Source: Clostridia bacterium (GTDB lineage: Bacteria; Bacillota; Clostridia; TANB77; CAG-465). Taken from it: a stretch of DNA of 64,000 nucleotides. Positions 1 through 64,000 of this stretch are shown here, piece by piece. The notes under the pieces were generated by a model. The model was not told where the DNA came from and ran no database searches. It saw only the letters and a program-made list of their open reading frames with translations. The position numbers and the translations under genes are program-made. The stretch spans positions 99,069 to 163,068 of the forward strand of contig JAOAHC010000045.1 of NCBI GenBank assembly GCA_026415435.1, given 5' to 3'. Positions within the stretch are counted from its first letter, which is position 1. Every line of letters starts with the position of its first letter.

Positions 1-1
1 T

Positions 2-667
2 GGAGAATTAAAAAAGGGTGTAAAGAATGTATTAAAGAAAAAAAGATTACAAGCTTTAATGCTATATTCTTCTATATTTGCAGGAATAATCTCAATAGGT
101 TCAACCTATTATAAAAATTTCTTTGATAATTTAGGTATTGATACAGAAAAGTTTGGACTTGTTTTTGCATTATTAACAATTATACAAGGATTTGCATGTC
201 AATCTCAGTATGCTGTTGAAAGAAAGACAAAAAACAAAACACTTACATTTGTCGCTATTATTTTTACATTAAACTTTATACTTATAGGATTACTTGGAAT
301 GTCAAACTTTCCTACTTCTACTATAATATTGTTAGTTGTTGCACTACTTATAATTCAAAGAGTATTTAGTGGAATATATGAGATTTCCATTGAAAAGTAT
401 ATGTTAAACTTTACTAATGAAAAAACAATGACAACAGTACTATATGTAAACAACTTTTTTAAAAATATAGGAACATCTTTGATAATTTTTATGGGTGCAT
501 TTGTTCTTGATAATGTGGACATGAATATAGGATATGTTTTAGTAGGTGTTATAGGACTATTAATTATGAGCCTTATATTAAAATTTATGAAAACACGAGT
601 GGGACTTAAACCTGAAGAATATGTGGATATTGATAAAGAGTTGATTATAGAAAATGAGGGCACTTAA
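2..667 (+). CDS. Polytopic membrane transporter (MFS-like), 5'-partial; the reading frame is open from the window edge
   Basis: The frame of ORF 59..667 stays open back to nt 2. The product has several hydrophobic TM segments. A hairpin terminator follows the gene. Confidence 0.5.
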   Translation, partial: GELKKGVKNVLKKKRLQALMLYSSIFAGIISIGSTYYKNFFDNLGIDTEKFGLVFALLTIIQGFACQSQYAVERKTKNKTLTFVAIIFTLNFILIGLLGMSNFPTSTIILLVVALLIIQRVFSGIYEISIEKYMLNFTNEKTMTTVLYVNNFFKNIGTSLIIFMGAFVLDNVDMNIGYVLVGVIGLLIMSLILKFMKTRVGLKPEEYVDIDKELIIENEGT

Positions 668-695
668 TAGTAATGATAAAAAATAAGATTTAAAT

Positions 696-730
696 AAAAA
701 CCTGATGAATTTCATCAGGTTTTATCTTTT
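696..730 (+). terminator. Rho-independent terminator
   Basis: Stem CCTGATGA/TCATCAGG with a 3-nt loop, flanked by an A-run and followed by TTTTATCTTTT. Confidence 0.7.
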
Positions 731-894
731 AAGTAGGATATAATACATATTTTATAAGTTTTTTAATTATATTATTTATTAGTGAAAAACAATCAAATAA
801 TTATGCAACTGATACTTTAAATTAAAAATTAAGCATTGCATAGTAGTAACATAGTAACTATTTTTAGAATAAACTTTCATAGAAGGTGCTTTTT

Positions 895-2241
895 ATGAAT
901 AAAGATTTTTACAATGGATTAACTGGTGAAATTATAACACCAAGCGATGTACTATATAATGAAGCAAGACAAGTATGGAATGGAGCAATACAAAAATTTC
1001 CAAAGGTAATAGTATACTGTTATAATAAAAATGATGTAAAAAATGCAATTTTATGGGCTAAAGATAAGAATATAGGCGTTAGAATTAGAACAGGCGGACA
1101 TAATTATGAGGGATATTGCATTGGAAATAATGTTTTGGTAATAGACATAAGTAGAATGAATAAATTAGAATTAGATAGTCAAAATAATAAACTTAAGATT
1201 GAAGGTGGAGTATTAAATGAGCAGGTGTATGAACTTCTTGGTAGCCAAGGCTATCCATTTCCAGGAGGTTCTTGTCCAACAGTAGGTGTAGTAGGATATA
1301 CATTAGGTGGGGGATATGGATATTCTAGTAGATATTTAGGACTAGGATGCGATAGCCTTCTGGAATTAGAAATAATAGATTATAAAGGTGACACAGTAAT
1401 TGCAAATGCAGAAGAAAACAGTGAATTATATTGGGCTGTTAGAGGTTCAGGTGGAGGTAATTTTGGAGTAGTGGTATCTATGATATTTAAACTGCCTGAG
1501 AAAGTAGAAAAGGTTTCTTTGGTTGAATTTTACTGTGTAAATGCTACTGAAGAGCAAATGAGGCAATTCATTGGAATATGGCAAACATGTCTAGTTAATT
1601 TAGATTGTAGAATTACTTTGACTTCTAGTATATATAAATCTATTGAAGAAGGTCAAGTAATTTCAGGAAGAGGTATCTTTTATGGTACTCCAGATGAAGC
1701 TCAGCAGATAGTACAAGTATTTGAACAAATAACAGGGCTAACTGTATCTATTAAATATTTAACTTTTCTTGATGCAATCGAAAGAATAGAAGAAACAGTT
1801 CCAAAGTCACAAAAATTTAAATCAACAGGTAGGTTTGTATATAAAGAATATGATACGCAAGAGATAGAAAATATTGTAGATTTAATAAAAGATACTGCTG
1901 AAGGATCTATATTTGCAGGAATAACATTTTATGCTATGGGTGGAAAAATAGAAGAGATAGGAGAACAAGATACAGCATTTTTCTATAGAAAAGCTAAATA
2001 TATATTTGGTATACAATCAGTATGGGAAGATCCTAAATATGCAAAAGAAAATATTAATTGGGTAGATACTAGATTTGTGTATATAGAAAAGATAACAGAT
2101 GGCTCGTATGTAAATTTTCCATATAGTGGTCTAGAATGTTATGATTTTGATTATTATGGAGAAAATGCAGAGATACTAAGAGTAATAAATAATATTTATG
2201 ATCCAAATAACTTTTTTTCTTTTCCTCAAAGTGTAAATTAA
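895..2241 (+). CDS. FAD-linked oxidase, berberine-bridge-enzyme-like (FAD_binding_4 plus BBE C-terminal domain)
   Basis: RIRTGGHNYEG motif typical of covalent-FAD oxidases. C-terminal YYGENAEILRVINNIYDPNNFF is BBE-like. A GAAGGTG RBS lies 6 nt before ATG 895. The ORF track starts at an upstream GTG at 886. Confidence 0.8.
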   Translation: MNKDFYNGLTGEIITPSDVLYNEARQVWNGAIQKFPKVIVYCYNKNDVKNAILWAKDKNIGVRIRTGGHNYEGYCIGNNVLVIDISRMNKLELDSQNNKLKIEGGVLNEQVYELLGSQGYPFPGGSCPTVGVVGYTLGGGYGYSSRYLGLGCDSLLELEIIDYKGDTVIANAEENSELYWAVRGSGGGNFGVVVSMIFKLPEKVEKVSLVEFYCVNATEEQMRQFIGIWQTCLVNLDCRITLTSSIYKSIEEGQVISGRGIFYGTPDEAQQIVQVFEQITGLTVSIKYLTFLDAIERIEETVPKSQKFKSTGRFVYKEYDTQEIENIVDLIKDTAEGSIFAGITFYAMGGKIEEIGEQDTAFFYRKAKYIFGIQSVWEDPKYAKENINWVDTRFVYIEKITDGSYVNFPYSGLECYDFDYYGENAEILRVINNIYDPNNFFSFPQSVN

Positions 2242-2329
2242 ATTAGTAAAGAGTATTGTGACTAAATTCATAATGCTCTTTATTTTAAGTTGCTATACAA
2301 GTATTGATTCAATAATAATATTAAATAAA

Positions 2330-3470
2330 GTTTAATGAAAAACAAATAAAAGAAGCAAAACTTTATGGAATATGATGATGATCTTAGGGAACAAGTAGTA
2401 TTGGATTATATTAATAGCAATTTAGGATATCAAAAAATTGCTGATAAATATTTCATAGAAAGTTGGAAAACAGTTGAAACTTGGGTAAGAAAATATAAAA
2501 GTATTGGAACAACAAATAATCAAAAAATTAAGGATCATGAAATTAATTATCAAAAAAGGTATGAAATATAAAAAAATACCTAGCCTTCCTCAAGGAAAAA
2601 CAAGAGAAAAAATAATATTTATTAATATGTATAAAGATAAATATAAATTAATTGATCTATTAGATGTACTTAATATTAGTAAATCAAATTATTACAAATA
2701 TAGAAACTCATCAGATAATGATTATTCAGATTATCTTCTGATAAAAGAAATATTTGACGAATCTAAAGGTACATATGGATATAGAAGAATTGAGGAAGGC
2801 TTGCTTGAAAAGTGGGGATTAATTATTAATCATAAGAAAATACAACACATTATGAAAAAATATAATATAAGACCACATATACTAGAAAGATTAAGAATAA
2901 ATCATACAAGAGAATTGAAGAAAATGTCAAAACAAATTTTGTTAACACAAAGTTTAATGCAGATTGTCCAAATAAAATTTGTGCAACAGACATTACATAT
3001 TTAATATTAGATGGTAAAAAGGCTTATTTATCAACAATATTAGATTTATATGATAGAAAAATTATTGCTTACAAAATTAGCAGTAAGAACGATTTAAATA
3101 TAGTAGTAGATACTTTAAATGAAGCATTAAAAAACAGAAAAAATGTACAAGGAGTAATCTTACATTCAGATCAAGGTTACCAATATACATCTTTTCAATA
3201 TAAAGAAATTTGTGAATCTAATGGAATAACTATTTCTATGAATAGAAAAAGTACACCTATAGATGATTCACCAATGGAAAGTTTCCATAGCATTCTCAAG
3301 AAGGAAACTCTCTACAATAAGAATATCACATCTTTAGAACAATATATAGCTATTGTAAAAAATTGGATTATATTTTATAATACTATTAGATTAAAGTCAA
3401 ATAATAAAAAATATGAGATTACAAATTAATGTAGTCTCATATAAGTTCTTTTTTTAATGTCCACTAAAGC
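2330..3470 (+). mobile_element. Decayed IS3-family insertion sequence (IS150-like); ends not resolved
   Basis: An OrfA-like HTH fragment is followed by an OrfB with a DDE integrase core (DQGYQYTS...SMNRKSTPIDDSPMESFHS). OrfB is split over three frames. No clean inverted repeats were found. Confidence 0.6.
2365..3429 (+). pseudogene. IS3-family transposase orfAB disrupted by extra frameshifts; orfA is N-terminally short
   Basis: ORFs 2365-2571, 2504-3004 and 3238-3429 are in different frames. The rve-like sequence continues in frame 1 from about 2950 (ITYLILDGKKAYLSTILDLYDRKIIAYKIS). Confidence 0.6.
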
Positions 3471-3482
3471 GGGTCACTTCAA

Positions 3483-3602
3483 CTATAGTTTCGCTTCTTT
3501 TATTATGGGAGATCCGGTAGTAGGATATACCCTTTTGTGATTGAACACCATAAACATCATGAGAATATACGCTCCAAATAAAATTATACCAAAAGCTATC
3601 AT
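3483..3602 (-). CDS. Small hydrophobic peptide of 39 aa (MIAFGIILFGAYILMMFMVFNHKRVYPTTGSPIIKEAKL)
   Basis: A GGAGGAA RBS lies 7 nt upstream of the ATG. The ORF has a single TM helix. It is absent from the ORF track because it is under 60 aa. Confidence 0.3.
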   Translation of the reverse strand: MIAFGIILFGAYILMMFMVFNHKRVYPTTGSPIIKEAKL

Positions 3603-3951
3603 TTTAGATTCCTCCATTTGTTGAAATTTTAGAATACTATTCTTAGTGAATTGATTATATCATAATTTACATGTGAAGTAAAGTTACATGTTTAATATTT
3701 AAGTATTATTAAATACTGCATAAATAATTGTAATTAGTAAGAAAACTAAAATAATACATATTGTTAATGATGTAATAAGCTGTGAATTCATTTAAAAAGA
3801 TAAAATTATATATTAATCATGGAGAGAAAAAATATATAGATTTTAATTAAAAATCTATATTAATAAAAATCAAAATGATGTATAATGTAATTATAAAGTT
3901 ATAATATAAATAGTAATTTGTATAGACAATTTACTAAAGGAGGATATAAGA

Positions 3952-4302
3952 ATGAAAGAAAATAAAATTTTTAAAACTAGTTTTGCTAGTGTTTATCCAT
4001 ATTATATTCAAAAAGCAGAGAGGAAAAATCGTACTAAAGAGGAAGTAGATCAAATTATTTGTTGGCTCACAGGATATAGTATTATTGAATTAGAGAAGAA
4101 AATAGATAATAATGTTGACTTTGAAACATTTTTTAATCAAGCCCCTAAAATAAATCCCAATAGTTCTTTAATTAAAGGTGTTATTTGCGGTATTCGTGTG
4201 GAAGAAATTGAAGACCCTTTAATGCAAAAAATTCGTTATTTAGATAGATTAGTTGATGAATTAGCAAAAGGAAAAGTAATGGATAAAATATTAAGAAATT
4301 AG
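3952..4302 (+). CDS. Conserved hypothetical protein, DUF2200-like
   Basis: AGGAGG RBS. The sequence pattern [32 protein letters not shown]...[33 protein letters not shown] matches the DUF2200 family as recalled. Confidence 0.6.
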
Positions 4303-4689
4303 TAAATTGAATTTGAGTGCCTAGTATACCAACAAGAATTAGAAAATATTACTTATGAAGTTAACAAGGAAATAATAGAATTAACTGGCCTTGACTGCAT
4401 AAATTATAGAATAAAAATGGAAAAATTATTTTTAGAAATTTCTTCAAAGATAATGAAACATTTTTAATATTGCGGTTTAGGACAAACTGGTTTCAGGTTC
4501 AATAATATAATAATAATTTTAAAGTATTGATATTATTGATTCTGCAATTTTTTATCTACAGTTGATTTGACAATTGCTTTACAGTTATCCCTATGGCCGT
4601 GGTGGGAAAATAGGAAAAATATGACATAATATATTTGGTGATATTATGAATTTAAGTTGTAACTAAATTAAAGATAGAGCAATGACTTT

Positions 4690-4995
4690 CTCAAAAGAAT
4701 GAAAATATGAATCTTACGAAGATGGAGAAGTAAAGAGCTTTGTGGATGCATTTTTTATGTCTTTGGTTTATCAAGAAATAGGGTTTCTTCATTTGAAAAG
4801 AAGGTAAAAAATAGATGGTAAAGATGGTTTTGTTGACCTGATTTGGAAAGGTGTAATTCTAATCAAAATGGAGAGTGAGGTAAAGATTTACAAAGAGTAT
4901 ACAATCAAGCTAAAGCTTATTTTGATGGTTTAAAAGATAGTTATCTTCTGAGATAAATTATGGTTTTTGATTTAGAAAAAATAAATTTATACGAT
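4690..4995 (+). pseudogene. N-terminal remnant (~100 codons) of an MmeI-like type IIG restriction-modification enzyme, with a frameshift and an in-frame stop
   Basis: Translation gives GFVDLIWKGVILIKMES then, after a frame change, KDLQRVYNQAKAYFDGLKDSYLLRYIMVFDLEK. This matches the conserved MmeI-family N-terminus (GFVDLFWPGILLIEMKS-KDLDKAYDQALDYF). The rest of the gene is absent. Confidence 0.55.
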
Positions 4996-5119
4996 TTAGA
5001 ATTAAGTAATAAATGAGAATTTTTTTATATATAATTCTTTTTGGAAAAAACATATTTTTTACTAACAAACTAATTTAGTTTATTATCCTCTCTATATTTT
5101 TCGTGTTTGATATATTTAA

Positions 5120-6331
5120 TTAGTCGAACCTATCTATTTTAAAAAGAGACATATATATATTTGTCTTTCCTAGATATAATTCACTCAGCATCATTCCGCC
5201 TAACAAGGCAAATAAAATTCCATTTGCTCCATACCCCAAACAATACCATAATTTAGAATTATCTGGATCTTTTCCTATAAAGCCTAGGTTATCTTTTGTA
5301 GATGCAAAAGCCCCACAATACTTATATTCTATATCTATATTTAAATTTGGAAATAATTTTGTGAGACGTTTCTCTAATTTATTGTAATTTTTGGTATATA
5401 AATTTTTATTAAATTTATGTGGTGAAAAGGTCACATCCTCTCCACCAATTATTATTCTATTGTCACTAGTTGTTCGTAAGTAATTATATGGGTCTTCATT
5501 ATCTCTAATTATTACATTTTTATATATATCTTCTAAATTATTTATGGGTTTTGTTGCAACATTAAATGTAGTAGTTTTAGTGCCAAGAGTTCTTTTTGTA
5601 AAAAGTTCTGTGTTATACCCTGAAGCAACAATAACTATTTTACCCCTAACTTTATGACCATATATACTTTCTATTGTGACATTATTATCTTCATATTTAA
5701 TATCTATAGCTTCTGTATTTTCATATACCCTTAATCCATAATCACAACCTACATTAAGTAAATCTTGTGTAAATTTGTATGGGTCAAATTGAGCTCCTCC
5801 ACCTTTACTTAATAAACCAGCTTCTATATCAAACTTAAAGGGATTGTTACTTTTGTCAATTAATTCTACTTTTAATCCAGCTTCTTTTCTGAATTTATAT
5901 TCCTCTATTATTTCTATTTTTTCTTTATCTTTGTCTGTATATAAAAAACTATCTACTACTTTATAATTACAATTATTACCGTACTTATCTATAAATTTTT
6001 TAATTTCATCTAATGCCTTTATTCCTAATTCATAAGATTTTATTATATTATGTGGAGTTGTATATGATTTTAAATCTATGTAATTACTATCAAGTTCATA
6101 TTGCAGTAAAGAAGTAGTTATACTTGTACTACCATGACCTATTCTTGCTTTTTCTAGAATAACAGTATCAATATTATTCTTACTAAAATAGTAACCTAGA
6201 ATTGCTCCAGTTATTCCACCACCTACTATTATTACATCAGTGTTTATATTCTGTGTTAAGTAAGGATATTGTTTAGTTAGTTTGTTGGTTCTTGTAAATA
6301 TACAATCTCCTTGTACATACTGAACATCCAT
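5120..6331 (-). CDS. FAD-dependent oxidoreductase (DAO / glycine-oxidase-like)
   Basis: Rossmann motif DVIIVGGGITGAILG. The start is chosen at MDVQYV (6331), which has a weak AGCAGG RBS. The ORF track extends to 6418, where no RBS is present. Confidence 0.7.
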   Translation of the reverse strand: MDVQYVQGDCIFTRTNKLTKQYPYLTQNINTDVIIVGGGITGAILGYYFSKNNIDTVILEKARIGHGSTSITTSLLQYELDSNYIDLKSYTTPHNIIKSYELGIKALDEIKKFIDKYGNNCNYKVVDSFLYTDKDKEKIEIIEEYKFRKEAGLKVELIDKSNNPFKFDIEAGLLSKGGGAQFDPYKFTQDLLNVGCDYGLRVYENTEAIDIKYEDNNVTIESIYGHKVRGKIVIVASGYNTELFTKRTLGTKTTTFNVATKPINNLEDIYKNVIIRDNEDPYNYLRTTSDNRIIIGGEDVTFSPHKFNKNLYTKNYNKLEKRLTKLFPNLNIDIEYKYCGAFASTKDNLGFIGKDPDNSKLWYCLGYGANGILFALLGGMMLSELYLGKTNIYMSLFKIDRFD

Positions 6332-6640
6332 AAAATTACCTGCTTTCTGAATATTTAGTAAATAAATATCATCTGTATTATTATTTGCTAAATAATATGT
6401 AATATACATGGAATACATATATATTTATATGTAACTGCGGTACTTTTCTTTGCTCTGTATAAAGCTTTTAAACTTCTACATTATATTGACAGTTACAATA
6501 CAGTTATCCAGACGGAAATGACAGTTTCTAAAAAACATAAAACAGTTACAAATGTTGATATATCAACGAAAAACAAGAGTTGAAACATTTGCCTTAAAGG
6601 GCTGTGTTTCAACTCTTTCATGTAAATTAAACATCAAAAA

Positions 6641-6688
6641 AGAGGCTAAAAGCCTCTAAATGGTCGGAGTGACGGAAACACTAAAAGT
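6641..6688. repeat. Candidate attL of element A: hairpin AGAGGCT-AAA-AGCCTCT followed by a degenerate copy (TGGTCGGAGTGAC) of the tRNA-Pro 3' end
   Basis: 13 nt identical to 55018-55030. The same hairpin-plus-core arrangement recurs at 42911-42961. Confidence 0.45.
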
Positions 6689-6730
6689 TAGAAGAACTGA
6701 TATCACTCCATTTGAGTATTCTAAAAAAAT

Positions 6731-6754
6731 ATTTTGGAACTCTGTTGGGACGCT
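6731..6754. repeat. Arm-type repeat CTGTTGGGACGCTGCAAAGTGAG, candidate integrase or Xis arm site of element A
   Basis: Closely similar sequence at 42802-42835 (TGGGACGCTGTAAGTGGG plus TGCTGTTGGGACGCC), just inside the other end of element A. Confidence 0.45.
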
Positions 6755-6901
6755 GCAAAGTGAGAAGTAGTAAATTATGATGAAGGACTATAAAGGTAAA
6801 TTTATAGAAAAAATTATTTTTAAATTTTAAAAATTAAATATAATAATTAAAGTATCTAAAAGTATAAAATTTAAAAAAAAAATACTTTTTTTAAATAACC
6901 C

Positions 6902-6931
6902 TTGACAATTGAGTAACAATTCAACTATAAT
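6902..6931 (+). promoter_or_regulatory. Sigma-A promoter of the cadC-cadA operon
   Basis: TTGACA at 6902-6907, an 18-nt spacer, then TATAAT at 6926-6931. Confidence 0.55.
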
Positions 6932-6937
6932 ATACAT

Positions 6938-6961
6938 ATAATTGAATATATGTTCAATTAT
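6938..6961. promoter_or_regulatory. Imperfect 12-12 palindrome ATAATTGAATAT|ATGTTCAATTAT, a candidate CadC/ArsR-family operator
   Basis: One mismatch between the half-sites. It sits between the -10 element and the cadC start. Confidence 0.45.
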
Positions 6962-6976
6962 AATGGAGGTAAATAT

Positions 6977-7336
6977 ATGGCAAAAAATGAATTTATATGT
7001 GATTGTAATGTGATACATCAAGAAATTGTTGATTTTGTATTAAATGATTTTCCGAATGGTGAGCAATTCAATAAAGTTGCAGATTTTTTTAAAATACTAG
7101 GAGATAGTACTCGTTCAAAAATAATATGGTCTTTATCAAAAAGTGAAATGTGTGTTTGTGATATTGCTAATGTTTTAGGAATGTCAAAATCTTCAATTTC
7201 ACACCAACTTGGTACATTAAGAAGATCAAATTTTGTTAAATGCAGAAAAGATGGAAAAACAGTATATTATTCTCTATCAGATGATCATGTTAAAAATTTA
7301 TTTAAATTAGGATTTGAACATATTAATCATAATTAA
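6977..7336 (+). CDS. cadC: ArsR/SmtB-family metal-sensing repressor, CadC-like
   Basis: N-terminal CDC metal site and a CVCD motif in the HTH region. It lies directly upstream of the P-type ATPase gene. A TGGAGGT RBS precedes ATG 6977; the ORF track starts upstream at 6950. Confidence 0.8.
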   Translation: MAKNEFICDCNVIHQEIVDFVLNDFPNGEQFNKVADFFKILGDSTRSKIIWSLSKSEMCVCDIANVLGMSKSSISHQLGTLRRSNFVKCRKDGKTVYYSLSDDHVKNLFKLGFEHINHN

Positions 7337-7359
7337 AAAGAGAAAGGAGGATAATATAT

Positions 7360-7578
7360 ATGAAGACAGTATATATTATTGAAGGTTTGGACTGTGCAAA
7401 CTGTGCATCAAAACTTGAGAGAGCAATACAAAAAATTGACGGAATAAAAAGTGCTACTATAAGTTTTTTTACTGGTAAACTTGTAGTAGAATATGAAGAA
7501 AATAGAGAAGAAATATTTGCTCAGATAGAAAAGACAATAAAAAAAGAAGAACCAGATGTTAAAGTAAGAAAAATTTAG
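7360..7578 (+). CDS. Heavy-metal-associated (HMA) domain metallochaperone
   Basis: GLDCANCASKLE (GxxCxxC) ferredoxin-like HMA fold, 72 aa, with a GGAGG RBS. Confidence 0.8.
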   Translation: MKTVYIIEGLDCANCASKLERAIQKIDGIKSATISFFTGKLVVEYEENREEIFAQIEKTIKKEEPDVKVRKI

Positions 7579-7589
7579 GAGGTTTTATT

Positions 7590-9434
7590 TTGAAAAAAGA
7601 AACAATACAAGTTATTTTAGGACTTGTAATATTCGCTATATCAATGATATTTAAATTTGATAATATATGGATTAATAATTTACTATATTTAGTAGCATAT
7701 GTCATAGTTGGTAGAGAAATAGTTTTTAAAGCTATAAGAAATATTTTTAGAGGAAAAGTTTTTGACGAAAATTTTTTAATGAGTATTGCTACGATAGGAG
7801 CTTTTTGCATAGGTGACTTTGCTGAAGCAGTTGCGGTAATGCTATTTTATCAAGTTGGTGAATTATTTCAAGATTATGCTGTTGATAAATCTAAGAAATC
7901 TATTACAAGTTTGATGGATATTAGACCTGACTATGCAAATGTAAAAAGGGAAAATGAAATTATAAAAGTTGATCCTTATGAAGTGAAAATTGGTGAAATT
8001 ATAATTGTAAAACCAGGTGAAAAAATACCACTGGATGGTAATGTAATAGAAGGGAATTCAATGGTTGATACTTCAGCACTTACAGGAGAATCTGTACCGC
8101 GTGAAGTAAATGTTGGAGTTGAAGTCTTAAGTGGTTGCATAAATATTAATGGACTTATAACTATAAAAGTCACTAAAGAGTTTGGTGAATCAACAGTAAG
8201 TAAGATACTAGATTTGGTTGAGAATGCAAGTAGCAAAAAATCAAATTCTGAAAACTTTATTACTAAGTTTGCAGCATATTATACTCCAATTGTTGTAATT
8301 TTAGCAATTTTTATAGCAATTGTTCCACCGTTATTTATACAAGATGCAACATTTAGTGATTGGATTTATAGAGCACTTGCTTTTTTAGTTGTTTCTTGTC
8401 CATGTGCATTAGTAATATCTATACCACTTGGATTCTTTGGAGGAATAGGTGGAGCGTCTAGAATAGGTGTACTTGTTAAAGGAAGTAACTATTTGGAAGC
8501 ATTAGCAGAAACAGAAATAGTAGTCTTTGATAAAACGGGTACTCTAACAAAGGGTGTGTTTGAGGTACAAGAAGTAAATGCTGTTGATGTTTCAAAAGAA
8601 GAACTTATACGATTAGCAGCACATGCTGAAAACAATTCTACACATCCTATATCGATATCATTGAAAAAAGCATATGGAGGTTATATAGATAATAATATAA
8701 TTTCTAATGTTGAAGAAATTTCCGGGCATGGAATAATCGCAAATGTTGAAGGTACACAAGTTATGGCTGGGAATAATAAACTTATGGAAAAAATGAACAT
8801 TAAATATCAATCATTTGATAAAATTGGTACAGTAGTCCACATAGCTTTGAATGGAAAATATGCAGGTAATATTTTAATTTCTGATAAAATTAAAGAAGAC
8901 TCAAAAATTGCAATAAAAAATTTAAAAGATAATAATATAAAGCAGACTGTGATGCTTACTGGCGATTCAAAACTTGTTGGAGAAAATGTTTCAAATGAAC
9001 TTGGTTTAGATAAAGTGTATACTGAATTACTTCCAACAGATAAGGTTGATAAAATTGAAGAATTATTTGAGACAAAATCAAAAAAAGGAAAACTTGCTTT
9101 TGTTGGAGATGGAATAAATGACGCTCCAGTTCTTGCACGTGCTGACATTGGCATAGCAATGGGTGGTTTAGGATCTGACGCAGCTATAGAGGCAGCAGAT
9201 ATTGTAATTATGACAGATGAACCATCAAAAATTGCAGGGGCAATGAAAATTTCTAAGAAAACGCTTAAAATTGTTAGACAAAACATAGGTATTGCGCTAG
9301 CAGTAAAAGGTGTTGTTCTTGTACTAAGTGCACTTGGTCTTTCAACAATGTGGGAAGCAGTATTTGCAGATGTTGGAGTTTCAATAATTGCAATACTTAA
9401 TGCACTAAGAGTTTTAAGAGTGAATAAAAAATAG
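7590..9434 (+). CDS. cadA: Cd2+/Zn2+-translocating P1B-type ATPase
   Basis: CPC motif (SCPCALV), DKTGTLT phosphorylation site, GDGINDAP hinge and 6-8 TM segments. It uses a TTG start after a GGAGG RBS. Confidence 0.9.
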   Translation: MKKETIQVILGLVIFAISMIFKFDNIWINNLLYLVAYVIVGREIVFKAIRNIFRGKVFDENFLMSIATIGAFCIGDFAEAVAVMLFYQVGELFQDYAVDKSKKSITSLMDIRPDYANVKRENEIIKVDPYEVKIGEIIIVKPGEKIPLDGNVIEGNSMVDTSALTGESVPREVNVGVEVLSGCININGLITIKVTKEFGESTVSKILDLVENASSKKSNSENFITKFAAYYTPIVVILAIFIAIVPPLFIQDATFSDWIYRALAFLVVSCPCALVISIPLGFFGGIGGASRIGVLVKGSNYLEALAETEIVVFDKTGTLTKGVFEVQEVNAVDVSKEELIRLAAHAENNSTHPISISLKKAYGGYIDNNIISNVEEISGHGIIANVEGTQVMAGNNKLMEKMNIKYQSFDKIGTVVHIALNGKYAGNILISDKIKEDSKIAIKNLKDNNIKQTVMLTGDSKLVGENVSNELGLDKVYTELLPTDKVDKIEELFETKSKKGKLAFVGDGINDAPVLARADIGIAMGGLGSDAAIEAADIVIMTDEPSKIAGAMKISKKTLKIVRQNIGIALAVKGVVLVLSALGLSTMWEAVFADVGVSIIAILNALRVLRVNKK

Positions 9435-9444
9435 GCGGTGTTTT

Positions 9445-9729
9445 ATGAAGTGTCCAATATGTAGAAATGTAGATTTAATAATGTCTGAAAGGCAAAATGT
9501 AGAGATAGATTATTGCCCTGAATGCAGAGGTATTTGGCTTGATAAGAGCGAATTAGATAAAATTATTGAAAGAAGTAATGGAGTATCTAATAATTATAAT
9601 GATGATATAAATAATTCAATTAAGTATAATATTAAAGAAAATAAACATGGAATGAAAAATAATAATAAAACTGGTAAGAAAAAGGAATCTTTTATATCTG
9701 AAATTTTTGAAATGTTTGGAGGAGACTAA
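9445..9729 (+). CDS. Zinc-ribbon protein (zf-TFIIB-type, CPxC...CPxC) with an Asn/Lys-rich tail
   Basis: MKCPICRNV...DYCPECRGIWLDKSELDKII. Confidence 0.6.
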   Translation: MKCPICRNVDLIMSERQNVEIDYCPECRGIWLDKSELDKIIERSNGVSNNYNDDINNSIKYNIKENKHGMKNNNKTGKKKESFISEIFEMFGGD

Positions 9730-9766
9730 TAGTAATTATATTATGAAAATTGTATAGGGGGTATAT

Positions 9767-10471
9767 ATGGATAAAATAATTGAATTATTTAATGTCACTA
9801 AGTTATATAACATAGGTGAAAAAGAATATAAAGCTTTAGATAATGTAAGTTTAGAGATAAATAAGGGAGATTTTGTTGTGATTCTTGGACCATCAGGTGC
9901 TGGGAAATCAACATTATTAAATTTAATAGGTGGAATGGATAGTGTTAGTGAAGGTACCATTTTTATAGACGGAACAAATATTACTAATTACAATGAAGAA
10001 GCTTTAACAAAATTTAGGGCTGAAAATATAGGATTTATATTTCAGTTCTATAATATATTTTCTAATTTGACTGTACTGGAAAATGTAGAATTAGTAAATG
10101 ATGTAGTTAGAAATCCTATTAACGCTAAAGAAGCAATAAAAAGTGTGGGATTAGAGAATCATATAAATAAATTTCCAACTCAGTTGTCTGGAGGTGAGCA
10201 ACAAAGAGTATCTATTGCAAGAGCGATTTCAAAGAATTCTAAAATACTTCTTTGCGATGAACCAACTGGTGCACTTGATTCAAAGACTGGTATTGAAATA
10301 TTAAAATTACTAAAATATCAATGTAGTAATGAGAATAATACTGTGATAATAGTAACTCATAACACTTTATATACAGATATTGCAGATAGTGTCATAAAGG
10401 TTAAAAATGGTAAGATAGAAAATATTATTAAAAATGACAAACCTAAAAATATTGATGAGGTGAATTGGTAA
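9767..10471 (+). CDS. ABC transporter ATP-binding protein (MacB/LolD-like)
   Basis: Walker A GPSGAGKST, signature LSGGEQQRV, Walker B ILLCDEPT. Confidence 0.9.
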   Translation: MDKIIELFNVTKLYNIGEKEYKALDNVSLEINKGDFVVILGPSGAGKSTLLNLIGGMDSVSEGTIFIDGTNITNYNEEALTKFRAENIGFIFQFYNIFSNLTVLENVELVNDVVRNPINAKEAIKSVGLENHINKFPTQLSGGEQQRVSIARAISKNSKILLCDEPTGALDSKTGIEILKLLKYQCSNENNTVIIVTHNTLYTDIADSVIKVKNGKIENIIKNDKPKNIDEVNW

Positions 10472-12759
10472 TGTTAAGAAGAAAATTCTTTCGTGATATT
10501 ATTAAAAATAAATCACAGTTTATAACAATATTTGCAATGGTATTTTTAGGTGTATTTATATATAGTGGAATTAATTCATATATGGCAGGTATGCAATATG
10601 TTGCAGATAGATATTATGATGAAAATAATTTTCAGGATATATGGATCATAGGGACAAATTTTACAAAAAATGATCTAAATAATATAAAAAACATTAATAA
10701 CGTAAGAGATGCAGAAAGAAAATTATCCGTAATTGGAAGCATAAATAATATTAAAGATTCTACTATACAGATAAATTTTATTGAGTCTAACAATATTTCA
10801 AAATTTTATGTAAAAAATGGAATTGGATTTAATAGAGATATTGATGGCGTTTGGATAGATAGTTATTTGGCTAATAATAATAATTTAAATGTTGGTGATG
10901 TTATAACAGTAAAATATGGCAATGAAACTTTTGATAAAAAAATAGTAGGTCTTATAATTGTACCTGATCATGTATATGATCCAAAATCTGAGGCTGAAAT
11001 TTTTCCTACACATACTGATTATGGATTTATATATTTATCTGACAAACAATTTCCTTATAAAGCAGAATATATGCAATATAATAGTGTAATGGTGGATGTG
11101 GAAAATATTTCAGCTACTGATGAGACTAAGGTTAATATAGAGAATAAAACAAGCAATTGGATAGCAGTTACTGATAGAGGTGATGATGTATCCAGTCAAA
11201 CCTATAAAGCAGAGATGGAAGAAGGAACTACATATGTAGTAGTTTTCTCGGGTATATTTTTATTTATTGCAATTCTATCAGTTATAACAACTATGAATAG
11301 ATTTGTGAAAAAACAAAGAACAGAGCTAGGTATACTAAAATCACTAGGATTTAAAAATAAAAAAATCATGAAGTTATATTTAAGTTATGGTTTTTGGATA
11401 TCATTATTTGCCAGCATATTAGGTTTGATTACAGGACCTATGGTAATAGGGAAAGTCTTTTCAAATATGGTAATAAAATATTTTGCTATACCTGAATTAT
11501 ATACTATTATTACAGCAGAAACATATTTTGTCAGTGGTATAGTTGTAGTAGTAATTGCTTTAGTTACTTATTTATCATGTAGAAAAGAACTTAAAGAGAA
11601 AGTAGTGGATGTTTTAAGAGAAAAATCACCAAAAGAAAATAAGTCGAACATAAATTTTAATAATAAAATATTTAAAAAAATTAAGTTTTCTACTAAATGG
11701 AATATAAGAGACGCTATAAGAGGTAAAGCAAGAATATTAATGGGAATAATAGGTACTACTGGGTGTTGTGCACTTATAATTTGTGCTTTCGGTATGCTAA
11801 ATACAATAAACGATTATGTAAATTGGCAATTTAATGAATTATATAACTTTAAATATAAAATGACATTGAATAGACAATATTCAGAAGATAATTATAACAA
11901 TATAGTTAGTAAATATGGTAACAATACATCTCAAACTTTAAATGTAGAAATAAAAAATTCTGAAAGTAAAGAAATAAATAATATTACAGTAGATAATTCA
12001 AATGGATTATTAAAATATACAAATATTAATAGAAAATACATAGAATTGAATGATGATGGAGTTTACATTACTAGTAAGTTAGCTGAAAGATTAAATTTAA
12101 ATGTTGGAGATAATATAAATTGGCACATTTTAGGAGATGAAACATGGTATAATAGTAAAATTATAGGAATCAATAGAAACCCTCAAAATCAAAATTTTTC
12201 TATGACAAAAAAATACTTGGAGAGTTTAGAAATAAATTATAGAGCAGATAGTATATATACAAACTATGATATGAGCAATATAAAAGAACTTGAAGGTGTA
12301 GATATAATACAAAATAAGGATTTTATAAAAAATGGCACAGAAAATATGATAAGTACAGTTAAAAGTATGATTATAATGATAATAGTTGCTGCAATAATAT
12401 TAGGTGCAGTAATTATATATAACTTAGGGATTTTATCTTTTACTGAAAAGTCATATCAATTTGCTACACTGAAAGTTCTAGGGTTTAGCACAAATAAAAT
12501 AAGAAGTATTTTTATAGAGCAAAATTTTTGGGTAACACTTATAGCTATAATTTTAGGTGGACCATTAGGGTATTATATTACATATGTTGTTTTTAAAATG
12601 GCACTTTCAGAGGATTACGACATGATAGCAAAGGTAGATAATATTTCATATTTATATGGAATATTAGGAACATTAATCGTTTCATATATAGTAAATAATA
12701 TTCTATCAAGGAAAATAAAAACTGTCAATATGGTTGAAAGTTTAAAGGCTAATGAATAA
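10470..12759 (+). CDS. ABC transporter permease, FtsX/MacB-like with a large extracytoplasmic domain
   Basis: 764 aa with two FtsX-like 4-TM modules. Its ATG overlaps the upstream stop (TAATG). The ORF track uses a TTG at 10465. Confidence 0.85.
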
Positions 12760-12788
12760 TAAAAAGTGTTATATAGTAAATATTTTAA

Positions 12789-12834
12789 TAAAAGTTATAC
12801 TTGAATTGCTATAATTCAAAGTATAACTTTTTTG
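12789..12834 (+). terminator. Strong rho-independent terminator after the ABC operon
   Basis: A 17-18 bp stem AAAGTTATACTTGAATT / AATTCAAAGTATAACTTT with loop GCTAT, followed by TTTTTT. Confidence 0.75.
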
Positions 12835-12844
12835 AGGTGATGAA

Positions 12845-13708
12845 TTGAAAGAAAATAAGAAATTTTACTGGTTAAAATTAAAAGATGATTTTTTTAATAC
12901 TACTGAAATAAAAATAATGAAAGGGTTACCTAATGGGAAAGATTATATAATCTTGTTACTACAACTTAGATTACTTAGCATAAATCATGATGGATTGTTG
13001 CAATATAATGAATATATACCATATGATATAAATACACTCGCTAGTTTAACTGATACTAATATAGATATAGTTAGAACTGGTATAAAACTATTTGAAGAAA
13101 TGAAGCTGTTATCAATACTTGATAATGGCACTTTTTTTATGCAAAAAGTAAATGAATTAGTAGGTAGTGAAACAAAATGGGCTGAGTATAAAAGGGAAAA
13201 AAGAAAATTAGAAAATGAAGGACAATTGTCTTTAAAAAGTCCCAAAAATAACTTGGAAAATGTCCAAGAAAAGTCCACTCAAAATATTGGACAATGTCCT
13301 ACAAGAGATAAGAGTATAGAGAATAAGATAATAGATTTTAATAATAGTTATAGTAATAACAGAAAAGAAGATGAAAAATTGCTACAAATAAAAAATATAT
13401 TTTTAAAATATTTAAAATATACTACTGCTACTATAATAACTGAATGTTATAAAGAATTTAGTACCATGGATATTACAGTTATTGAAAGTGCCTTTATAAA
13501 AAGTGCTGAAAAAGATGGTAGTTGGCTATATGCTAAAACAATACTTAAATCTTGGAAGATTAAAAACATATTAACTGTTGAAGATGTGGAAAACGAGAGG
13601 CAAGAATTTGAAAAAAGTAAGAATAAAATTACTTCAAATCATGGAAATAAATTTTATAGTAATGCTTTTGATAATATAGATTTAGAAAAGTTTTATGATA
13701 ATTTATAA
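12845..13708 (+). CDS. Phage-type replisome organizer / DnaD-domain replication initiation protein
   Basis: The N-terminus MKENKKFYWLKLKDDFFNTTEIKIM...DYIILLLQL matches the phage_rep_org_N pattern. The C-terminal region looks DnaD-like. TTG start with a GAGGTGA RBS. Confidence 0.65.
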   Translation: MKENKKFYWLKLKDDFFNTTEIKIMKGLPNGKDYIILLLQLRLLSINHDGLLQYNEYIPYDINTLASLTDTNIDIVRTGIKLFEEMKLLSILDNGTFFMQKVNELVGSETKWAEYKREKRKLENEGQLSLKSPKNNLENVQEKSTQNIGQCPTRDKSIENKIIDFNNSYSNNRKEDEKLLQIKNIFLKYLKYTTATIITECYKEFSTMDITVIESAFIKSAEKDGSWLYAKTILKSWKIKNILTVEDVENERQEFEKSKNKITSNHGNKFYSNAFDNIDLEKFYDNL

Positions 13709-13718
13709 GGAGGGGAAG

Positions 13719-14087
13719 ATGAAAGAATTAAAAAAAGAAGATATAACAGTTGTTGGTATAGTTGTATGCTGGAGTGAAAATTCAGAAATAAATAAATTAA
13801 AGCATAAACAATCATTTACTGCAACAGAATTTGAAGAAATATGTAAAAAGCAAGATGAAATATTTAATAATCAAGAAGAGAGACTTGGCTATGATAAGAC
13901 AAAGTATCAAGTCGTATACTTTGTAAATTCAGAAAAAGATCTAATTGCAAAATCGTATACTAATAGAGTTGATATAGGCGATGGTGAAAAACATATGCCA
14001 ACTGAAGATAGTATAAAAAATACTATAATAAATATAGAACAAAGAGAAAATAGATCTAAATATAAATCTAGAGAAGTTGAGATGTAA
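13719..14087 (+). CDS. Hypothetical protein
   Basis: AAGGAGGGG RBS before ATG 13719. The ORF track starts at 13695. Confidence 0.5.
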   Translation: MKELKKEDITVVGIVVCWSENSEINKLKHKQSFTATEFEEICKKQDEIFNNQEERLGYDKTKYQVVYFVNSEKDLIAKSYTNRVDIGDGEKHMPTEDSIKNTIINIEQRENRSKYKSREVEM

Positions 14088-14092
14088 TAAAT

Positions 14093-14698
14093 ATGAGTGT
14101 GTTATTTGAAATACAAAAAATACAAAGATTAGAAAATGCTGAAAAAATTAAAATAGCAACTCCGAAAGATATATACAATATACCACAGATTCAAGAAATA
14201 AAAGACGCTACTCAAGAGCATTTAATTGTTATAACATTGAATACAAAAAATATAATTACATCTATTGAACTTATTGGAGTTGGTAGGATTGATAGTATAA
14301 ATATTGATGCAAAAGATGTAATTAGACCAGCACTTATTCAGGCATCTAGTGGTATTATCATAGTTCATAATCATCCATCAGGAGACACGACACCAAGTAA
14401 ACAAGATATTGGTTTTACTGCAAGAATAGAAGATATGGCTAGATTGTTTAATATTTCATTATTAGATCATATAGTTGTTGGTGATGGATACCTTAGTATG
14501 AAAGAAATGGGGAGTTTGGAATACAAAGGATCTTTTGAAAAAGAAAAATTTAATAATGAAACTATAGATGAATTAAAAAAGCTAAATTCAAGTTTAGTTA
14601 GTGAAATAGAAAGTAAAGATAAAAAAATATCTATGTTGGAAAAACAGATTAATAAATATAAGAAACAAATAAGTAAAGATGAAGAATTAGAAATATAG
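14093..14698 (+). CDS. RadC-like JAB/MPN domain protein with a C-terminal coiled coil
   Basis: JAMM motif HNHPSGDTTPSKQD. Confidence 0.8.
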   Translation: MSVLFEIQKIQRLENAEKIKIATPKDIYNIPQIQEIKDATQEHLIVITLNTKNIITSIELIGVGRIDSINIDAKDVIRPALIQASSGIIIVHNHPSGDTTPSKQDIGFTARIEDMARLFNISLLDHIVVGDGYLSMKEMGSLEYKGSFEKEKFNNETIDELKKLNSSLVSEIESKDKKISMLEKQINKYKKQISKDEELEI

Positions 14699-14709
14699 AA
14701 GGAGGTATA

Positions 14710-15477
14710 ATGCTAAAGATAAATGAAATATATAATATGGATTGCTTAAAGGGTATGAAACTAATAGATAATAAATCAATAGATATGATACTATGTGATT
14801 TACCTTATGGTACCACACATTGTAGTTGGGATATAATAATACCATTTGATAAATTATGGAAAGAATATGAAAGAATAATAAAAGATAATGGAGCAATTGT
14901 TTTAACTGCTAGTCAAAGTTTTACTACTAAGTTAATAATGAGTAATTTTAAATTATTTAGATATGAGTGGATATGGAAGAAAAATACTTGTACAGGTTTT
15001 CAAAATGCAAAGAAGATGCCACTTAAAGCACATGAAAATATATGTGTGTTCTATAAAAAGTTACCAACATATAATCCACAGAGAATAGTAAGGATTGATA
15101 AGAAAATAAAGCCTAGAGCTACAAAAGGAGGTAGAATTTTACTAGGTGATGATTATTCTTTGGTACAAGCATTAAATAAGGAATATGTTCAAGAATATAA
15201 AAATTATCCTAAAAGTATATTAGAGATAAATAAAGAGTTTAAGAATATACACCCTACTCAAAAGCCAGTAGAACTATTTGAATATTTAATTAGAACATAT
15301 ACAAATGAAAATGATATTGTACTAGATAATTGTATGGGAAGTGGAACAACAGCTATTGCTTGCATAAATTCAAATAGGAAATATATAGGATTTGAAAAAG
15401 ATGATAGATATTATAAATCTGCAAAAGAAAGAATTGAAGTACATATAAAACAAAAGGAGTTGAAAAAAGATGAGTGA
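14710..15477 (+). CDS. Orphan DNA methyltransferase (N6-adenine/N4-cytosine, beta class), a likely anti-restriction function
   Basis: DPPY-like motif LCDLPYG precedes the SAM motif DNCMGSGTTAIAC. No restriction endonuclease partner is present. GGAGGT RBS. Confidence 0.8.
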   Translation: MLKINEIYNMDCLKGMKLIDNKSIDMILCDLPYGTTHCSWDIIIPFDKLWKEYERIIKDNGAIVLTASQSFTTKLIMSNFKLFRYEWIWKKNTCTGFQNAKKMPLKAHENICVFYKKLPTYNPQRIVRIDKKIKPRATKGGRILLGDDYSLVQALNKEYVQEYKNYPKSILEINKEFKNIHPTQKPVELFEYLIRTYTNENDIVLDNCMGSGTTAIACINSNRKYIGFEKDDRYYKSAKERIEVHIKQKELKKDE

Positions 15478-16354
15478 ATCAATATCTAGAGATATGATAT
15501 TTGGTAAGAAGAAAGCTAGTATAAAAGAAGACGCTAAAACGGATATAACAAGACAAGAAATAGAATTAAATAAATTGGTTGACTTTAGAAAAGGTCAACC
15601 TTTTAGTTTATATTCAAAAGAAAAAATGGAAGAAATGAAACAAAGTATTTCAAAAAATGGAGTTATAGTTCCTATAACAGTGAGATCTGTTGAAAATGAA
15701 AAGTATGAAATACTAGCAGGTCATAATAGAGTAAAGTGTTGTAGAGATTTGAACTTTGAAACTATTCCAGCTAATATAGTAGAATGTGATGATGATAAAG
15801 CTACTTTAATAATGTTAGAAACTAACTTATATCAAAGAGACAATATACCTTTAACTGAAAAAGGTGAAGCATATAAATTAAGATTAGAAATATTACTAAG
15901 ACAAGAAAAAGATAGTGACCTAATAGGTCACAAAAGAAAAGTAGAGTATTTAGCTGATATAAGTGTAGATAGTAAAACACAAATTCAAAGATTTATAAGA
16001 TTAACTTATTTAATAGAAGGTCTAAAGGAAAAAGTGAATAATAATCAGATAGCCTTTTATGTTGCAGTTGAATTGTCATATATAGATGAAAACGAGCAAA
16101 AGATTATAAATGGTATGATAAATGATATTAATGTAAAAGTTTCAATCAGTCAAGCAGAAAAATTAAGAGAGTTAAAAGGTACACTATATGAAGATAATAT
16201 AAAGGACATATTAAATGGTGATAAAGCTAAAGAAATTAAATTCAAAGGAAAGTTAGATAAAAGTAATCTTAAGAAATATAAAAGTAGATTTAACGATGAT
16301 GTTGAATTCAATGAGATTATAAGAAAATTATTAGAAGAATACTTTAAAATGTAG
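15470..16354 (+). CDS. ParB/Srx-fold nuclease-like protein
   Basis: ILAGHNRV motif of the ParB N-terminal domain. Its start overlaps the end of the MTase gene. Confidence 0.65.
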   Translation: MSESISRDMIFGKKKASIKEDAKTDITRQEIELNKLVDFRKGQPFSLYSKEKMEEMKQSISKNGVIVPITVRSVENEKYEILAGHNRVKCCRDLNFETIPANIVECDDDKATLIMLETNLYQRDNIPLTEKGEAYKLRLEILLRQEKDSDLIGHKRKVEYLADISVDSKTQIQRFIRLTYLIEGLKEKVNNNQIAFYVAVELSYIDENEQKIINGMINDINVKVSISQAEKLRELKGTLYEDNIKDILNGDKAKEIKFKGKLDKSNLKKYKSRFNDDVEFNEIIRKLLEEYFKM

Positions 16355-16430
16355 AGTGAAAAATGCTTTTAATTGAATAATTATAATAAATAATATATAA
16401 TTATTTTAGTTACTAATGGAGGTACTAAAC

Positions 16431-17255
16431 ATGAGAGATGATTTTTCTTCTAATACCAAAAATACACTTGCTCATAGAGTTGGATTTAGATGTTCAAATC
16501 CTGATTGTAGAAAATTAACATCAGGACCAACTGATGATGCTAAAAAATATGTAAATATTGGAGTAGCAGCACATATTTGTGCTGCATCACAAGGAGGAAA
16601 AAGATATAATGAAAATATGACATCAGAGCAGAGAAAAGATATAAATAACGGAATTTGGCTTTGCCAAAGTTGTGCAAAATTAATAGATAGTGATGAAATA
16701 AAATATAATATAGATTTAATTGAAACATGGAAGTCAACAGCGGAACAATTAGCACAAGCAGAGAATTCTCAATCATCATCAATAAAACTAAATAATAATG
16801 ATATAGACATAATAAAATTTTATTCGGAATGTATAGATAGACCAGCATTTCAAGATGAAATAAGGCAAGAAGGAAATATGGAAAATTTTGAAAGAGCTAT
16901 AGAAGATACTATAATTGCTTTTAATACGGGTGTTTTAAAAGATCGTAATGGATCACTATTAAAACAGTCACAGGGAAAATCTGCAATAAAAAATGATGTA
17001 TGGAGAGAAAAACTATATATGATTGTAGATTTATTAAATTTAATTAATAAGAGATTAAAAATAGCAAAAAAAGAAGGTACATATCAATTAAACAATAGTA
17101 AAAATAGTTATGATTCATTTTATTGTTTTCATGATAGAGAATTGGAGGTATGGTTTGATACTTCAAGAATAGAAGTTATTAATATATTTTCATCTATATG
17201 TAAAGAAGCAGGAATACCAATACACAAATTTCCAAGAATGTATTATAGATATTAA
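16431..17255 (+). CDS. HNH-like endonuclease-domain protein
   Basis: Cys/His cluster CSNPDC...GVAAHICAAS...NGIWLCQSCAKLID. TGGAGGT RBS before ATG 16431. Confidence 0.45.
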   Translation: MRDDFSSNTKNTLAHRVGFRCSNPDCRKLTSGPTDDAKKYVNIGVAAHICAASQGGKRYNENMTSEQRKDINNGIWLCQSCAKLIDSDEIKYNIDLIETWKSTAEQLAQAENSQSSSIKLNNNDIDIIKFYSECIDRPAFQDEIRQEGNMENFERAIEDTIIAFNTGVLKDRNGSLLKQSQGKSAIKNDVWREKLYMIVDLLNLINKRLKIAKKEGTYQLNNSKNSYDSFYCFHDRELEVWFDTSRIEVINIFSSICKEAGIPIHKFPRMYYRY

Positions 17256-17442
17256 AAATATTGTTATACCTATATGGGAGTGTACAAATTTGCCTGGGAG
17301 TATATGTTAGTGGCTTTGCCACTAAGCTGTTGTACGATGTGTACTACATCTATTCCTGCTCTACGAGGTTTTATATAATGTTGTATTTACAAAAATACAA
17401 CATTATAGTATAATTGAACTAGTAAAGGGTAGGTATGTAGTT

Positions 17443-18018
17443 ATGTTTAGCTCTAATAAAGATTTCATAGATTATACTGAAAAAGAAATACAAAATACAG
17501 CAAAAAAACTCAATATAGATTTGAAGATAGGTTTAAGAAATTTAAATGAGGAATTATCAACAAAAGGCTTAAGTAATTCAGGGTCATCTATTCAAATAAA
17601 AATCAGTTTTTTAGAAAAAACAGTAGATGAAAATTTTGGTGATTATAAAAATATTTTTAAAGAAACACAAGAAACATTAAAAAAATTGTATAATGAAAAA
17701 TATTTAAACAATAAAAAAATAGAGTATCTAAGTGTTATAGACCATATATGTAATGAAACTATAAATGATATAAAAAAAACATCTTCATTTCTAAATGTCA
17801 GTTTTGAAGGTAATATTGATAATATAAAACAAAACAAAAAAATAGAGTTACAAGAATTTATTAATAAATTATTAATTGAAAATAATAGAAAAAAAGAAAT
17901 AAATAGAAATAACATTATAAAGAAAACTATAGGCTTAATATTTACATCTGTAATACTTACATTATTTATTGGTTTGGTAATAAATTATTTGACTCATAAG
18001 TTTGGTTGGAATAGCTAG
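17443..18018 (+). CDS. Hypothetical protein with a C-terminal TM anchor
   Basis: Lys-rich coiled coil followed by a hydrophobic tail, IGLIFTSVILTLFIGLVINYL. Confidence 0.5.
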   Translation: MFSSNKDFIDYTEKEIQNTAKKLNIDLKIGLRNLNEELSTKGLSNSGSSIQIKISFLEKTVDENFGDYKNIFKETQETLKKLYNEKYLNNKKIEYLSVIDHICNETINDIKKTSSFLNVSFEGNIDNIKQNKKIELQEFINKLLIENNRKKEINRNNIIKKTIGLIFTSVILTLFIGLVINYLTHKFGWNS

Positions 18019-18073
18019 AGTATATTAAAAAATAAAATTTATATAAGAATATAATAATTTTATGGAGGTGAAA

Positions 18074-18457
18074 ATGCGAAAAAATTCTAATAAAATAACC
18101 ATATGGTTAGATGATAAAACATATAATGAAGTAAAGACGTATACAGAAACAAATAAACTGTATATGTCTGTTTTTATAAGAAGAGCAATACAAAATTTGC
18201 TAGAAGAAATAGATTCAAATAAAATACGAGATCCATTAAAAAAATTAATCCATACTCAAATAAAAGAGAGTATGGATATTTATATGGATAGAATAATTAA
18301 ACTAGTAATAAAATCAATACTTTCATCGGAAAGTGCTAATTATAATACAGGCGAATTACTTTCTAATATAAAGAGAATTGATAAAAAAGAAGTAAGAGAG
18401 ATTGCATACAGAAATGCGATAGAATATTTAAAGAAAAAAGGTGATAAATTTGAGTAA
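18074..18457 (+). CDS. Hypothetical small protein, a possible relaxosome accessory (MobC-like) factor
   Basis: Lies immediately upstream of, and overlaps, the relaxase gene. TGGAGGTG RBS. Confidence 0.4.
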   Translation: MRKNSNKITIWLDDKTYNEVKTYTETNKLYMSVFIRRAIQNLLEEIDSNKIRDPLKKLIHTQIKESMDIYMDRIIKLVIKSILSSESANYNTGELLSNIKRIDKKEVREIAYRNAIEYLKKKGDKFE

Positions 18458-19577
18458 AGTTATATCAAAACTTAGATGTTATAATCCAAGCAAGCTAGAT
18501 TCAACAAGGGGTAATATAGGACATTTATATTATATTTCAAGAAGGAGTAATGCATTACTTTATGATAACAAAACTGTATTTGGTAGAATAGGTAATAGTG
18601 ATTTAACAGATTTAGATTTAAAAGATATAGGTAGACATATAGCGGATAAATCAAATAATAAAACTAACATTTATAGAGGTATTATTTCATTAAAAGAAGA
18701 GGATGCATTAGAACTTGGATATGATAAAGTAAGTGAGTGGGAGTCATTAATGAAAGAAAAAGTATATGATATTGCAGGCGTAGTAAATATAGATATGCCT
18801 AATGCTGAGTGGATTGCTGTCGTACACTTAAAAAAAGGTAATCCACATTTGCATTATATGATGTGGGATAAAGAACAACAAATAAATAGATATTATATAT
18901 CTTTGTATCAACAAAATACGATAAGGGAGATACTTACGAAGCATATATTTGAAAATGAGTTATCAAAGTATTATGAAATTAAAAATGAAACAAAGAATAA
19001 ACTAAGAGATAGAACTATTGCACTTGAATTAAAAGCATTTAATGAAAGTGTATGTAAAGGTAAACTTGGATATTTAAATATTGATAATAAAGAATTAAAA
19101 GAAATAAGGAATAAATTATATAAAATATTAGAGGAGCTACCTAAAACAGGTAGCTTAAAATATGCCTATATGAGTGAAAATATAAAAAAAGATATAGATG
19201 AGTTTATGGAATTTGTTATTGATAAAAATACGGATTTAAAAGAAGAATATAGTTCATATATTGAAAATTCTGCAAATATAGGGAAATTATTTGGTAATAG
19301 TAATAAAATAGAAATAAAATTAAAGGTAGAACAAGAATTGAAAAAGATAATAGGTAATCAATTTTTAAGTTCAGTAAAAGATATGAAATACGATAAGTTA
19401 AATGAAAAAATATTTATAAATAATCTTTTACAAGAAATATATAGAATGATAAGCGTATTAAATGAAAGTAATAATTCAAAAAAAGAATTATATAGAAGAT
19501 ACAATATAGACATGTCAAAGCAGGCTCAAATAGACTATACAATAAATAAACAAAATTCTAGTAATATTGAGTGGTAA
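18441..19577 (+). CDS. Putative conjugative relaxase (MOBQ/MOBP-like Relaxase domain)
   Basis: Motif I YYISRR provides a candidate catalytic Tyr. Motif III is a histidine triad, HLKKGNPHLHYMMW (H-x5-NPHxH). The start could instead be TTG 18450. Confidence 0.5.
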   Translation: MINLSKVISKLRCYNPSKLDSTRGNIGHLYYISRRSNALLYDNKTVFGRIGNSDLTDLDLKDIGRHIADKSNNKTNIYRGIISLKEEDALELGYDKVSEWESLMKEKVYDIAGVVNIDMPNAEWIAVVHLKKGNPHLHYMMWDKEQQINRYYISLYQQNTIREILTKHIFENELSKYYEIKNETKNKLRDRTIALELKAFNESVCKGKLGYLNIDNKELKEIRNKLYKILEELPKTGSLKYAYMSENIKKDIDEFMEFVIDKNTDLKEEYSSYIENSANIGKLFGNSNKIEIKLKVEQELKKIIGNQFLSSVKDMKYDKLNEKIFINNLLQEIYRMISVLNESNNSKKELYRRYNIDMSKQAQIDYTINKQNSSNIEW

Positions 19578-19648
19578 TCTTAAATCATCAAAAATATTTC
19601 TTTTAAACTTATTTAATATATGATATAATTAAATAAATTGGTGATTAT

Positions 19649-20218
19649 ATGAAAGAAAACAATACAAAAATTGATGGGTATATAAGGATAAAAGGCTCAG
19701 AATCAAATAGTTATGATATTAATGATATAGACTATAATAAAATAAAAAACTCTCTTACGGGTATAACAAATTTTATAAATAAAATGATGCAAACTATAAA
19801 ACCTCTAATTGATACTATGGCTAACTATGTACAAAGCTATACTCCATATTTTAAGGGATTAGCAGAAGCTATAGAAAAAGCAAAACAAGATCCAGATAGT
19901 ATTATAAATTGGTATGAATATTGTGAAAAATTATCAGAATATTTTTGGACAATCCCATATGGAATGAAATCATCTGATTTAAAGAATATAATAGAAAATG
20001 TCAGCTCTGATATAGAATTTGATAAGTATATGAAAACATACTTTAGTAAAAAATTAGTAGGCAATTTAATAAAAGAAATTGATGAAAATTTACCACAAAA
20101 GCATAAAAGATTGTTTAATCAAATTCAAAAAGCCTATAATGAAAAAAGTTATGCGTTAGTAAATACAGGTATAATGTCAATAATTGATGGGTTATGTACT
20201 TATTTATCTACTAGATAA
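19649..20218 (+). CDS. Hypothetical protein
   Basis: ORF with RBS; no recognisable motif. Confidence 0.5.
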   Translation: MKENNTKIDGYIRIKGSESNSYDINDIDYNKIKNSLTGITNFINKMMQTIKPLIDTMANYVQSYTPYFKGLAEAIEKAKQDPDSIINWYEYCEKLSEYFWTIPYGMKSSDLKNIIENVSSDIEFDKYMKTYFSKKLVGNLIKEIDENLPQKHKRLFNQIQKAYNEKSYALVNTGIMSIIDGLCTYLSTR

Positions 20219-20240
20219 AGGACGCCCAAGTAGAGTTAAC

Positions 20241-20600
20241 ATGTTTAAACCTATAATAAATAATTTAAAATTAGAACATGAATTAGTATTTATATTAATT
20301 ATGCTTAATAATAATATAAATTTATTATATGAGAAAATAGAATTTAATGAAAAAATTAAAATTAATACTAGTAAAAAAGTTAGAAGAAATCCAAATCAAC
20401 ATGGACAACTATATACAAACAGAAAAATGGACTGTATTATGCTTCTGAATACATTATATTATTTGACAACAATTCAAAACAAATTAAGAAAATATAAATC
20501 AAGTATATATAAAAAAGATGGAAAAACAGAATTTTATATTCCAACTATAAATGAAAGGATTGAAATAAAGGAAAAAATTAAAAAAAAATTAGTAAAATAA
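20241..20600 (+). CDS. Hypothetical basic protein (weak call)
   Basis: Open frame with no clear RBS. Confidence 0.25.
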   Translation: MFKPIINNLKLEHELVFILIMLNNNINLLYEKIEFNEKIKINTSKKVRRNPNQHGQLYTNRKMDCIMLLNTLYYLTTIQNKLRKYKSSIYKKDGKTEFYIPTINERIEIKEKIKKKLVK

Positions 20601-20665
20601 ATGATATATAAATTTTTGCGCTGCATTTAAAACTGTAGTGCTATTTTTATATTTGGAGGTGTTAA

Positions 20666-20998
20666 ATGGAAGAACATTATTTAAAAATATTAGTAAAAGA
20701 TCCTGGTAAGAATCCTGAAGTGAAAAAAATACGAAAGCAATTAAAATCAATGCAAGACATAGTAGGAGGTTATATAGAAATAGTACCATATAAAGAGGCT
20801 ATAATTGTATGTAATGAAGAGGGGAAATTAAACAATTTAGAGCCAAATGTAAATCTGGACAAAGATTACATTGCAGGTTCTTTTTTTATTGTTGGAGATG
20901 ATGAAAAAAACGGAGACTTTAAAAGTTTAACAGATGAGCAAATAGAGAGATTCAAAAAAGAGTTTTCGATTAATTTAGAAGATGAAATGGAGATGTGA
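20666..20998 (+). CDS. Hypothetical protein (110 aa) upstream of the coupling-protein gene
   Basis: GGAGGTG RBS. Its stop overlaps the next gene's start. Confidence 0.55.
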   Translation: MEEHYLKILVKDPGKNPEVKKIRKQLKSMQDIVGGYIEIVPYKEAIIVCNEEGKLNNLEPNVNLDKDYIAGSFFIVGDDEKNGDFKSLTDEQIERFKKEFSINLEDEMEM

Positions 20999-20999
20999 T

Positions 21000-22844
21000 A
21001 TGAGAAATAAAGTATTGATTATTTTACCACTTATTATAGTATCAATACCAATAAGTATATTTTTTAGTTTTGTGATAGATAATTATTTAACTAAAAAAGC
21101 TTTTAGTATAGAGTCAATATCATTAAATAAAATACTTATAAATATAGGAAATAACATTAATTTAATTAAGCTGTTTTTTATGATACAACTTCTTATAATA
21201 GTGTTTATATTATTATTTACTATTTTAAAAAAAGATAATGAATTTAAAAGTGAGAATGTAAGAATAACAAATAATATATCAACTCCAAAAAAAGTAGGAC
21301 AAGGTCAGCATGGTACTTCTAGATGGCTAACAAGTAAAGAATTTGAGAACACCTTTAGTAAAAATATATTAGATTTATATAAAGATATAAGTAGTAATAT
21401 ATTTAATAGTGGGGGATTAGTTGTCGGTTATGAAAAAAAGAAAGATAAAGAGTATATATACTATATAAATGAAAATACTCATTCAATAACAATAGGAGCT
21501 ACCAGAAGTGGTAAAACAAGGACAATAGTATTGCAGACAATAGGAAATTTGGGATTTGCAGGTGAATCTATGATTATATCAGATCCAAAAGGTGAGATAT
21601 TTGAATTTACATCTGAGTTTTTAGAAAGTATAGGATATGAAATAGTAGTAATAGATTTTAAAGATCCACTTAAAAGTAATAAATATAATTTTTTACAACC
21701 AGTTATTGATGCAGTAAATAACAATGATTACCGAAAGGCAGAAGAATATGCATGGGATATAACAACAAGTTTAGTTGGAAGTGAAGACTCTAAAATGGAA
21801 AAGATTTGGAGAGATGGTGAAATGTCAATTATAGCTGGTAGTATAATGACAGTTGTATATGAAAATAAAGATAGACCTGAAGTTCAAAACTTAACTAATG
21901 TATATAGTTTTATATCTGAAATGTGCTTAAGCGATTATGGAGATATGCCAATAAACAGATATATAGAAGATTTAGATGATAATCATCCAGCCAAGAAAAT
22001 ATTTAATATAGCAAGAATTGCTCCTGAAAAAACAAGGGGCAGTTTTTTTACATCTGCTTTGACTACATTAAAGCTTTTTACAAGCGAATCAATTAACAAT
22101 ATGACTTGTAGAAGTGATTTTAATATAAAAGATACAGGAAAAATAAAAAGAGCGATATATATAATTTTACCTGATGAAAGAATCACGTATTATAGTTTAG
22201 CGAGTTTATTTGTAAATCAACAATATGTAAGTCTAGTTGAAGTTGCTGATATGAGAGGGGGTGAGCTAGAAAATAGAGTCAATTTCATGCTTGACGAATT
22301 TGGTAACTTTACAACTATACCAGGTTTTTCAAATATGCTCACAGTAGGAGGTGGTAGGAAAATACGATTTAATATATTTTTACAGTCATTTTCACAGCTT
22401 GAGAGTAAGTATTCAAAAGAGATAGCAAGTAATATATTAGATAACTGTCAAACTTGGATTTACTTAAAGACAGCAAATATAGATACTGCTAATAAAATAA
22501 TGAGAAAGTTAGGTAATTACACAACATCAAGTTATTCAAAATCTAATTCTTATGGGAAAAATGATAATGGGTCTAGTAGTAAATCAATGAATCTAATTAG
22601 TAGAGCATTACTTACAGAAGATGAAATTTTAAGAATAGAAAGACCTTATGTCCTAATAATAAATGCTGGAAATTATCCTGCAATAAAGATGATACCTGAT
22701 TTATCAAAGTGGCATTTTAATAAATTATTTGGCTTAGGTGATGTTGATTTTAATAGGAAAGTGAGGGAAGAAAGAAAAAATAAAAGAAGAATAAATGAAA
22801 GTGAAAAGATACAATTATGGGGAATATGGAAGGAATATAAATAG
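21000..22844 (+). CDS. Type IV coupling protein (VirD4/TraG-family ATPase)
   Basis: Two N-terminal TM helices, Walker A GATRSGKT and Walker B MLDEFGNF. Confidence 0.8.
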   Translation: MRNKVLIILPLIIVSIPISIFFSFVIDNYLTKKAFSIESISLNKILINIGNNINLIKLFFMIQLLIIVFILLFTILKKDNEFKSENVRITNNISTPKKVGQGQHGTSRWLTSKEFENTFSKNILDLYKDISSNIFNSGGLVVGYEKKKDKEYIYYINENTHSITIGATRSGKTRTIVLQTIGNLGFAGESMIISDPKGEIFEFTSEFLESIGYEIVVIDFKDPLKSNKYNFLQPVIDAVNNNDYRKAEEYAWDITTSLVGSEDSKMEKIWRDGEMSIIAGSIMTVVYENKDRPEVQNLTNVYSFISEMCLSDYGDMPINRYIEDLDDNHPAKKIFNIARIAPEKTRGSFFTSALTTLKLFTSESINNMTCRSDFNIKDTGKIKRAIYIILPDERITYYSLASLFVNQQYVSLVEVADMRGGELENRVNFMLDEFGNFTTIPGFSNMLTVGGGRKIRFNIFLQSFSQLESKYSKEIASNILDNCQTWIYLKTANIDTANKIMRKLGNYTTSSYSKSNSYGKNDNGSSSKSMNLISRALLTEDEILRIERPYVLIINAGNYPAIKMIPDLSKWHFNKLFGLGDVDFNRKVREERKNKRRINESEKIQLWGIWKEYK

Positions 22845-22858
22845 AGGAGGTTTTATGC

Positions 22859-23182
22859 ATGTTAAAAAGAAAAGAAATAAAAGTAGTGGCTCTAGTTACA
22901 GTAATATCAAGTTATATAAATTATTGTTTTGGAGCTGGAATAGAAAGTACAAAACTTGTAACTGGAACACAAAATTTAATAAATGATTTAACTAATTGGT
23001 TACTTATAATAGCACCTGCACTAACAATACTTTTAGTAGGATATTATTTACTTAGAAAGTCGGCTAGTGATGAGATGGATGCAAAAAGGTGGGATAGTAG
23101 AATAAAAATAGCAATTATATGTTGCATAGGAGTAGTAGTTATTTCAGGACTTATAAATGTATTAATGAATTACTATAAATAG
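22859..23182 (+). CDS. Small 2-TM membrane protein, a VirB2/TrbC-like pilin candidate
   Basis: Signal-like N-terminus plus two hydrophobic helices. GAGGAGG RBS 8 nt upstream. Confidence 0.4.
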   Translation: MLKRKEIKVVALVTVISSYINYCFGAGIESTKLVTGTQNLINDLTNWLLIIAPALTILLVGYYLLRKSASDEMDAKRWDSRIKIAIICCIGVVVISGLINVLMNYYK

Positions 23183-23193
23183 GTGGTGATAGT

Positions 23194-24054
23194 GTGGATA
23201 AGTTACTAACTAATTTTATAGTTTCAATAATAAGTAGTGCAGATAACGGTATAAATTATGTATTTAATAATTTACTAGACGTATGTTTTAATGCAGAAGA
23301 GAATTTAACTAATATAGCTGGAACACAAATATTGAACTTTGATGGGCTTAAAGCAATTATATTATCATTTTCAATATCATTAATAATACTCAAGTTTTTA
23401 AAGAAAGGTTTTGATGTATATATATTATGGGTTGAAGGAGATACCGATACACCACCACTTACTTTTATAACATATTTTGTTAGATCTTTAGTAATTGCAA
23501 TATCATTTCCAGTATTATACGAGTGGATGATAACAGTAGCTAAAGATTTTACAAATAAGATACTCACAACATTAAATGTGAGTGATCAAGTAGGACTTAC
23601 TACTAACTTAGCACAAGTTTCAGTAGTAAGTATTTTTTCAGCTATATTTGGAATTATAGTACTTATAATGTTGTTTTTATTATATATTCAATTTATAATG
23701 AGGGGAATAGAAATGTTTATATTAAAGCTAGGATTTCCACTTGCATGTGTCGGATTAGTTGATTCTGACAAAGGAGTATTTGCTCCATATGTAAAGAAAT
23801 TCTTTCAGAGTATAGTTACAGTAATAGTTCAAATAGCACTTGCTAAAATAGTAATACTTCTAATAGTATCAGATCAACTTATAAACGCAACAGCAGTACT
23901 TTTAGTAACACTTAGAACACCTAAATTCTTATCTGAATTTATGCTAATTTCAGGTAATGGAAGTAGTGGAATAAGCAATATGATACATACAACAAGTAAA
24001 TCTATAGAATTAAAAAAACAGCTAGCTAAAGTAGTAGAAAAAAAGGTGGCTTGA
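23194..24054 (+). CDS. VirB6/TrbL-like polytopic membrane protein of the T4SS
   Basis: 286 aa with at least five TM helices, located in the T4SS gene block. Confidence 0.6.
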   Translation: MDKLLTNFIVSIISSADNGINYVFNNLLDVCFNAEENLTNIAGTQILNFDGLKAIILSFSISLIILKFLKKGFDVYILWVEGDTDTPPLTFITYFVRSLVIAISFPVLYEWMITVAKDFTNKILTTLNVSDQVGLTTNLAQVSVVSIFSAIFGIIVLIMLFLLYIQFIMRGIEMFILKLGFPLACVGLVDSDKGVFAPYVKKFFQSIVTVIVQIALAKIVILLIVSDQLINATAVLLVTLRTPKFLSEFMLISGNGSSGISNMIHTTSKSIELKKQLAKVVEKKVA

Positions 24055-24055
24055 T

Positions 24056-24268
24056 TTGGATGTAATTGATGTATTAATAAAAGTGTTAAGAGTAGGCATA
24101 ATACCAACAGGAGTGATCTTAAGAGTAATATATTGTTTTATAAAAATGATGTATTCAGAAGATGAAGTTGGAGTTTATAAAAAAAGAATAGTTAGTATTA
24201 TTATTTTTGGAATAGTAGCAGAATTAATATTTGTGATAAAAGATATAATTATATTGTATTTTAGTTGA
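24056..24268 (+). CDS. Small membrane protein (70 aa)
   Basis: Two TM helices, TTG start, translationally coupled to the upstream gene. Confidence 0.45.
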   Translation: MDVIDVLIKVLRVGIIPTGVILRVIYCFIKMMYSEDEVGVYKKRIVSIIIFGIVAELIFVIKDIIILYFS

Positions 24269-24357
24269 AAAATTGATATAATTAATGTAGGCTATTACAT
24301 TATATAGGTTCAAATCCTATTCATCTCAAAAATATACAAATTATAAATTGCAAATTT

Positions 24358-24483
24358 ATGAATAACTTAATACTTCCTTCAATTTACGGAGCATTAATAT
24401 CTAATATATTAGGAGGGATATCTATGAAGAGTACAATTATTATATTTTTAACAATCACATTTATTATACTTGAGATGATCTAA
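24358..24483 (+). CDS. Tiny hydrophobic ORF (41 aa, or 19 aa from an internal ATG with a strong RBS)
   Basis: TTAGGAGGGAT lies 7 nt before ATG 24424. Not in the ORF track. Confidence 0.25.
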   Translation: MNNLILPSIYGALISNILGGISMKSTIIIFLTITFIILEMI

Positions 24484-24553
24484 GAAGAATAATGATATAT
24501 ATAGTAGTTAGTAAATGTGATTGTTTTCAATTTTTATATAATAAGGAGGTTTT

Positions 24554-25087
24554 ATGGATATAATTAATATAATTCAAAGTATGTTAGATTTATTAAAAAT
24601 AGATATGCAATTTATAATAAAGTTATTAGAATTAAATATACAGACAATAGGAATATTTATTGCTATAATTGGTGGGCTTGTTGCAACAAAAATTATTTCA
24701 TTAAATACTGAGAAGGATGAAATTAAATTGAAAAAAGATCAAATTGATTTAGAAATAGAACATATTAGTAAATATTTAGAAGAAAAAAATAAAGTAAATA
24801 TGGAAATATATAAAAATGAAGTTTATGAAGAAATGGTTGATATGATTTATGATGAGTCTTGTGAATATACAATATTTGATAATTATAATCCTTTTATCGA
24901 GGCCGAAGAAAGAGAGAAATTTAAAGAAAGTATTATAAATTTATTAAGTAATAAAAGAGATATAATAGAAAAAACTGTTAAAAGACAAATAGTTACTAAA
25001 GAAATTTTTTTGAAAGAATGCAAAGAAGAAATAGGGAGCATAGAATATAAGATTTTAGATTATTTTTATGATAAATTGGAGGTTTAA
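24554..25087 (+). CDS. Hypothetical membrane-anchored protein
   Basis: AAGGAGG RBS and one TM helix. Confidence 0.55.
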   Translation: MDIINIIQSMLDLLKIDMQFIIKLLELNIQTIGIFIAIIGGLVATKIISLNTEKDEIKLKKDQIDLEIEHISKYLEEKNKVNMEIYKNEVYEEMVDMIYDESCEYTIFDNYNPFIEAEEREKFKESIINLLSNKRDIIEKTVKRQIVTKEIFLKECKEEIGSIEYKILDYFYDKLEV

Positions 25088-25088
25088 A

Positions 25089-25517
25089 ATGAATTTTAAT
25101 GAATTACCTAATTCTATATATTCAAAATTCGAAAATTTAATTAAGCCAATAGATTATTCTTTGCCAGAATTACCCAAAATTAAATTCACTAATAATATAA
25201 ATTCGGCAATGGATACATTAAAGAAAAATAATTTAATTTCAGAAATAGATAAGTTGAAATATGAATTGGAATGGAAAAAAAGTGAAATAAAAAGACTAGA
25301 AAACAGATTAAATGCATTAGAAAAGAATAATGATATAAGTGAAAGTATAAGAACTTTTATTTTTATAACAATAATAAGTATAATTATACCGTTTATATTT
25401 ATTGTTATAAGTAATGTTTTAGATAATAGTTTAAGTAATCTTTTTTTAATAATATATATAGTAAGCACTTTTATAACATCTATGATAAAATTATATCAAT
25501 ATTTAAAAAAAGTATAA
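25089..25517 (+). CDS. Hypothetical coiled-coil protein with C-terminal TM helices
   Basis: GGAGGTT RBS before ATG 25089. Confidence 0.5.
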   Translation: MNFNELPNSIYSKFENLIKPIDYSLPELPKIKFTNNINSAMDTLKKNNLISEIDKLKYELEWKKSEIKRLENRLNALEKNNDISESIRTFIFITIISIIIPFIFIVISNVLDNSLSNLFLIIYIVSTFITSMIKLYQYLKKV

Positions 25518-25541
25518 GTTATAAAGCTAGGAGATAGAAAT

Positions 25542-25862
25542 ATGGAAGAGAAACAAAATAATTTATATATACCTGCTAATATAAAAACAAGATTAGAATT
25601 TTTTAAAGGATATGGAATAAAGGAATTAGTCGCTACAATTACAGTAGTGGCTTTTTTCATGCCTATAATCTATCTAATATATTTACTTAAAGGTATATTA
25701 GTAGCGATAATAGTGTTTCTTGTTTTTATAGCAGGTACAGTAATAGCAAATACAAAGGATGATAATAATCTTTGTATTGTAGAACAATTAAGATTTATGA
25801 TTAGAAAGAGTAAAATGCAAAAATTATATAAATACAAACATTATGATAAATGGAGGGGATGA
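25542..25862 (+). CDS. VirB3/PrgI-like small 2-TM protein
   Basis: 106 aa with two TM helices, immediately upstream of the VirB4 genes. Confidence 0.55.
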   Translation: MEEKQNNLYIPANIKTRLEFFKGYGIKELVATITVVAFFMPIIYLIYLLKGILVAIIVFLVFIAGTVIANTKDDNNLCIVEQLRFMIRKSKMQKLYKYKHYDKWRG

Positions 25863-25865
25863 TGT

Positions 25866-26480
25866 ATGAAATTTAGTGAATTTTTTAAACAAGAAAAAGA
25901 AAAATCTTGTAATGATGAAATAAATATAAAAGATATTAGAAATAATTTTTTATATACTAAAGACAATAAAATTATGATGTATATTAAGATCCAACCACTT
26001 AATATACATCTTTTATCTGAAAAAGAACAGGAGCAAATAATAAAAACACTTGCAGGAGAGTTATCAAGTGAAAATAGAGAAATGAAGTTTTTTAGTATAT
26101 CACGACCTGTTGATGTAGGTGATTTAATAGAAGATTTAAGAAAAATACAAAATGATAGCGTGGATCAAGTACAAAAAACATTATTAAATAAACATATTAA
26201 TGAAACAGTTAAACTTACATTTACAGGAGATGCGGTAGAGAGACAAAACTTTTTAATAATATGGCAAGATATAAGTGAATATGCAGAAAAAGATTTATTA
26301 AAAAGAGCTATGGATTTATTAAATAAATTTTCTAGTTGTAATATAAAAAGTGAAATATTAGAAGAACAATATATTATTCAGTTATGTAGTGGATTTACTA
26401 ATATGAATTTTGCATTTAAAGAAGATAGTGAATATAACGATTTTATGCCAAGTATAAGAAGGGAGGCAGATAATTATTGA
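25866..26480 (+). CDS. VirB4-family conjugation ATPase, N-terminal domain as a separate ORF
   Basis: GGAGGGG RBS. It ends at a TGA that overlaps the next ORF, which is in the -1 frame. Confidence 0.6.
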   Translation: MKFSEFFKQEKEKSCNDEINIKDIRNNFLYTKDNKIMMYIKIQPLNIHLLSEKEQEQIIKTLAGELSSENREMKFFSISRPVDVGDLIEDLRKIQNDSVDQVQKTLLNKHINETVKLTFTGDAVERQNFLIIWQDISEYAEKDLLKRAMDLLNKFSSCNIKSEILEEQYIIQLCSGFTNMNFAFKEDSEYNDFMPSIRREADNY

Positions 26481-28306
26481 AAATAAAAGAATTTGAAGGA
26501 GTACAGATAAATAATAGTCTACTTAATATTATTACTCCTATTTCAGGAATTGAATATAAACAAAATAAAATGAGAATAGGTGATAACTTTGCTAAAATAT
26601 ATACAATTATTAAATATCCTAAGAATGTTAAAATTGGATGGTTAAGTAAAATATCAAATATACCTAACACTATATCTACACAAATATTCGAGCCTACAGA
26701 TAATACTTTACTTATTGAAAATATATCAAAAGGTATAAGACAAAGTGAAATCATATATGAAACTTCAAAAGATGCCTTAGTTAGAAAAAGAGCTTTAAGA
26801 GAAATAGAAGATGCTCAAGAAATATTAGATAAAGTAGAAGTAAAAGGTGAAACAGTGGGCTATATGACAATAGCTATAATGGTACTTGCAGAAGATGAAG
26901 AAACTTTAAATAGAAGATGTAAGAGAGTTGAAAGTATAATATGTAGTATGCAACTTAAAATGAGAAGTTTAGCTAACTTGTTAAAAGAGTCATATCAAAC
27001 AATAGCACCATTCCATACAATTGATAAAACAATAAAACAAATAGCAAGAAGAAATATAATGATGTCTGACTTTATTGGTGGATTTCCATTTGGTGGTGGT
27101 GGACTTAATGATGGTAATGGATTCGTATTTGGTAAAGACACAACTGGAGGAATAGTAGTATTAGATACATGGAGGAGAGGATTAGATAGAACAAATAGTA
27201 ATTTTGTAGTAATGGGTACAAGTGGTGTTGGAAAATCCACTGCAACTAAACATTTAATACTAAATGAATATATGAGAAATACAAAAATAATAATAATAGA
27301 TCCTGAAAGAGAATATAGAACTCTATGTAATAAACTAGGTGGCGATTGGATAAATGTAGTAGGTAAAAATGGTGCTATGATAAATCCACTACAAATAAAA
27401 CCAGTACCTTTAGATGACGATGATGAAGATATTATAGGATATAAAGATGAGGGCAAAGGGCTTGGAGCAATGGCTTTACATATGCAAAATATAAGACCAT
27501 TTTTTAAGTTGCTCTTTCCTGAACTTACATATAATCAATCTACAATAATAAATGAGGCTCTAGAAAGCTTATATAACAAATTTAAAATATATTGGGATAC
27601 TGATATAACAAAACTTAAAAACAAGGAATTTCCTATAATTAAAGACTTATACGAGCTACTTAAAGATAGAGTATCAAAGTTGGAAAAAGAAAATAGTAAT
27701 ATATCTGATTATAAAATAGTATTATCTTTGTTAAGGGAAATAAGTATTGGTGCCGATAGTGAAATATTTAATGGACATACAAGTGTAAAAATTAATAGTA
27801 AGTGTATAGTACTTGATACATTCAGTTTGCAAAATAGTGATGAAAGAATAAAAAAAGCACAGTACTATAATATACTTACTTATTGTTGGGATATTATGAG
27901 CAAGAATAAAGATGAAAAAGTTTTACTTGTTTGTGATGAAGCATATTTAATGATTGATACACAAGTACCACAAAGTTTGGTATTTCTAAGGAATATAGCA
28001 AAAAGATGTAGAAAATATAATGGTGGGATTGTTATAATATCACATTCAGTTGTAGACTTTTTAGATCCTAGTGTAAAAATGTATGGACAGGCAATATTAG
28101 ATATGGCCTGCTATAAAATACTAATGGGATCAGATGGTAAAAACTTAGAAGAAATGAAGGTATTATATAAACTAACTGAAGCAGAAACAGATTTAATATA
28201 TTCAAGGCAGATGGGTGTAGCATTATTCATGGCTGGTACAAGCAGATTAAGTATTAAGTTTGATATATATAACTATGAATTTAATTACTTTTCAAAGAGT
28301 GTATAA
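26477..28306 (+). CDS. VirB4-family conjugation ATPase, C-terminal ATPase part
   Basis: Walker A GTSGVGKST and Walker B LLVCDEAY. TTG start 10 nt after GGGAGG. Confidence 0.75.
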   Translation: MKIKEFEGVQINNSLLNIITPISGIEYKQNKMRIGDNFAKIYTIIKYPKNVKIGWLSKISNIPNTISTQIFEPTDNTLLIENISKGIRQSEIIYETSKDALVRKRALREIEDAQEILDKVEVKGETVGYMTIAIMVLAEDEETLNRRCKRVESIICSMQLKMRSLANLLKESYQTIAPFHTIDKTIKQIARRNIMMSDFIGGFPFGGGGLNDGNGFVFGKDTTGGIVVLDTWRRGLDRTNSNFVVMGTSGVGKSTATKHLILNEYMRNTKIIIIDPEREYRTLCNKLGGDWINVVGKNGAMINPLQIKPVPLDDDDEDIIGYKDEGKGLGAMALHMQNIRPFFKLLFPELTYNQSTIINEALESLYNKFKIYWDTDITKLKNKEFPIIKDLYELLKDRVSKLEKENSNISDYKIVLSLLREISIGADSEIFNGHTSVKINSKCIVLDTFSLQNSDERIKKAQYYNILTYCWDIMSKNKDEKVLLVCDEAYLMIDTQVPQSLVFLRNIAKRCRKYNGGIVIISHSVVDFLDPSVKMYGQAILDMACYKILMGSDGKNLEEMKVLYKLTEAETDLIYSRQMGVALFMAGTSRLSIKFDIYNYEFNYFSKSV

Positions 28307-28309
28307 ATT

Positions 28310-28996
28310 ATGGCAATAGATCCAGTTACAGCTAAAATAATAACACAACAATTAACTAAAATAGCTTTAGATGAAGAAAAAAGGACTAAATTTATACTTG
28401 CAATAAGTATAGTTATAGTTTTTTTCTTACTTATTATATTCGTACCATTATATTTAATTATGAATCCAATTGAGACAATAAAATTATTACTTTCAGATGA
28501 AGATATAGGCATTGTAGAAAGTTTGAAAAAAGATAATCCCAATATTCCACAAAAAGGTGAATTAGTATTTAAAGGCAAATTTCCATTACCAATTCAAGGG
28601 ACAATAACAAGTGATTATGGATATAGAATAAATCCTATAACAGGAAAAGAAGAAAAACATACAGGTATTGATATTTCAGGTAAACATAGAGATAATATAA
28701 TTTCAGTAGAAGACGGAATAGTAACATTTGCAGGACTACAAAAAGGATATGGAAATTGCATAGAAATAAAACATGAATTAGAAAGTGAGATTTTTTATAG
28801 TTTTTATGCACATATGTCTAGAATAGATGTAATTGTAGGACAAGAATTAGAACAAGGAGATATTATTGGACAGGAAGGAGGTGATCCAAGTACAGATCCT
28901 TATCCAGGTTATAGCACAGGGCATCACTTACATTTTGAAATAAGATTAAAAAACGGATATGGTAATGATATAGATCCAATTAAATATATTTTCTAA
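28310..28996 (+). CDS. M23-family peptidoglycan endopeptidase (conjugation-associated wall hydrolase)
   Basis: N-terminal TM helix and the zinc motifs HTGIDI...HLHFEI. Confidence 0.85.
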   Translation: MAIDPVTAKIITQQLTKIALDEEKRTKFILAISIVIVFFLLIIFVPLYLIMNPIETIKLLLSDEDIGIVESLKKDNPNIPQKGELVFKGKFPLPIQGTITSDYGYRINPITGKEEKHTGIDISGKHRDNIISVEDGIVTFAGLQKGYGNCIEIKHELESEIFYSFYAHMSRIDVIVGQELEQGDIIGQEGGDPSTDPYPGYSTGHHLHFEIRLKNGYGNDIDPIKYIF

Positions 28997-29115
28997 AAAA
29001 TAGTTATGTTAAAATTGATGCAACACTTCATACGACAATATTCGACAAAAAATACCCGTAGCAATATTCTACAAGTTATGATATAATAATTCAAAATACG
29101 TGGGAGGTAATTTTT

Positions 29116-29535
29116 ATGGCAAAGAAAAAAGTTTTTGTATCATTTGATTTTGAAAATGATAGAAATTATAAATACTTACTAGAAGCTTGGAATAATAATT
29201 CGGAATTTGAATTTACAATGGAGGATAAATCATCAAGAGAAATTAATAGTTGGAATATTTCTACTATAAAAGGATCTTTAACAACAAAAATAAATCAATC
29301 AAATTATACTATTGTTATTATAGGAAGATATGCAAATGTTAAAGATAAAAACTCTGATATTATAGGATATAGGAATTGGCAGAATTTTGAAATTGCTAAA
29401 AGTAAAGAAAATGGCAATAAATTGATTGGTGTTAAACTAAATAGTACTTATGAATCACCAGAAGAGTTATTAGGAGCCGGAGCAAACTGGGCGACTTACA
29501 GTGTTGAAAGTATTATAAAAGCTCTTAATAGTTAA
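29116..29535 (+). CDS. TIR-like domain protein (DUF1863 / ThsB-like)
   Basis: The N-terminus MAKKKVFVSFDFEND and the block YTIVIIGRYAN...WQNFEIAKSKENGNKLIGVKLN resemble the Thoeris ThsB / MTH538 TIR-like pattern. GGGAGGT RBS. Confidence 0.6.
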   Translation: MAKKKVFVSFDFENDRNYKYLLEAWNNNSEFEFTMEDKSSREINSWNISTIKGSLTTKINQSNYTIVIIGRYANVKDKNSDIIGYRNWQNFEIAKSKENGNKLIGVKLNSTYESPEELLGAGANWATYSVESIIKALNS

Positions 29536-29536
29536 T

Positions 29537-30118
29537 ATGAAAGACTTAGAATTAATTTATGATCATTATAAAGATACTTTTAGTATGATAAAAGAAAATG
29601 AGAAAAAAAGGGATAAATTGTTTATACTTCTATTTGTATTGTTACTACTTTTGTTTTTATGTTCAATAATGCCAAGCGATATATATTCTATGTTTCAAGA
29701 CATTATAAAAAATAAATTAGAAACAAATATAATGTTTGGATTTGATATAATACAGACATTTTTATGGATAATAATATTTTATACTACTGTTAAATATTTT
29801 CAAATTGTAGTTCATATTAATAGAAGTTATGAATATTTAAACAATATTGAAAAACAAATTAATAAAAAGATTAAATTTAAATTTCAAAGAGAAGGAAATC
29901 AATATTTTGACAATTATCCTTTGTTATTAGACTATATTTATCAGATGTATATAACAGTTTTTCCTATATTATACGGATTACTTATTACATTTCAAATTTT
30001 ATTTGAATGGATAAAAAATAGTAATTTGTATCTAAATATAATTGATGCAATTATATATATATTTATTTTAATTCTTATAATTTTATATTATATTATATTA
30101 CACACTAAAAAAAATTAA
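29537..30118 (+). CDS. Four-TM membrane protein translationally coupled to the TIR gene; a candidate effector
   Basis: Its ATG falls 2 nt after the TIR gene stop. It has four hydrophobic helices and a ~45-aa cytoplasmic loop between TM2 and TM3. Confidence 0.6.
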   Translation: MKDLELIYDHYKDTFSMIKENEKKRDKLFILLFVLLLLLFLCSIMPSDIYSMFQDIIKNKLETNIMFGFDIIQTFLWIIIFYTTVKYFQIVVHINRSYEYLNNIEKQINKKIKFKFQREGNQYFDNYPLLLDYIYQMYITVFPILYGLLITFQILFEWIKNSNLYLNIIDAIIYIFILILIILYYIILHTKKN

Positions 30119-30137
30119 TTTTGAAAGGAAGGTTCAA

Positions 30138-30782
30138 ATGAAAAAAATTGAAATAATAAATGAATACATAAATAAATGTAATGAAGTTATTGAATTAGAA
30201 GATAAAAATAAAGCAAGTCAATTGCAAGATGAAATTATAGCAGTGTATAGCCCAGAAATTGAAGATATTGTAAATGGGTTAGATAATTATAGTGGAAGAG
30301 GACTTTATGATGAATCTTTCAGAACAGATTTTATAAAAGATTTAAATCTATTAAGAGCTAAATTAATAAACTATAAATCTAATATTGAAATGAATGAAGA
30401 AAGAGATATACGAAGTTTAAAAAATAAAGAATATGATGTGGAAGTGTTAAGATACAAACAATTAATTATAAATAATACGAATAATAACAATACAACTGTT
30501 AGCAATAATAACAATAATATTACTAATGCAGTGCTAACAATAGATAATGTTTTAAAAAGAATTAATCAAATTAAAGAAAATGAAAAAATGTCTGAAATAG
30601 ATAAAGAAAATATGATATCAAATATTAATGAAGTAAAGGCTTTAATATTGCAAGGAAATAATGAAAAAGCTAATTCAAAATTAAAAGATTTTGTTAAATT
30701 TATAATTGATAAGGCTATTCCAATAGGTGCAGATATAATATTACAATTAGGTACAGTGACTGATTTTCTGAGTAAATTATAA
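30138..30782 (+). CDS. Hypothetical coiled-coil protein with a poly-Asn linker
   Basis: GGAAGG RBS. Confidence 0.5.
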   Translation: MKKIEIINEYINKCNEVIELEDKNKASQLQDEIIAVYSPEIEDIVNGLDNYSGRGLYDESFRTDFIKDLNLLRAKLINYKSNIEMNEERDIRSLKNKEYDVEVLRYKQLIINNTNNNNTTVSNNNNNITNAVLTIDNVLKRINQIKENEKMSEIDKENMISNINEVKALILQGNNEKANSKLKDFVKFIIDKAIPIGADIILQLGTVTDFLSKL

Positions 30783-30832
30783 TAAAGAGCTATTTTAGCT
30801 CAAACAAATATTTATTTGGAGGTGAATAATGA

Positions 30833-40964: not shown

Positions 40965-42710
40965 ATGTTTGAACAATTTAATTTGAAAAATGTTATACTT
41001 ACAAAATATCTATTTTTTACTGGTAAAGGTGGCACAGGTAAAACATCAACAGCATGTAGTATAGCAGTTAATTTAGCTGAAAGTGGTAAAAAAGTTTATT
41101 TAGTAAGTACAGATCCGGCATCTAATTTACAAGATGTTTTTGATACTGAACTTACAAACAAAGCTAAAAATATAGAAGGAATATCTAATTTAGTTGTCTC
41201 TAATCTTGATCCAGTTAATTCTGCTAAAGAATATAGAGATTCAGTTATAGAACCATATATTGGCGTGTTACCAGAATCAGCAATAAAAAATATGGAGGAA
41301 CAATTATCGGGATCATGTACTGTAGAAATAGCAGCGTTCAATGAGTTTTCACACATTATAACTGATAAAGAAATAAGTAAAAACTATGATTATGTTATAT
41401 TTGATACTGCACCAACAGGGCATACTTTAAGAATGTTAGCTCTTCCATCTGCTTGGTCTAATTTTATTGATACAAATAAGTTTGGTGCATCTTGCTTAGG
41501 GCAATTATCAGGACTAGGAGATCAAAAAGAAATCTATCACGAAGCGGTAAACACACTTAAAGATAAAGAAAAAACAACACTTATACTTATAACTAGACCT
41601 GAAGAGACCCCTTTAAAAGAAGCTTCAAGATCATCAATGGAATTGAAAAATATTGGGATGAATAATCAAATACTAATAATAAATGGTATTATTACCGAAC
41701 ATGAAGATAGTGTATCTAGTTCAATATTTGATAAGCAATATAAATCAATACAAAATATGCCTGATGAATTATCAGACATAACTAAATATATGATACCATT
41801 AAGAGGATATAATATAATTGGAATCAATAATATAAGAGATTTAATAAATAAAGATAAATTTGATGAAATAAATGAAGAACTACATAGAGCAGATATAAAT
41901 TCCTTAAAAGATGTTATTGATGATATAGATCTAAATGAGAAGAAAGTTGTTTTTACTATGGGAAAAGGTGGAGTAGGAAAAACTACTATTGCATCTGCAG
42001 TAGCATTAGAACTAAGCGGTAGGGGTAAAAAAGTAGTACTTGCAACTACTGATCCAGCAGATCATCTGAAGTATGTTATATCTGAAAATGAAAATATAGA
42101 GATTATAAAAATAGATGAAAAAAAAGAACTTGAGGAATATAAACAAGAGGTTATTAGTAAAGCAATTGAAAATAATATAACTAACGATGATCTTGAATAT
42201 ATAAAAGAGGATTTAAGATCACCTTGCACGCAAGAAATAGCAGTTTTTAAAGCTTTTGCAAAGATAGTAGATAAAGCAGAAGATAAAGTAGTAATAATTG
42301 ATACAGCACCGACAGGGCATACATTATTATTACTCGATACTACTCAAAGTTATAATAAAGAAATAGCGAGAAGCCAGGGTGATGTACCGGAAGAAGTAAT
42401 TAAATTGTTACCTAGATTAAGAAATGAAAAAGAGACTGAGGTAATAATTGTTACATTACCAGAGGCAACACCAGTTTTAGAATCTAAAAGACTAATGGAA
42501 GATCTAAAGAGAGCAAACATATACACAAAGTGGTGGGTAATAAATTCAAGCATATATTTTAGTAATACAACAAATAAAACACTAAAGAGTAGGGCTATGA
42601 ATGAAATAAAATGGATTAATAAAGTAGATGAAATTACAAATAATAAATTTGCAGTAATAAAATGGATTGGAAATGATTTAAGGGGAAATGAGTTAAAAGC
42701 AATACTATAA
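40965..42710 (+). CDS. arsA: Arsenite-stimulated ATPase ArsA (duplicated P-loop halves)
   Basis: Two GKGGVGKT P-loops and two DTAPTGHTL signal-transduction motifs. Confidence 0.9.
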   Translation: MFEQFNLKNVILTKYLFFTGKGGTGKTSTACSIAVNLAESGKKVYLVSTDPASNLQDVFDTELTNKAKNIEGISNLVVSNLDPVNSAKEYRDSVIEPYIGVLPESAIKNMEEQLSGSCTVEIAAFNEFSHIITDKEISKNYDYVIFDTAPTGHTLRMLALPSAWSNFIDTNKFGASCLGQLSGLGDQKEIYHEAVNTLKDKEKTTLILITRPEETPLKEASRSSMELKNIGMNNQILIINGIITEHEDSVSSSIFDKQYKSIQNMPDELSDITKYMIPLRGYNIIGINNIRDLINKDKFDEINEELHRADINSLKDVIDDIDLNEKKVVFTMGKGGVGKTTIASAVALELSGRGKKVVLATTDPADHLKYVISENENIEIIKIDEKKELEEYKQEVISKAIENNITNDDLEYIKEDLRSPCTQEIAVFKAFAKIVDKAEDKVVIIDTAPTGHTLLLLDTTQSYNKEIARSQGDVPEEVIKLLPRLRNEKETEVIIVTLPEATPVLESKRLMEDLKRANIYTKWWVINSSIYFSNTTNKTLKSRAMNEIKWINKVDEITNNKFAVIKWIGNDLRGNELKAIL

Positions 42711-42801
42711 TTAAGTTATTTTGAAATAAAGATATTATATATTAAATGGGCATGTACACAAGTATATGTCTATTTTATTTTTTATAAAAAGGATTTTAAA
42801 A

Positions 42802-42961
42802 ATGGGACGCTGTAAGTGGGTGCTGTTGGGACGCCATAGATATAAAAAATGATAGGGTTTGACAAAGTTTGAAAAACGTGAACTGCTTGAAAACACTAAA
42901 AACAAAAAATAAGAGAGGTTATAAAAACCTCTCAAATTGGTCGGAGTGACAGGACTTGAAC
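42802..42961. repeat. Composite att region: arm-type GGGACGC repeats (42802-42835), a hairpin (42911-42934) and a 24-nt copy of the tRNA-Pro 3' end (42938-42961). Interpreted as attR of element A fused to attL of element B
   Basis: 42938-42961 is identical to 55018-55041 (TGGTCGGAGTGACAGGACTTGAAC). Confidence 0.7.
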
Positions 42962-43063
42962 ATGATAAATGAATTATTTTAAAATGTTTTATATTATTAT
43001 AAAATTGGTCATATTAAACCATTTGTTGAATTTAGTTGTCATAATTTATTTCGGGTTATTTTA

Positions 43064-43099
43064 AAGTGTCGTAGATTCCGACACTTTTTCGACACTTTA
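43064..43099. repeat. Three copies of CGACACTTT (one inverted, two direct), arm-type sites of element B
   Basis: The same CCGACACTTTTT(G/C)GACACTTT is found at 54930-54950, just inside the other end. Confidence 0.55.
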
Positions 43100-43320
43100 G
43101 GGGGAGTACTTTACATATCTTAAACATTATAAGAAATGTAATAGCCATATAGCACTAAGAGTAAATTGCCAAAGTTGAATTATAATAAATATTTAATAAA
43201 TATAACTTTTGTCGAATAATGTCACAAAAGTGTTTTATAAGATGATAATATTGCAAAAAACAGGAAAAAAATGTATAATATATTTAATAATTAAAGATAT
43301 ATAGCAAAGGATGTAGTTTT

Positions 43321-46300
43321 ATGGAAGTAAAAAAAGATATTGAAGAAGTTAAGAAAAATGTTAATATGTATTTCAAGGATGAAGCAGTAAAAAATTATAA
43401 AGAGGATAAATTATATAATGGACATATTTCAAAAAATATAATTAATACTATTGAAGCAAATAGTCCACCTTATAATATAGCACTAATAGGTAAATGGGGT
43501 ACAGGCAAAACAAGTATACTAAATTTTGTACAAGCAGACTTAGAGGAAAAGGGATATATTTTTACTACGATAAATGCTTGGAAATATGAAAAAGATTCTA
43601 TTAGAAAAGCTTTTATATTGGAAATATTAAAAAAATTAGATTATAAAGAAGAAAAAATAAAAGATATTATAAAAGAATTTTTGGAAAATTTAAGTAAGAA
43701 ATATTACATAGATGAAAAAAATATTGAATTAGAGAGTTCAAGTAAATTTAAGAAGTTCCAAAAGATTATAAATTTCTTTAAACATATTGGCATTTATATA
43801 TTAAATTTATTTAGGGGAATATTCACCTTTTTTCCAATGGTAGTCATTTATATTTCAACGTTAGCTGTAATTGATATTATATTAAATATATATGGCGTAA
43901 ATATAGAAGATTATAATGGCATTCGATTAGAAGCAATTTTAAGCATGGTGTTATTTGTAATTGGTATTATATATGATGGCACTAAAATAGTAGCAAAATC
44001 CAAAAGAATAATAAATGTGAATGAGAGTATAAAAGATGCAACGTATTATGAATCTGAACTAGAAAATTATTTAAAAAAGTATAAAGCTGATATGAAAAAT
44101 GCTGGGAAAAAATTTAGTGGTGTAGTATGTATTATCGATGATATGGATAGATTAAATGCTTCCAAGATTGTTGAATCATTAAGCGCTGTTAAGGGATTTG
44201 TTGGGCTAGAAGATATAATATTTATAGTACCATATGATGTAAATATTGTCAAAGAAGCTATAAAGAAGAATCAAAATAATATTAATAATTACAATGCTTA
44301 TGAATTGGTTGAAAGTGAATTAGTATTAAATAAACTTTTCCAATTTAAATTTTATTTGCCAGAGTTGATAAAGCAGGATATGTATGAATATATTATTAAG
44401 TTATTAGATTCAAATGAGTGTGAAGTAGGTTTTATTAATAATTTGTTTGATAAATATTATTTTACAAATAGTATTCTACCTATTCTAATACACGAGCTCA
44501 TAGATACTCCTAGAGAGGCAAAAAATATTATAAATGCTTTTGTAAGTAAATATATTATTGCTAAAAATAGGCAAGAAGAGGGAATATTAGATTTAGAGCA
44601 AAATGATATAAGAATGTTAGCAAAGCTTACTGTTTTAGAAAATGATTATAAAGAATTATATGATTATATTTTAGATTATCCTGATATTCTAGATATAGTA
44701 CTTGAAATGTCAAAAGAAAAAGATGATATTGATGGTGATATTTTAAACGTCAAAAATTATAAATTAGAAGATTATAGTAAAGAAGAAATAATAATCTTCA
44801 CAAAACTTTTAAAATGCTATCAAAGAGTAAAATTTAAGTCATTAATTAATTTTCTATCATCATACAGTACTTTAAATGCAGATAATGTTGAAAGATTGAT
44901 ATACCTAAAAAATAGTGAAAAGGAAAATAAACATGGTGGTAAGATTGTAAAAGAATTTATTAACTATTTGAAAAGTTTAAATATTGAAAGTGCTAAAACT
45001 ACAATTTCTAAAATTGATAATGCATCAGAATTAATATATTTAGAACTTAATAAGTTAGATAGCAATCCAGATAAAAGAGATAACTTAGCAATATCAACAA
45101 TAAAGTTATTTGATAATATAAATAATTATAAAGAAGAAATATATAATATGATAGATAGTTATTTAAGTTATATAGATATTGAAGATAAAAAATTAAATGA
45201 AATTAAAATAGATGATTTATTAAAGATAATGAATATTAATCCAAAATTAAGTAATATAAAAGAGATTTTTATTAATAAGCTAAAAAATTACGATTATTCA
45301 GTAGAATATACAGGAACACGTGACAATTCTGATTATTACAATACTGGTAGAGTTAGTGATGATATTAATAGTATTATAAAAAATATTGATTTATTAGATG
45401 AAAGTTTATCAGGAATTGTAAAAGAATTTATAAAAAAAATATTTACTAATAAATTAGATAAGGAAAATGGAATAACTCAATATAATTTAAATTTTCTTGT
45501 AAAAAATATTAAAATTAAACTAAATGACAACTTAATAAATAAAGTACTAGGAAAAGAGTATATAGAAAATGTAATTAAAAATATTAGTAAAAACAACTTT
45601 GATAATATTAATCATATAAAAGAATACTATATTTCAACTGATAAAATAGATGATTTTATAGAGTTGATTGTAGCTTATTGTATTGATAAAAAAATAATAG
45701 AAAAAATATTAGATATTCTTACAGAAATAATAGATAAAGCAAGTTTTGAAAAAAAGAAAGATATATATAATTCATTTAATGATATAGATTTTATTGATTT
45801 AAAAGAAAAAGAATTTAAGTACGAAAAACTTGATACTTTACTTGCAAAAATAGAATTAAATAGAATAAATGATAATAGTAGTATAGATGATTTTATGAAT
45901 ACTTTATTTAAAATTTATACTTTACCCAAGACATTATCAAAGTTAGTAGACATCAATCTATTAAATGAAATGCCAAGTACATTAAATATTATTGAAAATG
46001 ATTTAATAAATAATCAAGACTACAATTTTATCTTAAATGGATTGTTTAGTAAATTAAATTTGGAGAATAGGAAAGATTTAATTGAAAAAATTAAAAGTAA
46101 GTATGATGAGATTTCTGAATACAAAGATTTATTATCATTAAATAAATTTATTGATGTATTTAAAGATAAGAAGTATGGAAATACATATTTAAACTCTATT
46201 TCTTCTAAAATTATTAATAAACTAAGGGATATGGAAAGTAGTGTTGAAACAGAAGAAGTTATATATTCTTTATTAGATAAATTGCATGAGAATATATATG

Positions 46301-47136
46301 TCTGCGATATGAGTGTAAGGATAGAGTATTTAGAATTTATACTAGAAGATATATTTGATTATAATAAAGAAAAAGCATTAGAATATATAAATGAAATTAA
46401 TTTTGAAATAGATAGTGAGAAGTTAAAAGATACATTAAAAAAAGTTTTAAATAAAAATTCAAATATTTCAAATATTAAAAAATTTATTTTTAGAAATAGT
46501 AATGCAATTAAATCAAATAATGAATATAAAGAAGATTTTATAGAATCATTTATATTGGAGCAGAAAGGCAATGAAAATTTAGATGATGAATTATTTAAAT
46601 TTATAACTGAATTTGATAATTTAAATAATAAAGATATATTAAATTTATATACTAATTTCTGGAATATAAAGTATCTTAAATATTTGGATTATCTAATATT
46701 AAGGAGTTCCAATAAAATTGAATTAATAAAAAGCATTATAGACAGTAATTTAAATTTAGATTTACTAATAGATATAATTAAACTTAAAAGTTATGAATGG
46801 AATAAAGATTGCTTAAATGAACTGTTGAAAATAGGAGAATATAAGTATTTAAAATCAATACTTTATATTATTTCAAAACTTGATAATATAAAAGGTATAG
46901 GAAATTTATTATTAAATGAAAAATTGAGAGAATATGCATTAAAATTAGAAGAATCTGAATTAGTAGGATTTTCTGAGATATTATCTTTATTAAGATACAA
47001 AAAAATTATAAATAAAACTACTTCTAAAGATATATTTTCTAAGATTACAGTTCACTTAGAAAAAACAAAAAATATTGAAATATCAAACGAAGTACTAAAT
47101 AAAGTATCATTTTTAAATCCTAAAATAAATATATAG
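43321..47136 (+). CDS. Giant KAP-family P-loop NTPase (1271 aa) with a long Lys/Asn-rich helical C-terminal extension
   Basis: Walker A IALIGKWGTGKTS. Two TM helices are inserted in the NTPase domain, which is the KAP hallmark. Walker B region VCIIDDMDR. Confidence 0.8.
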   Translation: MEVKKDIEEVKKNVNMYFKDEAVKNYKEDKLYNGHISKNIINTIEANSPPYNIALIGKWGTGKTSILNFVQADLEEKGYIFTTINAWKYEKDSIRKAFILEILKKLDYKEEKIKDIIKEFLENLSKKYYIDEKNIELESSSKFKKFQKIINFFKHIGIYILNLFRGIFTFFPMVVIYISTLAVIDIILNIYGVNIEDYNGIRLEAILSMVLFVIGIIYDGTKIVAKSKRIINVNESIKDATYYESELENYLKKYKADMKNAGKKFSGVVCIIDDMDRLNASKIVESLSAVKGFVGLEDIIFIVPYDVNIVKEAIKKNQNNINNYNAYELVESELVLNKLFQFKFYLPELIKQDMYEYIIKLLDSNECEVGFINNLFDKYYFTNSILPILIHELIDTPREAKNIINAFVSKYIIAKNRQEEGILDLEQNDIRMLAKLTVLENDYKELYDYILDYPDILDIVLEMSKEKDDIDGDILNVKNYKLEDYSKEEIIIFTKLLKCYQRVKFKSLINFLSSYSTLNADNVERLIYLKNSEKENKHGGKIVKEFINYLKSLNIESAKTTISKIDNASELIYLELNKLDSNPDKRDNLAISTIKLFDNINNYKEEIYNMIDSYLSYIDIEDKKLNEIKIDDLLKIMNINPKLSNIKEIFINKLKNYDYSVEYTGTRDNSDYYNTGRVSDDINSIIKNIDLLDESLSGIVKEFIKKIFTNKLDKENGITQYNLNFLVKNIKIKLNDNLINKVLGKEYIENVIKNISKNNFDNINHIKEYYISTDKIDDFIELIVAYCIDKKIIEKILDILTEIIDKASFEKKKDIYNSFNDIDFIDLKEKEFKYEKLDTLLAKIELNRINDNSSIDDFMNTLFKIYTLPKTLSKLVDINLLNEMPSTLNIIENDLINNQDYNFILNGLFSKLNLENRKDLIEKIKSKYDEISEYKDLLSLNKFIDVFKDKKYGNTYLNSISSKIINKLRDMESSVETEEVIYSLLDKLHENIYVCDMSVRIEYLEFILEDIFDYNKEKALEYINEINFEIDSEKLKDTLKKVLNKNSNISNIKKFIFRNSNAIKSNNEYKEDFIESFILEQKGNENLDDELFKFITEFDNLNNKDILNLYTNFWNIKYLKYLDYLILRSSNKIELIKSIIDSNLNLDLLIDIIKLKSYEWNKDCLNELLKIGEYKYLKSILYIISKLDNIKGIGNLLLNEKLREYALKLEESELVGFSEILSLLRYKKIINKTTSKDIFSKITVHLEKTKNIEISNEVLNKVSFLNPKINI

Positions 47137-47150
47137 TATTATATAACTAC

Positions 47151-47183
47151 AAAATCGCTGTATAACTACACAGCGATTTTTAT
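47151..47183. terminator. Terminator shared by the KAP gene and the convergent small gene
   Basis: Stem AAAATCGCTG / CAGCGATTTT with a 10-nt loop. Confidence 0.6.
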
Positions 47184-47202
47184 ATGTTTATAAAAAAATC
47201 AA

Positions 47203-47364
47203 TTATTCTCTATTTGAAATGGCGAATTTTATCATTTCAATAACAACTTTATTAAATGATATTTTCTCTTTTTTTGCTATTTCTTCTATTATTTTTACAT
47301 CCGTTTCAGGGATTCTCAATGTTTTACTTATTTGAGTTACCTCTTTAGGTATCTTAAACTTCAT
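47203..47364 (-). CDS. Small ribbon-helix-helix (CopG/Arc-like) DNA-binding protein, 53 aa
   Basis: GGAGGA RBS. KTLRIPETDVKIIEEIAKKEKISFNKVVIEMIKF fits a beta-strand plus two helices. Not in the ORF track. Confidence 0.4.
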   Translation of the reverse strand: MKFKIPKEVTQISKTLRIPETDVKIIEEIAKKEKISFNKVVIEMIKFAISNRE

Positions 47365-47523
47365 ATAAATCCTCCAATCTATATTACATTTATAATATAG
47401 TTATATTTTATACTGAAAACAGCATATAAATCAGCACCTATAAATACAATTACAAAACAATTGCAAATATGGTTGCAAAAATACAAAATAAATGGTATAA
47501 TAATGCAAAAAGGAGATGTATTT

Positions 47524-48591
47524 ATGAATAAGATAAAAGAATTAATAAAAAAATATAAGATTTTATGCATTGTAATTACAATAGTGATAGTTTTAGTTAT
47601 ATCTACAATACTAGTGTTATATTTCAAGAATCCTAAAAATAGCTTTATATATAATCTAAACAATAATAACTTTACTAAGGCAAATGAAATATATGAAAAA
47701 AGTATTAAGTACGACAAGAAAGTACAAGTAGAAACTGAAATTGAAGTTGAAAAGATTATTGCTAGTATAACTGAAAACTTTAATAATGCTAAAAAAGGAT
47801 ATAATGAATCTATTGAATTACTTAATAGTGTTGAAAAAACTGGAATGCTAAAAGATAAGGTAATAGAAGCAAAAAAAATAGTTGAGGATTTAAATAAATC
47901 TAAAACGGCATATTTGAAAGCTATTGAATATAGTAAATCTGGAGATTATTATAATACTTTAGTTGAGTTTAATTCAGTAATTGAGAAAGATATAAATTAT
48001 AATATTGCTAAAGAGAAAAGTAGTGAAATTTTGAGCAAATATAGGGAAGAATTATTTAAAACAGTTGATGAAAATGTTGCAAAAGGAGATTATGATAAAT
48101 CAATAGAATTATTAACCCAATTAAGTAAGATTAGTCCAGAAGATAAAGAGATACAAACAAAAATTGAAGTATATAAAGATAAGAAAATTGTTAGTCTAAA
48201 AGATAAACAAGAAGTAAATGTAGTATCTGCAGATTTTCATACTCAATGGTATTCTGATACTGTTTCTGGGATAAAAGTTATAATAAAAAATAACACTAAT
48301 AAAGTAATAAAAAACTACACACTTGGAATATTAGCATATGATAAGGATAATTATCCTTTACAAATATCATATAGTAATACTCTTTTTAGGGGTAAAGGAG
48401 AATCAGTAAATATACAACCAGGACAGACTGGAGGAGAGGATACATATTTTGATATATACTATAACGAAGAAAAGATGAAGACTGCTATTGCATGTGTTGA
48501 AAGTGTTGAATACTATGACGGAACAGAATGGACTAATCCATATTATCAACTATGGTTAGAAAAATATAATGATAAGAGATACTCTAATTAA
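47524..48591 (+). CDS. Membrane-anchored extracytoplasmic protein of unknown function
   Basis: AAAGGAG RBS. N-terminal TM helix followed by a ~320-aa domain. Confidence 0.55.
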   Translation: MNKIKELIKKYKILCIVITIVIVLVISTILVLYFKNPKNSFIYNLNNNNFTKANEIYEKSIKYDKKVQVETEIEVEKIIASITENFNNAKKGYNESIELLNSVEKTGMLKDKVIEAKKIVEDLNKSKTAYLKAIEYSKSGDYYNTLVEFNSVIEKDINYNIAKEKSSEILSKYREELFKTVDENVAKGDYDKSIELLTQLSKISPEDKEIQTKIEVYKDKKIVSLKDKQEVNVVSADFHTQWYSDTVSGIKVIIKNNTNKVIKNYTLGILAYDKDNYPLQISYSNTLFRGKGESVNIQPGQTGGEDTYFDIYYNEEKMKTAIACVESVEYYDGTEWTNPYYQLWLEKYNDKRYSN

Positions 48592-49169
48592 GCTAAATTA
48601 AGGCACCTATGAAGCCCATATGAGCTTTTTAAATATATAATTGATAAATAATGCTTATAAAAATCAAATCAATTAAAACTTGTTATATTGAAGATAAATA
48701 AAAACATAGAAAAAACAGGAAAATTATATTAAAAATATATTTATTAATAAGTTTAATAATAGAGTTAGTAAGTTAAAAAAATATAAATATCTAATTAAAT
48801 ATACTTGTATAGAAAAAACAGTGTTATAAAAGAAAAATTTAACTATTAAAATTTAAGTAAATATTTTATATATAAAAAATTAATAAATTATGCTAAAAAT
48901 AATATTAACATATAAGTATTTATTTGCCTAATTTAATGTGTTTTGAGGAATATTATATTAAAATAATCAAAATTTCTTACAGGTAAATTAACCCTATGTT
49001 AGTCTAGAAAAATATGACAAGAAAAAGTATATAAATATTATTAAAAGGAACTGTAAATGGCTAGATATTAACATTTATTCTACTTTCAACAAATATGTTT
49101 CTACTAAAATAAAAATAAAGAGGTAAAACCTCCTTAAAGAAATGAACATTACTTAGTTTTATATGTATG

Positions 49170-49230
49170 ATATTTACCGTATTACTGTGTTTACCGATAC
49201 TAATCTACTTAGTATCGGTAAAACACTAGA
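49170..49230. repeat. Long imperfect palindrome (GTGTTTACCGATACTA...TAGTATCGGTAAAACAC), a candidate replication origin of element B
   Basis: A 16-bp stem with outer TACCGT/ACGGTA extension. It lies 25 bp downstream of the AAA_25 gene and borders a ~600-bp AT-rich noncoding stretch. Confidence 0.4.
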
Positions 49231-49253
49231 AACGGTATATTTTTATATAGAGA

Positions 49254-50339
49254 TTACTCTATAGGTCTAAATGTGTGGTCTCTACGACCATTTTTTCCGT
49301 TTTCAGGTGGTGGAGTATATTCTATGTCATCTTGATTTTTTAGTAATTCTTTTATATTCCTTAGATGCTTAGATAACGTAACGGGAGTATAAGAGAGATT
49401 ATTGTTATTATGTCTTTGGCAAACATCTAATAATTGCTGAGCACTACCAAACCACGCATATTCTGATTCTACTAGATGTTTTATTACTTTTACAACAGGG
49501 TCTTTTAGATAGTCTATTACTTTTTGCTGTTCTTGAAGTTCTTCTTTGTTTCCTATAAGTTCCCACTTACAAGTAGTATTATTAAATGAAATTATATAAT
49601 CATTTTCTACAATATCTCTACCAGTTATTGACCATTTTGTTTCTATATCCTCTCTTTTATTTTTCGTAAATACATATGCTGTATCAACCGCACCAAGTAT
49701 AGCAGTGGAACCAGAAATCATATTGAAAGAATCGCTATCATCCTTTGATTTCCTTAGATGGTGTATTAATAATATACATATATTATATTTATCAGCTAAA
49801 TTCTTTATTGCACTCATATCCCTATAGTCTCCAGCATACACATTTTGACTACCATATGCATTTTCTCTTACTTTTTGAAGAGTGTCTATAACTATTAGTT
49901 TTGTGTCTGGATGTTCTATAATATATAAATCTAAATAATCAATTAGCCCACTAGATAATCCAGGTATTTCTGTAGTAAAATTGAAATTACTTGGTGCTGT
50001 ATCATTGTTTAGTAGTTTTTCTACACGCTCTTTCAATCTTTTTTCACCATCCTCTAATGCTAAGTACAAGCATCCTGATTTTCTTGTTTCAAAACCAAGA
50101 AAGGGTAATCCTTTACTAACACTTAAGCATAAATCAAGAGCAAACCAACTCTTTTTTGATTTGGGTGGAGCAGCAAGTATTGATAAGCCTTGAGGTAGTA
50201 CCTTATCAACAATATATGTTGTAGGGTCAAATTCTTTGTTTTGCAGTTCTTGTGCAGATATTGTTCTTATTTTTTTCTTTTTTTTACTGTCTTCTTCTAA
50301 ATTGATAACAGTAGTTTCTTTTAAAATGTCTTTATCCAT
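49254..50339 (-). CDS. RecA-fold AAA_25 NTPase (RepA / primase-associated, replication-initiator-like)
   Basis: Walker A AAPPKSKKS and Walker B LIVIDTL. Strong AGGAGGAA RBS. Confidence 0.65.
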   Translation of the reverse strand: MDKDILKETTVINLEEDSKKKKKIRTISAQELQNKEFDPTTYIVDKVLPQGLSILAAPPKSKKSWFALDLCLSVSKGLPFLGFETRKSGCLYLALEDGEKRLKERVEKLLNNDTAPSNFNFTTEIPGLSSGLIDYLDLYIIEHPDTKLIVIDTLQKVRENAYGSQNVYAGDYRDMSAIKNLADKYNICILLIHHLRKSKDDSDSFNMISGSTAILGAVDTAYVFTKNKREDIETKWSITGRDIVENDYIISFNNTTCKWELIGNKEELQEQQKVIDYLKDPVVKVIKHLVESEYAWFGSAQQLLDVCQRHNNNNLSYTPVTLSKHLRNIKELLKNQDDIEYTPPPENGKNGRRDHTFRPIE

Positions 50340-50449
50340 TTTAGTTCCTCCTAATATAATTATCTTATCTTATCAATGTTAATTTAGGTTAACATTTGAT
50401 ATATCTAGAAATAAATTCTAGACCATTTAATACCAATTAAATTTAATAT

Positions 50450-50629
50450 TTATTCATTGTTTTGAGCAATATTTTTTTGTTCTAATATATACTCATTTAC
50501 ATCATCAATATTAAAAGTAATTTTTGAGCCAATTCTAAAGAATTTTATTTTCTTTTCTCTCACTAATTTCCTTATAGCAGATTCTGAACACCCTAAATAT
50601 TCAGCTAATTTTTTGACATTAAAAAACAT
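50450..50629 (-). CDS. Excisionase/AlpA-family HTH protein
   Basis: MFFNVKKLAEYLGCSESAIRKLVREKKIKFFRIGSKITF. AAGGAGG RBS. The ORF track starts at 50647. Confidence 0.65.
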   Translation of the reverse strand: MFFNVKKLAEYLGCSESAIRKLVREKKIKFFRIGSKITFNIDDVNEYILEQKNIAQNNE

Positions 50630-50861
50630 AAGTGAACCTCCTTTCATATAAAATTTGTAAATAAACGTTTATCTTACACTATTTATTATAACATTAGAAA
50701 TACTCAAAAATCAATACGATTTTACACGTTCGCATTGTTGAACATTTAGTAAATAAAAAGGAAATAGTGTCTTGTTTTTAATCATTATTAAATATGTGTA
50801 AAATAATATTGACAACAAACCTTTGGTATGCTATAATAATATATATTAGGGGGAGAACTTT

Positions 50862-51767
50862 ATGAAGAAATATATATTTCCAACTGAGGTTACGGGCTCA
50901 GAAAAAAAACAACAAAGTTATTTTACTAAAACGTTAAGAGAGACCAGAGAAAAGAGGGCTAGTGAATATAAAGATTCTAAATATAATCCTTACTCACAAA
51001 AAAGCATTGCTGAGAAAATAGGAGTTTCAAGAACAACTTATAGTAACTATGAAACAGGAGACAAATTACCTAAAATAGAGACATTTTATAAATTATGTGA
51101 AGTATTAGGTGTATCTTGCGATTATCTTTTAGGATACTCAAAAAGTCCAATAAGAGAAAATAGAGATGTAGCCAACTCTACAGGATTAAGTGATGAAAAT
51201 ATTGAAAAATTTAAGACTTATAAAGATAAAAAAATAACTTTATTTTTAATTAATAACATTCTTAATAATAGTAAGCTTATTAATCTTTTAAGAGAATATT
51301 TAGTTGAAAAACCTATGAAAGATATATTTAATGAAAATGAAGAACTAAATATATTCTTAAATAATTATAATTCTAACTTTGATAGTCATCCTATAAAAAC
51401 ATATATGGAAGAAAATAAGTATGAATATTATAAATTGATTGAGTATATGCCATTATTACAAGAAGAGTTTAAAAATAAACTTATTGATATTACAAATAAA
51501 AAAGATTATAGTCTATTCTTTGAGTTCTTTAGTTATTATGAGAAAATAAAAAATAGAGATAATGAGATTTATAATAAACTAGAAGATAATGAAATCAAAG
51601 TACATTCTGAGGAAGAAATAAAAGAAATGAATGAAAAGATGGATAAAATGGTAAGAGAGCATGAAGCTATTGAATTAGAAAAATATCTTGAAACTGATGA
51701 ATATAACATGTTTAAAAAAATCAATGAAAGTTATCAGGAATATTTAAAATCTAATTCAAAAGAATAA
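50862..51767 (+). CDS. XRE-family HTH regulator with a C-terminal extension (element repressor candidate)
   Basis: HTH QKSIAEKIGVSRTTYSNYETG. Confidence 0.75.
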   Translation: MKKYIFPTEVTGSEKKQQSYFTKTLRETREKRASEYKDSKYNPYSQKSIAEKIGVSRTTYSNYETGDKLPKIETFYKLCEVLGVSCDYLLGYSKSPIRENRDVANSTGLSDENIEKFKTYKDKKITLFLINNILNNSKLINLLREYLVEKPMKDIFNENEELNIFLNNYNSNFDSHPIKTYMEENKYEYYKLIEYMPLLQEEFKNKLIDITNKKDYSLFFEFFSYYEKIKNRDNEIYNKLEDNEIKVHSEEEIKEMNEKMDKMVREHEAIELEKYLETDEYNMFKKINESYQEYLKSNSKE

Positions 51768-51850
51768 TAATATTTTAGTTGTGGAGGTGATGTTAATGTG
51801 ATTATTTAAGTAAAAATAGATTGGAACTAGAAAAAAAGGAGGAATTTGAA

Positions 51851-52984
51851 TTGTCAGTTAGAGAAATAGCAAAAAATAAGTATAGAATAGAAATACCAAT
51901 AGCATATATAGGTTCGAAAAGAAAAAGGCATGTTGAGACACTTGATAATACAACATTAAAGCAAGCAAAGCTTAGAGAAGCTGAGATAAAATTAGAATTA
52001 ACTAATAACAATTATATAAAGAAGATTAATATTACTTTTGAACAACTATTAGATGAATGGCTTAAAATGCAAGAAAGTAAACTTGCAATAAAAACATATA
52101 AGAACTATGTTAATTATTCTAAAAGAATTAAAGATAGTATAGGATATGTTAAATTAAAAGATATAAACCCTAGAATATTAGAAGGTTTTTATAATGATTT
52201 AAGAACAAATACGACTTATGCTGATAAGACAATAAAACATTACTATACATTAATTAATACAGTATTAAGTACAGCAGTTAAATGGGATTATATAAAAACT
52301 AATCCAAATACTAAAGTAGATAAAATTATTGTAAAAAAGAAGCAAGGAAGATTTTATACACCTGAACAAGTAGCTAAATTAGTAAATGCTCTAGAAAGTG
52401 AAAGCTTAAAGTATAAAGTATTAATTATACTAGCAATAGATACAGGATGTAGAAGAGGAGAACTTACAGGATTAGAATGGAATGATATAGACTTTGAAAA
52501 AGGGATTATATATATAAATAAAACTACTCAATATGTAGCAGGAATAGGAACCTTTGAAAAGGGAACAAAAGGAAATAGAGGATACACTAGTGATAGAAAA
52601 ATTCATATATCTAAAACAACTAAAGAATTATTATTAGAATTTAAGGAAGAACAAAGCAAACTTAAAGATAAACTAGGAGAATTGTGGCAAGGTAGCAAAA
52701 GAATCTTTACAACTGATTGGGGAGCAGATATGCATCCTAATACACCATCGGCTATACTTACTAAAATACTAGAGAGAAATAAACTAGATTATATAAATTT
52801 TCATGGATTAAGACATACTAGTATTTCATTACAAATTGAGTTAGGGATACAACCACAGGTTATATCTAAGAGAGCAGGACATAGCAATTTAAATACAACT
52901 CATAGTATATACTCTCATTTCTTTGAAAGCAGTTTTGAAGAAGTACCAGAAAAGATAGATGCTTTTTTACATGCATCAACATAA
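51851..52984 (+). CDS. int: Tyrosine integrase (phage/island type)
   Basis: HGLRHTSISL...AGHSNLNTTHSIYSH catalytic residues. AGGAGG RBS 8 nt before TTG 51851. The ORF track starts at 51821. Confidence 0.85.
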   Translation: MSVREIAKNKYRIEIPIAYIGSKRKRHVETLDNTTLKQAKLREAEIKLELTNNNYIKKINITFEQLLDEWLKMQESKLAIKTYKNYVNYSKRIKDSIGYVKLKDINPRILEGFYNDLRTNTTYADKTIKHYYTLINTVLSTAVKWDYIKTNPNTKVDKIIVKKKQGRFYTPEQVAKLVNALESESLKYKVLIILAIDTGCRRGELTGLEWNDIDFEKGIIYINKTTQYVAGIGTFEKGTKGNRGYTSDRKIHISKTTKELLLEFKEEQSKLKDKLGELWQGSKRIFTTDWGADMHPNTPSAILTKILERNKLDYINFHGLRHTSISLQIELGIQPQVISKRAGHSNLNTTHSIYSHFFESSFEEVPEKIDAFLHAST

Positions 52985-53027
52985 AAGAATAAGGAAAGAT
53001 AGAATAGCACTCTATCTTTCTATTTTT
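52957..53027. repeat. 3' end of int plus its terminator hairpin (AAAGATAGA...TCTATCTTT); copy 1 of a duplicated segment
   Basis: Duplicated at 54829-54900 as two blocks of 25 nt and 19 nt. Confidence 0.6.
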
Positions 53028-53138
53028 ATATTACGTATAATTGTAATTAATAAAAAAATATGATATATTTTTATATAAAAAGATAGTGTATAAAAAATAT
53101 CGTAAATTATTGATTTTCTAAGATTAGGAGGAATAATA

Positions 53139-53912
53139 ATGAAACAACCATATTTAGTATTAATTGAAAGTGAAGAAGTTAAAAGGAATAAAACTAAATT
53201 AAATATACCAGGAATTTATAATTTTTTGCCACATGTATATGATGCATTAATGAAATTACCTTTTTATTGCGGAAAATTAGCTGAAGATGATGATATTAAT
53301 ATGATAAAAATCCAGGACGTATTTCAGTTTTATATATATGACTTTCCATTCAAAATTAGAAATATATATTCATTAATGGAAATAGGAAGTTATGCAGATG
53401 CTGTTATTTTATACCGCTCACTAATTGAAAGTTTTATTTTTTATAAGTACTATATTTTAAGGAAAGATGGTCATGGATTAAGCAAATATATTCTAAGGGA
53501 ATCTAAAAAAACTTTAAAAGATATTTTTGAATGTGTTATCCCAGGCTATTATAATGATATATATAGTGAACTGTGTAAATTTACACATGGAAATCCATTA
53601 ATACAAGCTATATTTAGGGGTAACGTATCAAAAGATAAACCTTTAAAGTCAAATATTAATAATATTAATATTGATTGGTTTTCATACATTCATAATCAAT
53701 TAATTCCTTTAATTATTGGAGTAACTGAAATGTATAAAATTGTATTTCCTAATAATATTATAAAAAACGATGAAATATTAATTAAAGATTTAGAGTATGT
53801 TTATAAGTTTATTAATGATGATATAGATTATAGAAAAGAATTTTTTATAACCCAGTTGCCGATGATAAATTATTATAATAAAATAATTAGAATGAACTTA
53901 GATACAAATTAA
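53139..53912 (+). CDS. Hypothetical protein (257 aa)
   Basis: AGGAGG RBS. Confidence 0.55.
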   Translation: MKQPYLVLIESEEVKRNKTKLNIPGIYNFLPHVYDALMKLPFYCGKLAEDDDINMIKIQDVFQFYIYDFPFKIRNIYSLMEIGSYADAVILYRSLIESFIFYKYYILRKDGHGLSKYILRESKKTLKDIFECVIPGYYNDIYSELCKFTHGNPLIQAIFRGNVSKDKPLKSNINNINIDWFSYIHNQLIPLIIGVTEMYKIVFPNNIIKNDEILIKDLEYVYKFINDDIDYRKEFFITQLPMINYYNKIIRMNLDTN

Positions 53913-53989
53913 TATTAATAAAATACATAAACTTTAGAACTATTGTTCTTTTGGATTTTACATGTTATAATACTAAAAGGGGGTATAAT

Positions 53990-54739
53990 ATGGAACAGAA
54001 AGAATTATATAAAATAGTCAGTAAATATTTTTCTAATGAAATTAATTATATGAATGTATATGGGGATATAAAACAAGAAGAAATTGTTAAAATGTTTAAA
54101 TCACTATATTCTTATGAAAGACCTGATTTCTTTTCTATATATGATAATAAATTAATAGGAATAGAACATTTTGAATTTGATAGTTATAAGAAAAATACTA
54201 AAGGTAGTGATTATAGAAAAAAAGAAGCATTAATAAATAAAGAAGTAGATAAAGCTAATAAACAATTAAAAGTTAATAATGATATGATTATGCTACACAA
54301 TGAAATAGTTAATACTTCATCAGCTGAAAGTTATATTAATAATTTATATACTGTATTTAACAGTCACTATGAAAAAATAGCTGAGTATGAAAATAATTTT
54401 AAAACAGATGTTAATTTTAAAAATATGGAAATAGAAATTTGGTTTTTTATTGAAGATGTAACTCCTTTAGGAAATTTCTATATTAATGATAATGATAAAA
54501 TTTGTTTTTTTGATATTATTCATATTAAACAATTTATAGAATTATTAGCTAAATCTCCAAATGTTAAAGGTATAATAGGTACAAGTTTTAATGGGAAGGA
54601 AGATAAAATTAGCATTATAAAAAATAATAGTGAAACATTAAAAGTGTTAAAGTCAGAATGTGTTGACATTGAAACAAAAAAATTGCAGGCTTTTAATCCA
54701 CAATTATTAGATTATACACTAATTATACCTAAAAAATAA
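53990..54739 (+). CDS. Hypothetical protein (249 aa)
   Basis: AAGGGGG RBS before ATG 53990. Confidence 0.5.
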   Translation: MEQKELYKIVSKYFSNEINYMNVYGDIKQEEIVKMFKSLYSYERPDFFSIYDNKLIGIEHFEFDSYKKNTKGSDYRKKEALINKEVDKANKQLKVNNDMIMLHNEIVNTSSAESYINNLYTVFNSHYEKIAEYENNFKTDVNFKNMEIEIWFFIEDVTPLGNFYINDNDKICFFDIIHIKQFIELLAKSPNVKGIIGTSFNGKEDKISIIKNNSETLKVLKSECVDIETKKLQAFNPQLLDYTLIIPKK

Positions 54740-54828
54740 TAGTACGCATTATATGCAATTTGGTTTTTTTAAAATTACAAATGACCATTAGAGTATAAAT
54801 TGATATGTGAAAATATAAATAAGCAAAA

Positions 54829-54900
54829 AAAAGATGCACTTTTACATGCATCAACATAAAAGAATATTTATTTAAAAAAGAAGAATAGCACTCTATCTTT
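54829..54900. repeat. Remnant of an integrase 3' end (codons DALLHAST-stop) plus a terminator-like sequence; copy 2
   Basis: 54842-54866 is identical to 52967-52991, and 54882-54900 is identical to 53001-53019. Confidence 0.6.
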
Positions 54901-54929
54901 TCTAAAACATAATTAGATAAAATAAAAGT

Positions 54930-54950
54930 CCGACACTTTTTGGACACTTT
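54930..54950. repeat. Arm-type repeat CCGACACTTTTTGGACACTTT of element B (right end)
   Basis: Matches 43078-43098. Confidence 0.55.
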
Positions 54951-55017
54951 TTATAGTATTAACAAAATACATAAACTGTATAACCATTGATATGACTGAC
55001 TTTTAAACTATATAAGA

Positions 55018-55093
55018 TGGTCGGAGTGACAGGACTTGAACCTGCAACCCCATGGTCCCAAACCACGTGCGCTACCAATTGCGCTACACCCCG
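55018..55093 (-). tRNA. tRNA-Pro (anticodon UGG) with encoded CCA
   Basis: The reverse complement folds as a cloverleaf, CGGGGTG...TTTGGGA...GGTTCAAGTCCTGTCACTCCGACCA, very similar to Bacillus tRNA-Pro. Confidence 0.9.
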
Positions 55094-55262
55094 AAATGGT
55101 ACGAAACATATTATAACATTTTATGCGAAAAAAATCAACACTTTTTTCTAAATTCTAAAAAAATATTGACTTTAGAGTAAAAAAAGTATAATATATACTA
55201 TATGAAAAATGCTATATAATAGTACGTTTTTTAATATATGAATTGATTTTTAGGAGAATAAA

Positions 55263-55664
55263 ATGCAAATATATTGCGGTACAGATATAATTGAAGTTGA
55301 AAGAATAAAAGAAGCAATTGAATCTAATGTGGATTTTAAGTATAAAGTGTATACTCAAAAAGAAATACAAGATATTGATCATATAAAAAGTGATATGAAA
55401 TATCAAAGATATGCAGGTAGATTTGCTGCTAAAGAGGCAGTGTACAAAGCTTTATCACAGATATTGTGCAATAATAATTTGGAAATAGAATATAATCAAA
55501 TTGAAGTTGAAAATATTGATAATCTTAAAAGAAGACCTAAAGTAGATATACTAGAAAATAAAGTGAAAAATGTATTAGAAAAATTAGATTGTAATATAGA
55601 TTTAAGTATCTCACACGTTAAAGATACTGCTATTGCTATGGTAGTAGTAAAAGTTGAGGAATAA
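55263..55664 (+). CDS. acpS: Holo-ACP synthase (4'-phosphopantetheinyl transferase)
   Basis: 133 aa with the patterns GTDIIEVERI and RFAAKEAVYKAL. Confidence 0.85.
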   Translation: MQIYCGTDIIEVERIKEAIESNVDFKYKVYTQKEIQDIDHIKSDMKYQRYAGRFAAKEAVYKALSQILCNNNLEIEYNQIEVENIDNLKRRPKVDILENKVKNVLEKLDCNIDLSISHVKDTAIAMVVVKVEE

Positions 55665-55678
55665 AGGAGAAATTAGCT

Positions 55679-57616
55679 ATGAAAGAAAAGTTTTATATAA
55701 CTACACCTATATATTATCCAAGTGGAAACCTACACGTAGGACACTGTTATTGTACAGTTGTTGCAGATGTTATTGCAAGATATAACAGATTGTCAGGAAA
55801 AGACGTGTTTTTTTTAACTGGAACAGATGAACATGGTCAAAAAATAGAGGGTAAGGCTCAAGAATCTGGACTTACACCAAAGGAATATGTGGATAACATA
55901 GTTGCAAATTCAAAGCTATTGTGGAAAGATTTAGGTATTTCATACGATAAATTTATCCGTACTACTGACGAAGAACATAAAGAATGTGTAAGAAAAATAT
56001 TTCAAAAACTATACGATAAAGGTGATATATATAAAAGTGAATATGAAGGATGGTATTGTACACCATGCGAATCATTTTTTACTGAATCTCAATTAGTAGA
56101 TTCTAAATGCCCTGATTGTGGTAGAGAAGTAGAAAAATTAAAAGAAGAAAGCTACTTTTTTAAATTATCTAAATATCAAGATAGACTAAAGAAATTTTTT
56201 GAAGATAATCCTGAATTTTTAGAGCCAGAAAGTAGAAGAAATGAAATGTTTTCAAGCTTTATAAATCAAGGACTAGATGATTTATCTGTTTCACGTACAA
56301 CATTTAAATGGGGTATAGAAGTTCCATTTGATACTAAACATATTGTATACGTATGGATAGACGCTCTTTCAAACTATATTTCTGCTTTAGGATATTTAAC
56401 AGAAGACGAGTCACTATTTAATAAGTTTTGGCCAGCTAATATTCATTTGGTTGGTAAAGAAATAACTCGTTTTCACTCTATAATTTGGCCTGCGCTATTA
56501 ATGGCGTTAGAACTTCCTATGCCTAAAAAAGTTTTTGGACATGGTTGGTTATTAGTAGATAATACTAAAATATCAAAATCTAGAGGAAATTATAAAGATC
56601 CAAGAGAGTATATACAATATTCTTCAGTGGATGCTTTAAGATATTATTTACTAAAAGAAGTAAGATTAGGTCAAGATGGCAATTTTTCAGAAGAGCTATA
56701 TATTAAAAAAATAAACTCAGACTTAGCTAATGATTTAGGTAATCTAATAAGCAGAACTATTGCAATGGCTGAAAAATATAATAATGGAGTACTTGATAAA
56801 GAATCATATAAAAATTTAGTTCATGAACAATCTGATAAAGATTTAATTGATATGGTAAGCAATGTCGTTATAAACTATGAAAAACATATGGAACAAAGTA
56901 GACCTGATTTAGCTCTTGAAGTGATAATGAAATGTGTTAGTTTTTCAAATAAATACATAGATTTAAATGAACCATGGATTTTAGCAAAAAGCGAAGATAA
57001 AAAACAAAGATTAAATAAGGTACTATATATACTTGCTGAAAATATAAGAATAATTAGTGTATTGTTAAAACCGTACATGATTAATATTCCTGGAAAAATC
57101 TTTGAACAACTAGGAATAAAAGATAATAGTGAAATACTAGAATATAGCAGTGTTAAAACATTTGGTCAAATACCTAATAACACTGTTTGCAAAAAAACAG
57201 AAAATATCTTTCCAAGAATAGATATTGAAGTTATGTTAAATGAAAGAAATAAAAGTGAGGATGTGAAAAAAGTGGAAGAAGTAGTTAAAAAACCTAATGT
57301 TTCAATAGATGAATTCGATAAAATTGAACTGAGAGTTGGTCAAATATTACAAGTAGAAAGAATCGAAAAATCAGATAAACTTTACAAACTTTTAGTTGAT
57401 ATTGGTATAGAAAAAAGAGTAATAGTATCAGGTATAGTACCATATTATACAGAATCTGAACTATTAGGTAGAAAAATAGTAGTAATATCTAACTTAAATC
57501 CTGTTAAATTGAGGGGCGTTGAGTCACAAGGAATGCTACTTGCTGGTGGAGAAAAGGATGTTGTTAAACTTCTTAGTATAGATGATTGTATAGAAAACGG
57601 TACACTTATTCACTAA
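55679..57616 (+). CDS. metG: Methionyl-tRNA synthetase with a C-terminal tRNA-binding domain
   Basis: HIGH motif (HVGHCY), KMSKS variant (KISKS) and a zinc knuckle CTPC...CPDC. Confidence 0.95.
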   Translation: MKEKFYITTPIYYPSGNLHVGHCYCTVVADVIARYNRLSGKDVFFLTGTDEHGQKIEGKAQESGLTPKEYVDNIVANSKLLWKDLGISYDKFIRTTDEEHKECVRKIFQKLYDKGDIYKSEYEGWYCTPCESFFTESQLVDSKCPDCGREVEKLKEESYFFKLSKYQDRLKKFFEDNPEFLEPESRRNEMFSSFINQGLDDLSVSRTTFKWGIEVPFDTKHIVYVWIDALSNYISALGYLTEDESLFNKFWPANIHLVGKEITRFHSIIWPALLMALELPMPKKVFGHGWLLVDNTKISKSRGNYKDPREYIQYSSVDALRYYLLKEVRLGQDGNFSEELYIKKINSDLANDLGNLISRTIAMAEKYNNGVLDKESYKNLVHEQSDKDLIDMVSNVVINYEKHMEQSRPDLALEVIMKCVSFSNKYIDLNEPWILAKSEDKKQRLNKVLYILAENIRIISVLLKPYMINIPGKIFEQLGIKDNSEILEYSSVKTFGQIPNNTVCKKTENIFPRIDIEVMLNERNKSEDVKKVEEVVKKPNVSIDEFDKIELRVGQILQVERIEKSDKLYKLLVDIGIEKRVIVSGIVPYYTESELLGRKIVVISNLNPVKLRGVESQGMLLAGGEKDVVKLLSIDDCIENGTLIH

Positions 57617-57642
57617 AAAAGCAAAAATAAGGGGAGAAAAGA

Positions 57643-58275
57643 ATGATAAAAGAAAACAAGGTTTTAAAAGAGATTATTGAGTGGGTACTATGTTTTGCAA
57701 TAGCATTTGCTCTATATCTGGTTATTAACTATTTTTTTGGAACTGTAACAGGTGTAAGACAGGTCTCAATGAAACCAACGACAATTGAGGGAGATAAATT
57801 ACTTATACAAAGACCAACAATATTTAAAAAGAAAATAAACTATGGAGATATAATAACATTTGAATCTCCAATAGATCCTGTAAGTAATATGTCTGCAGAT
57901 CCAAATGATGTTAAATCCAAATATCAAGACTTAAGTGGAATAAATAGTTTTTTATATCATTTTGTGGGTGTTGGAAAATTAAGCTATATTAAAAGAGTAA
58001 TTGGTCTTCCAGGAGATCATATAGTTGTAGCGCAAGATGGATATGCATATAGAAATAATGAAAAGTTAGTTGAAAATTATTTAAAAGATGGTACAACTAA
58101 TCAAAATGGTGTTTATACCGATGTTACGGTACCAGATGGATATGTTTTTGTAATGGGAGATAACAGATTAGAGAGTAAAGATTCTAGAATATTTGGATGT
58201 ATTCCTGAAAGTAAAGTTGATGGATACGTTATTACTAGAGTTTGGCCACTTTCTAAATTCGGTAAATTAAAATAG
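57643..58275 (+). CDS. lepB: Signal peptidase I
   Basis: N-terminal TM helix, catalytic Ser box, GDNRLESKDSR. Confidence 0.85.
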   Translation: MIKENKVLKEIIEWVLCFAIAFALYLVINYFFGTVTGVRQVSMKPTTIEGDKLLIQRPTIFKKKINYGDIITFESPIDPVSNMSADPNDVKSKYQDLSGINSFLYHFVGVGKLSYIKRVIGLPGDHIVVAQDGYAYRNNEKLVENYLKDGTTNQNGVYTDVTVPDGYVFVMGDNRLESKDSRIFGCIPESKVDGYVITRVWPLSKFGKLK

Positions 58276-58290
58276 AAAAGGGGTGGATAT

Positions 58291-59124
58291 ATGTTTGAAA
58301 ATATAATTGGTCATGATAAGACATTAGGATTTTTGCAAGAAGCTATAAAGTCAAACAATATATCTCACGCCTATTTATTTAATGGACAAAAAGGAATAGG
58401 GAAATCAGCAATTGCAAAAGAATTTGCAAAATTAATACTTAAAACTGATAATTTAGAATCAAATGTTGACTATAAATATATAGCTAAGTTAGAAGATAAA
58501 AAAGACATTCTGGTTGAACAAATTAGGAAGGAACTAATTGATGACATATACATAGTTCCTGCCACTTCTGATAAAAAGGTATATGTTATAGATGATGCAC
58601 AAGATTTAAATATAGCTGCGCAAAATGCTTTACTTAAAACTTTGGAAGAACCACCAAAATATGTTGTCGTTATTTTAGTATCTAATTTAACTAGTAAATT
58701 CTTACCCACAATAATATCAAGGTTAAATATTATAAATTTTAGTCCACTGAGTAAAGAGGAATTGAAAAAATATTTTGATGAAAAATATAAGGTGGAAATT
58801 AACGATAGAATATATGATTTTACAAATGGTTCGATGGGTTTACTTGATGAAATAATGCAAAAGAATATGTTAGCAGATTTTAACAATATTGATTTAATAT
58901 ATGAAAGTATAGAATCAAAAGATAGCGTAAAAAGTTTGTTTTATTCTCAAAAAGTAGATTTTTCCAATGCGAACCTTCTAGACTATCTTGAGTTTATACT
59001 ATATAGTAATTTTAAATATTCTTGCGTTAATATTGTAGAAAAAGCAAAAGAAAGATTGAAATATAACGGAAACTATGATATAGTTATTGATAGCATGATA
59101 TTAAAAATAATAGAAAATAGTTAG
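58291..59124 (+). CDS. holB: DNA polymerase III delta-prime subunit
   Basis: AAA+ clamp-loader fold (GQKGIGKS; YVIDDAQDL). Confidence 0.75.
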   Translation: MFENIIGHDKTLGFLQEAIKSNNISHAYLFNGQKGIGKSAIAKEFAKLILKTDNLESNVDYKYIAKLEDKKDILVEQIRKELIDDIYIVPATSDKKVYVIDDAQDLNIAAQNALLKTLEEPPKYVVVILVSNLTSKFLPTIISRLNIINFSPLSKEELKKYFDEKYKVEINDRIYDFTNGSMGLLDEIMQKNMLADFNNIDLIYESIESKDSVKSLFYSQKVDFSNANLLDYLEFILYSNFKYSCVNIVEKAKERLKYNGNYDIVIDSMILKIIENS

Positions 59125-59134
59125 GTGAATATAG

Positions 59135-59983
59135 ATGGATAAGATTTTAGGTGTTAGATTTAAAAAAACAGGAAAATTATGCTATTTTAATCCGTTGAAA
59201 TTTGGTTTTAGAATAGGCGATATGATAATTGCAAATACCGAAAGAGGAGAAGAAATAGGTAGAGTTGTTAAAATAATAGATAAAGAGCAGATTTCAAAAG
59301 ATATTGTAGTGCAAGATATAATAAAGCCTGCAACTAAAAATGATTTGCTAATTCAAAAAGAAAACGAGAGAATGGCTGTAAAAGCAGCAGATTTTTGTAA
59401 AGAGCAAGCAAAAAAACTTAATCTTAACATGAAGGTGTTAATGGCTGAATATACTTTTGATGGATCTAAACTTACTATATACTTTTCTTCAGAAGAAAGA
59501 GTTGACTTTAGAGAACTTGTAAAACTACTTGCTACTGAATTTAGAGTTAGAATAGACCTAAGGCAAGTTGGACCAAGAGATGAAATAAAATCATATCCTA
59601 ATTTAGGAATGTGTGGCAAAGAAGTATGCTGTAGAACACATCTGCAGGATTTTGAGCCTGTGACTATTAAAATGGCTAAAGAACAAGGGTTGCAGATAAA
59701 TATGGCTAAACTGTCAGGTGCTTGTGGTAGACTTATGTGCTGTCTTAAATATGAAGAAGAAATATATAAAGAGAATTTAAAGAAATTGCCTAGAGTTGGA
59801 GAATTTGTAACTGTTGATAAAGAACAAGGTAAAGTAGTTGCAATAGATATTTTGGGTCTTAAGGTAAAAGTTAGATTTGGTACTACTAGAGAAGATGAAA
59901 GATATGAACAATATCCTGTAGAAAAAGTGAAGTGGAATAATAATAAAAATGTGGTAGAAGAATCAGGAGAAAACGAAGAATAG
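59135..59983 (+). CDS. yaaT: PSP1-domain protein (stage 0 sporulation YaaT-like)
   Basis: Cys-rich PSP1 C-terminal domain, in the conserved holB-yaaT order. Confidence 0.75.
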   Translation: MDKILGVRFKKTGKLCYFNPLKFGFRIGDMIIANTERGEEIGRVVKIIDKEQISKDIVVQDIIKPATKNDLLIQKENERMAVKAADFCKEQAKKLNLNMKVLMAEYTFDGSKLTIYFSSEERVDFRELVKLLATEFRVRIDLRQVGPRDEIKSYPNLGMCGKEVCCRTHLQDFEPVTIKMAKEQGLQINMAKLSGACGRLMCCLKYEEEIYKENLKKLPRVGEFVTVDKEQGKVVAIDILGLKVKVRFGTTREDERYEQYPVEKVKWNNNKNVVEESGENEE

Positions 59984-60005
59984 AAGTATTAAGGAGGTGA
60001 GTAAT

Positions 60006-60176
60006 TTGGCATATAGAATAACAGATAAATGTATTTCTTGCGGAGTGTGTGAAGCAGAATGCCCAGTAAACGCTATAAGTCAAGGTGAAGATAAATATGT
60101 AGTGGATGAAAATCTATGTATTGATTGTGGAGCATGCGCTTCAGTTTGTCCAGTGGCTGCACCAGAACCTAAGTAA
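60006..60176 (+). CDS. 2x[4Fe-4S] ferredoxin (56 aa)
   Basis: CISCGVCEAECP and CIDCGACASVCP motifs. TTG start after AGGAGGTGA. Not in the ORF track because it is under 60 aa. Confidence 0.8.
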   Translation: MAYRITDKCISCGVCEAECPVNAISQGEDKYVVDENLCIDCGACASVCPVAAPEPK

Positions 60177-60208
60177 ATAAAAAGTTATAAAACAGATAAA
60201 TATATAGC

Positions 60209-60243
60209 AAGAGTGAACTGAATTAACTATTCAGTTCACTCTT
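60209..60243. terminator. Perfect palindrome acting as a bidirectional terminator (AAGAGTGAACTGAAT-TAAC-TATTCAGTTCACTCTT)
   Basis: Lies between convergent genes. Confidence 0.7.
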
Positions 60244-60248
60244 ACTTG

Positions 60249-60848
60249 TTATGTGAGGCTAAATTTTTCAAGTTCCCAATTAAAGTCTACTTGAAATGTT
60301 GCTATTATCTGTTTTTCCAGAGTAATAGATAGATCTACGGTTCTTTTTTCATCAAAGTCCGTTGAGAATATCCAGAGATATTCATTGTGCTGAGAACTAT
60401 CTTCATTTAGTGATACAGAAGAGACTTTACTCAAATGATTTTGAATAGGACGATCGCACGTCACATCTAAAGTCCTTTCCTTTCCATTTTCCCAGTACTG
60501 AATGATCAATACGATATTTTTTTCGGTACAGGATGTTATTTTATTTCCCTTTAGTTCTGAGCCTAGTGAACGATATACTCTGAAATTACCAGTGTTTATC
60601 TCTCTTTGTGTGTTGTTGAATTTCAACATATCTTTGCTGCTACTGAAGAATATAACAGAAGAACCTATTTTTAAATCAATTTTTTTGGTATTATCGGAAG
60701 AGAGAATGTTTTGAAATTCATAAAATGGATTGAGTAAGAAATCTCTTGGCCAACCGTGTTTTATAACAAATATGGTTGCAAGCTCGCCATTTTTCTTAGA
60801 TAAGCACATGTTGTACCTGCGCATACCCACTCTTGCATATGTACTCAT
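60249..60848 (-). CDS. Hypothetical protein; paralog of 61010-61558
   Basis: AGGAGGA RBS. GC content is above the local background. Shares C-terminal similarity with its neighbour. Confidence 0.6.
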   Translation of the reverse strand: MSTYARVGMRRYNMCLSKKNGELATIFVIKHGWPRDFLLNPFYEFQNILSSDNTKKIDLKIGSSVIFFSSSKDMLKFNNTQREINTGNFRVYRSLGSELKGNKITSCTEKNIVLIIQYWENGKERTLDVTCDRPIQNHLSKVSSVSLNEDSSQHNEYLWIFSTDFDEKRTVDLSITLEKQIIATFQVDFNWELEKFSLT

Positions 60849-60964
60849 AGAATCCTCCTATTTAGTATAATAGTTAGTAAAGTAAATTCTTAATATTATA
60901 CAATGAAAATCATATTATGTCAATGGTTATGGCGGAATACAAGCGATTATGCATAAATGAAAAT

Positions 60965-60998
60965 AAAATGAACTGAATAATAATTCAGTTCATTTTTT
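60965..60998. terminator. Palindromic terminator (AAAATGAACTGAAT-AATA-ATTCAGTTCATTTT) for the 61010-61558 gene
   Basis: Shares the core TGAACTGAAT...ATTCAGTTCA with the 60209 hairpin. Confidence 0.65.
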
Positions 60999-61009
60999 GA
61001 AATTGGTTT

Positions 61010-61558
61010 TTAATCTTGCGTAGGGCTTATCTCGAAATTCAGAAGAGCTTTCAAGCCTATTGTGATTGATAAATCAATCATAGCTTCATCATTTTCTCCT
61101 TCTAGATCTCTGGATATTACCCATAAATGTTCAGTTTGAAAGGTTTTCCCAGAATCAGTTGATACAGATGAAGTTTTATAAATAAAATCATTTATAAATT
61201 GACAGTCAATGCTTATACCTTGGGGGATCCCTTCTTCCTTATATTGAACTATTATAGCAATCTTGCCTTCTTCAGGTGAAATAGCATTCTTTGTTAGATT
61301 AGCATGAGGGGCGTAGTATACTGCTAGATTATCCAGCTTTTCAATGAAATTTTCATCGACTACACATACCGCATTTGCTTTATTGCTTTCGAAAAGAACA
61401 ACATCTTTAACAATTTTGAGAGAATTTATTTCTCCTTCCCGATCAGCTGAAGTATTTTCAAGCTGCAAAAATATAGGAAATAAAAAGTTTTCGAAACTAC
61501 TATCTCTTGCAATAATGTCACAGTATTTTTTTTCTACTTCTACTCGTTGAGCAATCAT
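61010..61558 (-). CDS. Hypothetical protein; paralog of 60249-60848
   Basis: AGGGGGAT RBS. Blocks such as IIVQYKEEGIPQGISIDC and HLWVISRDLEGENDEAMIDLSITIGLKAL align to the neighbour. Confidence 0.6.
   Translation of the reverse strand: MIAQRVEVEKKYCDIIARDSSFENFLFPIFLQLENTSADREGEINSLKIVKDVVLFESNKANAVCVVDENFIEKLDNLAVYYAPHANLTKNAISPEEGKIAIIVQYKEEGIPQGISIDCQFINDFIYKTSSVSTDSGKTFQTEHLWVISRDLEGENDEAMIDLSITIGLKALLNFEISPTQD

Positions 61559-64000: not shown

Follow-up and report, generated by a model that had tools for sequence, protein, structure and literature searches.

A tandem array of tyrosine-integrase elements at the 3' end of a tRNA-Pro(TGG) gene in an uncultured Clostridia bacterium

The 3' end of the tRNA-Pro(TGG) gene of this bacterium has, with a probability that we estimate at about 0.87, served as the attachment site of a number of tyrosine-integrase elements that are unrelated to each other and are now arranged head-to-tail beside it. 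In the 64-kb stretch of DNA that was analysed (hereafter, the window), the order on the forward strand is a leftover arm of a decayed element C (6477-6660), the integrative conjugative element (ICE) A, the element B and the intact tRNA gene. Both A and B possess an intact integrase, repeats of the tRNA end at their junctions and arm repeats of their own, i.e., the features expected of elements residing at a tRNA gene. The array is a textbook case of the tandem accretion of integrative elements, in which the elements are new and the phenomenon is known. The source genome is a metagenome-assembled genome (MAG), and its assembly across the 24-nt repeats was taken as correct; repeats as short as 24 nt are normally no cause of mis-joins.

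The tRNA-Pro(TGG) gene is intact (55018-55093, minus strand; Rfam score of 65 bits) and is adjoined by a promoter-like site at 55138-55110. Its last 24 nt, which represent core copy 3, had been described in a preliminary description of this DNA as recurring at 42938-42961, and the comparison bears this out: TGGTCGGAGTGACAGGACTTGAAC is exact at both 42938-42961 and 55018-55041, with no further copy in the 64 kb. The copy at 42938-42961 (core copy 2, forward strand) has the right arm of A on one side and the left arm of B on the other, and is a chimeric internal att site that joins the right junction of A to the left junction of B. The left junction of A is core copy 1 (6661-6673, forward strand), which comprises 13 nt from the 3' end of tRNA-Pro (two nt of the T-stem, the acceptor 3' strand and ACCA). 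This site had been regarded as a degenerate 13-nt copy; its length stands, but it is not degenerate, since TGGTCGGAGTGAC, corresponding to the first 13 nt of the 24-nt core, is exact at 6661-6673 and divergence begins only beyond it. No other credible copy of the 13-mer with up to two mismatches was found in the 64-kb window (0.09 expected).

The AGAGG-loop-CCTCT hairpins that had been noticed next to the cores are real and lie at 6641-6657 (-9.8 kcal/mol) and, carried by ICE A, at 42913-42933 (-12.4 kcal/mol); their meaning has, however, to be revised. Both look like terminators when read on the strand of the tRNA (the minus strand), and they appear to be rho-independent terminators for the tRNA copies rather than recombination sites as such. 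The third core copy (55018) has no adjoining hairpin, the nearest terminator-like site on the minus strand being at 54833-54852. The hairpin at 42913-42933 is kept in L081, a relative of A, and, together with the core, is 93% similar to the hairpin found at a displaced tRNA fragment in L084, a metagenomic match discussed below.

Element A (6674-42937, forward strand, 36.3 kb) was annotated by Pfam, NCBIfam and PADLOC scans. Its left part harbors CadC/ArsR (6950-7336), P-type ATPase (7590-9434), ABC/FtsX (9767-12759) and replisome organiser (12845-13708) genes, followed by those for RadC, a methylase and ParB, in that order, and then by a MobP3/MobL relaxase (18441-19577; MobP3 at 163 bits, with a cut-off of 150). 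Downstream are a coupling protein (20982-22844; T4SS-DNA_transf), a pilin-like protein (22859-23182), TrbL (23194-24054; TrbL_4), VirB4 (26477-28306; VirB4/TraG P-loop), an M23 peptidase (28310-28996; M23 hydrolase), a ThsB-like TIR protein (29116-29535), SpaA/thioester adhesins (33268-35974) and a sigma factor (37083-37487). The integrase gene (intA) is preceded by an ORF of 81 aa (38281-38526, forward strand), whose stop overlaps the integrase start and whose position is kept in L081 (81 aa) and in a second relative, L082 (84 aa). As this ORF has no family match, we can only infer its role, and we consider it a candidate recombination directionality factor of A. Between the integrase gene and the right end, two genes for ArsR-type regulators, together with arsD and arsA, are embedded (39824-42710, forward strand); the same slot is occupied by a ResIII helicase gene in L081 and is empty in L082. 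A relaxase, a coupling protein, a VirB4 ATPase, mating-pore components and an integration module, which are those required of an ICE, are all present, and no obvious pseudogenes were seen in the conjugation module. On these grounds, A can be predicted to be a complete, self-transmissible ICE with Cd/Zn- and As-type resistance cargo. Its gene content and order are the same as those of Firmicute-type ICEs (MobP3/MobL, VirD4-like, VirB4, TrbL/VirB6-like, cell-wall hydrolase and LPXTG/SpaA-type adhesins).

Element B (42962-55017, forward strand, 12.1 kb) is an integrative island of a different kind. It contains genes for a KAP-family NTPase (43321-47136) with weak PifA/QatA similarity, a TPR-DUF5780 protein (47461-48591), an AAA_25 helicase/primase-like protein (49254-50339, minus strand), an HTH_17 excisionase-like protein (50450-50647, minus strand), a Cro/CI-type regulator, i.e., a repressor (50862-51767), the integrase IntB, a DUF5677 protein (53139-53912) and an ORF without assigned function (53951-54739). 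The cargo, NTPase included, looks defence-like. No relaxase was found among the ORFs of B with Pfam, NCBIfam and PHROGs, and the absence of such a family from all of them is the reason why B was not filed as an IME; phage structural genes were not found in B either. The element shares its divergent regulator/integrase and xis-like/helicase-like modules with the phage-inducible chromosomal islands and with other small islands of the integrase-repressor-excisionase-primase/helicase type, and it resembles them also in its 12-kb length and in the variable, defence-like cargo located on both sides. Unlike the phage-inducible islands, B gave no packaging, capsid-remodelling or terminase-small-subunit genes in domain scans, and no close relative of it was present in the viral contig collection IMG/VR.

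The two integrases, IntA (38526-39701, forward strand; PF00589) and IntB (51821-52984, forward strand; PF00589, PF14659 and PF13102), are both encoded by full-length ORFs and are 26% identical to each other; IntB aligns with IntA across the same catalytic motifs. The IntA residues R214, H322, R325, H348 and Y358 are invariant across 28 homologues, and its closest integrase relatives are all on metagenomic contigs. In structural comparisons, IntA is matched best by Tn1549 Int and by lambda Int in its full-length form, and the same two proteins are matched by IntB in the PDB. In the AlphaFold model of IntA, three strands (residues 11-14, 19-28 and 34-41) and a helix (44-62), with a pLDDT of about 80-87, precede the region that matches residues 82-397 of Tn1549 Int. 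The model points to an architecture of the lambda/Tn1549 type, with an additional N-terminal beta3-alpha domain ahead of the domains for core binding and catalysis; Pfam detected no arm-binding family in the N-terminus of either integrase. The comparison with the heterobivalent integrases of lambda, Tn916 and Tn1549 (PDB 1Z1B; 6EMZ/6EN0) shows that the catalytic R-H-R-H-Y set is likewise present in the integrases of A and B, that their core-binding and catalytic fold is what yields the best PDB matches, and that these elements, like those served by lambda/Tn1549-type integrases, have short repeats in each arm at some distance from the crossover. The identity to IntA and IntB is, however, only 15-22%, and Tn916 and Tn1549 have a low site specificity, whereas A and B are tRNA-specific, as is the case for many phage and ICE integrases.

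The arm repeats are private to each element. It had been proposed that each one carries its own motif just inside both ends, and this is what the window contains: GGGACGC occurs in the 64 kb only at the ends of A and GACACTTT only at those of B. In detail, GGGACGC is found exactly three times (6747, 42804 and 42828, all on the forward strand), against 0.07 expected and with none of 100 shuffles reaching three. Longer matches extend around it, CTGTTGGGACGC at 6742 and 42823 and TGGGACGCTG at 6746 and 42803. The left arm of A has one putative arm-type site, CTGTTGGGACGCTG (6742-6755, forward strand, 86 nt past the core start), and its right arm two, TGGGACGCTG and CTGTTGGGACGC (42803-42834, forward strand, 134 and 110 nt before the core); the right-arm block GTGGGACGC..GTGGGTGC.GTTGGGACGC is kept in both L081 and L082. 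As for B, GACACTTT occurs five times, at 43063 (minus strand), 43080, 43091, 54932 and 54943, all of them within about 150 nt of the B junctions. This compares with 1.5 expected; 3 of 100 shuffles reach five, and none would be expected to cluster in this way. The putative sites of the left arm of B (43063-43098, forward strand) read AAAGTGTCG (inverted), CCGACACTTTTT and CGACACTTT, and those of the right arm (54929-54952, forward strand, 86 and 75 nt before the core) TCCGACACTTTTT and GGACACTTTTT, the 13-mer TCCGACACTTTTT being common to 43077 and 54929. The left-arm sites are kept at the left end of L083, a relative of B. The GGGACGC and CGACACTTT repeats are probably the arm-type sites of A and B, respectively.

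The DNA to the left of 6661 is not pristine chromosome; it is an arm left behind by a third element, decayed and probably older. The region at 6477-6660 (forward strand) represents the remnant tRNA-proximal arm of this element C, with a cluster of ACAGTTAC-type repeats at 6489, 6500, 6521 and 6542 and the terminator hairpin at 6641-6657. The arm region is 90% identical over 203 nt to positions 3203-3404 of L084, which form the right end of a 2.5-kb island bordered by 38-nt tRNA-Pro repeats and harboring ACAGTTAC twice at each end. L084 is also the single metagenome match to the junction predicted between the left flank and the tRNA. It comes from a related species (about 74% nucleotide identity in the MetRS gene) that harbors a separate small island beside this tRNA, and in it the counterpart of 6477-6660 is fused directly to an intact tRNA-Pro located upstream of AcpS-MetRS. 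Since L084 joins the left-flank sequence straight to the intact tRNA-Pro, A and B are insertions, and the expectation that relatives would have a tRNA-Pro site free of A and B is confirmed by it; within the same species, no site that is empty in the strict sense was found. IS3 transposase fragments are also located in the flank.

Relatives of both elements occur elsewhere. L082, whose integrase is 79% identical to IntA, shows the order integrase, two GGGACGC repeats and intact tRNA-Pro, with the A-like element standing alone and in a different chromosomal context. L081 and L085 (integrase 97% identical) have the same arm block, hairpin and core as A, and beyond the core come a 10-kb Mob_Pre element that has an integrase of its own, another core copy and a further element, so that at least three elements are in tandem there. 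In L087, which represents an A-like ICE at its left end, the core is present and GGGACGC is located at +86 nt, just as it is in the window; its left junction retains 23 nt of the tRNA, compared with 13 nt in the window. Among the B-like relatives, L083 (integrase 81% identical) has a right arm that is 93% identical, a GACACTTT pair at 86 and 75 nt before the core, with motifs and spacing identical to those of the window, a conserved left-arm pair and a different cargo. L088 and L089 (integrase 60% identical) are located at the same tRNA-Pro, upstream of the same AcpS-MetRS-signal peptidase-HolB-PSP1 neighbourhood. In L088, the paired repeat has diverged to CGTCACCTTT, present twice, at the same position as the right-arm pair of B; as the repeat diverged in the 60% relative while its position did not change, the B-type arm sites co-vary with the integrase. 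The near-identical att arms, associated with different cargo in L083 and L081, would indicate that both families have recently been active.

A mechanism can be proposed on the paradigm of the lambda, Tn916 and Tn1549 integrases. The N-terminal domain of each integrase would bind its own arm repeats (GGGACGC for A, CGACACTTT for B), the catalytic domains would bind the shared core, and strand exchange would take place inside the tRNA-identical segment, i.e., somewhere in its first 13 nt in the case of A and in the 24 nt in that of B. An element that integrates would bring a new tRNA 3' end, and the tRNA would remain functional since its 3' end is re-supplied in this way; A would bring a terminator too, ending the reconstituted tRNA. 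The displaced copy of the tRNA end would be left at the far junction, and new arrivals could use either the rebuilt tRNA or the displaced copy, allowing the array to grow. C is probably the oldest arrival, and the elements may still be able to excise at present.

Different readings of the same array have to be considered. A reading of the repeats and motifs as coincidences due to chance or low complexity, and of the segments as ordinary chromosome, has almost nothing in its favor: it is true that, at a G+C content of about 25%, short AT-rich matches are frequent and many 8- to 11-mers recur, but GGGACGC and the two core repeats (24-mer and 13-mer) are rich in G+C and confined to the junctions, the same motifs and spacings occur in independent metagenomes, and integrases and a conjugation module are present, so that this reading is refuted. 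It appears unlikely, although far less so, that one or both segments are immobile, that is, fixed islands with fossil repeats in a static array. The left core of A, with only 13 nt, the neighbouring C arm, which implies that elements at this site do decay, and the IS3 transposase fragments of the flank would fit such a condition. However, neither integrase ORF is truncated and the catalytic residues are intact in both, no arm repeat is damaged at either end, obvious pseudogenes are lacking in the conjugation module of A, and the arms and cargo of L083 and L081 speak for recent activity.

The preliminary description had proposed two successive integrations at one attB. The presence of two tyrosine-recombinase elements inserted at the tRNA end is upheld; successive arrival is indistinguishable from the arrival of a pre-formed composite, in which A and B were excised together from a previous host via the outermost att sites, conjugated by A and integrated in a single event. 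A route of this type would offer B, which has no relaxase of its own, a plausible means of spread through cis-mobilisation by the adjacent ICE; in experiments, CIME-ICE composites have been seen to transfer (PMC5704250), and same-site arrays recur in L081/L085. We nevertheless deem it quite improbable, given that A-like and B-like elements are found apart or with other partners (L082 alone; L081 beside a different neighbour; L083 and L088, both B-like, adjoining the tRNA), that the same A+B pair was seen on no other contig, and that recombination between the outermost sites would need one integrase to act on a chimeric arm pair.

The accretion of unrelated elements, which we prefer, is in agreement with what is known of other Firmicutes, in which ICEs, IMEs and CIMEs accrete in tandem at the 3' ends of tRNA genes, as has been reviewed (PMC5704250). 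The examples include the tRNA-Lys composite of Streptococcus agalactiae (attL, decayed ICE, chimeric attI, IME, attR and tRNA), whose ICE and IME integrases are <30% identical, and the ICESt1/ICESt3-CIME arrays of S. thermophilus (PMC5704250). The window shares with the Streptococcus and other Firmicute arrays the use of one tRNA 3' end by several elements, a chimeric internal att site, integrases <30% identical, different arms and the distal position of a decayed older element. It differs from them in the target, tRNA-Pro(TGG), and in the host, an uncultured Clostridia MAG; moreover, its ICE looks intact, and the neighbour B has no recognisable relaxase. As there is ample documentation of tandem accretion at tRNA genes, no concept is changed by these findings.

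In this work, two previously undescribed elements of uncultured low-G+C Clostridia were delimited, a metal-resistance ICE and a defence-cargo island, and the att cores and probable arm-type sites of both are now available, which should help annotation and ICE/IME catalogues and provide orthogonal integrases that target tRNA genes. One may also speculate, with considerable doubt, that the array works as a functional composite and the tRNA-Pro 3' end as a modular "docking rail", with entire blocks as the units of exchange; B could then spread in cis with A via the outermost att sites, or hijack the A relaxosome. In this lineage, the tRNA-Pro(TGG) gene is a recurrent multi-element hotspot, whose 3' end may be common to at least four or five integrase families using the same 13-nt crossover segment, each perhaps distinguished by an orthogonal arm code (GGGACGC, CGACACTTT, ACAGTTAC, ATGCAAT-like and TACTGCAA-like).

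The proposal that two tyrosine-recombinase elements were integrated at one tRNA-Pro attB is supported by our analysis, with two refinements, which concern the hairpins next to the tRNA copies (predicted terminators) and the left flank (apparently formed by a decayed third element, C). The sole tRNA detected by ARAGORN in the window is a tRNA-Pro(TGG) on the minus strand (55018-55093), whose identity is backed by Rfam (65 bits); no other RNA family was found in the window with Rfam. Its 3' end (55018-55041) reads TGGTCGGAGTGACAGGACTTGAAC on the plus strand, and the repeat search of the window recovered this 24-mer, exact, at 42938-42961, confirming the repeat previously described at that position. 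The same search revealed the first 13 nt of it at 6661-6673; the copy reported there is thus present, with a length of 13 nt, but it is an exact 13-mer and not a degenerate one, which is the sole correction that the description of the locus requires. No further credible copy was found in the 64 kb when up to two mismatches to the 13-mer were allowed (expected 0.09). The 13-nt core corresponds to the final two T-stem nucleotides, the 3' strand of the acceptor stem and ACCA, and the 24-nt core reaches into the T-loop.

The hairpins described at 6641-6660 and 42911-42934 were also found (6657-6641 and 42933-42913, both on the minus strand), each scored as intrinsic-terminator-like and followed by a T-run. 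The idea that they are recombination signals was rejected, since, on the strand of the tRNA, they resemble terminators and begin 3-4 nt past the CCA end; judging from sequence and position, each is a predicted terminator for its tRNA copy.

The segment between the first two cores, element A (6674-42937; 36,277 bp per core-to-core unit), carries genes for replication and maintenance (a replisome organiser, RadC, a DNA methylase and ParB), a MobP3/MobL relaxase (163 bits vs a cut-off of 150), further transfer functions (a VirD4-type coupling protein, a pilin-like protein, TrbL, VirB4 and an M23 hydrolase), SpaA/thioester adhesins, a sigma factor and, according to the family scan, the tyrosine integrase IntA (38526-39701), whose start is overlapped by an 81-aa ORF with no significant Pfam match. 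On these predicted genes, element A fits the gene-content definition of an ICE. Its left-end cargo consists of CadC/P-type ATPase genes and an ABC exporter, and its transfer region embeds a ThsB-like TIR-domain protein (29116-29535; Thoeris-type, PADLOC E 2e-11), for which no ThsA partner was recognised, the next four ORFs being without a family match. The slot from IntA to the right end (39824-42710) is occupied by ArsR-ArsR-ArsD-ArsA genes, with neither an arsenite pump (ArsB/Acr3) nor ArsC seen nearby. In two loci carrying A-like elements this slot is either filled by a ResIII helicase (L081) or empty (L082), so that it appears to be an insertion point for cargo.

The second and smaller segment, element B (42962-55017; 12,080 bp), is an island whose genes code for a KAP-family NTPase, a TPR-DUF5780 protein, an AAA_25 helicase/primase-like protein, a 65-aa HTH_17 excisionase-like protein, a Cro/CI-type regulator, the tyrosine integrase IntB (51821-52984, from the family scan) and two proteins of unknown function. 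The KAP-family NTPase (43321-47136; 1271 aa), encoded where the G+C content of the window is lowest (18-21%), exhibits a weak N-terminal similarity to PifA/QatA and no family match in its long C-terminal part. Family scans recognised neither a relaxase nor phage structural genes in B. As no relaxase was recognised, we do not class it with the IMEs, and packaging genes such as phage satellites have were not recognised either; B is thus described here as an integrative island that has defence-like cargo and a gene resembling those of replication helicases. Between the DUF5780 and the helicase-like genes, about 660 bp (48592-49253) are free of ORFs of at least 35 aa and gave no Rfam match; this stretch could contain a pseudogene, an RNA or an origin of replication.

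IntA and IntB are 26% identical, and alignments revealed that the catalytic residues are kept in both; the N-termini gave nothing significant in Pfam. In the AlphaFold model of IntA (mean pLDDT 80.7), an N-terminal three-strand-plus-helix unit precedes the region matching residues 82-397 of Tn1549 Int and full-length lambda Int; by the lambda/Tn916 paradigm, this predicted architecture would be that expected of an integrase also binding arm-type sites. Among viral contigs, no close relatives of either integrase were found, and A and B do not resemble catalogued viruses. The element-specific motifs that had been noticed just inside the ends were confirmed, both being restricted to segment ends in the window: GGGACGC occurs three times (6747, 42804 and 42828; expected 0.07), always at the ends of A, and GACACTTT five times (43063 on the minus strand, 43080, 43091, 54932 and 54943; expected 1.5), always at the ends of B, with CTGTTGGGACGC and TCCGACACTTTTT as longer words common to segment ends. 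We regard GGGACGC as a candidate arm-type motif for IntA and CGACACTTT as one for IntB. The 11-mer AAACACTAAAA was observed at 6676-6686 (to the right of the left core, 2 nt away) and at 42891-42901 (to the left of the middle core, 37 nt away), and its copies would flank hairpin and core as a direct repeat in the circular form of A; a similar word, GAAACACTTAAAAAC, is found in the right arms of the A-like elements L081 and L082. It could represent a further protein-binding site or be due to chance.

Related loci were found for both elements. In L082 (Int 79% identical), whose chromosomal neighbourhood is unrelated to that of the window, the integrase is directly followed by two GGGACGC repeats and then by an intact tRNA-Pro(TGG). 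L081/L085 (Int 97% identical) has kept the arm block, hairpin and core of A, with no tRNA next to them; on this MAG contig (GCA_023410645.1; L085 4141-14181 and beyond) the A-like ICE is followed by a 10-kb element with Fic, a regulator, a replisome organiser, a Mob_Pre relaxase, an integrase with 56% identity to IntA and SLATT-SMODS-AGS_C (CBASS-like) cargo, and then by a further core copy and a third element, which codes for an HNH protein and has three ORFs for D12-class methyltransferases. This array thus comprises at least three elements, each with its own short repeats. A search with the replisome-organiser protein of A, among whose matches the L081 and L082 contigs did not appear, retrieved L087, which holds an A-like ICE at its left end only. 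Its core keeps 23 nt of the tRNA, and TTGGAACTC.GTTGGGACGC follows the start of the core at a distance of 86 nt, the same offset as in the window.

As regards B, the right arm of its closest relative, L083 (Int 81% identical), is 93% identical to that of B, with the GACACTTT pair preceding the core by 86/75 nt in both, and the left-arm pair and regulator are conserved. The cargo of L083 is wholly unlike that of B, consisting of large NTPases (AAA_14, 1243 aa; AAA_13, 721 aa) on either side of the integration module, which suggests that cargo is swapped on a conserved chassis. In L088/L089 (Int 60% identical) the element adjoins an intact tRNA-Pro followed by AcpS-MetRS-signal peptidase-HolB-PSP1, the right-hand neighbourhood of the window as well. 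Here the paired repeat is positioned as in B and its sequence has diverged (CGTCACCTTT); hence, the repeats co-vary with the integrase. In the right-hand part of the window, two adjacent minus-strand ORFs (60249-60848 and 61010-61558; 199 and 182 aa) share, by eye, C-terminal motifs such as 'HLWVISRD / YLWIFSTD' and 'DLSITI / DLSITL', and appear to be paralogues.

The search for an empty tRNA-Pro site in related genomes, suggested in the preliminary description, yielded an unoccupied junction. A query made of 11 nt of left flank and 18 nt of tRNA, scanned against metagenomes, gave one match, L084, to which window positions 6477-6676 align at 90% identity, continuing straight into an intact tRNA-Pro. 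Therefore, 6674-55017 is an insertion relative to the L084 arrangement. On the right of this tRNA lie AcpS and MetRS, about 74-77% identical to those of the window at the nucleotide level, which indicates a related species; in the scan of genome contigs with MetRS, relatives were at most 58% identical, with no tRNA-Pro nearby.

L084 possesses a small island of its own (824-3463), delimited by tRNA-Pro repeats of 38 nt: a 38-nt tRNA-Pro fragment (824-861) lies 2.5 kb left of the intact tRNA, with two ORFs, one of them RES-domain, and no integrase in between. Two copies of ACAGTTAC occur at each end of this island, and the window carries the same ACAGTTAC-type repeat cluster at 6489-6549. The possibility that the left flank is pristine chromosome was rejected in view of these C-type arm repeats. 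Together with the 90% match to the right end of the L084 island (window 6477-6660), they are most simply explained if the DNA immediately left of 6661, hairpin 1 included, comes from an older element, C, and represents its tRNA-proximal arm; the other end of C would lie outside the window or have been lost; no further core copy, repeat cluster or integrase was found at 1-6476. The gene at 5120-6418 was considered as an integrase and rejected, as it codes for a DAO-family FAD-dependent oxidoreductase. Three short ORFs at 2365-3429, with HTH_28, HTH_21 and rve_2/rve_3 pieces, look like a broken IS3-family transposase. The hairpin at the displaced tRNA fragment of L084 is about 93% similar to that of A (55 nt, core included), so elements at tRNA-Pro seem to carry tRNA end and terminator together.

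According to the mechanism that we propose, the attP of a lambda-type tyrosine-recombinase element would share a short identical segment with the tRNA 3' end (13 nt for A in the window's copy, 24 nt for B and 38 nt for the C type), and strand exchange inside it would insert the element and rebuild the tRNA from element DNA, the displaced tRNA end staying at the far junction. Later arrivals might use either the rebuilt tRNA or the displaced copy, so that neighbours would be separated by chimeric internal att sites; 42938-42961 is such a site, with the arm of A on one side and that of B on the other. If insertions happen at the intact tRNA, C would be the oldest element; the order of arrival of A and B cannot be deduced, since either order yields the identical sequence. 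Arrays built by 'tandem accretion' from ICEs, IMEs and decayed CIMEs are known from streptococci and other bacteria, including a tRNA-Lys composite with different att sites and two integrases less than 30% identical (PMC5704250), and the array in the window is of this kind. A and B are thus new examples of an already described phenomenon; they are of value for annotation and as part of a set of integrases that target tRNA-Pro and are apparently orthogonal.

What the first reader, a model, noticed from the sequence alone, without database searches (positions are those of the whole stretch)
29116..30118. ThsB-like TIR gene coupled to a 4-TM protein: candidate two-gene Thoeris-like abortive-infection cargo
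The TIR-like (DUF1863) ORF stops 2 nt before the ATG of a 193-aa protein. That protein has four TM helices and a ~45-aa cytoplasmic loop. It has no SIR2, SLOG or Macro domain like those of the known ThsA effectors. A TIR signal generator paired with a minimal membrane effector resembles Pycsar/CBASS TM effectors. As recalled, this pairing has not been described as a Thoeris variant. The location between the T4SS hydrolase gene and other cargo fits a defence payload on an ICE.
Basis: inference. Interest (0 to 1): 0.75.

Follow-up and report, generated by a model that had tools for sequence, protein, structure and literature searches.

The report
TIR plus four-helix membrane defence pair
Two tightly coupled genes on a conjugative element encode a small TIR enzyme and a four-helix membrane protein; the pair recurs across bacteria and archaea, looks like an anti-phage "Thoeris" signalling system, and was already listed as an untested candidate in a 2025 preprint.

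Summary
A 139-aa ThsB-type TIR gene (29116-29535) is followed after 1 nt by a 193-aa gene for a four-TM protein with no known domain (29537-30118).

- **TIR:** it keeps the catalytic WxxxE motif, and E92 aligns with Bacillus cereus ThsB E85. Its model best matches solved ThsB structures.
- **Pairing:** the membrane protein family has about 900 clusters at 50% identity. It sits beside a TIR gene in 67 of 74 species-level loci, across more than ten phyla, CPR bacteria and archaea. In three of these loci the TIR belongs to another family (TIR_2).
- **Mobility:** the pair occurs as a single Vibrio integron cassette, on a small plasmid-like contig, beside type I R-M genes, and here in a variable cargo slot of an ICE.

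The best reading is a Thoeris-type system: the TIR makes an NAD-derived signal that gates a membrane-disrupting effector. No experiment supports this yet.

Yirmiya et al. (bioRxiv, Dec 2025) list a "4TM" effector class among 29 putative Thoeris types. Its TIRs are 40-61% identical to this one, and the class was not tested. The signal molecule, the effector fold and the direction of signalling remain open. Interest is moderate.

The parts
29079..29087 (+). Possible extended -10 promoter element (TGaTATAAT) in the 119-nt gap after the M23 hydrolase gene
   Evidence: Read directly from the sequence. The consensus scan did not list it because no good -35 hexamer is present. Inference only.
29102..29107 (+). 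Ribosome-binding site GGGAGG, 8 nt before the TIR start codon
   Evidence: Read directly from the sequence.
29116..29535 (+). thsB-like gene: 139-aa single-domain TIR protein (PF08937/DUF1863), with a WxxxE motif and putative catalytic E92
   Evidence: Pfam E 3.4e-10 and PADLOC ThsB 2.2e-11. It has 738 or more relatives of about 141 aa at 60-79% identity across phyla. W88 and E92 are invariant in a 41-sequence alignment. E92 aligns with BcThsB E85. The model has pLDDT 81 and its best structural matches are ThsB structures.
29537..30118 (+). Putative effector: 193-aa four-TM protein of an unannotated family (the '4TM' class). Conserved cytoplasmic motifs are HYKDTF...R25, Y87-F-Q89...R96-x-Y98-x-Y100, and R118-E-G120-xx-Y123...Y127-P128.
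   Evidence: Profile searches find 651 clusters at 90% identity and 897 clusters at 50% identity, almost all stand-alone proteins of 190-225 aa. There is no Pfam, PADLOC or PDB relative. The model has pLDDT 87.5. Hydropathy and K/R distribution indicate N-in/C-in topology. Conservation is concentrated in residues 1-27 and 87-128.
28310..28996 (+). M23 peptidase (T4SS cell-wall hydrolase): left border of the variable cargo slot. Not part of the system.
   Evidence: Pfam PF01551, E 1.2e-22. Related elements L097-L099 keep VirB4-M23 but have other content, or nothing, after it.
30138..30782 (+). 214-aa ORF of unknown function that shares the cargo slot. Not a conserved partner of the pair.
   Evidence: No Pfam or PADLOC hit. 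No homolog in any of about 100 fetched loci, nor in a metagenome scan.
30833..31915 (+). 360-aa ORF: the conserved element backbone resumes here (right border of the slot)
   Evidence: Homologs follow M23 in L097, L098 and L099, which lack the TIR/4TM pair.

Best explanation
This is a self-contained two-gene Thoeris-type anti-phage module carried as cargo on an integrative conjugative element of a low-GC Clostridia bacterium.

Proposed mechanism:
1. The 139-aa ThsB-like TIR is the sensor and signal generator. On phage infection it uses its WxxxE active site (E92) to convert NAD+ into an ADP-ribose-derived second messenger.
2. The messenger binds the conserved cytoplasmic face of the four-TM protein. 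That face comprises the N-terminal helix with H10-Y11-K12...R25, the juxtamembrane helix Y87-F-Q89...R96-x-Y98-x-Y100, and the R118-E-G120...Y127-P128 loop.
3. The membrane protein then oligomerises or opens, the membrane is compromised, and the cell stops growing or dies before phage progeny are released.

A cyclic ADPR isomer is my best guess for the messenger, possibly canonical cADPR as made by a validated Bacillus type VII Thoeris TIR of the same sequence cluster.

**Shown here:** the genes, the TIR family and fold, retention of the catalytic motif, the four-TM topology, the conserved pairing and its mobility.
**Inferred:** signalling, the ligand, membrane disruption and phage defence.
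For: - **TIR identity and catalytic motif:**
- **Pairing:** 64 of 74 species-level loci with the membrane gene have the same TIR family adjacent on the same strand (56 TIR-then-TM, 8 TM-then-TIR). Three more (L056, L067, L074) have PF13676 TIR_2 proteins instead. Swapping between TIR families is what one expects of an effector that reads a TIR product. Two further loci are cut at a contig end.
- **Tight operon:** gaps are 1-44 nt or the genes overlap.
- **Co-inheritance:** identity matrices of the two proteins correlate over 61 unique pairs (Mantel r 0.55, p 0.001).
- **Self-contained unit:** no third gene recurs. In Vibrio owensii the two genes alone form one integron cassette between two attC-like repeats.
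- **Defence and MGE neighbourhoods:** type I R-M genes in L001-3 and L010-12; an SLFN-type helicase plus M78/Fic in L006-9; a Mob_Pre/RepA_N plasmid-like contig in L090.
- **Cargo slot in the window's element:** the slot is empty in L099 and holds an Apea-HEPN protein plus an MT-A70 methylase in L097/L098.
- **Where conservation lies:** in the membrane protein it is on the predicted cytoplasmic side and is rich in Arg, Lys, His and Tyr, as expected for a nucleotide pocket.
- **Literature:** Yirmiya et al. 2025 place '4TM'-associated TIRs in cluster 2727267812 together with type VII ThsB from B. licheniformis. The three validated type VII systems, of which this is one, are reported to make canonical cADPR.
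Against: - There is no experimental evidence for defence, signal production or toxicity for any member of this family. The '4TM' class was not tested by Yirmiya et al., and only 15 of the 30 operons they did test gave protection.
- The TIR is much more conserved than the membrane protein (mean pairwise identity 54% against 32%; TIR higher in 99.6% of comparisons). From my recollection this is the reverse of type I Thoeris, where ThsB is the variable sensor.
- The ligand guess is weak. The window TIR is only 35-39% identical to the type VII TIRs. The same paper shows that a single TIR cluster can include type I and type IV systems, which use 3'cADPR and N7-cADPR respectively.
- The window copy departs from near-invariant family residues. 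In the TIR these are H77D and D79N, shared with its closest clade. In the membrane protein they are E95N and Q97S (shared) and H102N (unique). Reduced function of this copy cannot be excluded.
Confidence: 0.6

Rival explanations
1. Reverse logic: the four-TM protein is the sensor or activator (for example of membrane perturbation during phage DNA injection or lysis preparation), or a membrane anchor. The minimal TIR is then the toxic effector that depletes NAD+, as in TIR effectors of CBASS, Pycsar, SPARTA and Avs. This would still be a defence system, but not a Thoeris-type signalling system.
For: - The TIR is the more conserved partner (54% against 32% mean identity), as expected of an enzyme effector rather than a fast-evolving phage sensor.
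- A 139-aa TIR has no separate sensor domain.
- Yirmiya et al. state explicitly that in non-verified putative types the TIR may act as an NAD+-depleting effector.
- One clade shows joint changes in the TIR loop (H77D/D79N) and the membrane protein's cytoplasmic helix (E95N/Q97S). Direct contact could explain this, but it is a single event.
Against: - Single-domain ThsB proteins of validated Thoeris types also lack separate sensor domains and do sense phage.
- The membrane protein also pairs with unrelated TIR_2 proteins. A shared small-molecule product explains this more easily than a specific protein-protein interface.
- The listed '4TM' TIRs cluster with signalling ThsB proteins.
- TM segments normally diverge fast, so the asymmetry in conservation is weak evidence.
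Confidence: 0.2
2. The pair is not an anti-phage system. It could be an addiction or toxin-antitoxin-like stabilisation module, or a function that serves conjugation (entry exclusion, mating-pair control), since it lies inside the T4SS gene block.
For: - It lies between the T4SS hydrolase and the adhesin genes, on the same strand as the transfer genes.
- It is frequently found on mobile elements: ICE, plasmid-like contig, integron cassette.
Against: - Most relatives are not next to conjugation genes. They sit beside type I R-M systems, recombinases or ordinary chromosomal genes in many phyla, including CPR bacteria and archaea.
- Related conjugative elements lack the pair altogether, and one has an empty slot. 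The pair is therefore dispensable for transfer.
- Neighbouring cargo in the same slot elsewhere is conflict-related: Apea-HEPN and a methylase.
Confidence: 0.07
3. The family is a real defence pair, but this particular copy is inactive or decaying, carried along as passenger DNA.
For: - The window proteins differ from residues that are at least 85-95% conserved in the family. In the TIR these are H77D, D79N and K75V. In the membrane protein they are E95N, Q97S, H102N, T117Q and L124F.
- H77 is invariant in the 60 other pairs examined, and H102N is unique to the window.
Against: - Both ORFs are intact and full length. All strictly invariant positions are kept, including W88/E92 and H10, R25, Y87, Q89, Y100, E119, G120 and Y123.
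- Most of the deviations are shared with the nearest relatives (P0002, P0003, P0012, P0015, P0017). Those are also intact pairs on other mobile elements. This looks like a viable subfamily rather than decay.
- The tight 1-nt coupling, RBS and promoter-like element are preserved.
Confidence: 0.12

Closest known systems
'4TM' putative Thoeris effector class of Yirmiya et al. 2025 (bioRxiv 10.64898/2025.12.03.692087; Fig. 1C, Table S1, TIR cluster 2727267812)
   Same: - A short ThsB-type TIR of about 140 aa sits next to a four-TM protein with no annotated domain.
- Eight sampled TIRs of the class are 40-61% identical to the window TIR over the full length.
- They are 57-77% identical to TIRs that flank this membrane family in my loci.
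- This is almost certainly the same system.
   Different: - Only TIR sequences are given in the table, so identity of the effector family is inferred rather than checked residue by residue.
- The class was not cloned or tested, and the term '4TM' does not occur in the paper's main text.
- New here: the family's size (about 900 clusters at 50% identity), its spread to CPR bacteria and archaea, its conserved cytoplasmic motifs, pairing with TIR_2 proteins, the cassette and ICE-slot contexts, and the lack of relation to SLATT.
Type VII Thoeris (ThsB + SLATT-domain ThsH; signal is canonical cADPR)
   Same: - Two-gene operon with a small membrane effector.
- Bacillus type VII TIRs are in the same TIR cluster and are 35-39% identical to the window TIR.
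- Related TIRs in Staphylococcus prophages pair with DUF4231/SLATT_1 proteins.
   Different: - The window effector is not a SLATT protein. No member hits a SLATT model, and hhalign against a DUF4231/SLATT_1 protein gives probability 0.3%.
- It has four TM helices, whereas SLATT is by name a 2TM domain.
- The signal is unknown.
Type V Thoeris (ThsB + DUF2270 three-TM ThsF; 3'cADPR) and type X Thoeris (ThsB + ion-channel effector)
   Same: - A TIR plus a small multi-pass membrane effector.
- For ThsF, the proposed ligand pocket is at cytoplasmic protomer interfaces.
   Different: - No sequence relation: PF10028 and ion-channel families are not detected.
- The TIRs listed for those types belong to other clusters, and the type X TIR is about 21% identical.
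Type II Thoeris (ThsB + TM-Macro effector; His-ADPR) and type I Thoeris (ThsB + SIR2-SLOG ThsA; 3'cADPR)
   Same: - ThsB-type TIR with a catalytic Glu in WxxxE.
- Adjacent effector gene.
- In type II, the effector acts on the membrane.
   Different: - No Macro, SLOG or SIR2 domain.
- The effector is less than half the size.
- Similarity to the BcThsB TIR is confined to the catalytic helix region.
Membrane effectors of CBASS and Pycsar (for example 2TM/4TM effectors, Cap15, SLATT)
   Same: The concept is the same: a nucleotide second messenger activates a small TM protein that disrupts the membrane (abortive infection).
   Different: - The signal generator is a TIR, not a CD-NTase or pyrimidine cyclase.
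- There is no significant PADLOC hit to CBASS or Pycsar effector models.

Membership tests
Thoeris (any type) | A ThsB-type TIR-domain protein | tested here: met
   PF08937 at 40.7 bits against a cut-off of 21.2. PADLOC ThsB 2.2e-11. Best structural matches of the model are ThsB structures 8fz9, 9b7d, 8wcf and 8v6t.
Thoeris (any type) | Catalytic glutamate of the TIR NADase/cyclase site retained | tested here: met
   W88 and E92 are invariant in 41 family members. The profile alignment places the window's WQNFE on BcThsB W81-V-R-Y-E85. That E85 is the catalytic residue is from my recollection of the literature.
Thoeris (any type) | A separate effector gene in the same operon, conserved with the TIR across genomes | tested here: met
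   67 of 74 species-level loci have a TIR adjacent on the same strand; 2 more are cut at a contig end. Mantel r is 0.55, p 0.001.
Thoeris (any type) | Effector carries a recognised signal-sensing domain (SLOG, Macro and similar) | tested here: not met
   No Pfam, PADLOC or PDB relative for the window protein or 62 relatives. Only an unclassified conserved cytoplasmic region is present. Several validated new types (DUF2270, DUF6650) also lacked a known sensor domain, so this feature is not strictly defining.
Thoeris (any type) | Phage-triggered production of an NAD-derived signalling molecule by the TIR | not testable with these tools
   Needs infection of TIR-only cells and LC-MS, as in Yirmiya et al..
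Thoeris (any type) | Protection against phage that depends on both genes | not testable with these tools
   No member of this family has been tested, and the class is absent from Table S2 of Yirmiya et al..
Thoeris (any type) | Enrichment in defence islands or mobile elements | tested here: met
   Neighbours include type I R-M genes, an SLFN-type helicase, an integron cassette array and a plasmid-like contig. The window's ICE slot holds HEPN/MTase cargo in relatives. This is a survey of examples, not a statistical enrichment test; Yirmiya et al. selected TIR clusters for enrichment next to known defence genes.
'4TM' putative Thoeris class (Yirmiya et al. 2025) | TIR belongs to the same sequence group as the listed '4TM' TIRs (cluster 2727267812) | tested here: met
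   BLASTP gives 40-61% identity over about 136 residues to eight listed entries, E 1e-37 to 4e-60.
'4TM' putative Thoeris class (Yirmiya et al. 2025) | The effector is the same four-TM protein family | tested here: inconclusive
   Effector sequences are not in the held table. Indirect support: the listed TIRs are 57-77% identical to TIRs that flank this family in my loci, and the label '4TM' fits the topology.
Type VII Thoeris | SLATT-domain effector (ThsH) | tested here: not met
   No SLATT or DUF4231 hit in 63 members. hhalign probability is 0.3% against a bona fide DUF4231/SLATT_1 protein.
Type II Thoeris | TM effector with a C-terminal Macro domain | tested here: not met
   No Macro domain. 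The protein ends 5 residues after TM4.
Type V Thoeris | DUF2270 (PF10028) three-TM effector | tested here: not met
   PF10028 was not detected in any of 63 members.

The most novel reading that the evidence does not exclude
The four-TM protein founds a new fold of ligand-gated membrane effector: a minimal pore or channel opened directly by a TIR-made ADPR-type nucleotide, possibly canonical cADPR. Binding would occur at a juxtamembrane cytoplasmic pocket built from the HYKDTF...R, YFQ...RxYxY and REG..Y..YP motifs. The effector would be shared by bacteria, CPR bacteria and archaea, and able to work with at least two different TIR families. That would be a prokaryotic counterpart of cADPR-gated channel signalling, achieved with about 70 soluble residues.
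Probability: 0.3. Interest if true: 0.7.

Novelty: new member of a known kind. Interest (0 to 1): 0.4.

Why it matters
- **An open Thoeris type.** If the prediction holds, this is one of the most compact Thoeris systems (about 1 kb) and one of the most widely spread. Its effector has no known fold, and its signal has not been identified. These are the "missing molecules and effectors" that the Thoeris field lists as open.
- **A defined target for mutagenesis.** The conserved cytoplasmic motifs mapped here give a concrete pocket to mutate.
- **A test of signalling direction.** The pairing with two TIR families, and the reversed conservation pattern, allow a direct test of whether the TIR or the membrane protein is the sensor.
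- **ICE biology.** The slot after the T4SS hydrolase gene behaves as an exchangeable site for conflict cargo.

The idea itself is no longer new, because TIR plus TM-effector systems are validated and this class is already catalogued.

Tried and rejected
- **Source of the window.** Megablast of the 8-kb region against PLSDB plasmids found no match.
- **Membrane protein against annotated records.** tblastn against plasmid and phage collections found no match. It is too divergent for single-sequence search.
- **Hidden SLATT relationship.** Rejected: there are no Pfam SLATT hits in 63 members, and hhalign probability is 0.3%.
- **PADLOC candidate PDC-M50.** The TIR hits PDC-M50B (3.7e-7), but no member of the membrane family hits any PDC-M50 model and no paper mentions it. 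I dropped this lead.
- **Third conserved gene.** Neighbour clustering found none. An apparent 11-locus LexA cluster shrank to 3-4 related CPR loci on direct BLAST. The downstream 214-aa ORF has no homolog anywhere I looked.
- **Fusions or extra domains.** The longer family members have no Pfam domain.
- **Residue covariation between TIR 77/79 and TM 95/97/102.** Only the window's own clade departs, so the analysis is uninformative.
- **Other literature on TIR plus 4TM.** None found.
Full report
**1. What is in the sequence**

- Two same-strand ORFs lie at 29116-29535 (139 aa) and 29537-30118 (193 aa). They are separated by a single base: the stop TAA is at 29533-29535 and the ATG at 29537.
- Upstream there is a 119-nt gap after an M23 peptidase gene. 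It contains a GGGAGG ribosome-binding site (29102-29107) and a TGaTATAAT extended -10-like element (29079-29087). I read both directly from the sequence; the generic promoter scan is no better than its shuffles in this AT-rich DNA.
- Exact protein matches show that the window comes from a 178-kb contig of a Clostridia MAG.

**2. The TIR protein**

- It passes Pfam's threshold for PF08937 (ThsB_TIR/DUF1863) and hits several PADLOC ThsB models.
- It belongs to a very uniform family of proteins of about 141 aa. There are 738 or more clusters at 60-79% identity to the window protein, in Vibrio, Turicibacter, Lutibacter, Deltaproteobacteria and many metagenomes.
- In a 41-sequence alignment, W88 and E92 are invariant.
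- A profile search of PDB sequences aligns the window's KNWQNFEIAKSKENGNK with RRWVRYEIMKSIEKGNK of B. cereus ThsB. This places E92 on E85, which I recall as the catalytic residue of that enzyme.
- The AlphaFold model (pLDDT 81) has the flavodoxin-like TIR fold. Its best Foldseek matches are ThsB crystal structures 8fz9, 9b7d, 8wcf and 8v6t.

**3. The membrane protein**

- Hydropathy gives four hydrophobic segments at about 28-45, 69-86, 129-152 and 165-188.
- Lys and Arg are concentrated in the N-terminal 27 residues (7), the 87-128 loop (7) and the C-terminal tail (2). The two short outer loops have 2 and 1. The predicted topology is therefore N-in/C-in.
- The model (pLDDT 87.5) is all-helical. 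TM1 and TM2 extend into the cytoplasm as long helices.
- Nothing known matches it:
  - no Pfam or PADLOC family in it or in 62 relatives;
  - no PDB sequence relative;
  - nothing in BFVD;
  - no relation to SLATT (hhalign probability 0.3%).
- The family is nevertheless large. A word-index profile search found 651 clusters at 90% identity. An exhaustive HMMER search of 1.84 billion representatives found 897 clusters at 50% identity.
- Nearly all members are stand-alone proteins of 190-225 aa, and the longer ones have no Pfam domain.
- Invariant or near-invariant residues lie almost entirely on the predicted cytoplasmic side: H10, Y11, K12, D13, F15, R25; Y87, Q89, R96, Y98, Y100, E105; R118, E119, G120, Y123, Y127, P128.
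- Regional conservation is 0.54-0.62 for residues 1-27 and 87-128. It is 0.33-0.47 for the TM segments and outer loops.

**4. Is the pairing conserved?**

- Every homolog I looked up by exact protein had the partner next to it (L001-L012). This includes Vibrio owensii, where the membrane gene is simply not called in the record.
- A scan of one genome per species (GTDB) with the membrane-protein profile returned 74 loci. They come from Bacillota, Bacteroidota, Pseudomonadota, Patescibacteria/CPR, Poribacteria, Chloroflexota, Planctomycetales, Nitrospira, Omnitrophota, Cloacimonadota and archaea of the Methanothrix group.
- The 74 loci break down as follows:

| Loci | Arrangement |
|---|---|
| 64 | Family TIR adjacent on the same strand (56 upstream, 8 downstream of the membrane gene) |
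| 3 (L056, L067, L074) | A different TIR family, PF13676 TIR_2, adjacent; L067 has two such genes |
| 2 | Membrane gene at a contig end, so the neighbour cannot be seen |
| 1 (L049) | No TIR gene; a 770-nt gap upstream with no ORF of 70 aa or more |
| 4 (Poribacteria) | Divergent or frameshifted copies next to a TPR gene or other genes |

- Over 61 unique pairs, the identity matrices of the two proteins correlate (Mantel r 0.55, p 0.001). The two genes therefore travel together.
- No third gene recurs.
- The second refutation test (no co-occurrence) is also passed.

**5. Mobility and context**

- In the window, the pair lies within the transfer region of an ICE-like element:
  - MobL relaxase at 18441-19577;
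  - coupling protein at 20982-22844;
  - TrbL at 23194-24054;
  - VirB4-like ATPase at 26477-28306;
  - M23 hydrolase at 28310-28996;
  - thioester/SpaA adhesins at 33268-35974;
  - integrase at 38526-39701.
- Related conjugative elements from metagenomes keep the order o204-VirB4-M23 ... o360-o276 but lack the pair.
  - In L099 the slot after M23 is empty.
  - In L097 and L098 it holds an Apea-like HEPN protein and an MT-A70 methyltransferase.
  - The slot is thus an exchangeable site for conflict-related cargo.
- Elsewhere the same pair occurs in several settings:
  - In Vibrio owensii it forms a single integron cassette bounded by two attC-like repeats, 1.7 kb from the integrase.
  - Its closest relative (73%/79% identity) lies on an 11-kb Mob_Pre/RepA_N contig.
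  - It lies next to an integrase in L091.
  - It lies beside or inside type I R-M operons in L001-3 and L010-12.
- It is rare on viral contigs: 4 loci in IMG/VR.

**6. Mechanism**

- The anatomy fits a Thoeris-type signalling system. A small catalytically competent ThsB-like TIR would act as sensor and signal generator. A membrane effector would carry its only strongly conserved surface on the cytoplasmic side, rich in Arg, Lys, His and Tyr as expected for a nucleotide pocket.
- The effector pairs with two unrelated TIR families. This argues that it reads a TIR product rather than a particular TIR surface.
- The steps after gene identity are inference: signal synthesis, binding, membrane disruption and abortive infection.
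- For the ligand, the only lead is indirect.
  - Yirmiya et al. place the '4TM' TIRs in the same cluster (2727267812) as the ThsB of the validated B. licheniformis type VII system.
  - The paper reports canonical cADPR production for three SLATT-associated TIRs, matching its three validated type VII systems, and shows cADPR-specific toxicity for the B. licheniformis system.
  - However, the window TIR is only 35-39% identical to the type VII TIRs.
  - The same paper shows that one cluster can contain both type I and type IV TIRs, which make different molecules.

**7. Rivals**

- The main rival is the reverse logic, with the membrane protein as sensor and the TIR as NAD+-depleting effector.
  - The authors of the preprint leave this open for all non-verified types.
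  - One odd fact fits it: the TIR is far more conserved than its partner (54% against 32% mean identity).
- A conjugation or addiction role is unlikely, given the contexts listed above.
- The window copy could be impaired. It and its nearest clade carry H77D/D79N in the TIR and E95N/Q97S in the membrane protein, and H102N is unique to the window.
- Against impairment, all strictly invariant residues are intact, and the clade's pairs are intact on other mobile elements.

**8. Comparison with the literature**

- Thoeris with membrane effectors is established: type II, and types V, VII and X in Yirmiya et al..
- That preprint's Table S1 also lists a '4TM' effector class with 31 visible TIR entries. 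Those I sampled are 40-61% identical to the window TIR. They are 57-77% identical to TIRs that sit beside this membrane family in my loci.
- The class is one of the 'additional putative effectors' (Fig. 1C). It was not among the 30 operons tested, and the term '4TM' does not occur in the main text.
- I found no other paper on it.

**9. Verdict**

- The feature is real, well conserved and very probably a defence module.
- It is a new member of a class that has been catalogued but not validated.
- This analysis adds the following: the family's size and phyletic range, its motif map and topology, the lack of relation to SLATT, the swapping between TIR families, the cassette and ICE-slot evidence, and the unexplained conservation asymmetry.
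- Interest is moderate (0.4). A specialist would not be surprised by the architecture. The unknown signal, the unknown effector fold and the undecided direction of signalling are directly testable.

Noticed in passing
window 29116-30118, compared with alignments A2 and A3: The window's clade departs from otherwise near-invariant residues in both partners at once. In the TIR these are F35M, H77D and D79N, shared only with P0012, P0015 and P0017; H77 is invariant in the 60 other pairs. In the membrane protein they are E95N (shared with P0002 and P0003), Q97S and T117Q (shared with P0002), and H102N in the window alone. This could be co-adaptation (a contact or ligand change) or drift. It is a single evolutionary event, so it is not statistically informative.
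   Followed up: partly
61 unique TIR/4TM pairs from L001-L086 and the window: The TIR is more conserved than its membrane partner in 99.6% of pairwise comparisons (mean identity 54% against 32%). From my recollection this is the opposite of type I Thoeris, where ThsB is the variable component. Unexplained.
   Followed up: partly
L056 5635-6684; L067 5702-6148 and 6182-6922; L074 302-1237: In a Chloroflexia, a Chitinophagales and a Heliomicrobium MAG, the four-TM gene is paired with PF13676 TIR_2 proteins rather than the PF08937 family. L067 has two such TIR genes, and one protein carries a long coiled-coil tail.
   Followed up: partly
L078, L080, L084, L085 (Poribacteria MAGs): These are divergent four-TM homologs without any TIR neighbour; L078 and L080 sit after a TPR-repeat gene. 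The REG motif is changed to REI/REL/RES where it can be read, and the L084 and L085 copies are frameshifted. They may be decaying or repurposed.
   Followed up: no
L004 3786-3857 and 5084-5155 (Vibrio owensii JBEWWJ010000001.1): The TIR/4TM pair is bounded by two attC/VCR-like direct repeats (74% identical over 72 nt) in a cassette array next to an integron-type integrase. It is a two-gene integron cassette. The membrane gene (4426-5090) is not called in the record.
   Followed up: partly
L071 3265-5447 (Methanothrix MAG): This archaeal copy has its four-TM gene split into two parts (3716-3916 and 4998-5447) by about 1.1 kb of inserted DNA. An intact pair is present in a Methanotrichaceae MAG (L079).
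   Followed up: no
L097 4583-6485 and L098 (related conjugative elements): In these elements, the slot after the T4SS M23 hydrolase holds a 421-aa Apea-like HEPN protein (PF18739) and an MT-A70 methyltransferase, where the window has the TIR/4TM pair. In L099 the slot is empty. The site appears to be a cargo hot spot.
   Followed up: partly
window 43321-47136: A 1271-aa KAP-family P-loop NTPase hits PADLOC PifA (4.6e-20) and QatA (3.1e-16) models. It may be a second defence gene on or near the element. A second integrase lies at 51821-52984, and the MetRS gene at 55679-57616 marks chromosomal DNA.
   Followed up: no
L023, L032, L034 (and weakly L055), CPR/Patescibacteria MAGs: A LexA-like repressor gene lies just upstream of the TIR gene, on the opposite strand in L023, L032 and L034. 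This may be shared synteny or SOS-type control. An apparent 11-locus cluster proved to be an artefact of single-linkage clustering.
   Followed up: partly
L088 2061-2899 (Staphylococcus phage SN8) and 21 other Staphylococcus phage records; L087 (Acinetobacter plasmid pAR1): More distant relatives of the TIR (32-44% identity) occur in other arrangements. In SN8, the one Staphylococcus phage I examined, the TIR gene is paired with a DUF4231/SLATT_1 gene (type VII-like) near the integrase. Four Acinetobacter plasmids also carry such a TIR; in pAR1, the one I examined, three TIR genes flank a TPR-S sensor protein.
   Followed up: partly
Yirmiya et al. Table S1, entries ga0169192_10055220/22, ga0243717_100018678/80, ga0245165_10037627/29: Some '4TM' loci list two different TIR genes whose gene numbers differ by two. 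This implies a TIR-4TM-TIR arrangement. I did not see it in the window or in my loci.
   Followed up: no

Follow-up and report, generated by a model that had tools for sequence, protein, structure and literature searches.

A tRNA-Pro-integrated Clostridial island resembling minimal phage satellites, with likely anti-phage cargo

Canonical Gram-positive PICIs such as the SaPIs are islands of ~12-15 kb at a specific att site that lack structural and lysis genes; one strand carries int and the repressor, the opposite strand xis-rep with a cis site directly 3′ of rep, and accessory genes occupy the two ends (PMC6092414). Satellites without packaging genes have precedents in the StCIs (PMC13376191), the PICMIs (PMC10803314) and the cargo-type tycheposons (10.1101/2020.12.28.424599). 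The StCIs of S. thermophilus, which are Type C PICIs, are induced by phage, use competence to move and make their hosts phage-resistant (Morency et al. 2026, PMC13376191). The island described here, found in a 64 kb window (the whole stretch of DNA analysed) of an uncultured Clostridia bacterium, shares the PICI plan outlined above, yet it lacks terS, cpm, ppi and the pti module, has a helicase of another family and no Pri, and carries a nested palindrome 3′ of rep where the PICI origin has an AT-rich region between two sets of iterons (PMC6092414). Its likeness to Type C PICIs and StCIs (SatelliteFinder, PMC10085698; PMC13376191) is one of gene make-up: 7-20 kb between direct repeats, an integrase with regulatory and replication genes but none for structure or packaging, defence genes often among the cargo, and only three of five PICI core components. 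It differs from them in its stand-alone AAA_25 SF4 helicase without a primase and in its uncultured Clostridia host. The PICMIs of Vibrionaceae (PMC10803314) are similarly minimal satellites, in which int, a replication gene and a regulator of AlpA/HTH_17 type accompany a hotspot of fast-turnover defence genes and capsid-remodelling genes are missing, but these are unidirectional, ~6 kb elements next to fis with DUF3987/DUF5906 primases, whereas our 12-kb island lies at tRNA-Pro and has a RepA helicase and a divergent XRE switch. Compared by gene content, the Prochlorococcus tycheposons, cargo-carrying or PICI-like (10.1101/2020.12.28.424599), are also tRNA-integrated and encode a tyrosine recombinase, an excisionase and a helicase/primase, and a common pool of integration and replication genes supplies elements with packaging genes as well as those with cargo alone, a split which recurs in the RepA family; they belong to a different phylum with different hallmark gene families, and their cargo serves nutrient acquisition and not defence. 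We read the island as an intact, tRNA-Pro-integrated 'hitcher' allied to phage satellites (PICI-like, 'Type C') with anti-phage cargo, with a probability of about one half; satellite is the best but not the sole reading, as RepA relatives also occur in relaxase-bearing elements and an ICE lies 3 kb away.

The 12.1 kb island occupies positions 42938-55044 and, as the initial annotation proposed, lies between direct repeats of the tRNA-Pro 3′ end, whose two 27-nt copies (42938-42964 and 55018-55044) agree at 26 of 27 positions. The right copy, attR, is the 3′ end of the tRNA-Pro(UGG) gene (55018-55093, minus strand) and the left copy, attL, is the displaced original end; a minus-strand terminator (42933-42913) stands immediately outside it, as expected of such an end. 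The 24-nt core of the repeat occurs twice in the window, both times at the island ends, with zero occurrences expected. Three GACACTTT repeats, one of them inverted, cluster in the left arm (43063-43098) and a pair stands in the right arm (54932-54950); all five copies of this 8-mer in the 64 kb window fall inside the two att-proximal arms, and they are probably arm-type Int/Xis binding sites. The att core, the arm repeats and the promoters of the island are intact. A remnant copy of the int 3′ end with its terminator (54825-54905), downstream of the second cargo, is the footprint of either cassette capture or a collapsed tandem array.

The strand layout is as first annotated, with a tyrosine integrase (387 aa, start codon uncertain, 51821-52984; Pfam Phage_integrase 7e-24, SAM-like domains, phrog_1 1e-70) and an XRE-family regulator (301 aa, 50862-51767; Pfam HTH_3 1e-14, phrog_8 4e-16, NCBIfam RstR-like) on the plus strand, and an excisionase, Xis (50450-50629), and the AAA_25 RepA (49254-50339) diverging from them on the minus strand. 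A terminator follows int at 52993-53021. Xis is of HTH_17/MerR type (Pfam HTH_17 3e-12, TIGR01764 'excise' 1.5e-11, phrog_66 excisionase) and runs for 59 aa from an ATG with a strong RBS, a start chosen by comparison with the close relative L001 (below), within an ORF which reaches 50647. The divergent switch region (50648-50861) holds a sigma-70 promoter for XRE with a perfect consensus match (50809-50837), a leftward promoter (50714-50685) and an operator-like 17-nt inverted repeat (50711-50727/50796-50812) covering part of both -35 boxes. The XRE protein joins an N-terminal HTH to a ~200 aa C-terminal domain of no known kind, has no S24 or M78 peptidase domain, finds the ICEBs1 Xre regulator among its PDB matches and is not conserved in L001; it is a candidate master repressor with a role like that of Stl/Rpr.

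RepA is a stand-alone, RecA-fold protein of 361 aa (Pfam AAA_25 6e-25), named 'helicase RepA family protein' by NCBI, which its profile matches assign to the SF4 replicative-helicase family: PHROG matches are to DnaB-like and primase-helicase families, the family profile matches RSF1010 RepA (1G8Y) and Twinkle, and relatives are fused to PrimPol or adjoin a DnaG Zn-ribbon. A check for homology to non-replicative functions, raised by the initial annotation, found none. Its Walker A motif is PPKSKKS, with a K where the usual G stands (G in 162 of 169 relatives). The island has no primase gene. Immediately 3′ of repA lies a nested palindrome with four TACCG/CGGTA half-sites (49173-49239), the long palindrome noted earlier at 49170-49230, which is real: perfect 14-nt arms (49190-49203/49209-49222; up to 17 nt when extended) lie within a 29-bp imperfect hairpin (49175-49237) with a DNA fold energy of -18.5 kcal/mol (z = -6.8). 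It is conserved in L001, with arms kept and loop diverged (~2-3 changes in 59 arm positions, against a repA dS of 0.44), and is a candidate origin or RepA loading site. The intrinsic terminator of the xis-repA transcript (49116-49136, minus strand) is likewise conserved.

The ~600-bp AT-rich noncoding tract also exists, at 662 bp (48592-49253; 18% GC in 48500-48999), but its assignment to a PICI-type origin does not stand. Homology between the window and L001 ends at 48631 and restarts at 49074, and L001 carries 5.4 kb of defence genes in the same place (an acetyltransferase, an AbiA reverse transcriptase and an Mrr-type nuclease), so the tract is an empty cargo slot; in our island this slot (48632-49073) is 442 bp, AT-rich and without an ORF, Rfam match or phage DNA match. 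Of the int-stl/str-xis-rep-ori-accessory arrangement once proposed, the int-repressor/xis-rep-(cis site) order fits the PICI description (PMC6092414), as do the island's size, its att site in a tRNA gene and the absence of structural genes; the AT-rich tract as ori drops out.

The cargo is likely anti-phage. Cargo 1 (43321-47136, plus strand) is a KAP-family P-loop NTPase of 1271 aa (Pfam KAP_NTPase 2e-28; PADLOC PifA 5e-20, QatA 3e-16; an NCBIfam QatA match below cut-off) with a membrane insert and a ~860 aa C-terminal region without a known match; L001 has a different gene at this position. Phage defence has been shown for KAP NTPases fused to unknown regions (PMC13552941), and this one is a probable anti-phage protein. 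Cargo 2 comprises a DUF5677 protein with an all-alpha bundle (2a, 53139-53912, plus strand), whose closest homologue lies inside an ICE, and a 249 aa member of a 30-member family (2b, 53990-54739, plus strand; ORF from 53951), probably of PD-(D/E)xK nuclease fold. Between the first cargo and the slot lie two backbone genes: a 53 aa Arc-like ribbon-helix-helix (RHH) protein (47203-47364, minus strand; weak PHROG Arc-like repressor matches) and a membrane-anchored protein that combines TPR-like repeats with a DUF5780 domain at its C terminus (47524-48591, plus strand; Pfam DUF5780 2e-28), whose ATG at 47524 agrees with a 355-aa L001 homologue. The accessory genes had been described as running convergently; the KAP NTPase and DUF5780 genes do point toward repA, and the description is amended by the minus-strand RHH gene between them and by two further genes between int and attR.

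A single close relative of the island, L001, was found in the very large collections searched. Its RepA is 86% identical to ours, with nucleotide identities of 84% over xis-repA-palindrome and 85% over RHH-DUF5780; RHH is 94% and DUF5780 82-85% identical. With dS of 0.44-0.82 for RepA, RHH and DUF5780, dN/dS was 0.17 for RepA, 0.15 for DUF5780, 0.03 for RHH and 0.46 for Xis, ratios that indicate purifying selection on the first three after the two elements diverged. The cargo of L001 includes AbiA (1e-58), the Mrr-type nuclease and an SspH-like ATPase, and at least three island positions have differing or inserted cargo; that the differences fall at defined slots implies ongoing cargo exchange. 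The suggestion of a decayed satellite is not borne out, because the packaging-free backbone recurs under purifying selection in this independent sample, beside intact att core, arm repeats and promoters.

The absence of terS, ppi and cpm-like genes was confirmed with Pfam, PHROGs, NCBIfam and PADLOC, and terS, capsid-remodelling and interference genes were also missing at fold level. Neither Pfam nor PHROGs detected a terminase, capsid, portal or relaxase in the island, nor did a fold search of its two unknown genes. There were no remnants of capsid genes, no recognisable oriT, no partition or stability module, and no DNA similarity to any phage as a mark of a shared cos or pac site; no attP junction or circular form was found in IMG/VR, and no prophage is visible in the 64 kb window.

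After L001, the nearest RepA homologues are in capsid-encoding satellite-like islands and temperate phages: islands L086-88 with serine recombinase, repressor, cro, RepA, scaffold and major capsid genes (49% identity), L090, a 12.9-kb cfPICI-like contig with portal, protease, capsid, HNH and TerL (47%), and the temperate phage L082 (45%). A neighbour-joining tree places our island and L001 beside L114 (Int and a capsid gene), outside the relaxase clade. Capsid-encoding satellites (cfPICI, 10.1101/2022.09.08.507074; Clostridial L086-88, L090 and L114) share the RepA family (44-49%) and the left recombinase-repressor/cro/xis-RepA module. On the right of RepA they carry capsid, scaffold, portal, protease or TerL genes, and our island the cargo slot, RHH, DUF5780 and KAP NTPase.

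Several observations count against the satellite reading: the island lacks terS, capsid-remodelling and interference genes and a primase, has a palindrome 3′ of repA in place of an iteron-type origin, an unusual Walker-A K, an ICE as neighbour with no prophage in the window, one close relative in the collections searched, no DNA similarity to any phage and no attP junction in IMG/VR. Some of these would also suit a domesticated, non-transferable remnant, once a satellite with its own capsid genes or a small prophage, which lost its packaging module and became a fixed defence island with idle int, xis and repA: no transfer or packaging function was detected, the RepA Walker A is non-canonical, one relative and no circular form (IMG/VR) were found, and the duplicated int 3′ end records a past rearrangement. 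We consider this unlikely given the purifying selection on RepA, RHH and DUF5780 (dN/dS 0.03-0.17 at dS 0.44-0.82), the retention of the Walker-A K in both elements, the 26/27 att repeat with arm repeats on both sides, the perfect consensus promoter and strong RBSs, and the cargo differences at defined slots, which imply ongoing exchange.

It is more doubtful that the island is an integrative mobilizable element whose excised, RepA-replicated circle moves through a T4SS borrowed from a conjugative element, for instance the Tn916-like ICE 3 kb upstream (~17-39.7 kb of the window; MobL relaxase, VirD4, VirB4), with the palindrome as an oriT recognised in trans and RHH as a relaxosome accessory factor. 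RHH does have the fold of NikA/MobC-type accessory proteins, cargo 2a has its nearest homologue within an ICE, and 22 of 168 RepA-family loci are DUF6076-RepA-NikA(RHH)-MobA/VirD2 relaxase-serine recombinase elements; these (L052-L081) are likewise small, integrative and helper-dependent. However, they carry a relaxase with an RHH partner and serine recombinases, while no relaxase domain occurs in any of the nine island proteins, and their RepAs are the most distant group (37-39% identity) in a clade of their own. The island and the ICE have only short AT-rich words in common, their integrases are 27% identical and the tRNA-Pro site is not used by the ICE; the divergent XRE/Xis switch and the nearest RepA contexts are of phage or satellite type. 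Least probable is a helper-independent replicon whose excision and replication resemble those of an integrative plasmid and which reaches new cells by transformation, either as naked DNA or in vesicles, with phage at most an inducer. In S. thermophilus, satellites with the same gene make-up use natural competence (PMC13376191), tycheposons occur in vesicles (10.1101/2020.12.28.424599) and the island is complete for excision, replication and re-integration with nothing for packaging, but few plasmids carry its RepA family (20 of 72,556 records, versus 360 phage records), a partition or stability module is missing and the nearest relatives have capsid genes.

Under the satellite reading, the XRE protein would hold the leftward xis-repA promoter shut until a signal, most likely a phage protein by analogy with peptidase-less Stl-type repressors, lifts repression. 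Int and Xis would then recombine the two copies of the 27-nt core and so free the island, and RepA would load at the palindrome and amplify the circle with host primase and polymerase; the island can probably excise and replicate itself. Copies would leave by means not encoded on the island, perhaps packaged by a helper phage, either from a cos/pac-like site or as headful-packaged concatemers, or released at lysis and then taken up. Meanwhile the KAP NTPase and the DUF5677 and nuclease-like pair would shield the host from phages. The island is a further, unexceptional example of the established "minimal phage-satellite-like" islands, and its lineage most likely derives from capsid-encoding Clostridial satellites with which it shares the replication module, defence cargo standing where those have their capsid module.

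The 12.1 kb tRNA-Pro-integrated island is best seen as an intact satellite-type hitcher, replicative and integrase-mobilised, with defence cargo but no packaging function of its own, and we put the probability that it is a discrete, functional element at about 0.85. Its borders follow from the single tRNA gene in the window, tRNA-Pro(UGG) (55018-55093, minus strand), which was also the sole match in an Rfam scan of the island (E ≤ 1). The 27-nt 3' end of this gene is repeated at 42938-42964 with 26 of 27 positions identical, and the 24-nt repeat core occurs twice in the window (G+C ~25%), where no copy is expected. An intrinsic terminator on the tRNA strand (42933..42913, minus) lies directly outside the left copy, as expected if that copy is the displaced original tRNA end, and the att repeats together with this displaced end therefore delimit the island precisely to 42938-55044. 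The octamer GACACTTT has five copies in the 64 kb window, all in two att-proximal patches, three of them 100-160 nt inside attL (the left repeat copy) and two 68-86 nt inside attR (the right copy), and these may be arm-type recombinase sites. The attP junction of a circular form had no match in IMG/VR, and neither the whole island nor its noncoding tract matched phage or plasmid records.

Nearest attL lies the plus-strand gene of a 1271-aa KAP-family P-loop NTPase with a PifA/QatA-like N-terminal part (43321-47136), followed on the opposite strand by a 53-aa ribbon-helix-helix (RHH) protein, then by a membrane-anchored DUF5780 protein with TPR-like repeats, a 662 bp ORF-free stretch and, on the minus strand, RepA (AAA_25, 361 aa; 49254-50339) and the HTH_17 excisionase Xis. 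A 214 bp switch region separates xis from the plus-strand gene of a 301-aa regulator of the XRE family that lacks a peptidase domain, after which come the tyrosine integrase (plus strand, inside the island) and, between int and attR, plus-strand genes for a DUF5677 protein (53139-53912) and a family-less 249-aa protein (ORF from 53951, to 54739). XRE and Int on the plus strand thus stand divergent to Xis and RepA on the minus strand. Within the switch region, the XRE gene has a perfect TTGACA-17-TGnTATAAT promoter and xis-repA a leftward one, each -35 box being covered by one arm of a 17-nt inverted repeat, and we infer that the XRE protein is the repressor. Every element of the layout described in the initial annotation was recovered, and all the genes it named are present, but its gene list had overlooked the RHH gene and the pair that lies between int and attR. 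In this last interval, the final int codons and terminator (52950-53021) are duplicated at 54825-54905, downstream of the two cargo genes, and a second segment of 36 nt is duplicated as well (53910-53945 versus 54954-54989), which looks like a trace left by cassette capture or by the collapse of a tandem array.

None of the nine island proteins matched a structural or lysis family, and Pfam, PHROGs, NCBIfam and PADLOC gave no terminase, capsid, portal, scaffold, head-tail or lysis match in the island; the one 'terS' PHROG hit (phrog_57, 2.7e-4) comes from the shared HTH of the 59-65-aa Xis. A tblastn search with all proteins of 18 related loci found no capsid or terminase pseudogene remnants in the island, and the structural, lysis or packaging remnants that would mark a defective prophage are absent. 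Fold searches of two uncharacterised island proteins returned nuclease-like and helical-bundle folds, and single-sequence PDB searches of both gave nothing significant; a weak SMODS Pfam match of one such protein (E 0.002, below cut-off) received no support from the fold search. For the DUF5677 protein, which forms an all-alpha bundle, all matches were unspecific, and its closest homologue (80%) is a cargo gene within an ICE conjugation module. Judged by these folds, neither protein looks packaging-related, and the earlier statement that no terS-, ppi- or cpm-like genes are visible is borne out by the Pfam, PHROG and fold searches. Small family-less interference proteins of the Ppi kind are possible in the island, the RHH gene being the only such small ORF.

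Comparison with the one close relative, L001 (a 16 kb contig from SRR22315502 with RepA 86% identical), separated backbone from cargo. Two blocks are shared, xis-repA with 180 nt downstream (50644..49074, 84% identity) and the DUF5780 and RHH genes (48631..47203, 85% identity), with 442 bp of AT-rich DNA between them in the window versus 5.4 kb in L001, where an acetyltransferase, an AbiA-type reverse transcriptase (PADLOC 1e-58) and an Mrr-type nuclease (785 aa) are encoded. Beyond the RHH gene, the position which the KAP NTPase holds in the window is taken in L001 by an SspH-like ATPase of the FtsK family together with a 1323-aa protein. The acetyltransferase, reverse transcriptase, nuclease and SspH-like ATPase make up the L001 cargo at L001:2564-7575 and 9140-10474, and the XRE genes of the two elements are unrelated. 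By this alignment the AT-rich tract is a cargo slot, empty in the window and with terminators at its borders, and not a conserved cis element; the origin role which the initial annotation had implied for it was rejected for its absence of conservation in L001. The palindrome, located between the repA stop codon and a terminator, has arms nearly unchanged in L001 with the loop replaced, and folds as a 29-bp hairpin (z = -6.8). It is nested, with four TACCG half-sites and no direct iterons around an AT-rich spacer, and is the best origin candidate, preferred to the AT-rich tract; alternatively it may serve for single-strand initiation or, with lower likelihood, as an oriT. Single matches to an arm 19-mer in IMG/VR and in metagenomes were due to chance, lying in unrelated coding sequence with no palindrome.

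RepA carries the NCBI name 'helicase RepA family protein', matches AAA_25 (Pfam, 6e-25) and matches PHROG families annotated as DnaB-like helicase, primase/helicase and polymerase/primase. Single-sequence PDB searches gave no significant match, and a 27-member family profile run against all PDB sequences matched the RSF1010 RepA helicase (1G8Y) and Twinkle. Many relatives of 600-700 aa have an N-terminal PrimPol, NrS-1-type HBD or PriCT domain or sit downstream of a DnaG zinc-ribbon gene. The domains, profile and PHROG matches therefore place the homology of RepA with replicative helicases; the refuting condition set in the initial annotation, homology to a non-replicative function, thus does not apply. 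The Walker B (IVIDTLQ) and HHLRK motifs of SF4 (RepA/DnaB/Twinkle) helicases are conserved. Walker A is atypical (PPKSKKS, with KKS and not GKS; residues 58-64, window 50150-50170), its glycine being replaced by K in the window and L001 alike and retained as G in 162 of 169 relatives, and RepA with this variant is nevertheless under purifying selection.

We fetched 168 loci encoding RepA relatives from genomes, IMG/VR and assemblies and marked them with Pfam-characterised reference proteins. Three contexts recur: temperate phages, small satellite-like islands and integrative mobilizable elements (IMEs), and the RepA family is clearly common to several kinds of helper-dependent elements. The temperate phages encode an S24 repressor, SNF2 helicase, HNH, TerS and TerL, and one phage locus, L082, has Terminase_3 and an SPP1-type portal. 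Among the islands, L086-L088 combine a serine recombinase, repressor, cro and RepA (49% identity) with a scaffold and a major capsid gene (L086:7236-15580). A 12.9 kb IMG/VR contig, L090 (RepA 47% identity), has a complete complement of cfPICI-type head and packaging genes, arranged as int, XRE, PrimPol-RepA, portal, S78 protease, HK97-type capsid, HNH and TerL (L090:501-12524), and its gene order indicates a cfPICI-type organisation in Clostridia-like sequence.

Other arrangements were seen in the same loci. Small Clostridial islands and viral contigs of 8-14 kb (L086-L088, L114, L121-L124, L099, L101, L104, L127, L134 and L135) make up a widespread group with scaffold-like (DUF4355) and Phage_capsid_4 genes after the RepA module, terminase and portal being absent; 18 loci were positive for the Phage_capsid_4 marker only, and islands of this composition are possible capsid-redirecting satellites. 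A ~4 kb island with no marker gene (L085:8263-12442) has pth and spo0A as its neighbours in a Clostridia genome and encodes HTH_26, a DUF4352 lipoprotein-like protein, a 63-aa protein, RepA, a 94-aa protein and an integrase. L083 is a 9394-bp circular assembly with a 46-bp terminal overlap, carrying int, an S24 repressor, cro, RepA, a few small genes and nothing else. At 99.97-100% identity it matches the left end (L082:1-9468) of L082, a 44.7 kb phage-like contig which comes from a sister sample and has its terminase and portal after the matching segment. A ~119-bp direct repeat is apparent at both ends of that segment from overlapping BLAST coordinates; L083 is either a replicon-only phage derivative or a satellite adjoining the phage. 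The island L089:5562-13615 has a DnaG Zn-ribbon gene, RepA, two N6/N4 methyltransferases, and an AAA_15/21 ATPase with a UvrD-type helicase, a Gabija-like pair by domain content.

PICIs are characterised by a specific att site that prophages never use, repressor and int divergent to xis-rep-ori, a length of 12-15 kb free of structural and lysis genes, genes for interference or packaging (terS, capsid morphogenesis, ppi), induction by a helper with specific packaging into its particles, and an origin directly 3' of the primase or replication initiator with two iteron sets flanking an AT-rich region (PMC6092414). The island shares the integrase with att direct repeats, the divergent layout, the size (12.1 kb) and the absence of structural and lysis genes, but has no terS, capsid morphogenesis or ppi gene. 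For the origin the comparison goes both ways, since a replicative-family helicase gene is present with a conserved palindrome 3' of it, but there is no primase and the palindrome differs from the iteron/AT-rich/iteron arrangement. The observation first made is confirmed and its PICI-like interpretation partly supported. SatelliteFinder demands at least four of five core components (int, regulator, pri-rep, capsid morphogenesis, terS) for PICI Types A and B, and leaves an ambiguous Type C class of more than 6000 elements deliberately unclassified (PMC10085698); with at most three of five (int, regulator, replication gene), the island corresponds to Type C by component count. cfPICIs encode their own capsid, portal, protease, connector and terminase, none of which is in the island, whilst its relative L090 has them. 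Satellites that lack packaging genes have functional precedents in PICMIs, StCIs and tycheposons. PICMIs have a hotspot for defence genes, undergo packaging as concatemers and carry int, AlpA (PF05930/PF12728) and a DUF3987/DUF5906 primase next to fis (PMC10803314); the island shares int and a PF12728 HTH_17 protein but lacks such a primase and occupies tRNA-Pro, not fis. The StCIs of S. thermophilus are Type C elements which virulent phages induce, competence moves and which confer phage resistance (PMC13376191). Tycheposons draw on one integration/replication gene pool for packaging-gene-bearing and cargo-only elements (10.1101/2020.12.28.424599), the same split that is seen in the RepA family. 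KAP NTPases fused to uncharacterised regions were recently shown to be anti-phage (PMC13552941).

How the island moves can be weighed against its neighbours and relatives. Mobilisation by a conjugative element might draw on the Tn916-like ICE at about 17400-39701 (left end approximate; Element A of the initial annotation), which encodes a MobL relaxase (18441-19577), a VirD4/TraG-type coupling protein (20982-22844), a VirB4 ATPase (26477-28306), TED/SpaA adhesins (33268-35974), an orf7-like sigma factor (37083-37487), Xis (38281-38526) and Int (38526-39701). Upstream of these, cargo-like genes begin at about position 7590 (P-type ATPase, 7590-9434; MacB/FtsX permease, 10465-12759), and an ars operon with two ArsR-like regulators, an ArsD-like gene and ArsA, as read from translations, lies between ICE and island (39824-42710). 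Some RepA relatives do belong to IMEs (L052, L053, L059, L061-L064, L066, L068, L071, L075, L080 and L081), in the order DUF6076 (divergent), RepA, NikA-like RHH, MobA/VirD2 relaxase, a 97-aa protein and a large serine recombinase. These RepAs, however, share 37-39% identity with that of the window and form a separate clade in a neighbour-joining tree, in which the window and L001 proteins branch beside L114 (integrase and capsid gene), outside the relaxase clade. RepA homologues occur in 360 of 50,697 phage records versus 20 of 72,556 plasmid records, and the tree and these counts place the nearest evolutionary neighbourhood of RepA in phages or satellites. No island protein has the relaxase domain expected of an IME (Pfam, PHROGs), no oriT is recognisable from sequence, and ICE and island have no similarity beyond short AT-rich words, for which reason mimicry of the ICE oriT was rejected. 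Tandem accretion at the tRNA site was likewise rejected, there being no third repeat, integrases 27% identical and a Tn916-type xis-int end on the ICE. Conjugative mobilisation is thus improbable.

The absence of packaging genes had also suggested a decayed satellite, but the same packaging-free backbone is shared with L001 at dN/dS of 0.17 for RepA, 0.15 for DUF5780 and 0.03 for RHH (dS 0.44-0.82), which shows that it is kept by selection and is no one-off product of decay; a domesticated remnant is accordingly unlikely, if slightly less so than conjugative transfer. Helper-independent spread we consider the least probable route. The satellite-type hitcher remains our preferred reading, with the chances of dependence on a helper phage specifically about even; no prophage is visible in the window.

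The island opens no new category and does not solve the transfer mode of such elements. A bolder and rather doubtful proposal is that the window element and L001 belong to a stable lineage of Clostridial defence-gene carriers that replicate and are mobilised by an integrase. Such a lineage would have split from capsid-encoding satellites, dropped all packaging functions and kept a private backbone of Xis, Walker-A-variant RepA, palindromic cis site, RHH and membrane DUF5780 protein, and its route of spread would be new among satellites of Firmicutes anaerobes, for example cos/pac mimicry that needs no satellite-encoded protein, concatemer packaging, or release by lysis followed by uptake. If true, this would be a Firmicutes counterpart of the tycheposon 'cargo-type versus PICI-type' split. 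If the hitcher reading is right, the island adds an example from uncultured Clostridia to the growing class of packaging-free, defence-carrying satellites and hitchers, beside the thousands of catalogued 'Type C' elements whose mobility is mostly unproven. The L001 comparison delimits a minimal backbone, reveals a conserved cis element more plausible as the origin than the AT-rich tract, and marks three cargo slots as a possible source of new anti-phage genes, with the C-terminal region of the large KAP NTPase, the DUF5677 protein and a 30-member nuclease-like family as candidates.

Follow-up and report, generated by a model that had tools for sequence, protein, structure and literature searches.

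The 64,000-nt stretch of DNA analysed here (the window) encodes a KAP-family NTPase of 1271 residues on a small genomic island, which raises the question of what this protein does and whether it acts alone. A preliminary description of the locus had treated the gene as island cargo and paired it with the membrane-anchored protein encoded downstream as a two-gene defence cassette.

The KAP gene and its NTPase domain

The KAP gene is a self-contained single-gene unit. Its start codon is preceded at a distance of 9 nt by the ribosome-binding site AAGGA, and a stop-free run of 1271 codons has a chance of about 1e-67 at the local base composition. The features of the gene and its flanks were as follows.

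43251..43279, + strand: promoter-like site TTGCAA-17-TATAAT, 5' of the KAP gene (consensus match only)
43321..47136, + strand: membrane-anchored KAP-family NTPase gene with solenoid tail (1271 aa, ATG start, no interruption)
43489..43512, + strand: Walker A motif GKWGTGKT, aa 57-64 (G57, G60, G62, and K63 invariant in 74-83 homologues)
43786..43992, + strand: membrane hairpin of two transmembrane (TM) helices, aa ~156-224, between Walker A and Walker B (hydropathy and AF2; same position in nearly all homologues)
44125..44151, + strand: Walker B/KAP motif VCIIDDMDR, aa 269-277 (D274, D276, and R277 invariant in homologues)
44671..47133, + strand: all-alpha HEAT/ARM-like solenoid, aa 451-1271, putative sensor arm (AF2, Foldseek, and identity gradient)
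47151..47180, strand-neutral: strong bidirectional terminator hairpin (stem of 11 bp) that separates the KAP gene from a convergent 53-aa gene (terminator-like-site scan and sequence)

Terminator-like sites were found five times against 0.4 expected, and promoter-like sites showed no enrichment in this AT-rich DNA.

The Pfam KAP_NTPase profile matched aa 34-408 (E = 2e-28, 99.9 bits). Hydropathy placed the TM segments at about aa 156-188 and 200-224, and the AF2 model of the N-terminal part showed a P-loop alpha/beta core with pLDDT above 90, into which a long helical hairpin (H141-191/H198-226) was inserted. The Walker motifs, the hydropathy, and the Pfam match thus agree with the initial assignment to KAP NTPases with TM helices inside the P-loop domain. 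The hairpin is preceded by KFKKFQK and followed by KSKR, with the acidic loop NIEDYNG between the helices, a charge pattern compatible with a topology in which both halves of the NTPase would be cytoplasmic. No enzymatic effector domain was detectable in the protein, and the hairpin is the sole candidate for an output element.

A fast-evolving tail with a predicted solenoid fold

The tail of about 820 residues had been described as a low-complexity extension and as making the protein far longer than typical KAP proteins. Neither statement held. Residues in low-entropy windows made up 9.9% of the tail, on a par with the N-terminus (10%) and within the range of the other proteins of the window (2.5-16%); the bias to I, K, L, and N is that of everything else in this window of 25% GC. 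About 1270 aa is the norm in the clade, as the relatives formed 108 protein clusters, mostly of 1200-1300 aa, that aligned over their full length. The concern that the long C-terminus might be an artefact of merged reading frames could also be set aside, since homologue alignments span 97-98% of the length.

The AF2 model of the tail (pLDDT 78.3) consisted of about 53 helices without strands, and Foldseek matched it to karyopherins, CRM1, PP2A-A, and SF3B1; its pTM was 0.52, so that the overall shape is uncertain. Within the close clade, identity was 48% in the NTPase part and 21% in the tail. A search with the tail alone returned only one other representative among 1.84 billion. The region diverges fast but is found across a family of proteins of about 1200-1360 aa. 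The same layout was seen in Clostridia, Bacilli, Cyanobacteria/Melainabacteria, Armatimonadota, and archaea. Shorter homologues of about 780 aa (e.g. P0044, P0070, and P0098) aligned to aa 11-783 at 28% identity.

The KAP gene as cargo of a 12.1-kb integrative element

As initially suggested, the KAP gene is island cargo: it sits at one end of an integrative element of 12.1 kb that is flanked by direct repeats of the tRNA-Pro 3' end. The element comprises the following features in addition to the KAP gene.

42938..42961, + strand: attL, left island end, 24-bp direct repeat TGGTCGGAGTGACAGGACTTGAAC, copy of the tRNA-Pro 3' end (exact repeat, 0 expected in shuffles)
43078..43098, + strand: sub-terminal 21-bp repeat CCGACACTTTTTCGACACTTT, possible recombinase arm site (2 matches, 0 expected by chance)
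47203..47364, - strand: 53-aa RHH-like gene, island backbone, outside the KAP unit (RHH_1 E = 0.04; GGAGGA ribosome-binding site; kept in the sister island L095)
47524..48591, + strand: 355-aa signal-anchored TPR-like and DUF5780 protein, island backbone (own promoter-like site at 47473-47501; kept in L095)
49254..50339, - strand: AAA_25/DnaB-primase-like replication protein of the island (profile matches)
50450..50647, - strand: HTH_17 excisionase-like gene (profile matches)
50862..51767, + strand: HTH_3 (Cro/CI-type) repressor-like gene (profile matches)
51821..52984, + strand: island tyrosine integrase (profile matches)
53139..54739, + strand: two more cargo genes, one for DUF5677 (53139-53912), the other for a protein of 262 aa with weak similarity to SMODS (53951-54739)
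54930..54950, + strand: sub-terminal 21-bp repeat, partner of 43078-43098
55018..55093, - strand: tRNA-Pro(tgg), whose 3' 24 nt (55018-55041) are attR, the right island end (exact repeat with attL)

No structural genes were recognised among the scanned ORFs of the island, and the PADLOC and PHROG searches of the two additional cargo genes gave no match. In L095, whose backbone is about 84% identical at the nucleotide level, the position of the KAP gene is taken by other cargo genes, and a second slot carries AbiA (PADLOC E = 1e-58) and an Mrr-like nuclease. The KAP gene occupies a variable cargo slot beside attL.

Clustering of the genes around the KAP relatives revealed no recurrent neighbour except a tyrosine integrase; as a positive control, the same procedure recovered the QatABCD operon, with QatBCD beside QatA-like genes. 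On int-xis-rep elements, the neighbours of the homologues included type I restriction-modification, Abi_alpha, AAA_21/RloB, and SLFN-helicase genes. The family was almost absent from viral contigs (one locus), which excludes a typical phage origin and is neutral on a defence role.

Comparison with characterised systems

The statement that KAP NTPases have no assigned mechanism is outdated, since work from 2025-2026 characterised Tmn and proteins of the EF_KAP type (10.64898/2026.03.01.708804; PMC13552941). Tmn (Gao et al. 2020; Wu et al., bioRxiv 10.1101/2022.08.21.504612; bioRxiv 10.64898/2026.03.01.708804) is a single-gene NTPase of about 1270 aa with two TM helices in its P-loop domain, and its sensor is an ARM/HEAT solenoid; it assembles as a decamer and brings about plasmolysis and the export of Mg2+ (10.64898/2026.03.01.708804). 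The KAP protein resembles it in being encoded by one gene of that length without a conserved operon, in the arrangement of Walker A, two TM helices within the P-loop domain, and Walker B, in the long ARM/HEAT-like alpha-helical C-terminus as the variable part, in the gradient from conserved NTPase to variable tail, and in its location on a mobile element. However, it scored as KAP (PF07693) and not as Tmn/YobI: the PADLOC Tmn model gave no match even at E <= 10, nor did Pfam YobI-ATPase, and tblastn against 72,556 plasmids found no enterobacterial plasmid Tmn. The alpha/beta proximal-arm domain described in Tmn is absent from the predicted model, and the KAP gene comes from a Clostridia MAG of low GC.

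KAP NTPases with unknown C-terminal regions were reported to protect as single genes requiring Walker B and the C-terminus, and EF_KAP and three gut-metagenome defences annotated as "KAP NTPase + region of unknown function" were validated (PLoS Biol 2026, PMC13552941). By their description, these proteins share with the KAP protein a KAP P-loop domain, a TM segment, and a C-terminal region without known domains; proteins of this type also share a Firmicute and gut origin and the proximity of a recombinase. The tail is, however, 322 aa in EF_KAP against about 820 aa here, and the EF_KAP type adjoins small serine recombinases, whereas the present family adjoins tyrosine integrases. It would not be justified to identify the shorter homologues (about 780 aa) with EF_KAP.

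QatA of QatABCD has a similar KAP-type NTPase domain (PADLOC E = 3e-16), but the NCBIfam score of 72.6 bits is far under the cut-off of 600, and QatA-like proteins, at about 620 aa, are encoded upstream of three conserved genes (L074, L075, L080, L081, and L083), none of which is present at the KAP locus. RdrA of RADAR and other AAA+/STAND defence ATPases (Avs, BrxC) share a ring-forming ATPase with helical regions and the logic of an NTPase joined to a repeat sensor; RdrA, however, lacks a TM hairpin and acts with the RdrB deaminase, and Avs proteins carry N-terminal effector domains, of which none is detectable here.

Proposed function

Judged by these analogies, the KAP protein is most probably an anti-phage sensor encoded by a single gene, of the already described Tmn/KAP type, and anti-phage (or anti-mobile-element) immunity of the Tmn/EF_KAP type is its probable function. 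The ATPase cores, of AAA+/STAND-like type, would bring protomers together in the membrane as a ring-shaped hub, from which the fast-evolving solenoid arms, predicted to be cytoplasmic, may capture a phage protein. Binding would accelerate ATP turnover, and the signal, passed through the membrane hairpins, might disturb ion or membrane homeostasis and so halt phage replication; the Mg2+ export and plasmolysis caused by Tmn serve as the model for this output step. Because of the negative Tmn/YobI and tblastn searches, this transfer of mechanism rests on architecture and not on orthology. As EF_KAP is reportedly non-abortive and Tmn arrests the cell, members of the class may not all share one output.

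PifA of the F plasmid, which excludes T7, is likewise an anti-phage KAP-family NTPase on a mobile element, and was the top PADLOC match. Depolarisation and nucleotide leakage have been described for PifA, and the KAP protein is membrane-anchored, so that a PifA-like abortive infection, in which a sensed phage protein triggers killing or depolarisation by membrane leakage in place of Tmn-like selective ion export, was considered. We regard it as rather unlikely. The match was confined to the NTPase domain, its best stretch (aa 17-129, E = 4.6e-20) covering just positions 5-115 of the 720-position profile; PifA, of about 720 aa, has no long solenoid and no TM helices (10.64898/2026.03.01.708804); and EF_KAP gave the same protection at high as at low MOI (PMC13552941).

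About as improbable is that the KAP protein serves the island itself, by excluding competing elements, hindering a helper phage, or forming a membrane complex for transfer or maintenance. Homologues do lie on small int-xis-rep elements, often relaxase-bearing, beside an integrase or att site, and the Tmn of the F plasmid sits in the leading region, with a proposed aid to plasmid maintenance. However, some homologues had no integrase in the region examined, and the other cargo in the variable slots of L095, including AbiA in the second, is evidence against a backbone function.

The downstream genes form a separate module

The proposal that the KAP NTPase and the DUF5780 protein constitute a two-gene defence cassette, perhaps regulated by the RHH-like protein, fared worse and is largely refuted, even though the two genes are adjacent on one island and both products are membrane-associated. 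The DUF5780 or the 53-aa protein was found within 8-10 kb in 0 of 88 loci of KAP relatives, and neighbour clustering yielded no conserved partner while recovering QatBCD. Between the KAP and DUF5780 genes lie a terminator, a gene in convergent orientation, and a promoter-like site of the DUF5780 gene's own; L095, lacking KAP, keeps both the 53-aa gene (94% amino acid identity) and the DUF5780 gene (82%); and other DUF5780 homologues, whether located at the end of a prophage or on different elements, also occur without KAP. The 53-aa gene and the DUF5780 gene thus belong to the island backbone as a module of their own.

The initial account of these two genes stood in part. The small convergent ORF exists with its ribosome-binding site, but its RHH_1 match is below threshold (14.3 bits, where the cut-off is 20.5). 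The downstream protein is indeed anchored by one TM segment, at its N-terminus, and carries a DUF5780 domain at its C-terminus (E = 2e-28), but its start is most likely the ATG at 47524 (AGGAG ribosome-binding site) rather than the TTG at 47461.

Least probable of all is that the KAP gene is decaying or non-functional and its AT-rich tail drifting: although GC is merely 18% over 45-47 kb and the tail is strongly divergent, 1271 codons are free of stops in DNA whose random codons would include 11% stops, all family-invariant residues are kept, the nearly invariant D856 and K1255 fall within the tail, the fold of the tail has a confident prediction (pLDDT 78), and protein length is kept across phyla.

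KAP gene and its NTPase domain

The KAP gene was preceded by a promoter-like site and a ribosome-binding site, as listed below. Because stop codons are expected in about 11% of random codons at the local composition (46% A and 34% T), the chance of an accidental ORF of 1271 aa is about 1e-67.

43251-43279: promoter-like site TTGCAA-17-TATAAT upstream of the KAP gene
43321-47136 (+): KAP gene, uninterrupted ORF of 1271 aa, with the RBS AAGGA 9 nt before the ATG

The gene product matched the KAP family of P-loop NTPases (Pfam PF07693; Aravind et al. 2004) at aa 34-408 with 99.9 bits (cut-off, 20 bits; E = 2e-28), covering profile positions 2-287 of 293. Walker A (GKWGTGKT at aa 57; pattern GxxxxGK[ST]) and the KAP-type Walker B (VCIIDDMDR at aa 269; pattern hhhhDDxDR) were both intact, and their residues were invariant in 74-83 homologues. 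Two hydrophobic segments (approximately aa 156-188 and 200-224) were located between these motifs, at a position conserved among the homologues, and the charges beside them fit a transmembrane (TM) hairpin that keeps the two ATPase halves cytoplasmic. The preliminary description, which had recognized a KAP NTPase with TM helices within the P-loop domain, was thus confirmed. In the AlphaFold2 model of aa 1-490, a P-loop alpha/beta core was predicted with pLDDT >90, and an insertion of two long helices (141-191 and 198-226) separated the second strand from the Walker B strand. Foldseek indicated that the nearest solved structures were oligomerising AAA+/STAND-type ATPases, with RdrA of RADAR at E = 1e-5.

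C-terminal region

No domain was detected beyond approximately aa 450 in Pfam, NCBIfam, PHROGs, or PADLOC. The AlphaFold2 model of aa 431-1271 (pLDDT 78.3, pTM 0.52) was all-alpha with about 53 short helices, and it matched HEAT/ARM solenoids such as karyopherin-beta2, transportin-3, CRM1, condensin Ycg1, PP2A-A, and SF3B1. A sequence-profile search of the PDB gave weak matches only, to designed helical repeats and the HEAT domain/repeats of EF3, which pointed in the same direction as the model.

The tail had been suspected of being low in complexity, unusually long, and possibly an artefact of merged ORFs. None of these held. Low-entropy windows contained 9.9% of the tail residues, which was equal to the N-terminus and inside the range of the other proteins of this window of 25% GC, and about 1270 aa is the usual length in this KAP family. 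A search of 5.8 billion proteins gave 108 matching clusters, mostly of 1200-1300 aa, and the closest clusters (about 28) showed 30-35% identity with 80-98% of the query aligned (97-98% for many). This family-wide, full-length alignment indicates that the tail is a genuine part of the protein. It was also the most variable part: the identity in the close clade was 48% for the NTPase, 26% for the TM insert, and 21% for the tail, and phmmer with the tail alone returned itself and one other representative among 1.84 billion. GC content fell to 18% at 45001-47000, the solenoid-coding part of the gene, compared with about 25% in the window, which is compatible with a foreign origin, with tail evolution that is relaxed or diversifying, or with both.

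Structure of the KAP island

The exact 24-nt tRNA-Pro repeat at both ends defined a 12.1-kb element with the following features.

42938-42961: attL, exact copy of the 3' 24 nt of tRNA-Pro, TGGTCGGAGTGACAGGACTTGAAC (0 expected by chance)
43078-43098 and 54930-54950: 21-bp direct repeat CCGACACTTTTT(C/G)GACACTTT (0 expected by chance)
53139-54739: genes for a DUF5677 protein and a 262-aa weakly SMODS-like protein, between the integrase gene and attR
55018-55093 (-): tRNA-Pro(tgg), whose 3' 24 nt (TGGTCGGAGTGACAGGACTTGAAC) are attR

The genes were arranged in the order KAP, 53-aa gene, DUF5780, AAA_25 (DnaB/primase-like), HTH_17 (excisionase), HTH_3 (repressor), tyrosine integrase, DUF5677, and SMODS-like. 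The 21-bp repeats lie within the island, about 117 bp from attL and about 68 bp from attR, and are probably arm-type sites for the integrase or the excisionase. No gene for structural or packaging functions was recognised in the scanned island ORFs; the element therefore resembles a satellite or an integrative mobilisable element. At its right end, the DUF5677 match was just over the cut-off (29.5 bits), and that of the 262-aa protein to the SMODS nucleotidyltransferase was under the cut-off (E = 0.002). Neither protein was matched in PADLOC or PHROG; the two may be a second cargo or defence pair.

Genes downstream of the KAP gene

In the preliminary description, the KAP NTPase and the membrane-anchored DUF5780 protein encoded downstream were regarded as a two-gene cassette. 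The following features lay between and around the two genes.

47151-47180: terminator-like hairpin just after the KAP stop codon, with a perfect 11-bp stem and A and T tracts beside it
47203-47364 (-): convergent 53-aa RHH-like gene
47473-47501: TG-extended promoter-like site before the DUF5780 gene
47524-48591 (+): DUF5780 gene; the likeliest start is ATG 47524 (AGGAG RBS, 355 aa) and not TTG 47461

Five terminator-like sites were observed in the region versus 0.4 expected. ORFs were reconstructed in 88 loci of KAP relatives, and tblastn detected neither the DUF5780 protein nor the 53-aa protein in any of the 88; of the same loci, 14 had the integrase and 9 the excisionase. When three genes on each side of KAP were clustered, the lone widely recurring neighbour family was the tyrosine integrase (15 of 82 loci). 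The same clustering recovered three conserved genes downstream of QatA-like proteins of about 620 aa, indicating that it was able to detect a real operon. These shorter KAP proteins with three conserved genes occurred in Klebsiella, Flavobacterium, Betaproteobacteria, Chloroflexota, and Methylomonas (L074, L075, L080, L081, and L083), and the gene sets are consistent with QatABCD systems. Six Pfam-annotated contexts had the gene order integrase, KAP, HTH_17, Phage_rep_org_N, and IstB/DnaA-like, sometimes with a relaxase; genes of type I R-M, for Abi_alpha, for AAA_21/RloB, or for an SLFN helicase were located nearby, and DUF5780 occurred in none of the six.

Homologues of the DUF5780 protein formed only 8 clusters. 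The closest was encoded on L095, a contig carrying a sister of the KAP island with no KAP gene, and other DUF5780 genes were located at a prophage end of Clostridium beijerinckii or on another integrase-bearing element, both without KAP. Taken together with the terminator, the convergent gene, and the separate promoter-like site, these results contradict the two-gene cassette and remove the supposed membrane partner as a misleading lead: the KAP gene stands alone. It follows that the 53-aa and DUF5780 genes belong to the island backbone or make up a separate module, and that the KAP gene is exchangeable cargo.

The 53-aa gene and the divergent gene for the signal-anchored TPR-like + DUF5780 protein travelled together in the window (47203-48591) and in the sister island (L095:6989-8378). 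The distant homologue in C. beijerinckii (L098:8001-9215) lay at the prophage end beside a holin, an amidase, serine recombinases, and choline-binding proteins. Judging from these neighbours, the surroundings suggest a cell-surface role for the DUF5780 protein, and superinfection exclusion would be one possibility.

Sister island

The sister island (L095:352-13514; Logan SRR22315502) shared 76% nucleotide identity with the KAP island in the attL-proximal stretch, 85% over the 53-aa and DUF5780 genes (94% and 82% at the amino acid level, respectively), and 84% over AAA_25 and xis. The position of the KAP gene was filled by other genes, whose products were a 382-aa protein, a 1323-aa P-loop protein, and an FtsK/SspH-like protein. 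Genes for an Mrr-like nuclease, AbiA (PADLOC, E = 1e-58), and an acetyltransferase occupied a second slot, which lay between DUF5780 and AAA_25. This near-identical pair of islands with different cargo is a clean example of a defence hotspot. The Mrr-like protein corresponded to Mrr_cat/NA-iREase1. The 1323-aa protein carried the motif GASGQGKST with no match in Pfam or PADLOC, and could be another candidate defence NTPase.

Relatives of the KAP NTPase

A scan of one genome per species gave 169 relatives. The 88 loci had a common layout: Walker A lay near residue 50, the TM pair near 135-215, and DDxDR near 240-270, in proteins of 1200-1360 aa. Clostridia, Bacilli, Cyanobacteria/Melainabacteria, Armatimonadota, Woesearchaeota, and Methanosarcinaceae all had this layout, and haloarchaea had versions of about 1120 aa. 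Scans of viral contigs gave one KAP locus and no DUF5780 locus, and a nucleotide search of plasmids and phages with a 14-kb region gave no match.

Among the archaeal loci (L045, L054, and L061-L068), TM-hairpin KAP proteins with long tails measured 1304-1351 aa in Woesearchaeota and Methanosarcinaceae, about 1116-1129 aa in haloarchaea, and about 1056-1069 aa in Nitrosopumilaceae, where one genome had two copies. Four relatives of the Bacillus clade (P0047, P0049, P0052, and P0091) matched the PADLOC candidate system PDC-S20 with E of about 1e-13 to 1e-15; the window protein did not match this system. An assignment of the homologues of about 780 aa to EF_KAP, which had been prompted by the Walker B DD of the homologue P0098 at 246/247, was rejected as unproven.

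Comparison with known systems

Gao et al. 2020 were the first to report Tmn, which is described as a KAP/YobI-family NTPase. It is encoded by one gene, and its median length in Enterobacteriaceae is about 1270 aa (10.64898/2026.03.01.708804). Two TM helices lie within its P-loop domain; the protein also contains a proximal arm composed of a coiled coil and an alpha/beta domain, and an ARM/HEAT-like solenoid, a variable part with which it senses phage proteins (RIIB in the case of phage T2). Tmn assembles into a decameric hub in the membrane, and its activation leads to increased ATP turnover, Mg2+ export, and plasmolysis (10.64898/2026.03.01.708804). Moreover, KAP NTPases with C-terminal regions of unknown function, three of them from gut Firmicute metagenomes, give single-gene protection that needs Walker B and the C-terminal region (PLoS Biology 2026, PMC13552941).

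Like Tmn, the window protein has a TM pair within its P-loop domain and then an ARM/HEAT-like solenoid, which is its most variable region, and its gene is self-contained, without a conserved operon. It likewise resembles, by description, the KAP fusions of PMC13552941 in having a KAP domain with a TM segment and a C-terminal region that lacks known domains. It has the exact architecture of Tmn and the KAP fusions, and conservation declines along the protein in the same way.

This comparison, which was based on HMM libraries and the published description, did not support membership in Tmn itself. The PADLOC definition of Tmn requires at least 50% profile coverage and E<1e-10; the Tmn HMM, whose presence in PADLOC-DB v2.0.0 is assumed from the methods of 10.64898/2026.03.01.708804, was not matched by the window protein at E<=10, and at this threshold the only PADLOC matches were partial ones to PifA and QatA. 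Pfam YobI-ATPase (PF20693) was also unmatched at E<=10. The distant relatives P0052 and P0091 matched YobI-ATPase with 42-43 bits (cut-off, 27), but matched KAP_NTPase with 136 bits. A tblastn search of 72,556 plasmids with the window protein did not find enterobacterial Tmn; with this protein and P0098 as queries, the KAP genes obtained were all non-enterobacterial (rhizobial, haloarchaeal, and a few others). In addition, unlike Tmn, the model of aa 431-1271 contained no beta strands and thus no alpha/beta proximal arm, a difference that is based on the model only.

The ATPase core, and only the core, was structurally similar to RdrA of RADAR; however, no RdrB-type deaminase gene was present among the ORFs of the island scanned. 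In contrast to QatABCD, QatB, QatC, and QatD were absent, the genes downstream of KAP being the 53-aa RHH-like and DUF5780 genes, and the score on NCBIfam QatA was 72.6 bits versus a cut-off of 600. Full-length similarity to PifA was lacking: the best stretch covered only profile positions 5-115 of about 720, and the window protein has a TM hairpin, which PifA lacks.

Possible function

The architecture, single-gene status, and hotspot context were established by this analysis; by analogy, the KAP gene is somewhat more probably a single-gene defence than not. In the reading that is best supported, of a stand-alone, membrane-tethered NTPase, the solenoid would sense the invader and a ring of ATPase domains would pass the sensing event via the membrane hairpins, altering membrane or ion homeostasis and thereby blocking phage replication. 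A specifically Tmn-like output would be less probable than the defence role. If functional, the protein would extend the Tmn/KAP-fusion class of membrane-embedded single-gene phage sensors to low-GC Clostridia; it adds no new principle or kind of biology. Its large, poorly annotated clade is missed by current defence finders, as the partial PADLOC matches illustrate.

A more tentative reading, which we regard as rather doubtful, is that the KAP proteins of about 1200-1360 aa in Clostridia, Bacilli, Cyanobacteria/Melainabacteria, and archaea may form a lineage distinct from Tmn/YobI, with the design of a hairpin hub and a hypervariable solenoid shared or independently reached. If so, a different trigger set or membrane output would be possible, and the KAP island and its sister would represent a new family of tRNA-Pro-integrating, satellite-like elements of Clostridia with two exchangeable defence slots.

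Adjoining integrative element

Directly to the left of the KAP island was a separate ICE of about 36 kb (6660-42937).

6660-6673: 14-bp partial copy of the tRNA-Pro att core, at the far end of the ICE; the other end is attL of the KAP island
7590-9434: P-type ATPase
18441-19577: MobL relaxase
20982-22844: T4 coupling protein
26477-28306: VirB4-like ATPase
33268-35974: SpaA/thioester surface proteins
38526-39701: integrase
39824-42710: arsR-arsR-arsD-arsA

Assignment of the ars operon to the KAP island was rejected, since it is located to the left of attL and is part of this ICE. The ICE also carried genes for a Phage_rep_org_N protein, an FtsX permease, and a sigma-70 r4 protein. Its bounds, the partial repeat and the attL site of the neighbouring island, point to tandem accretion at tRNA-Pro.
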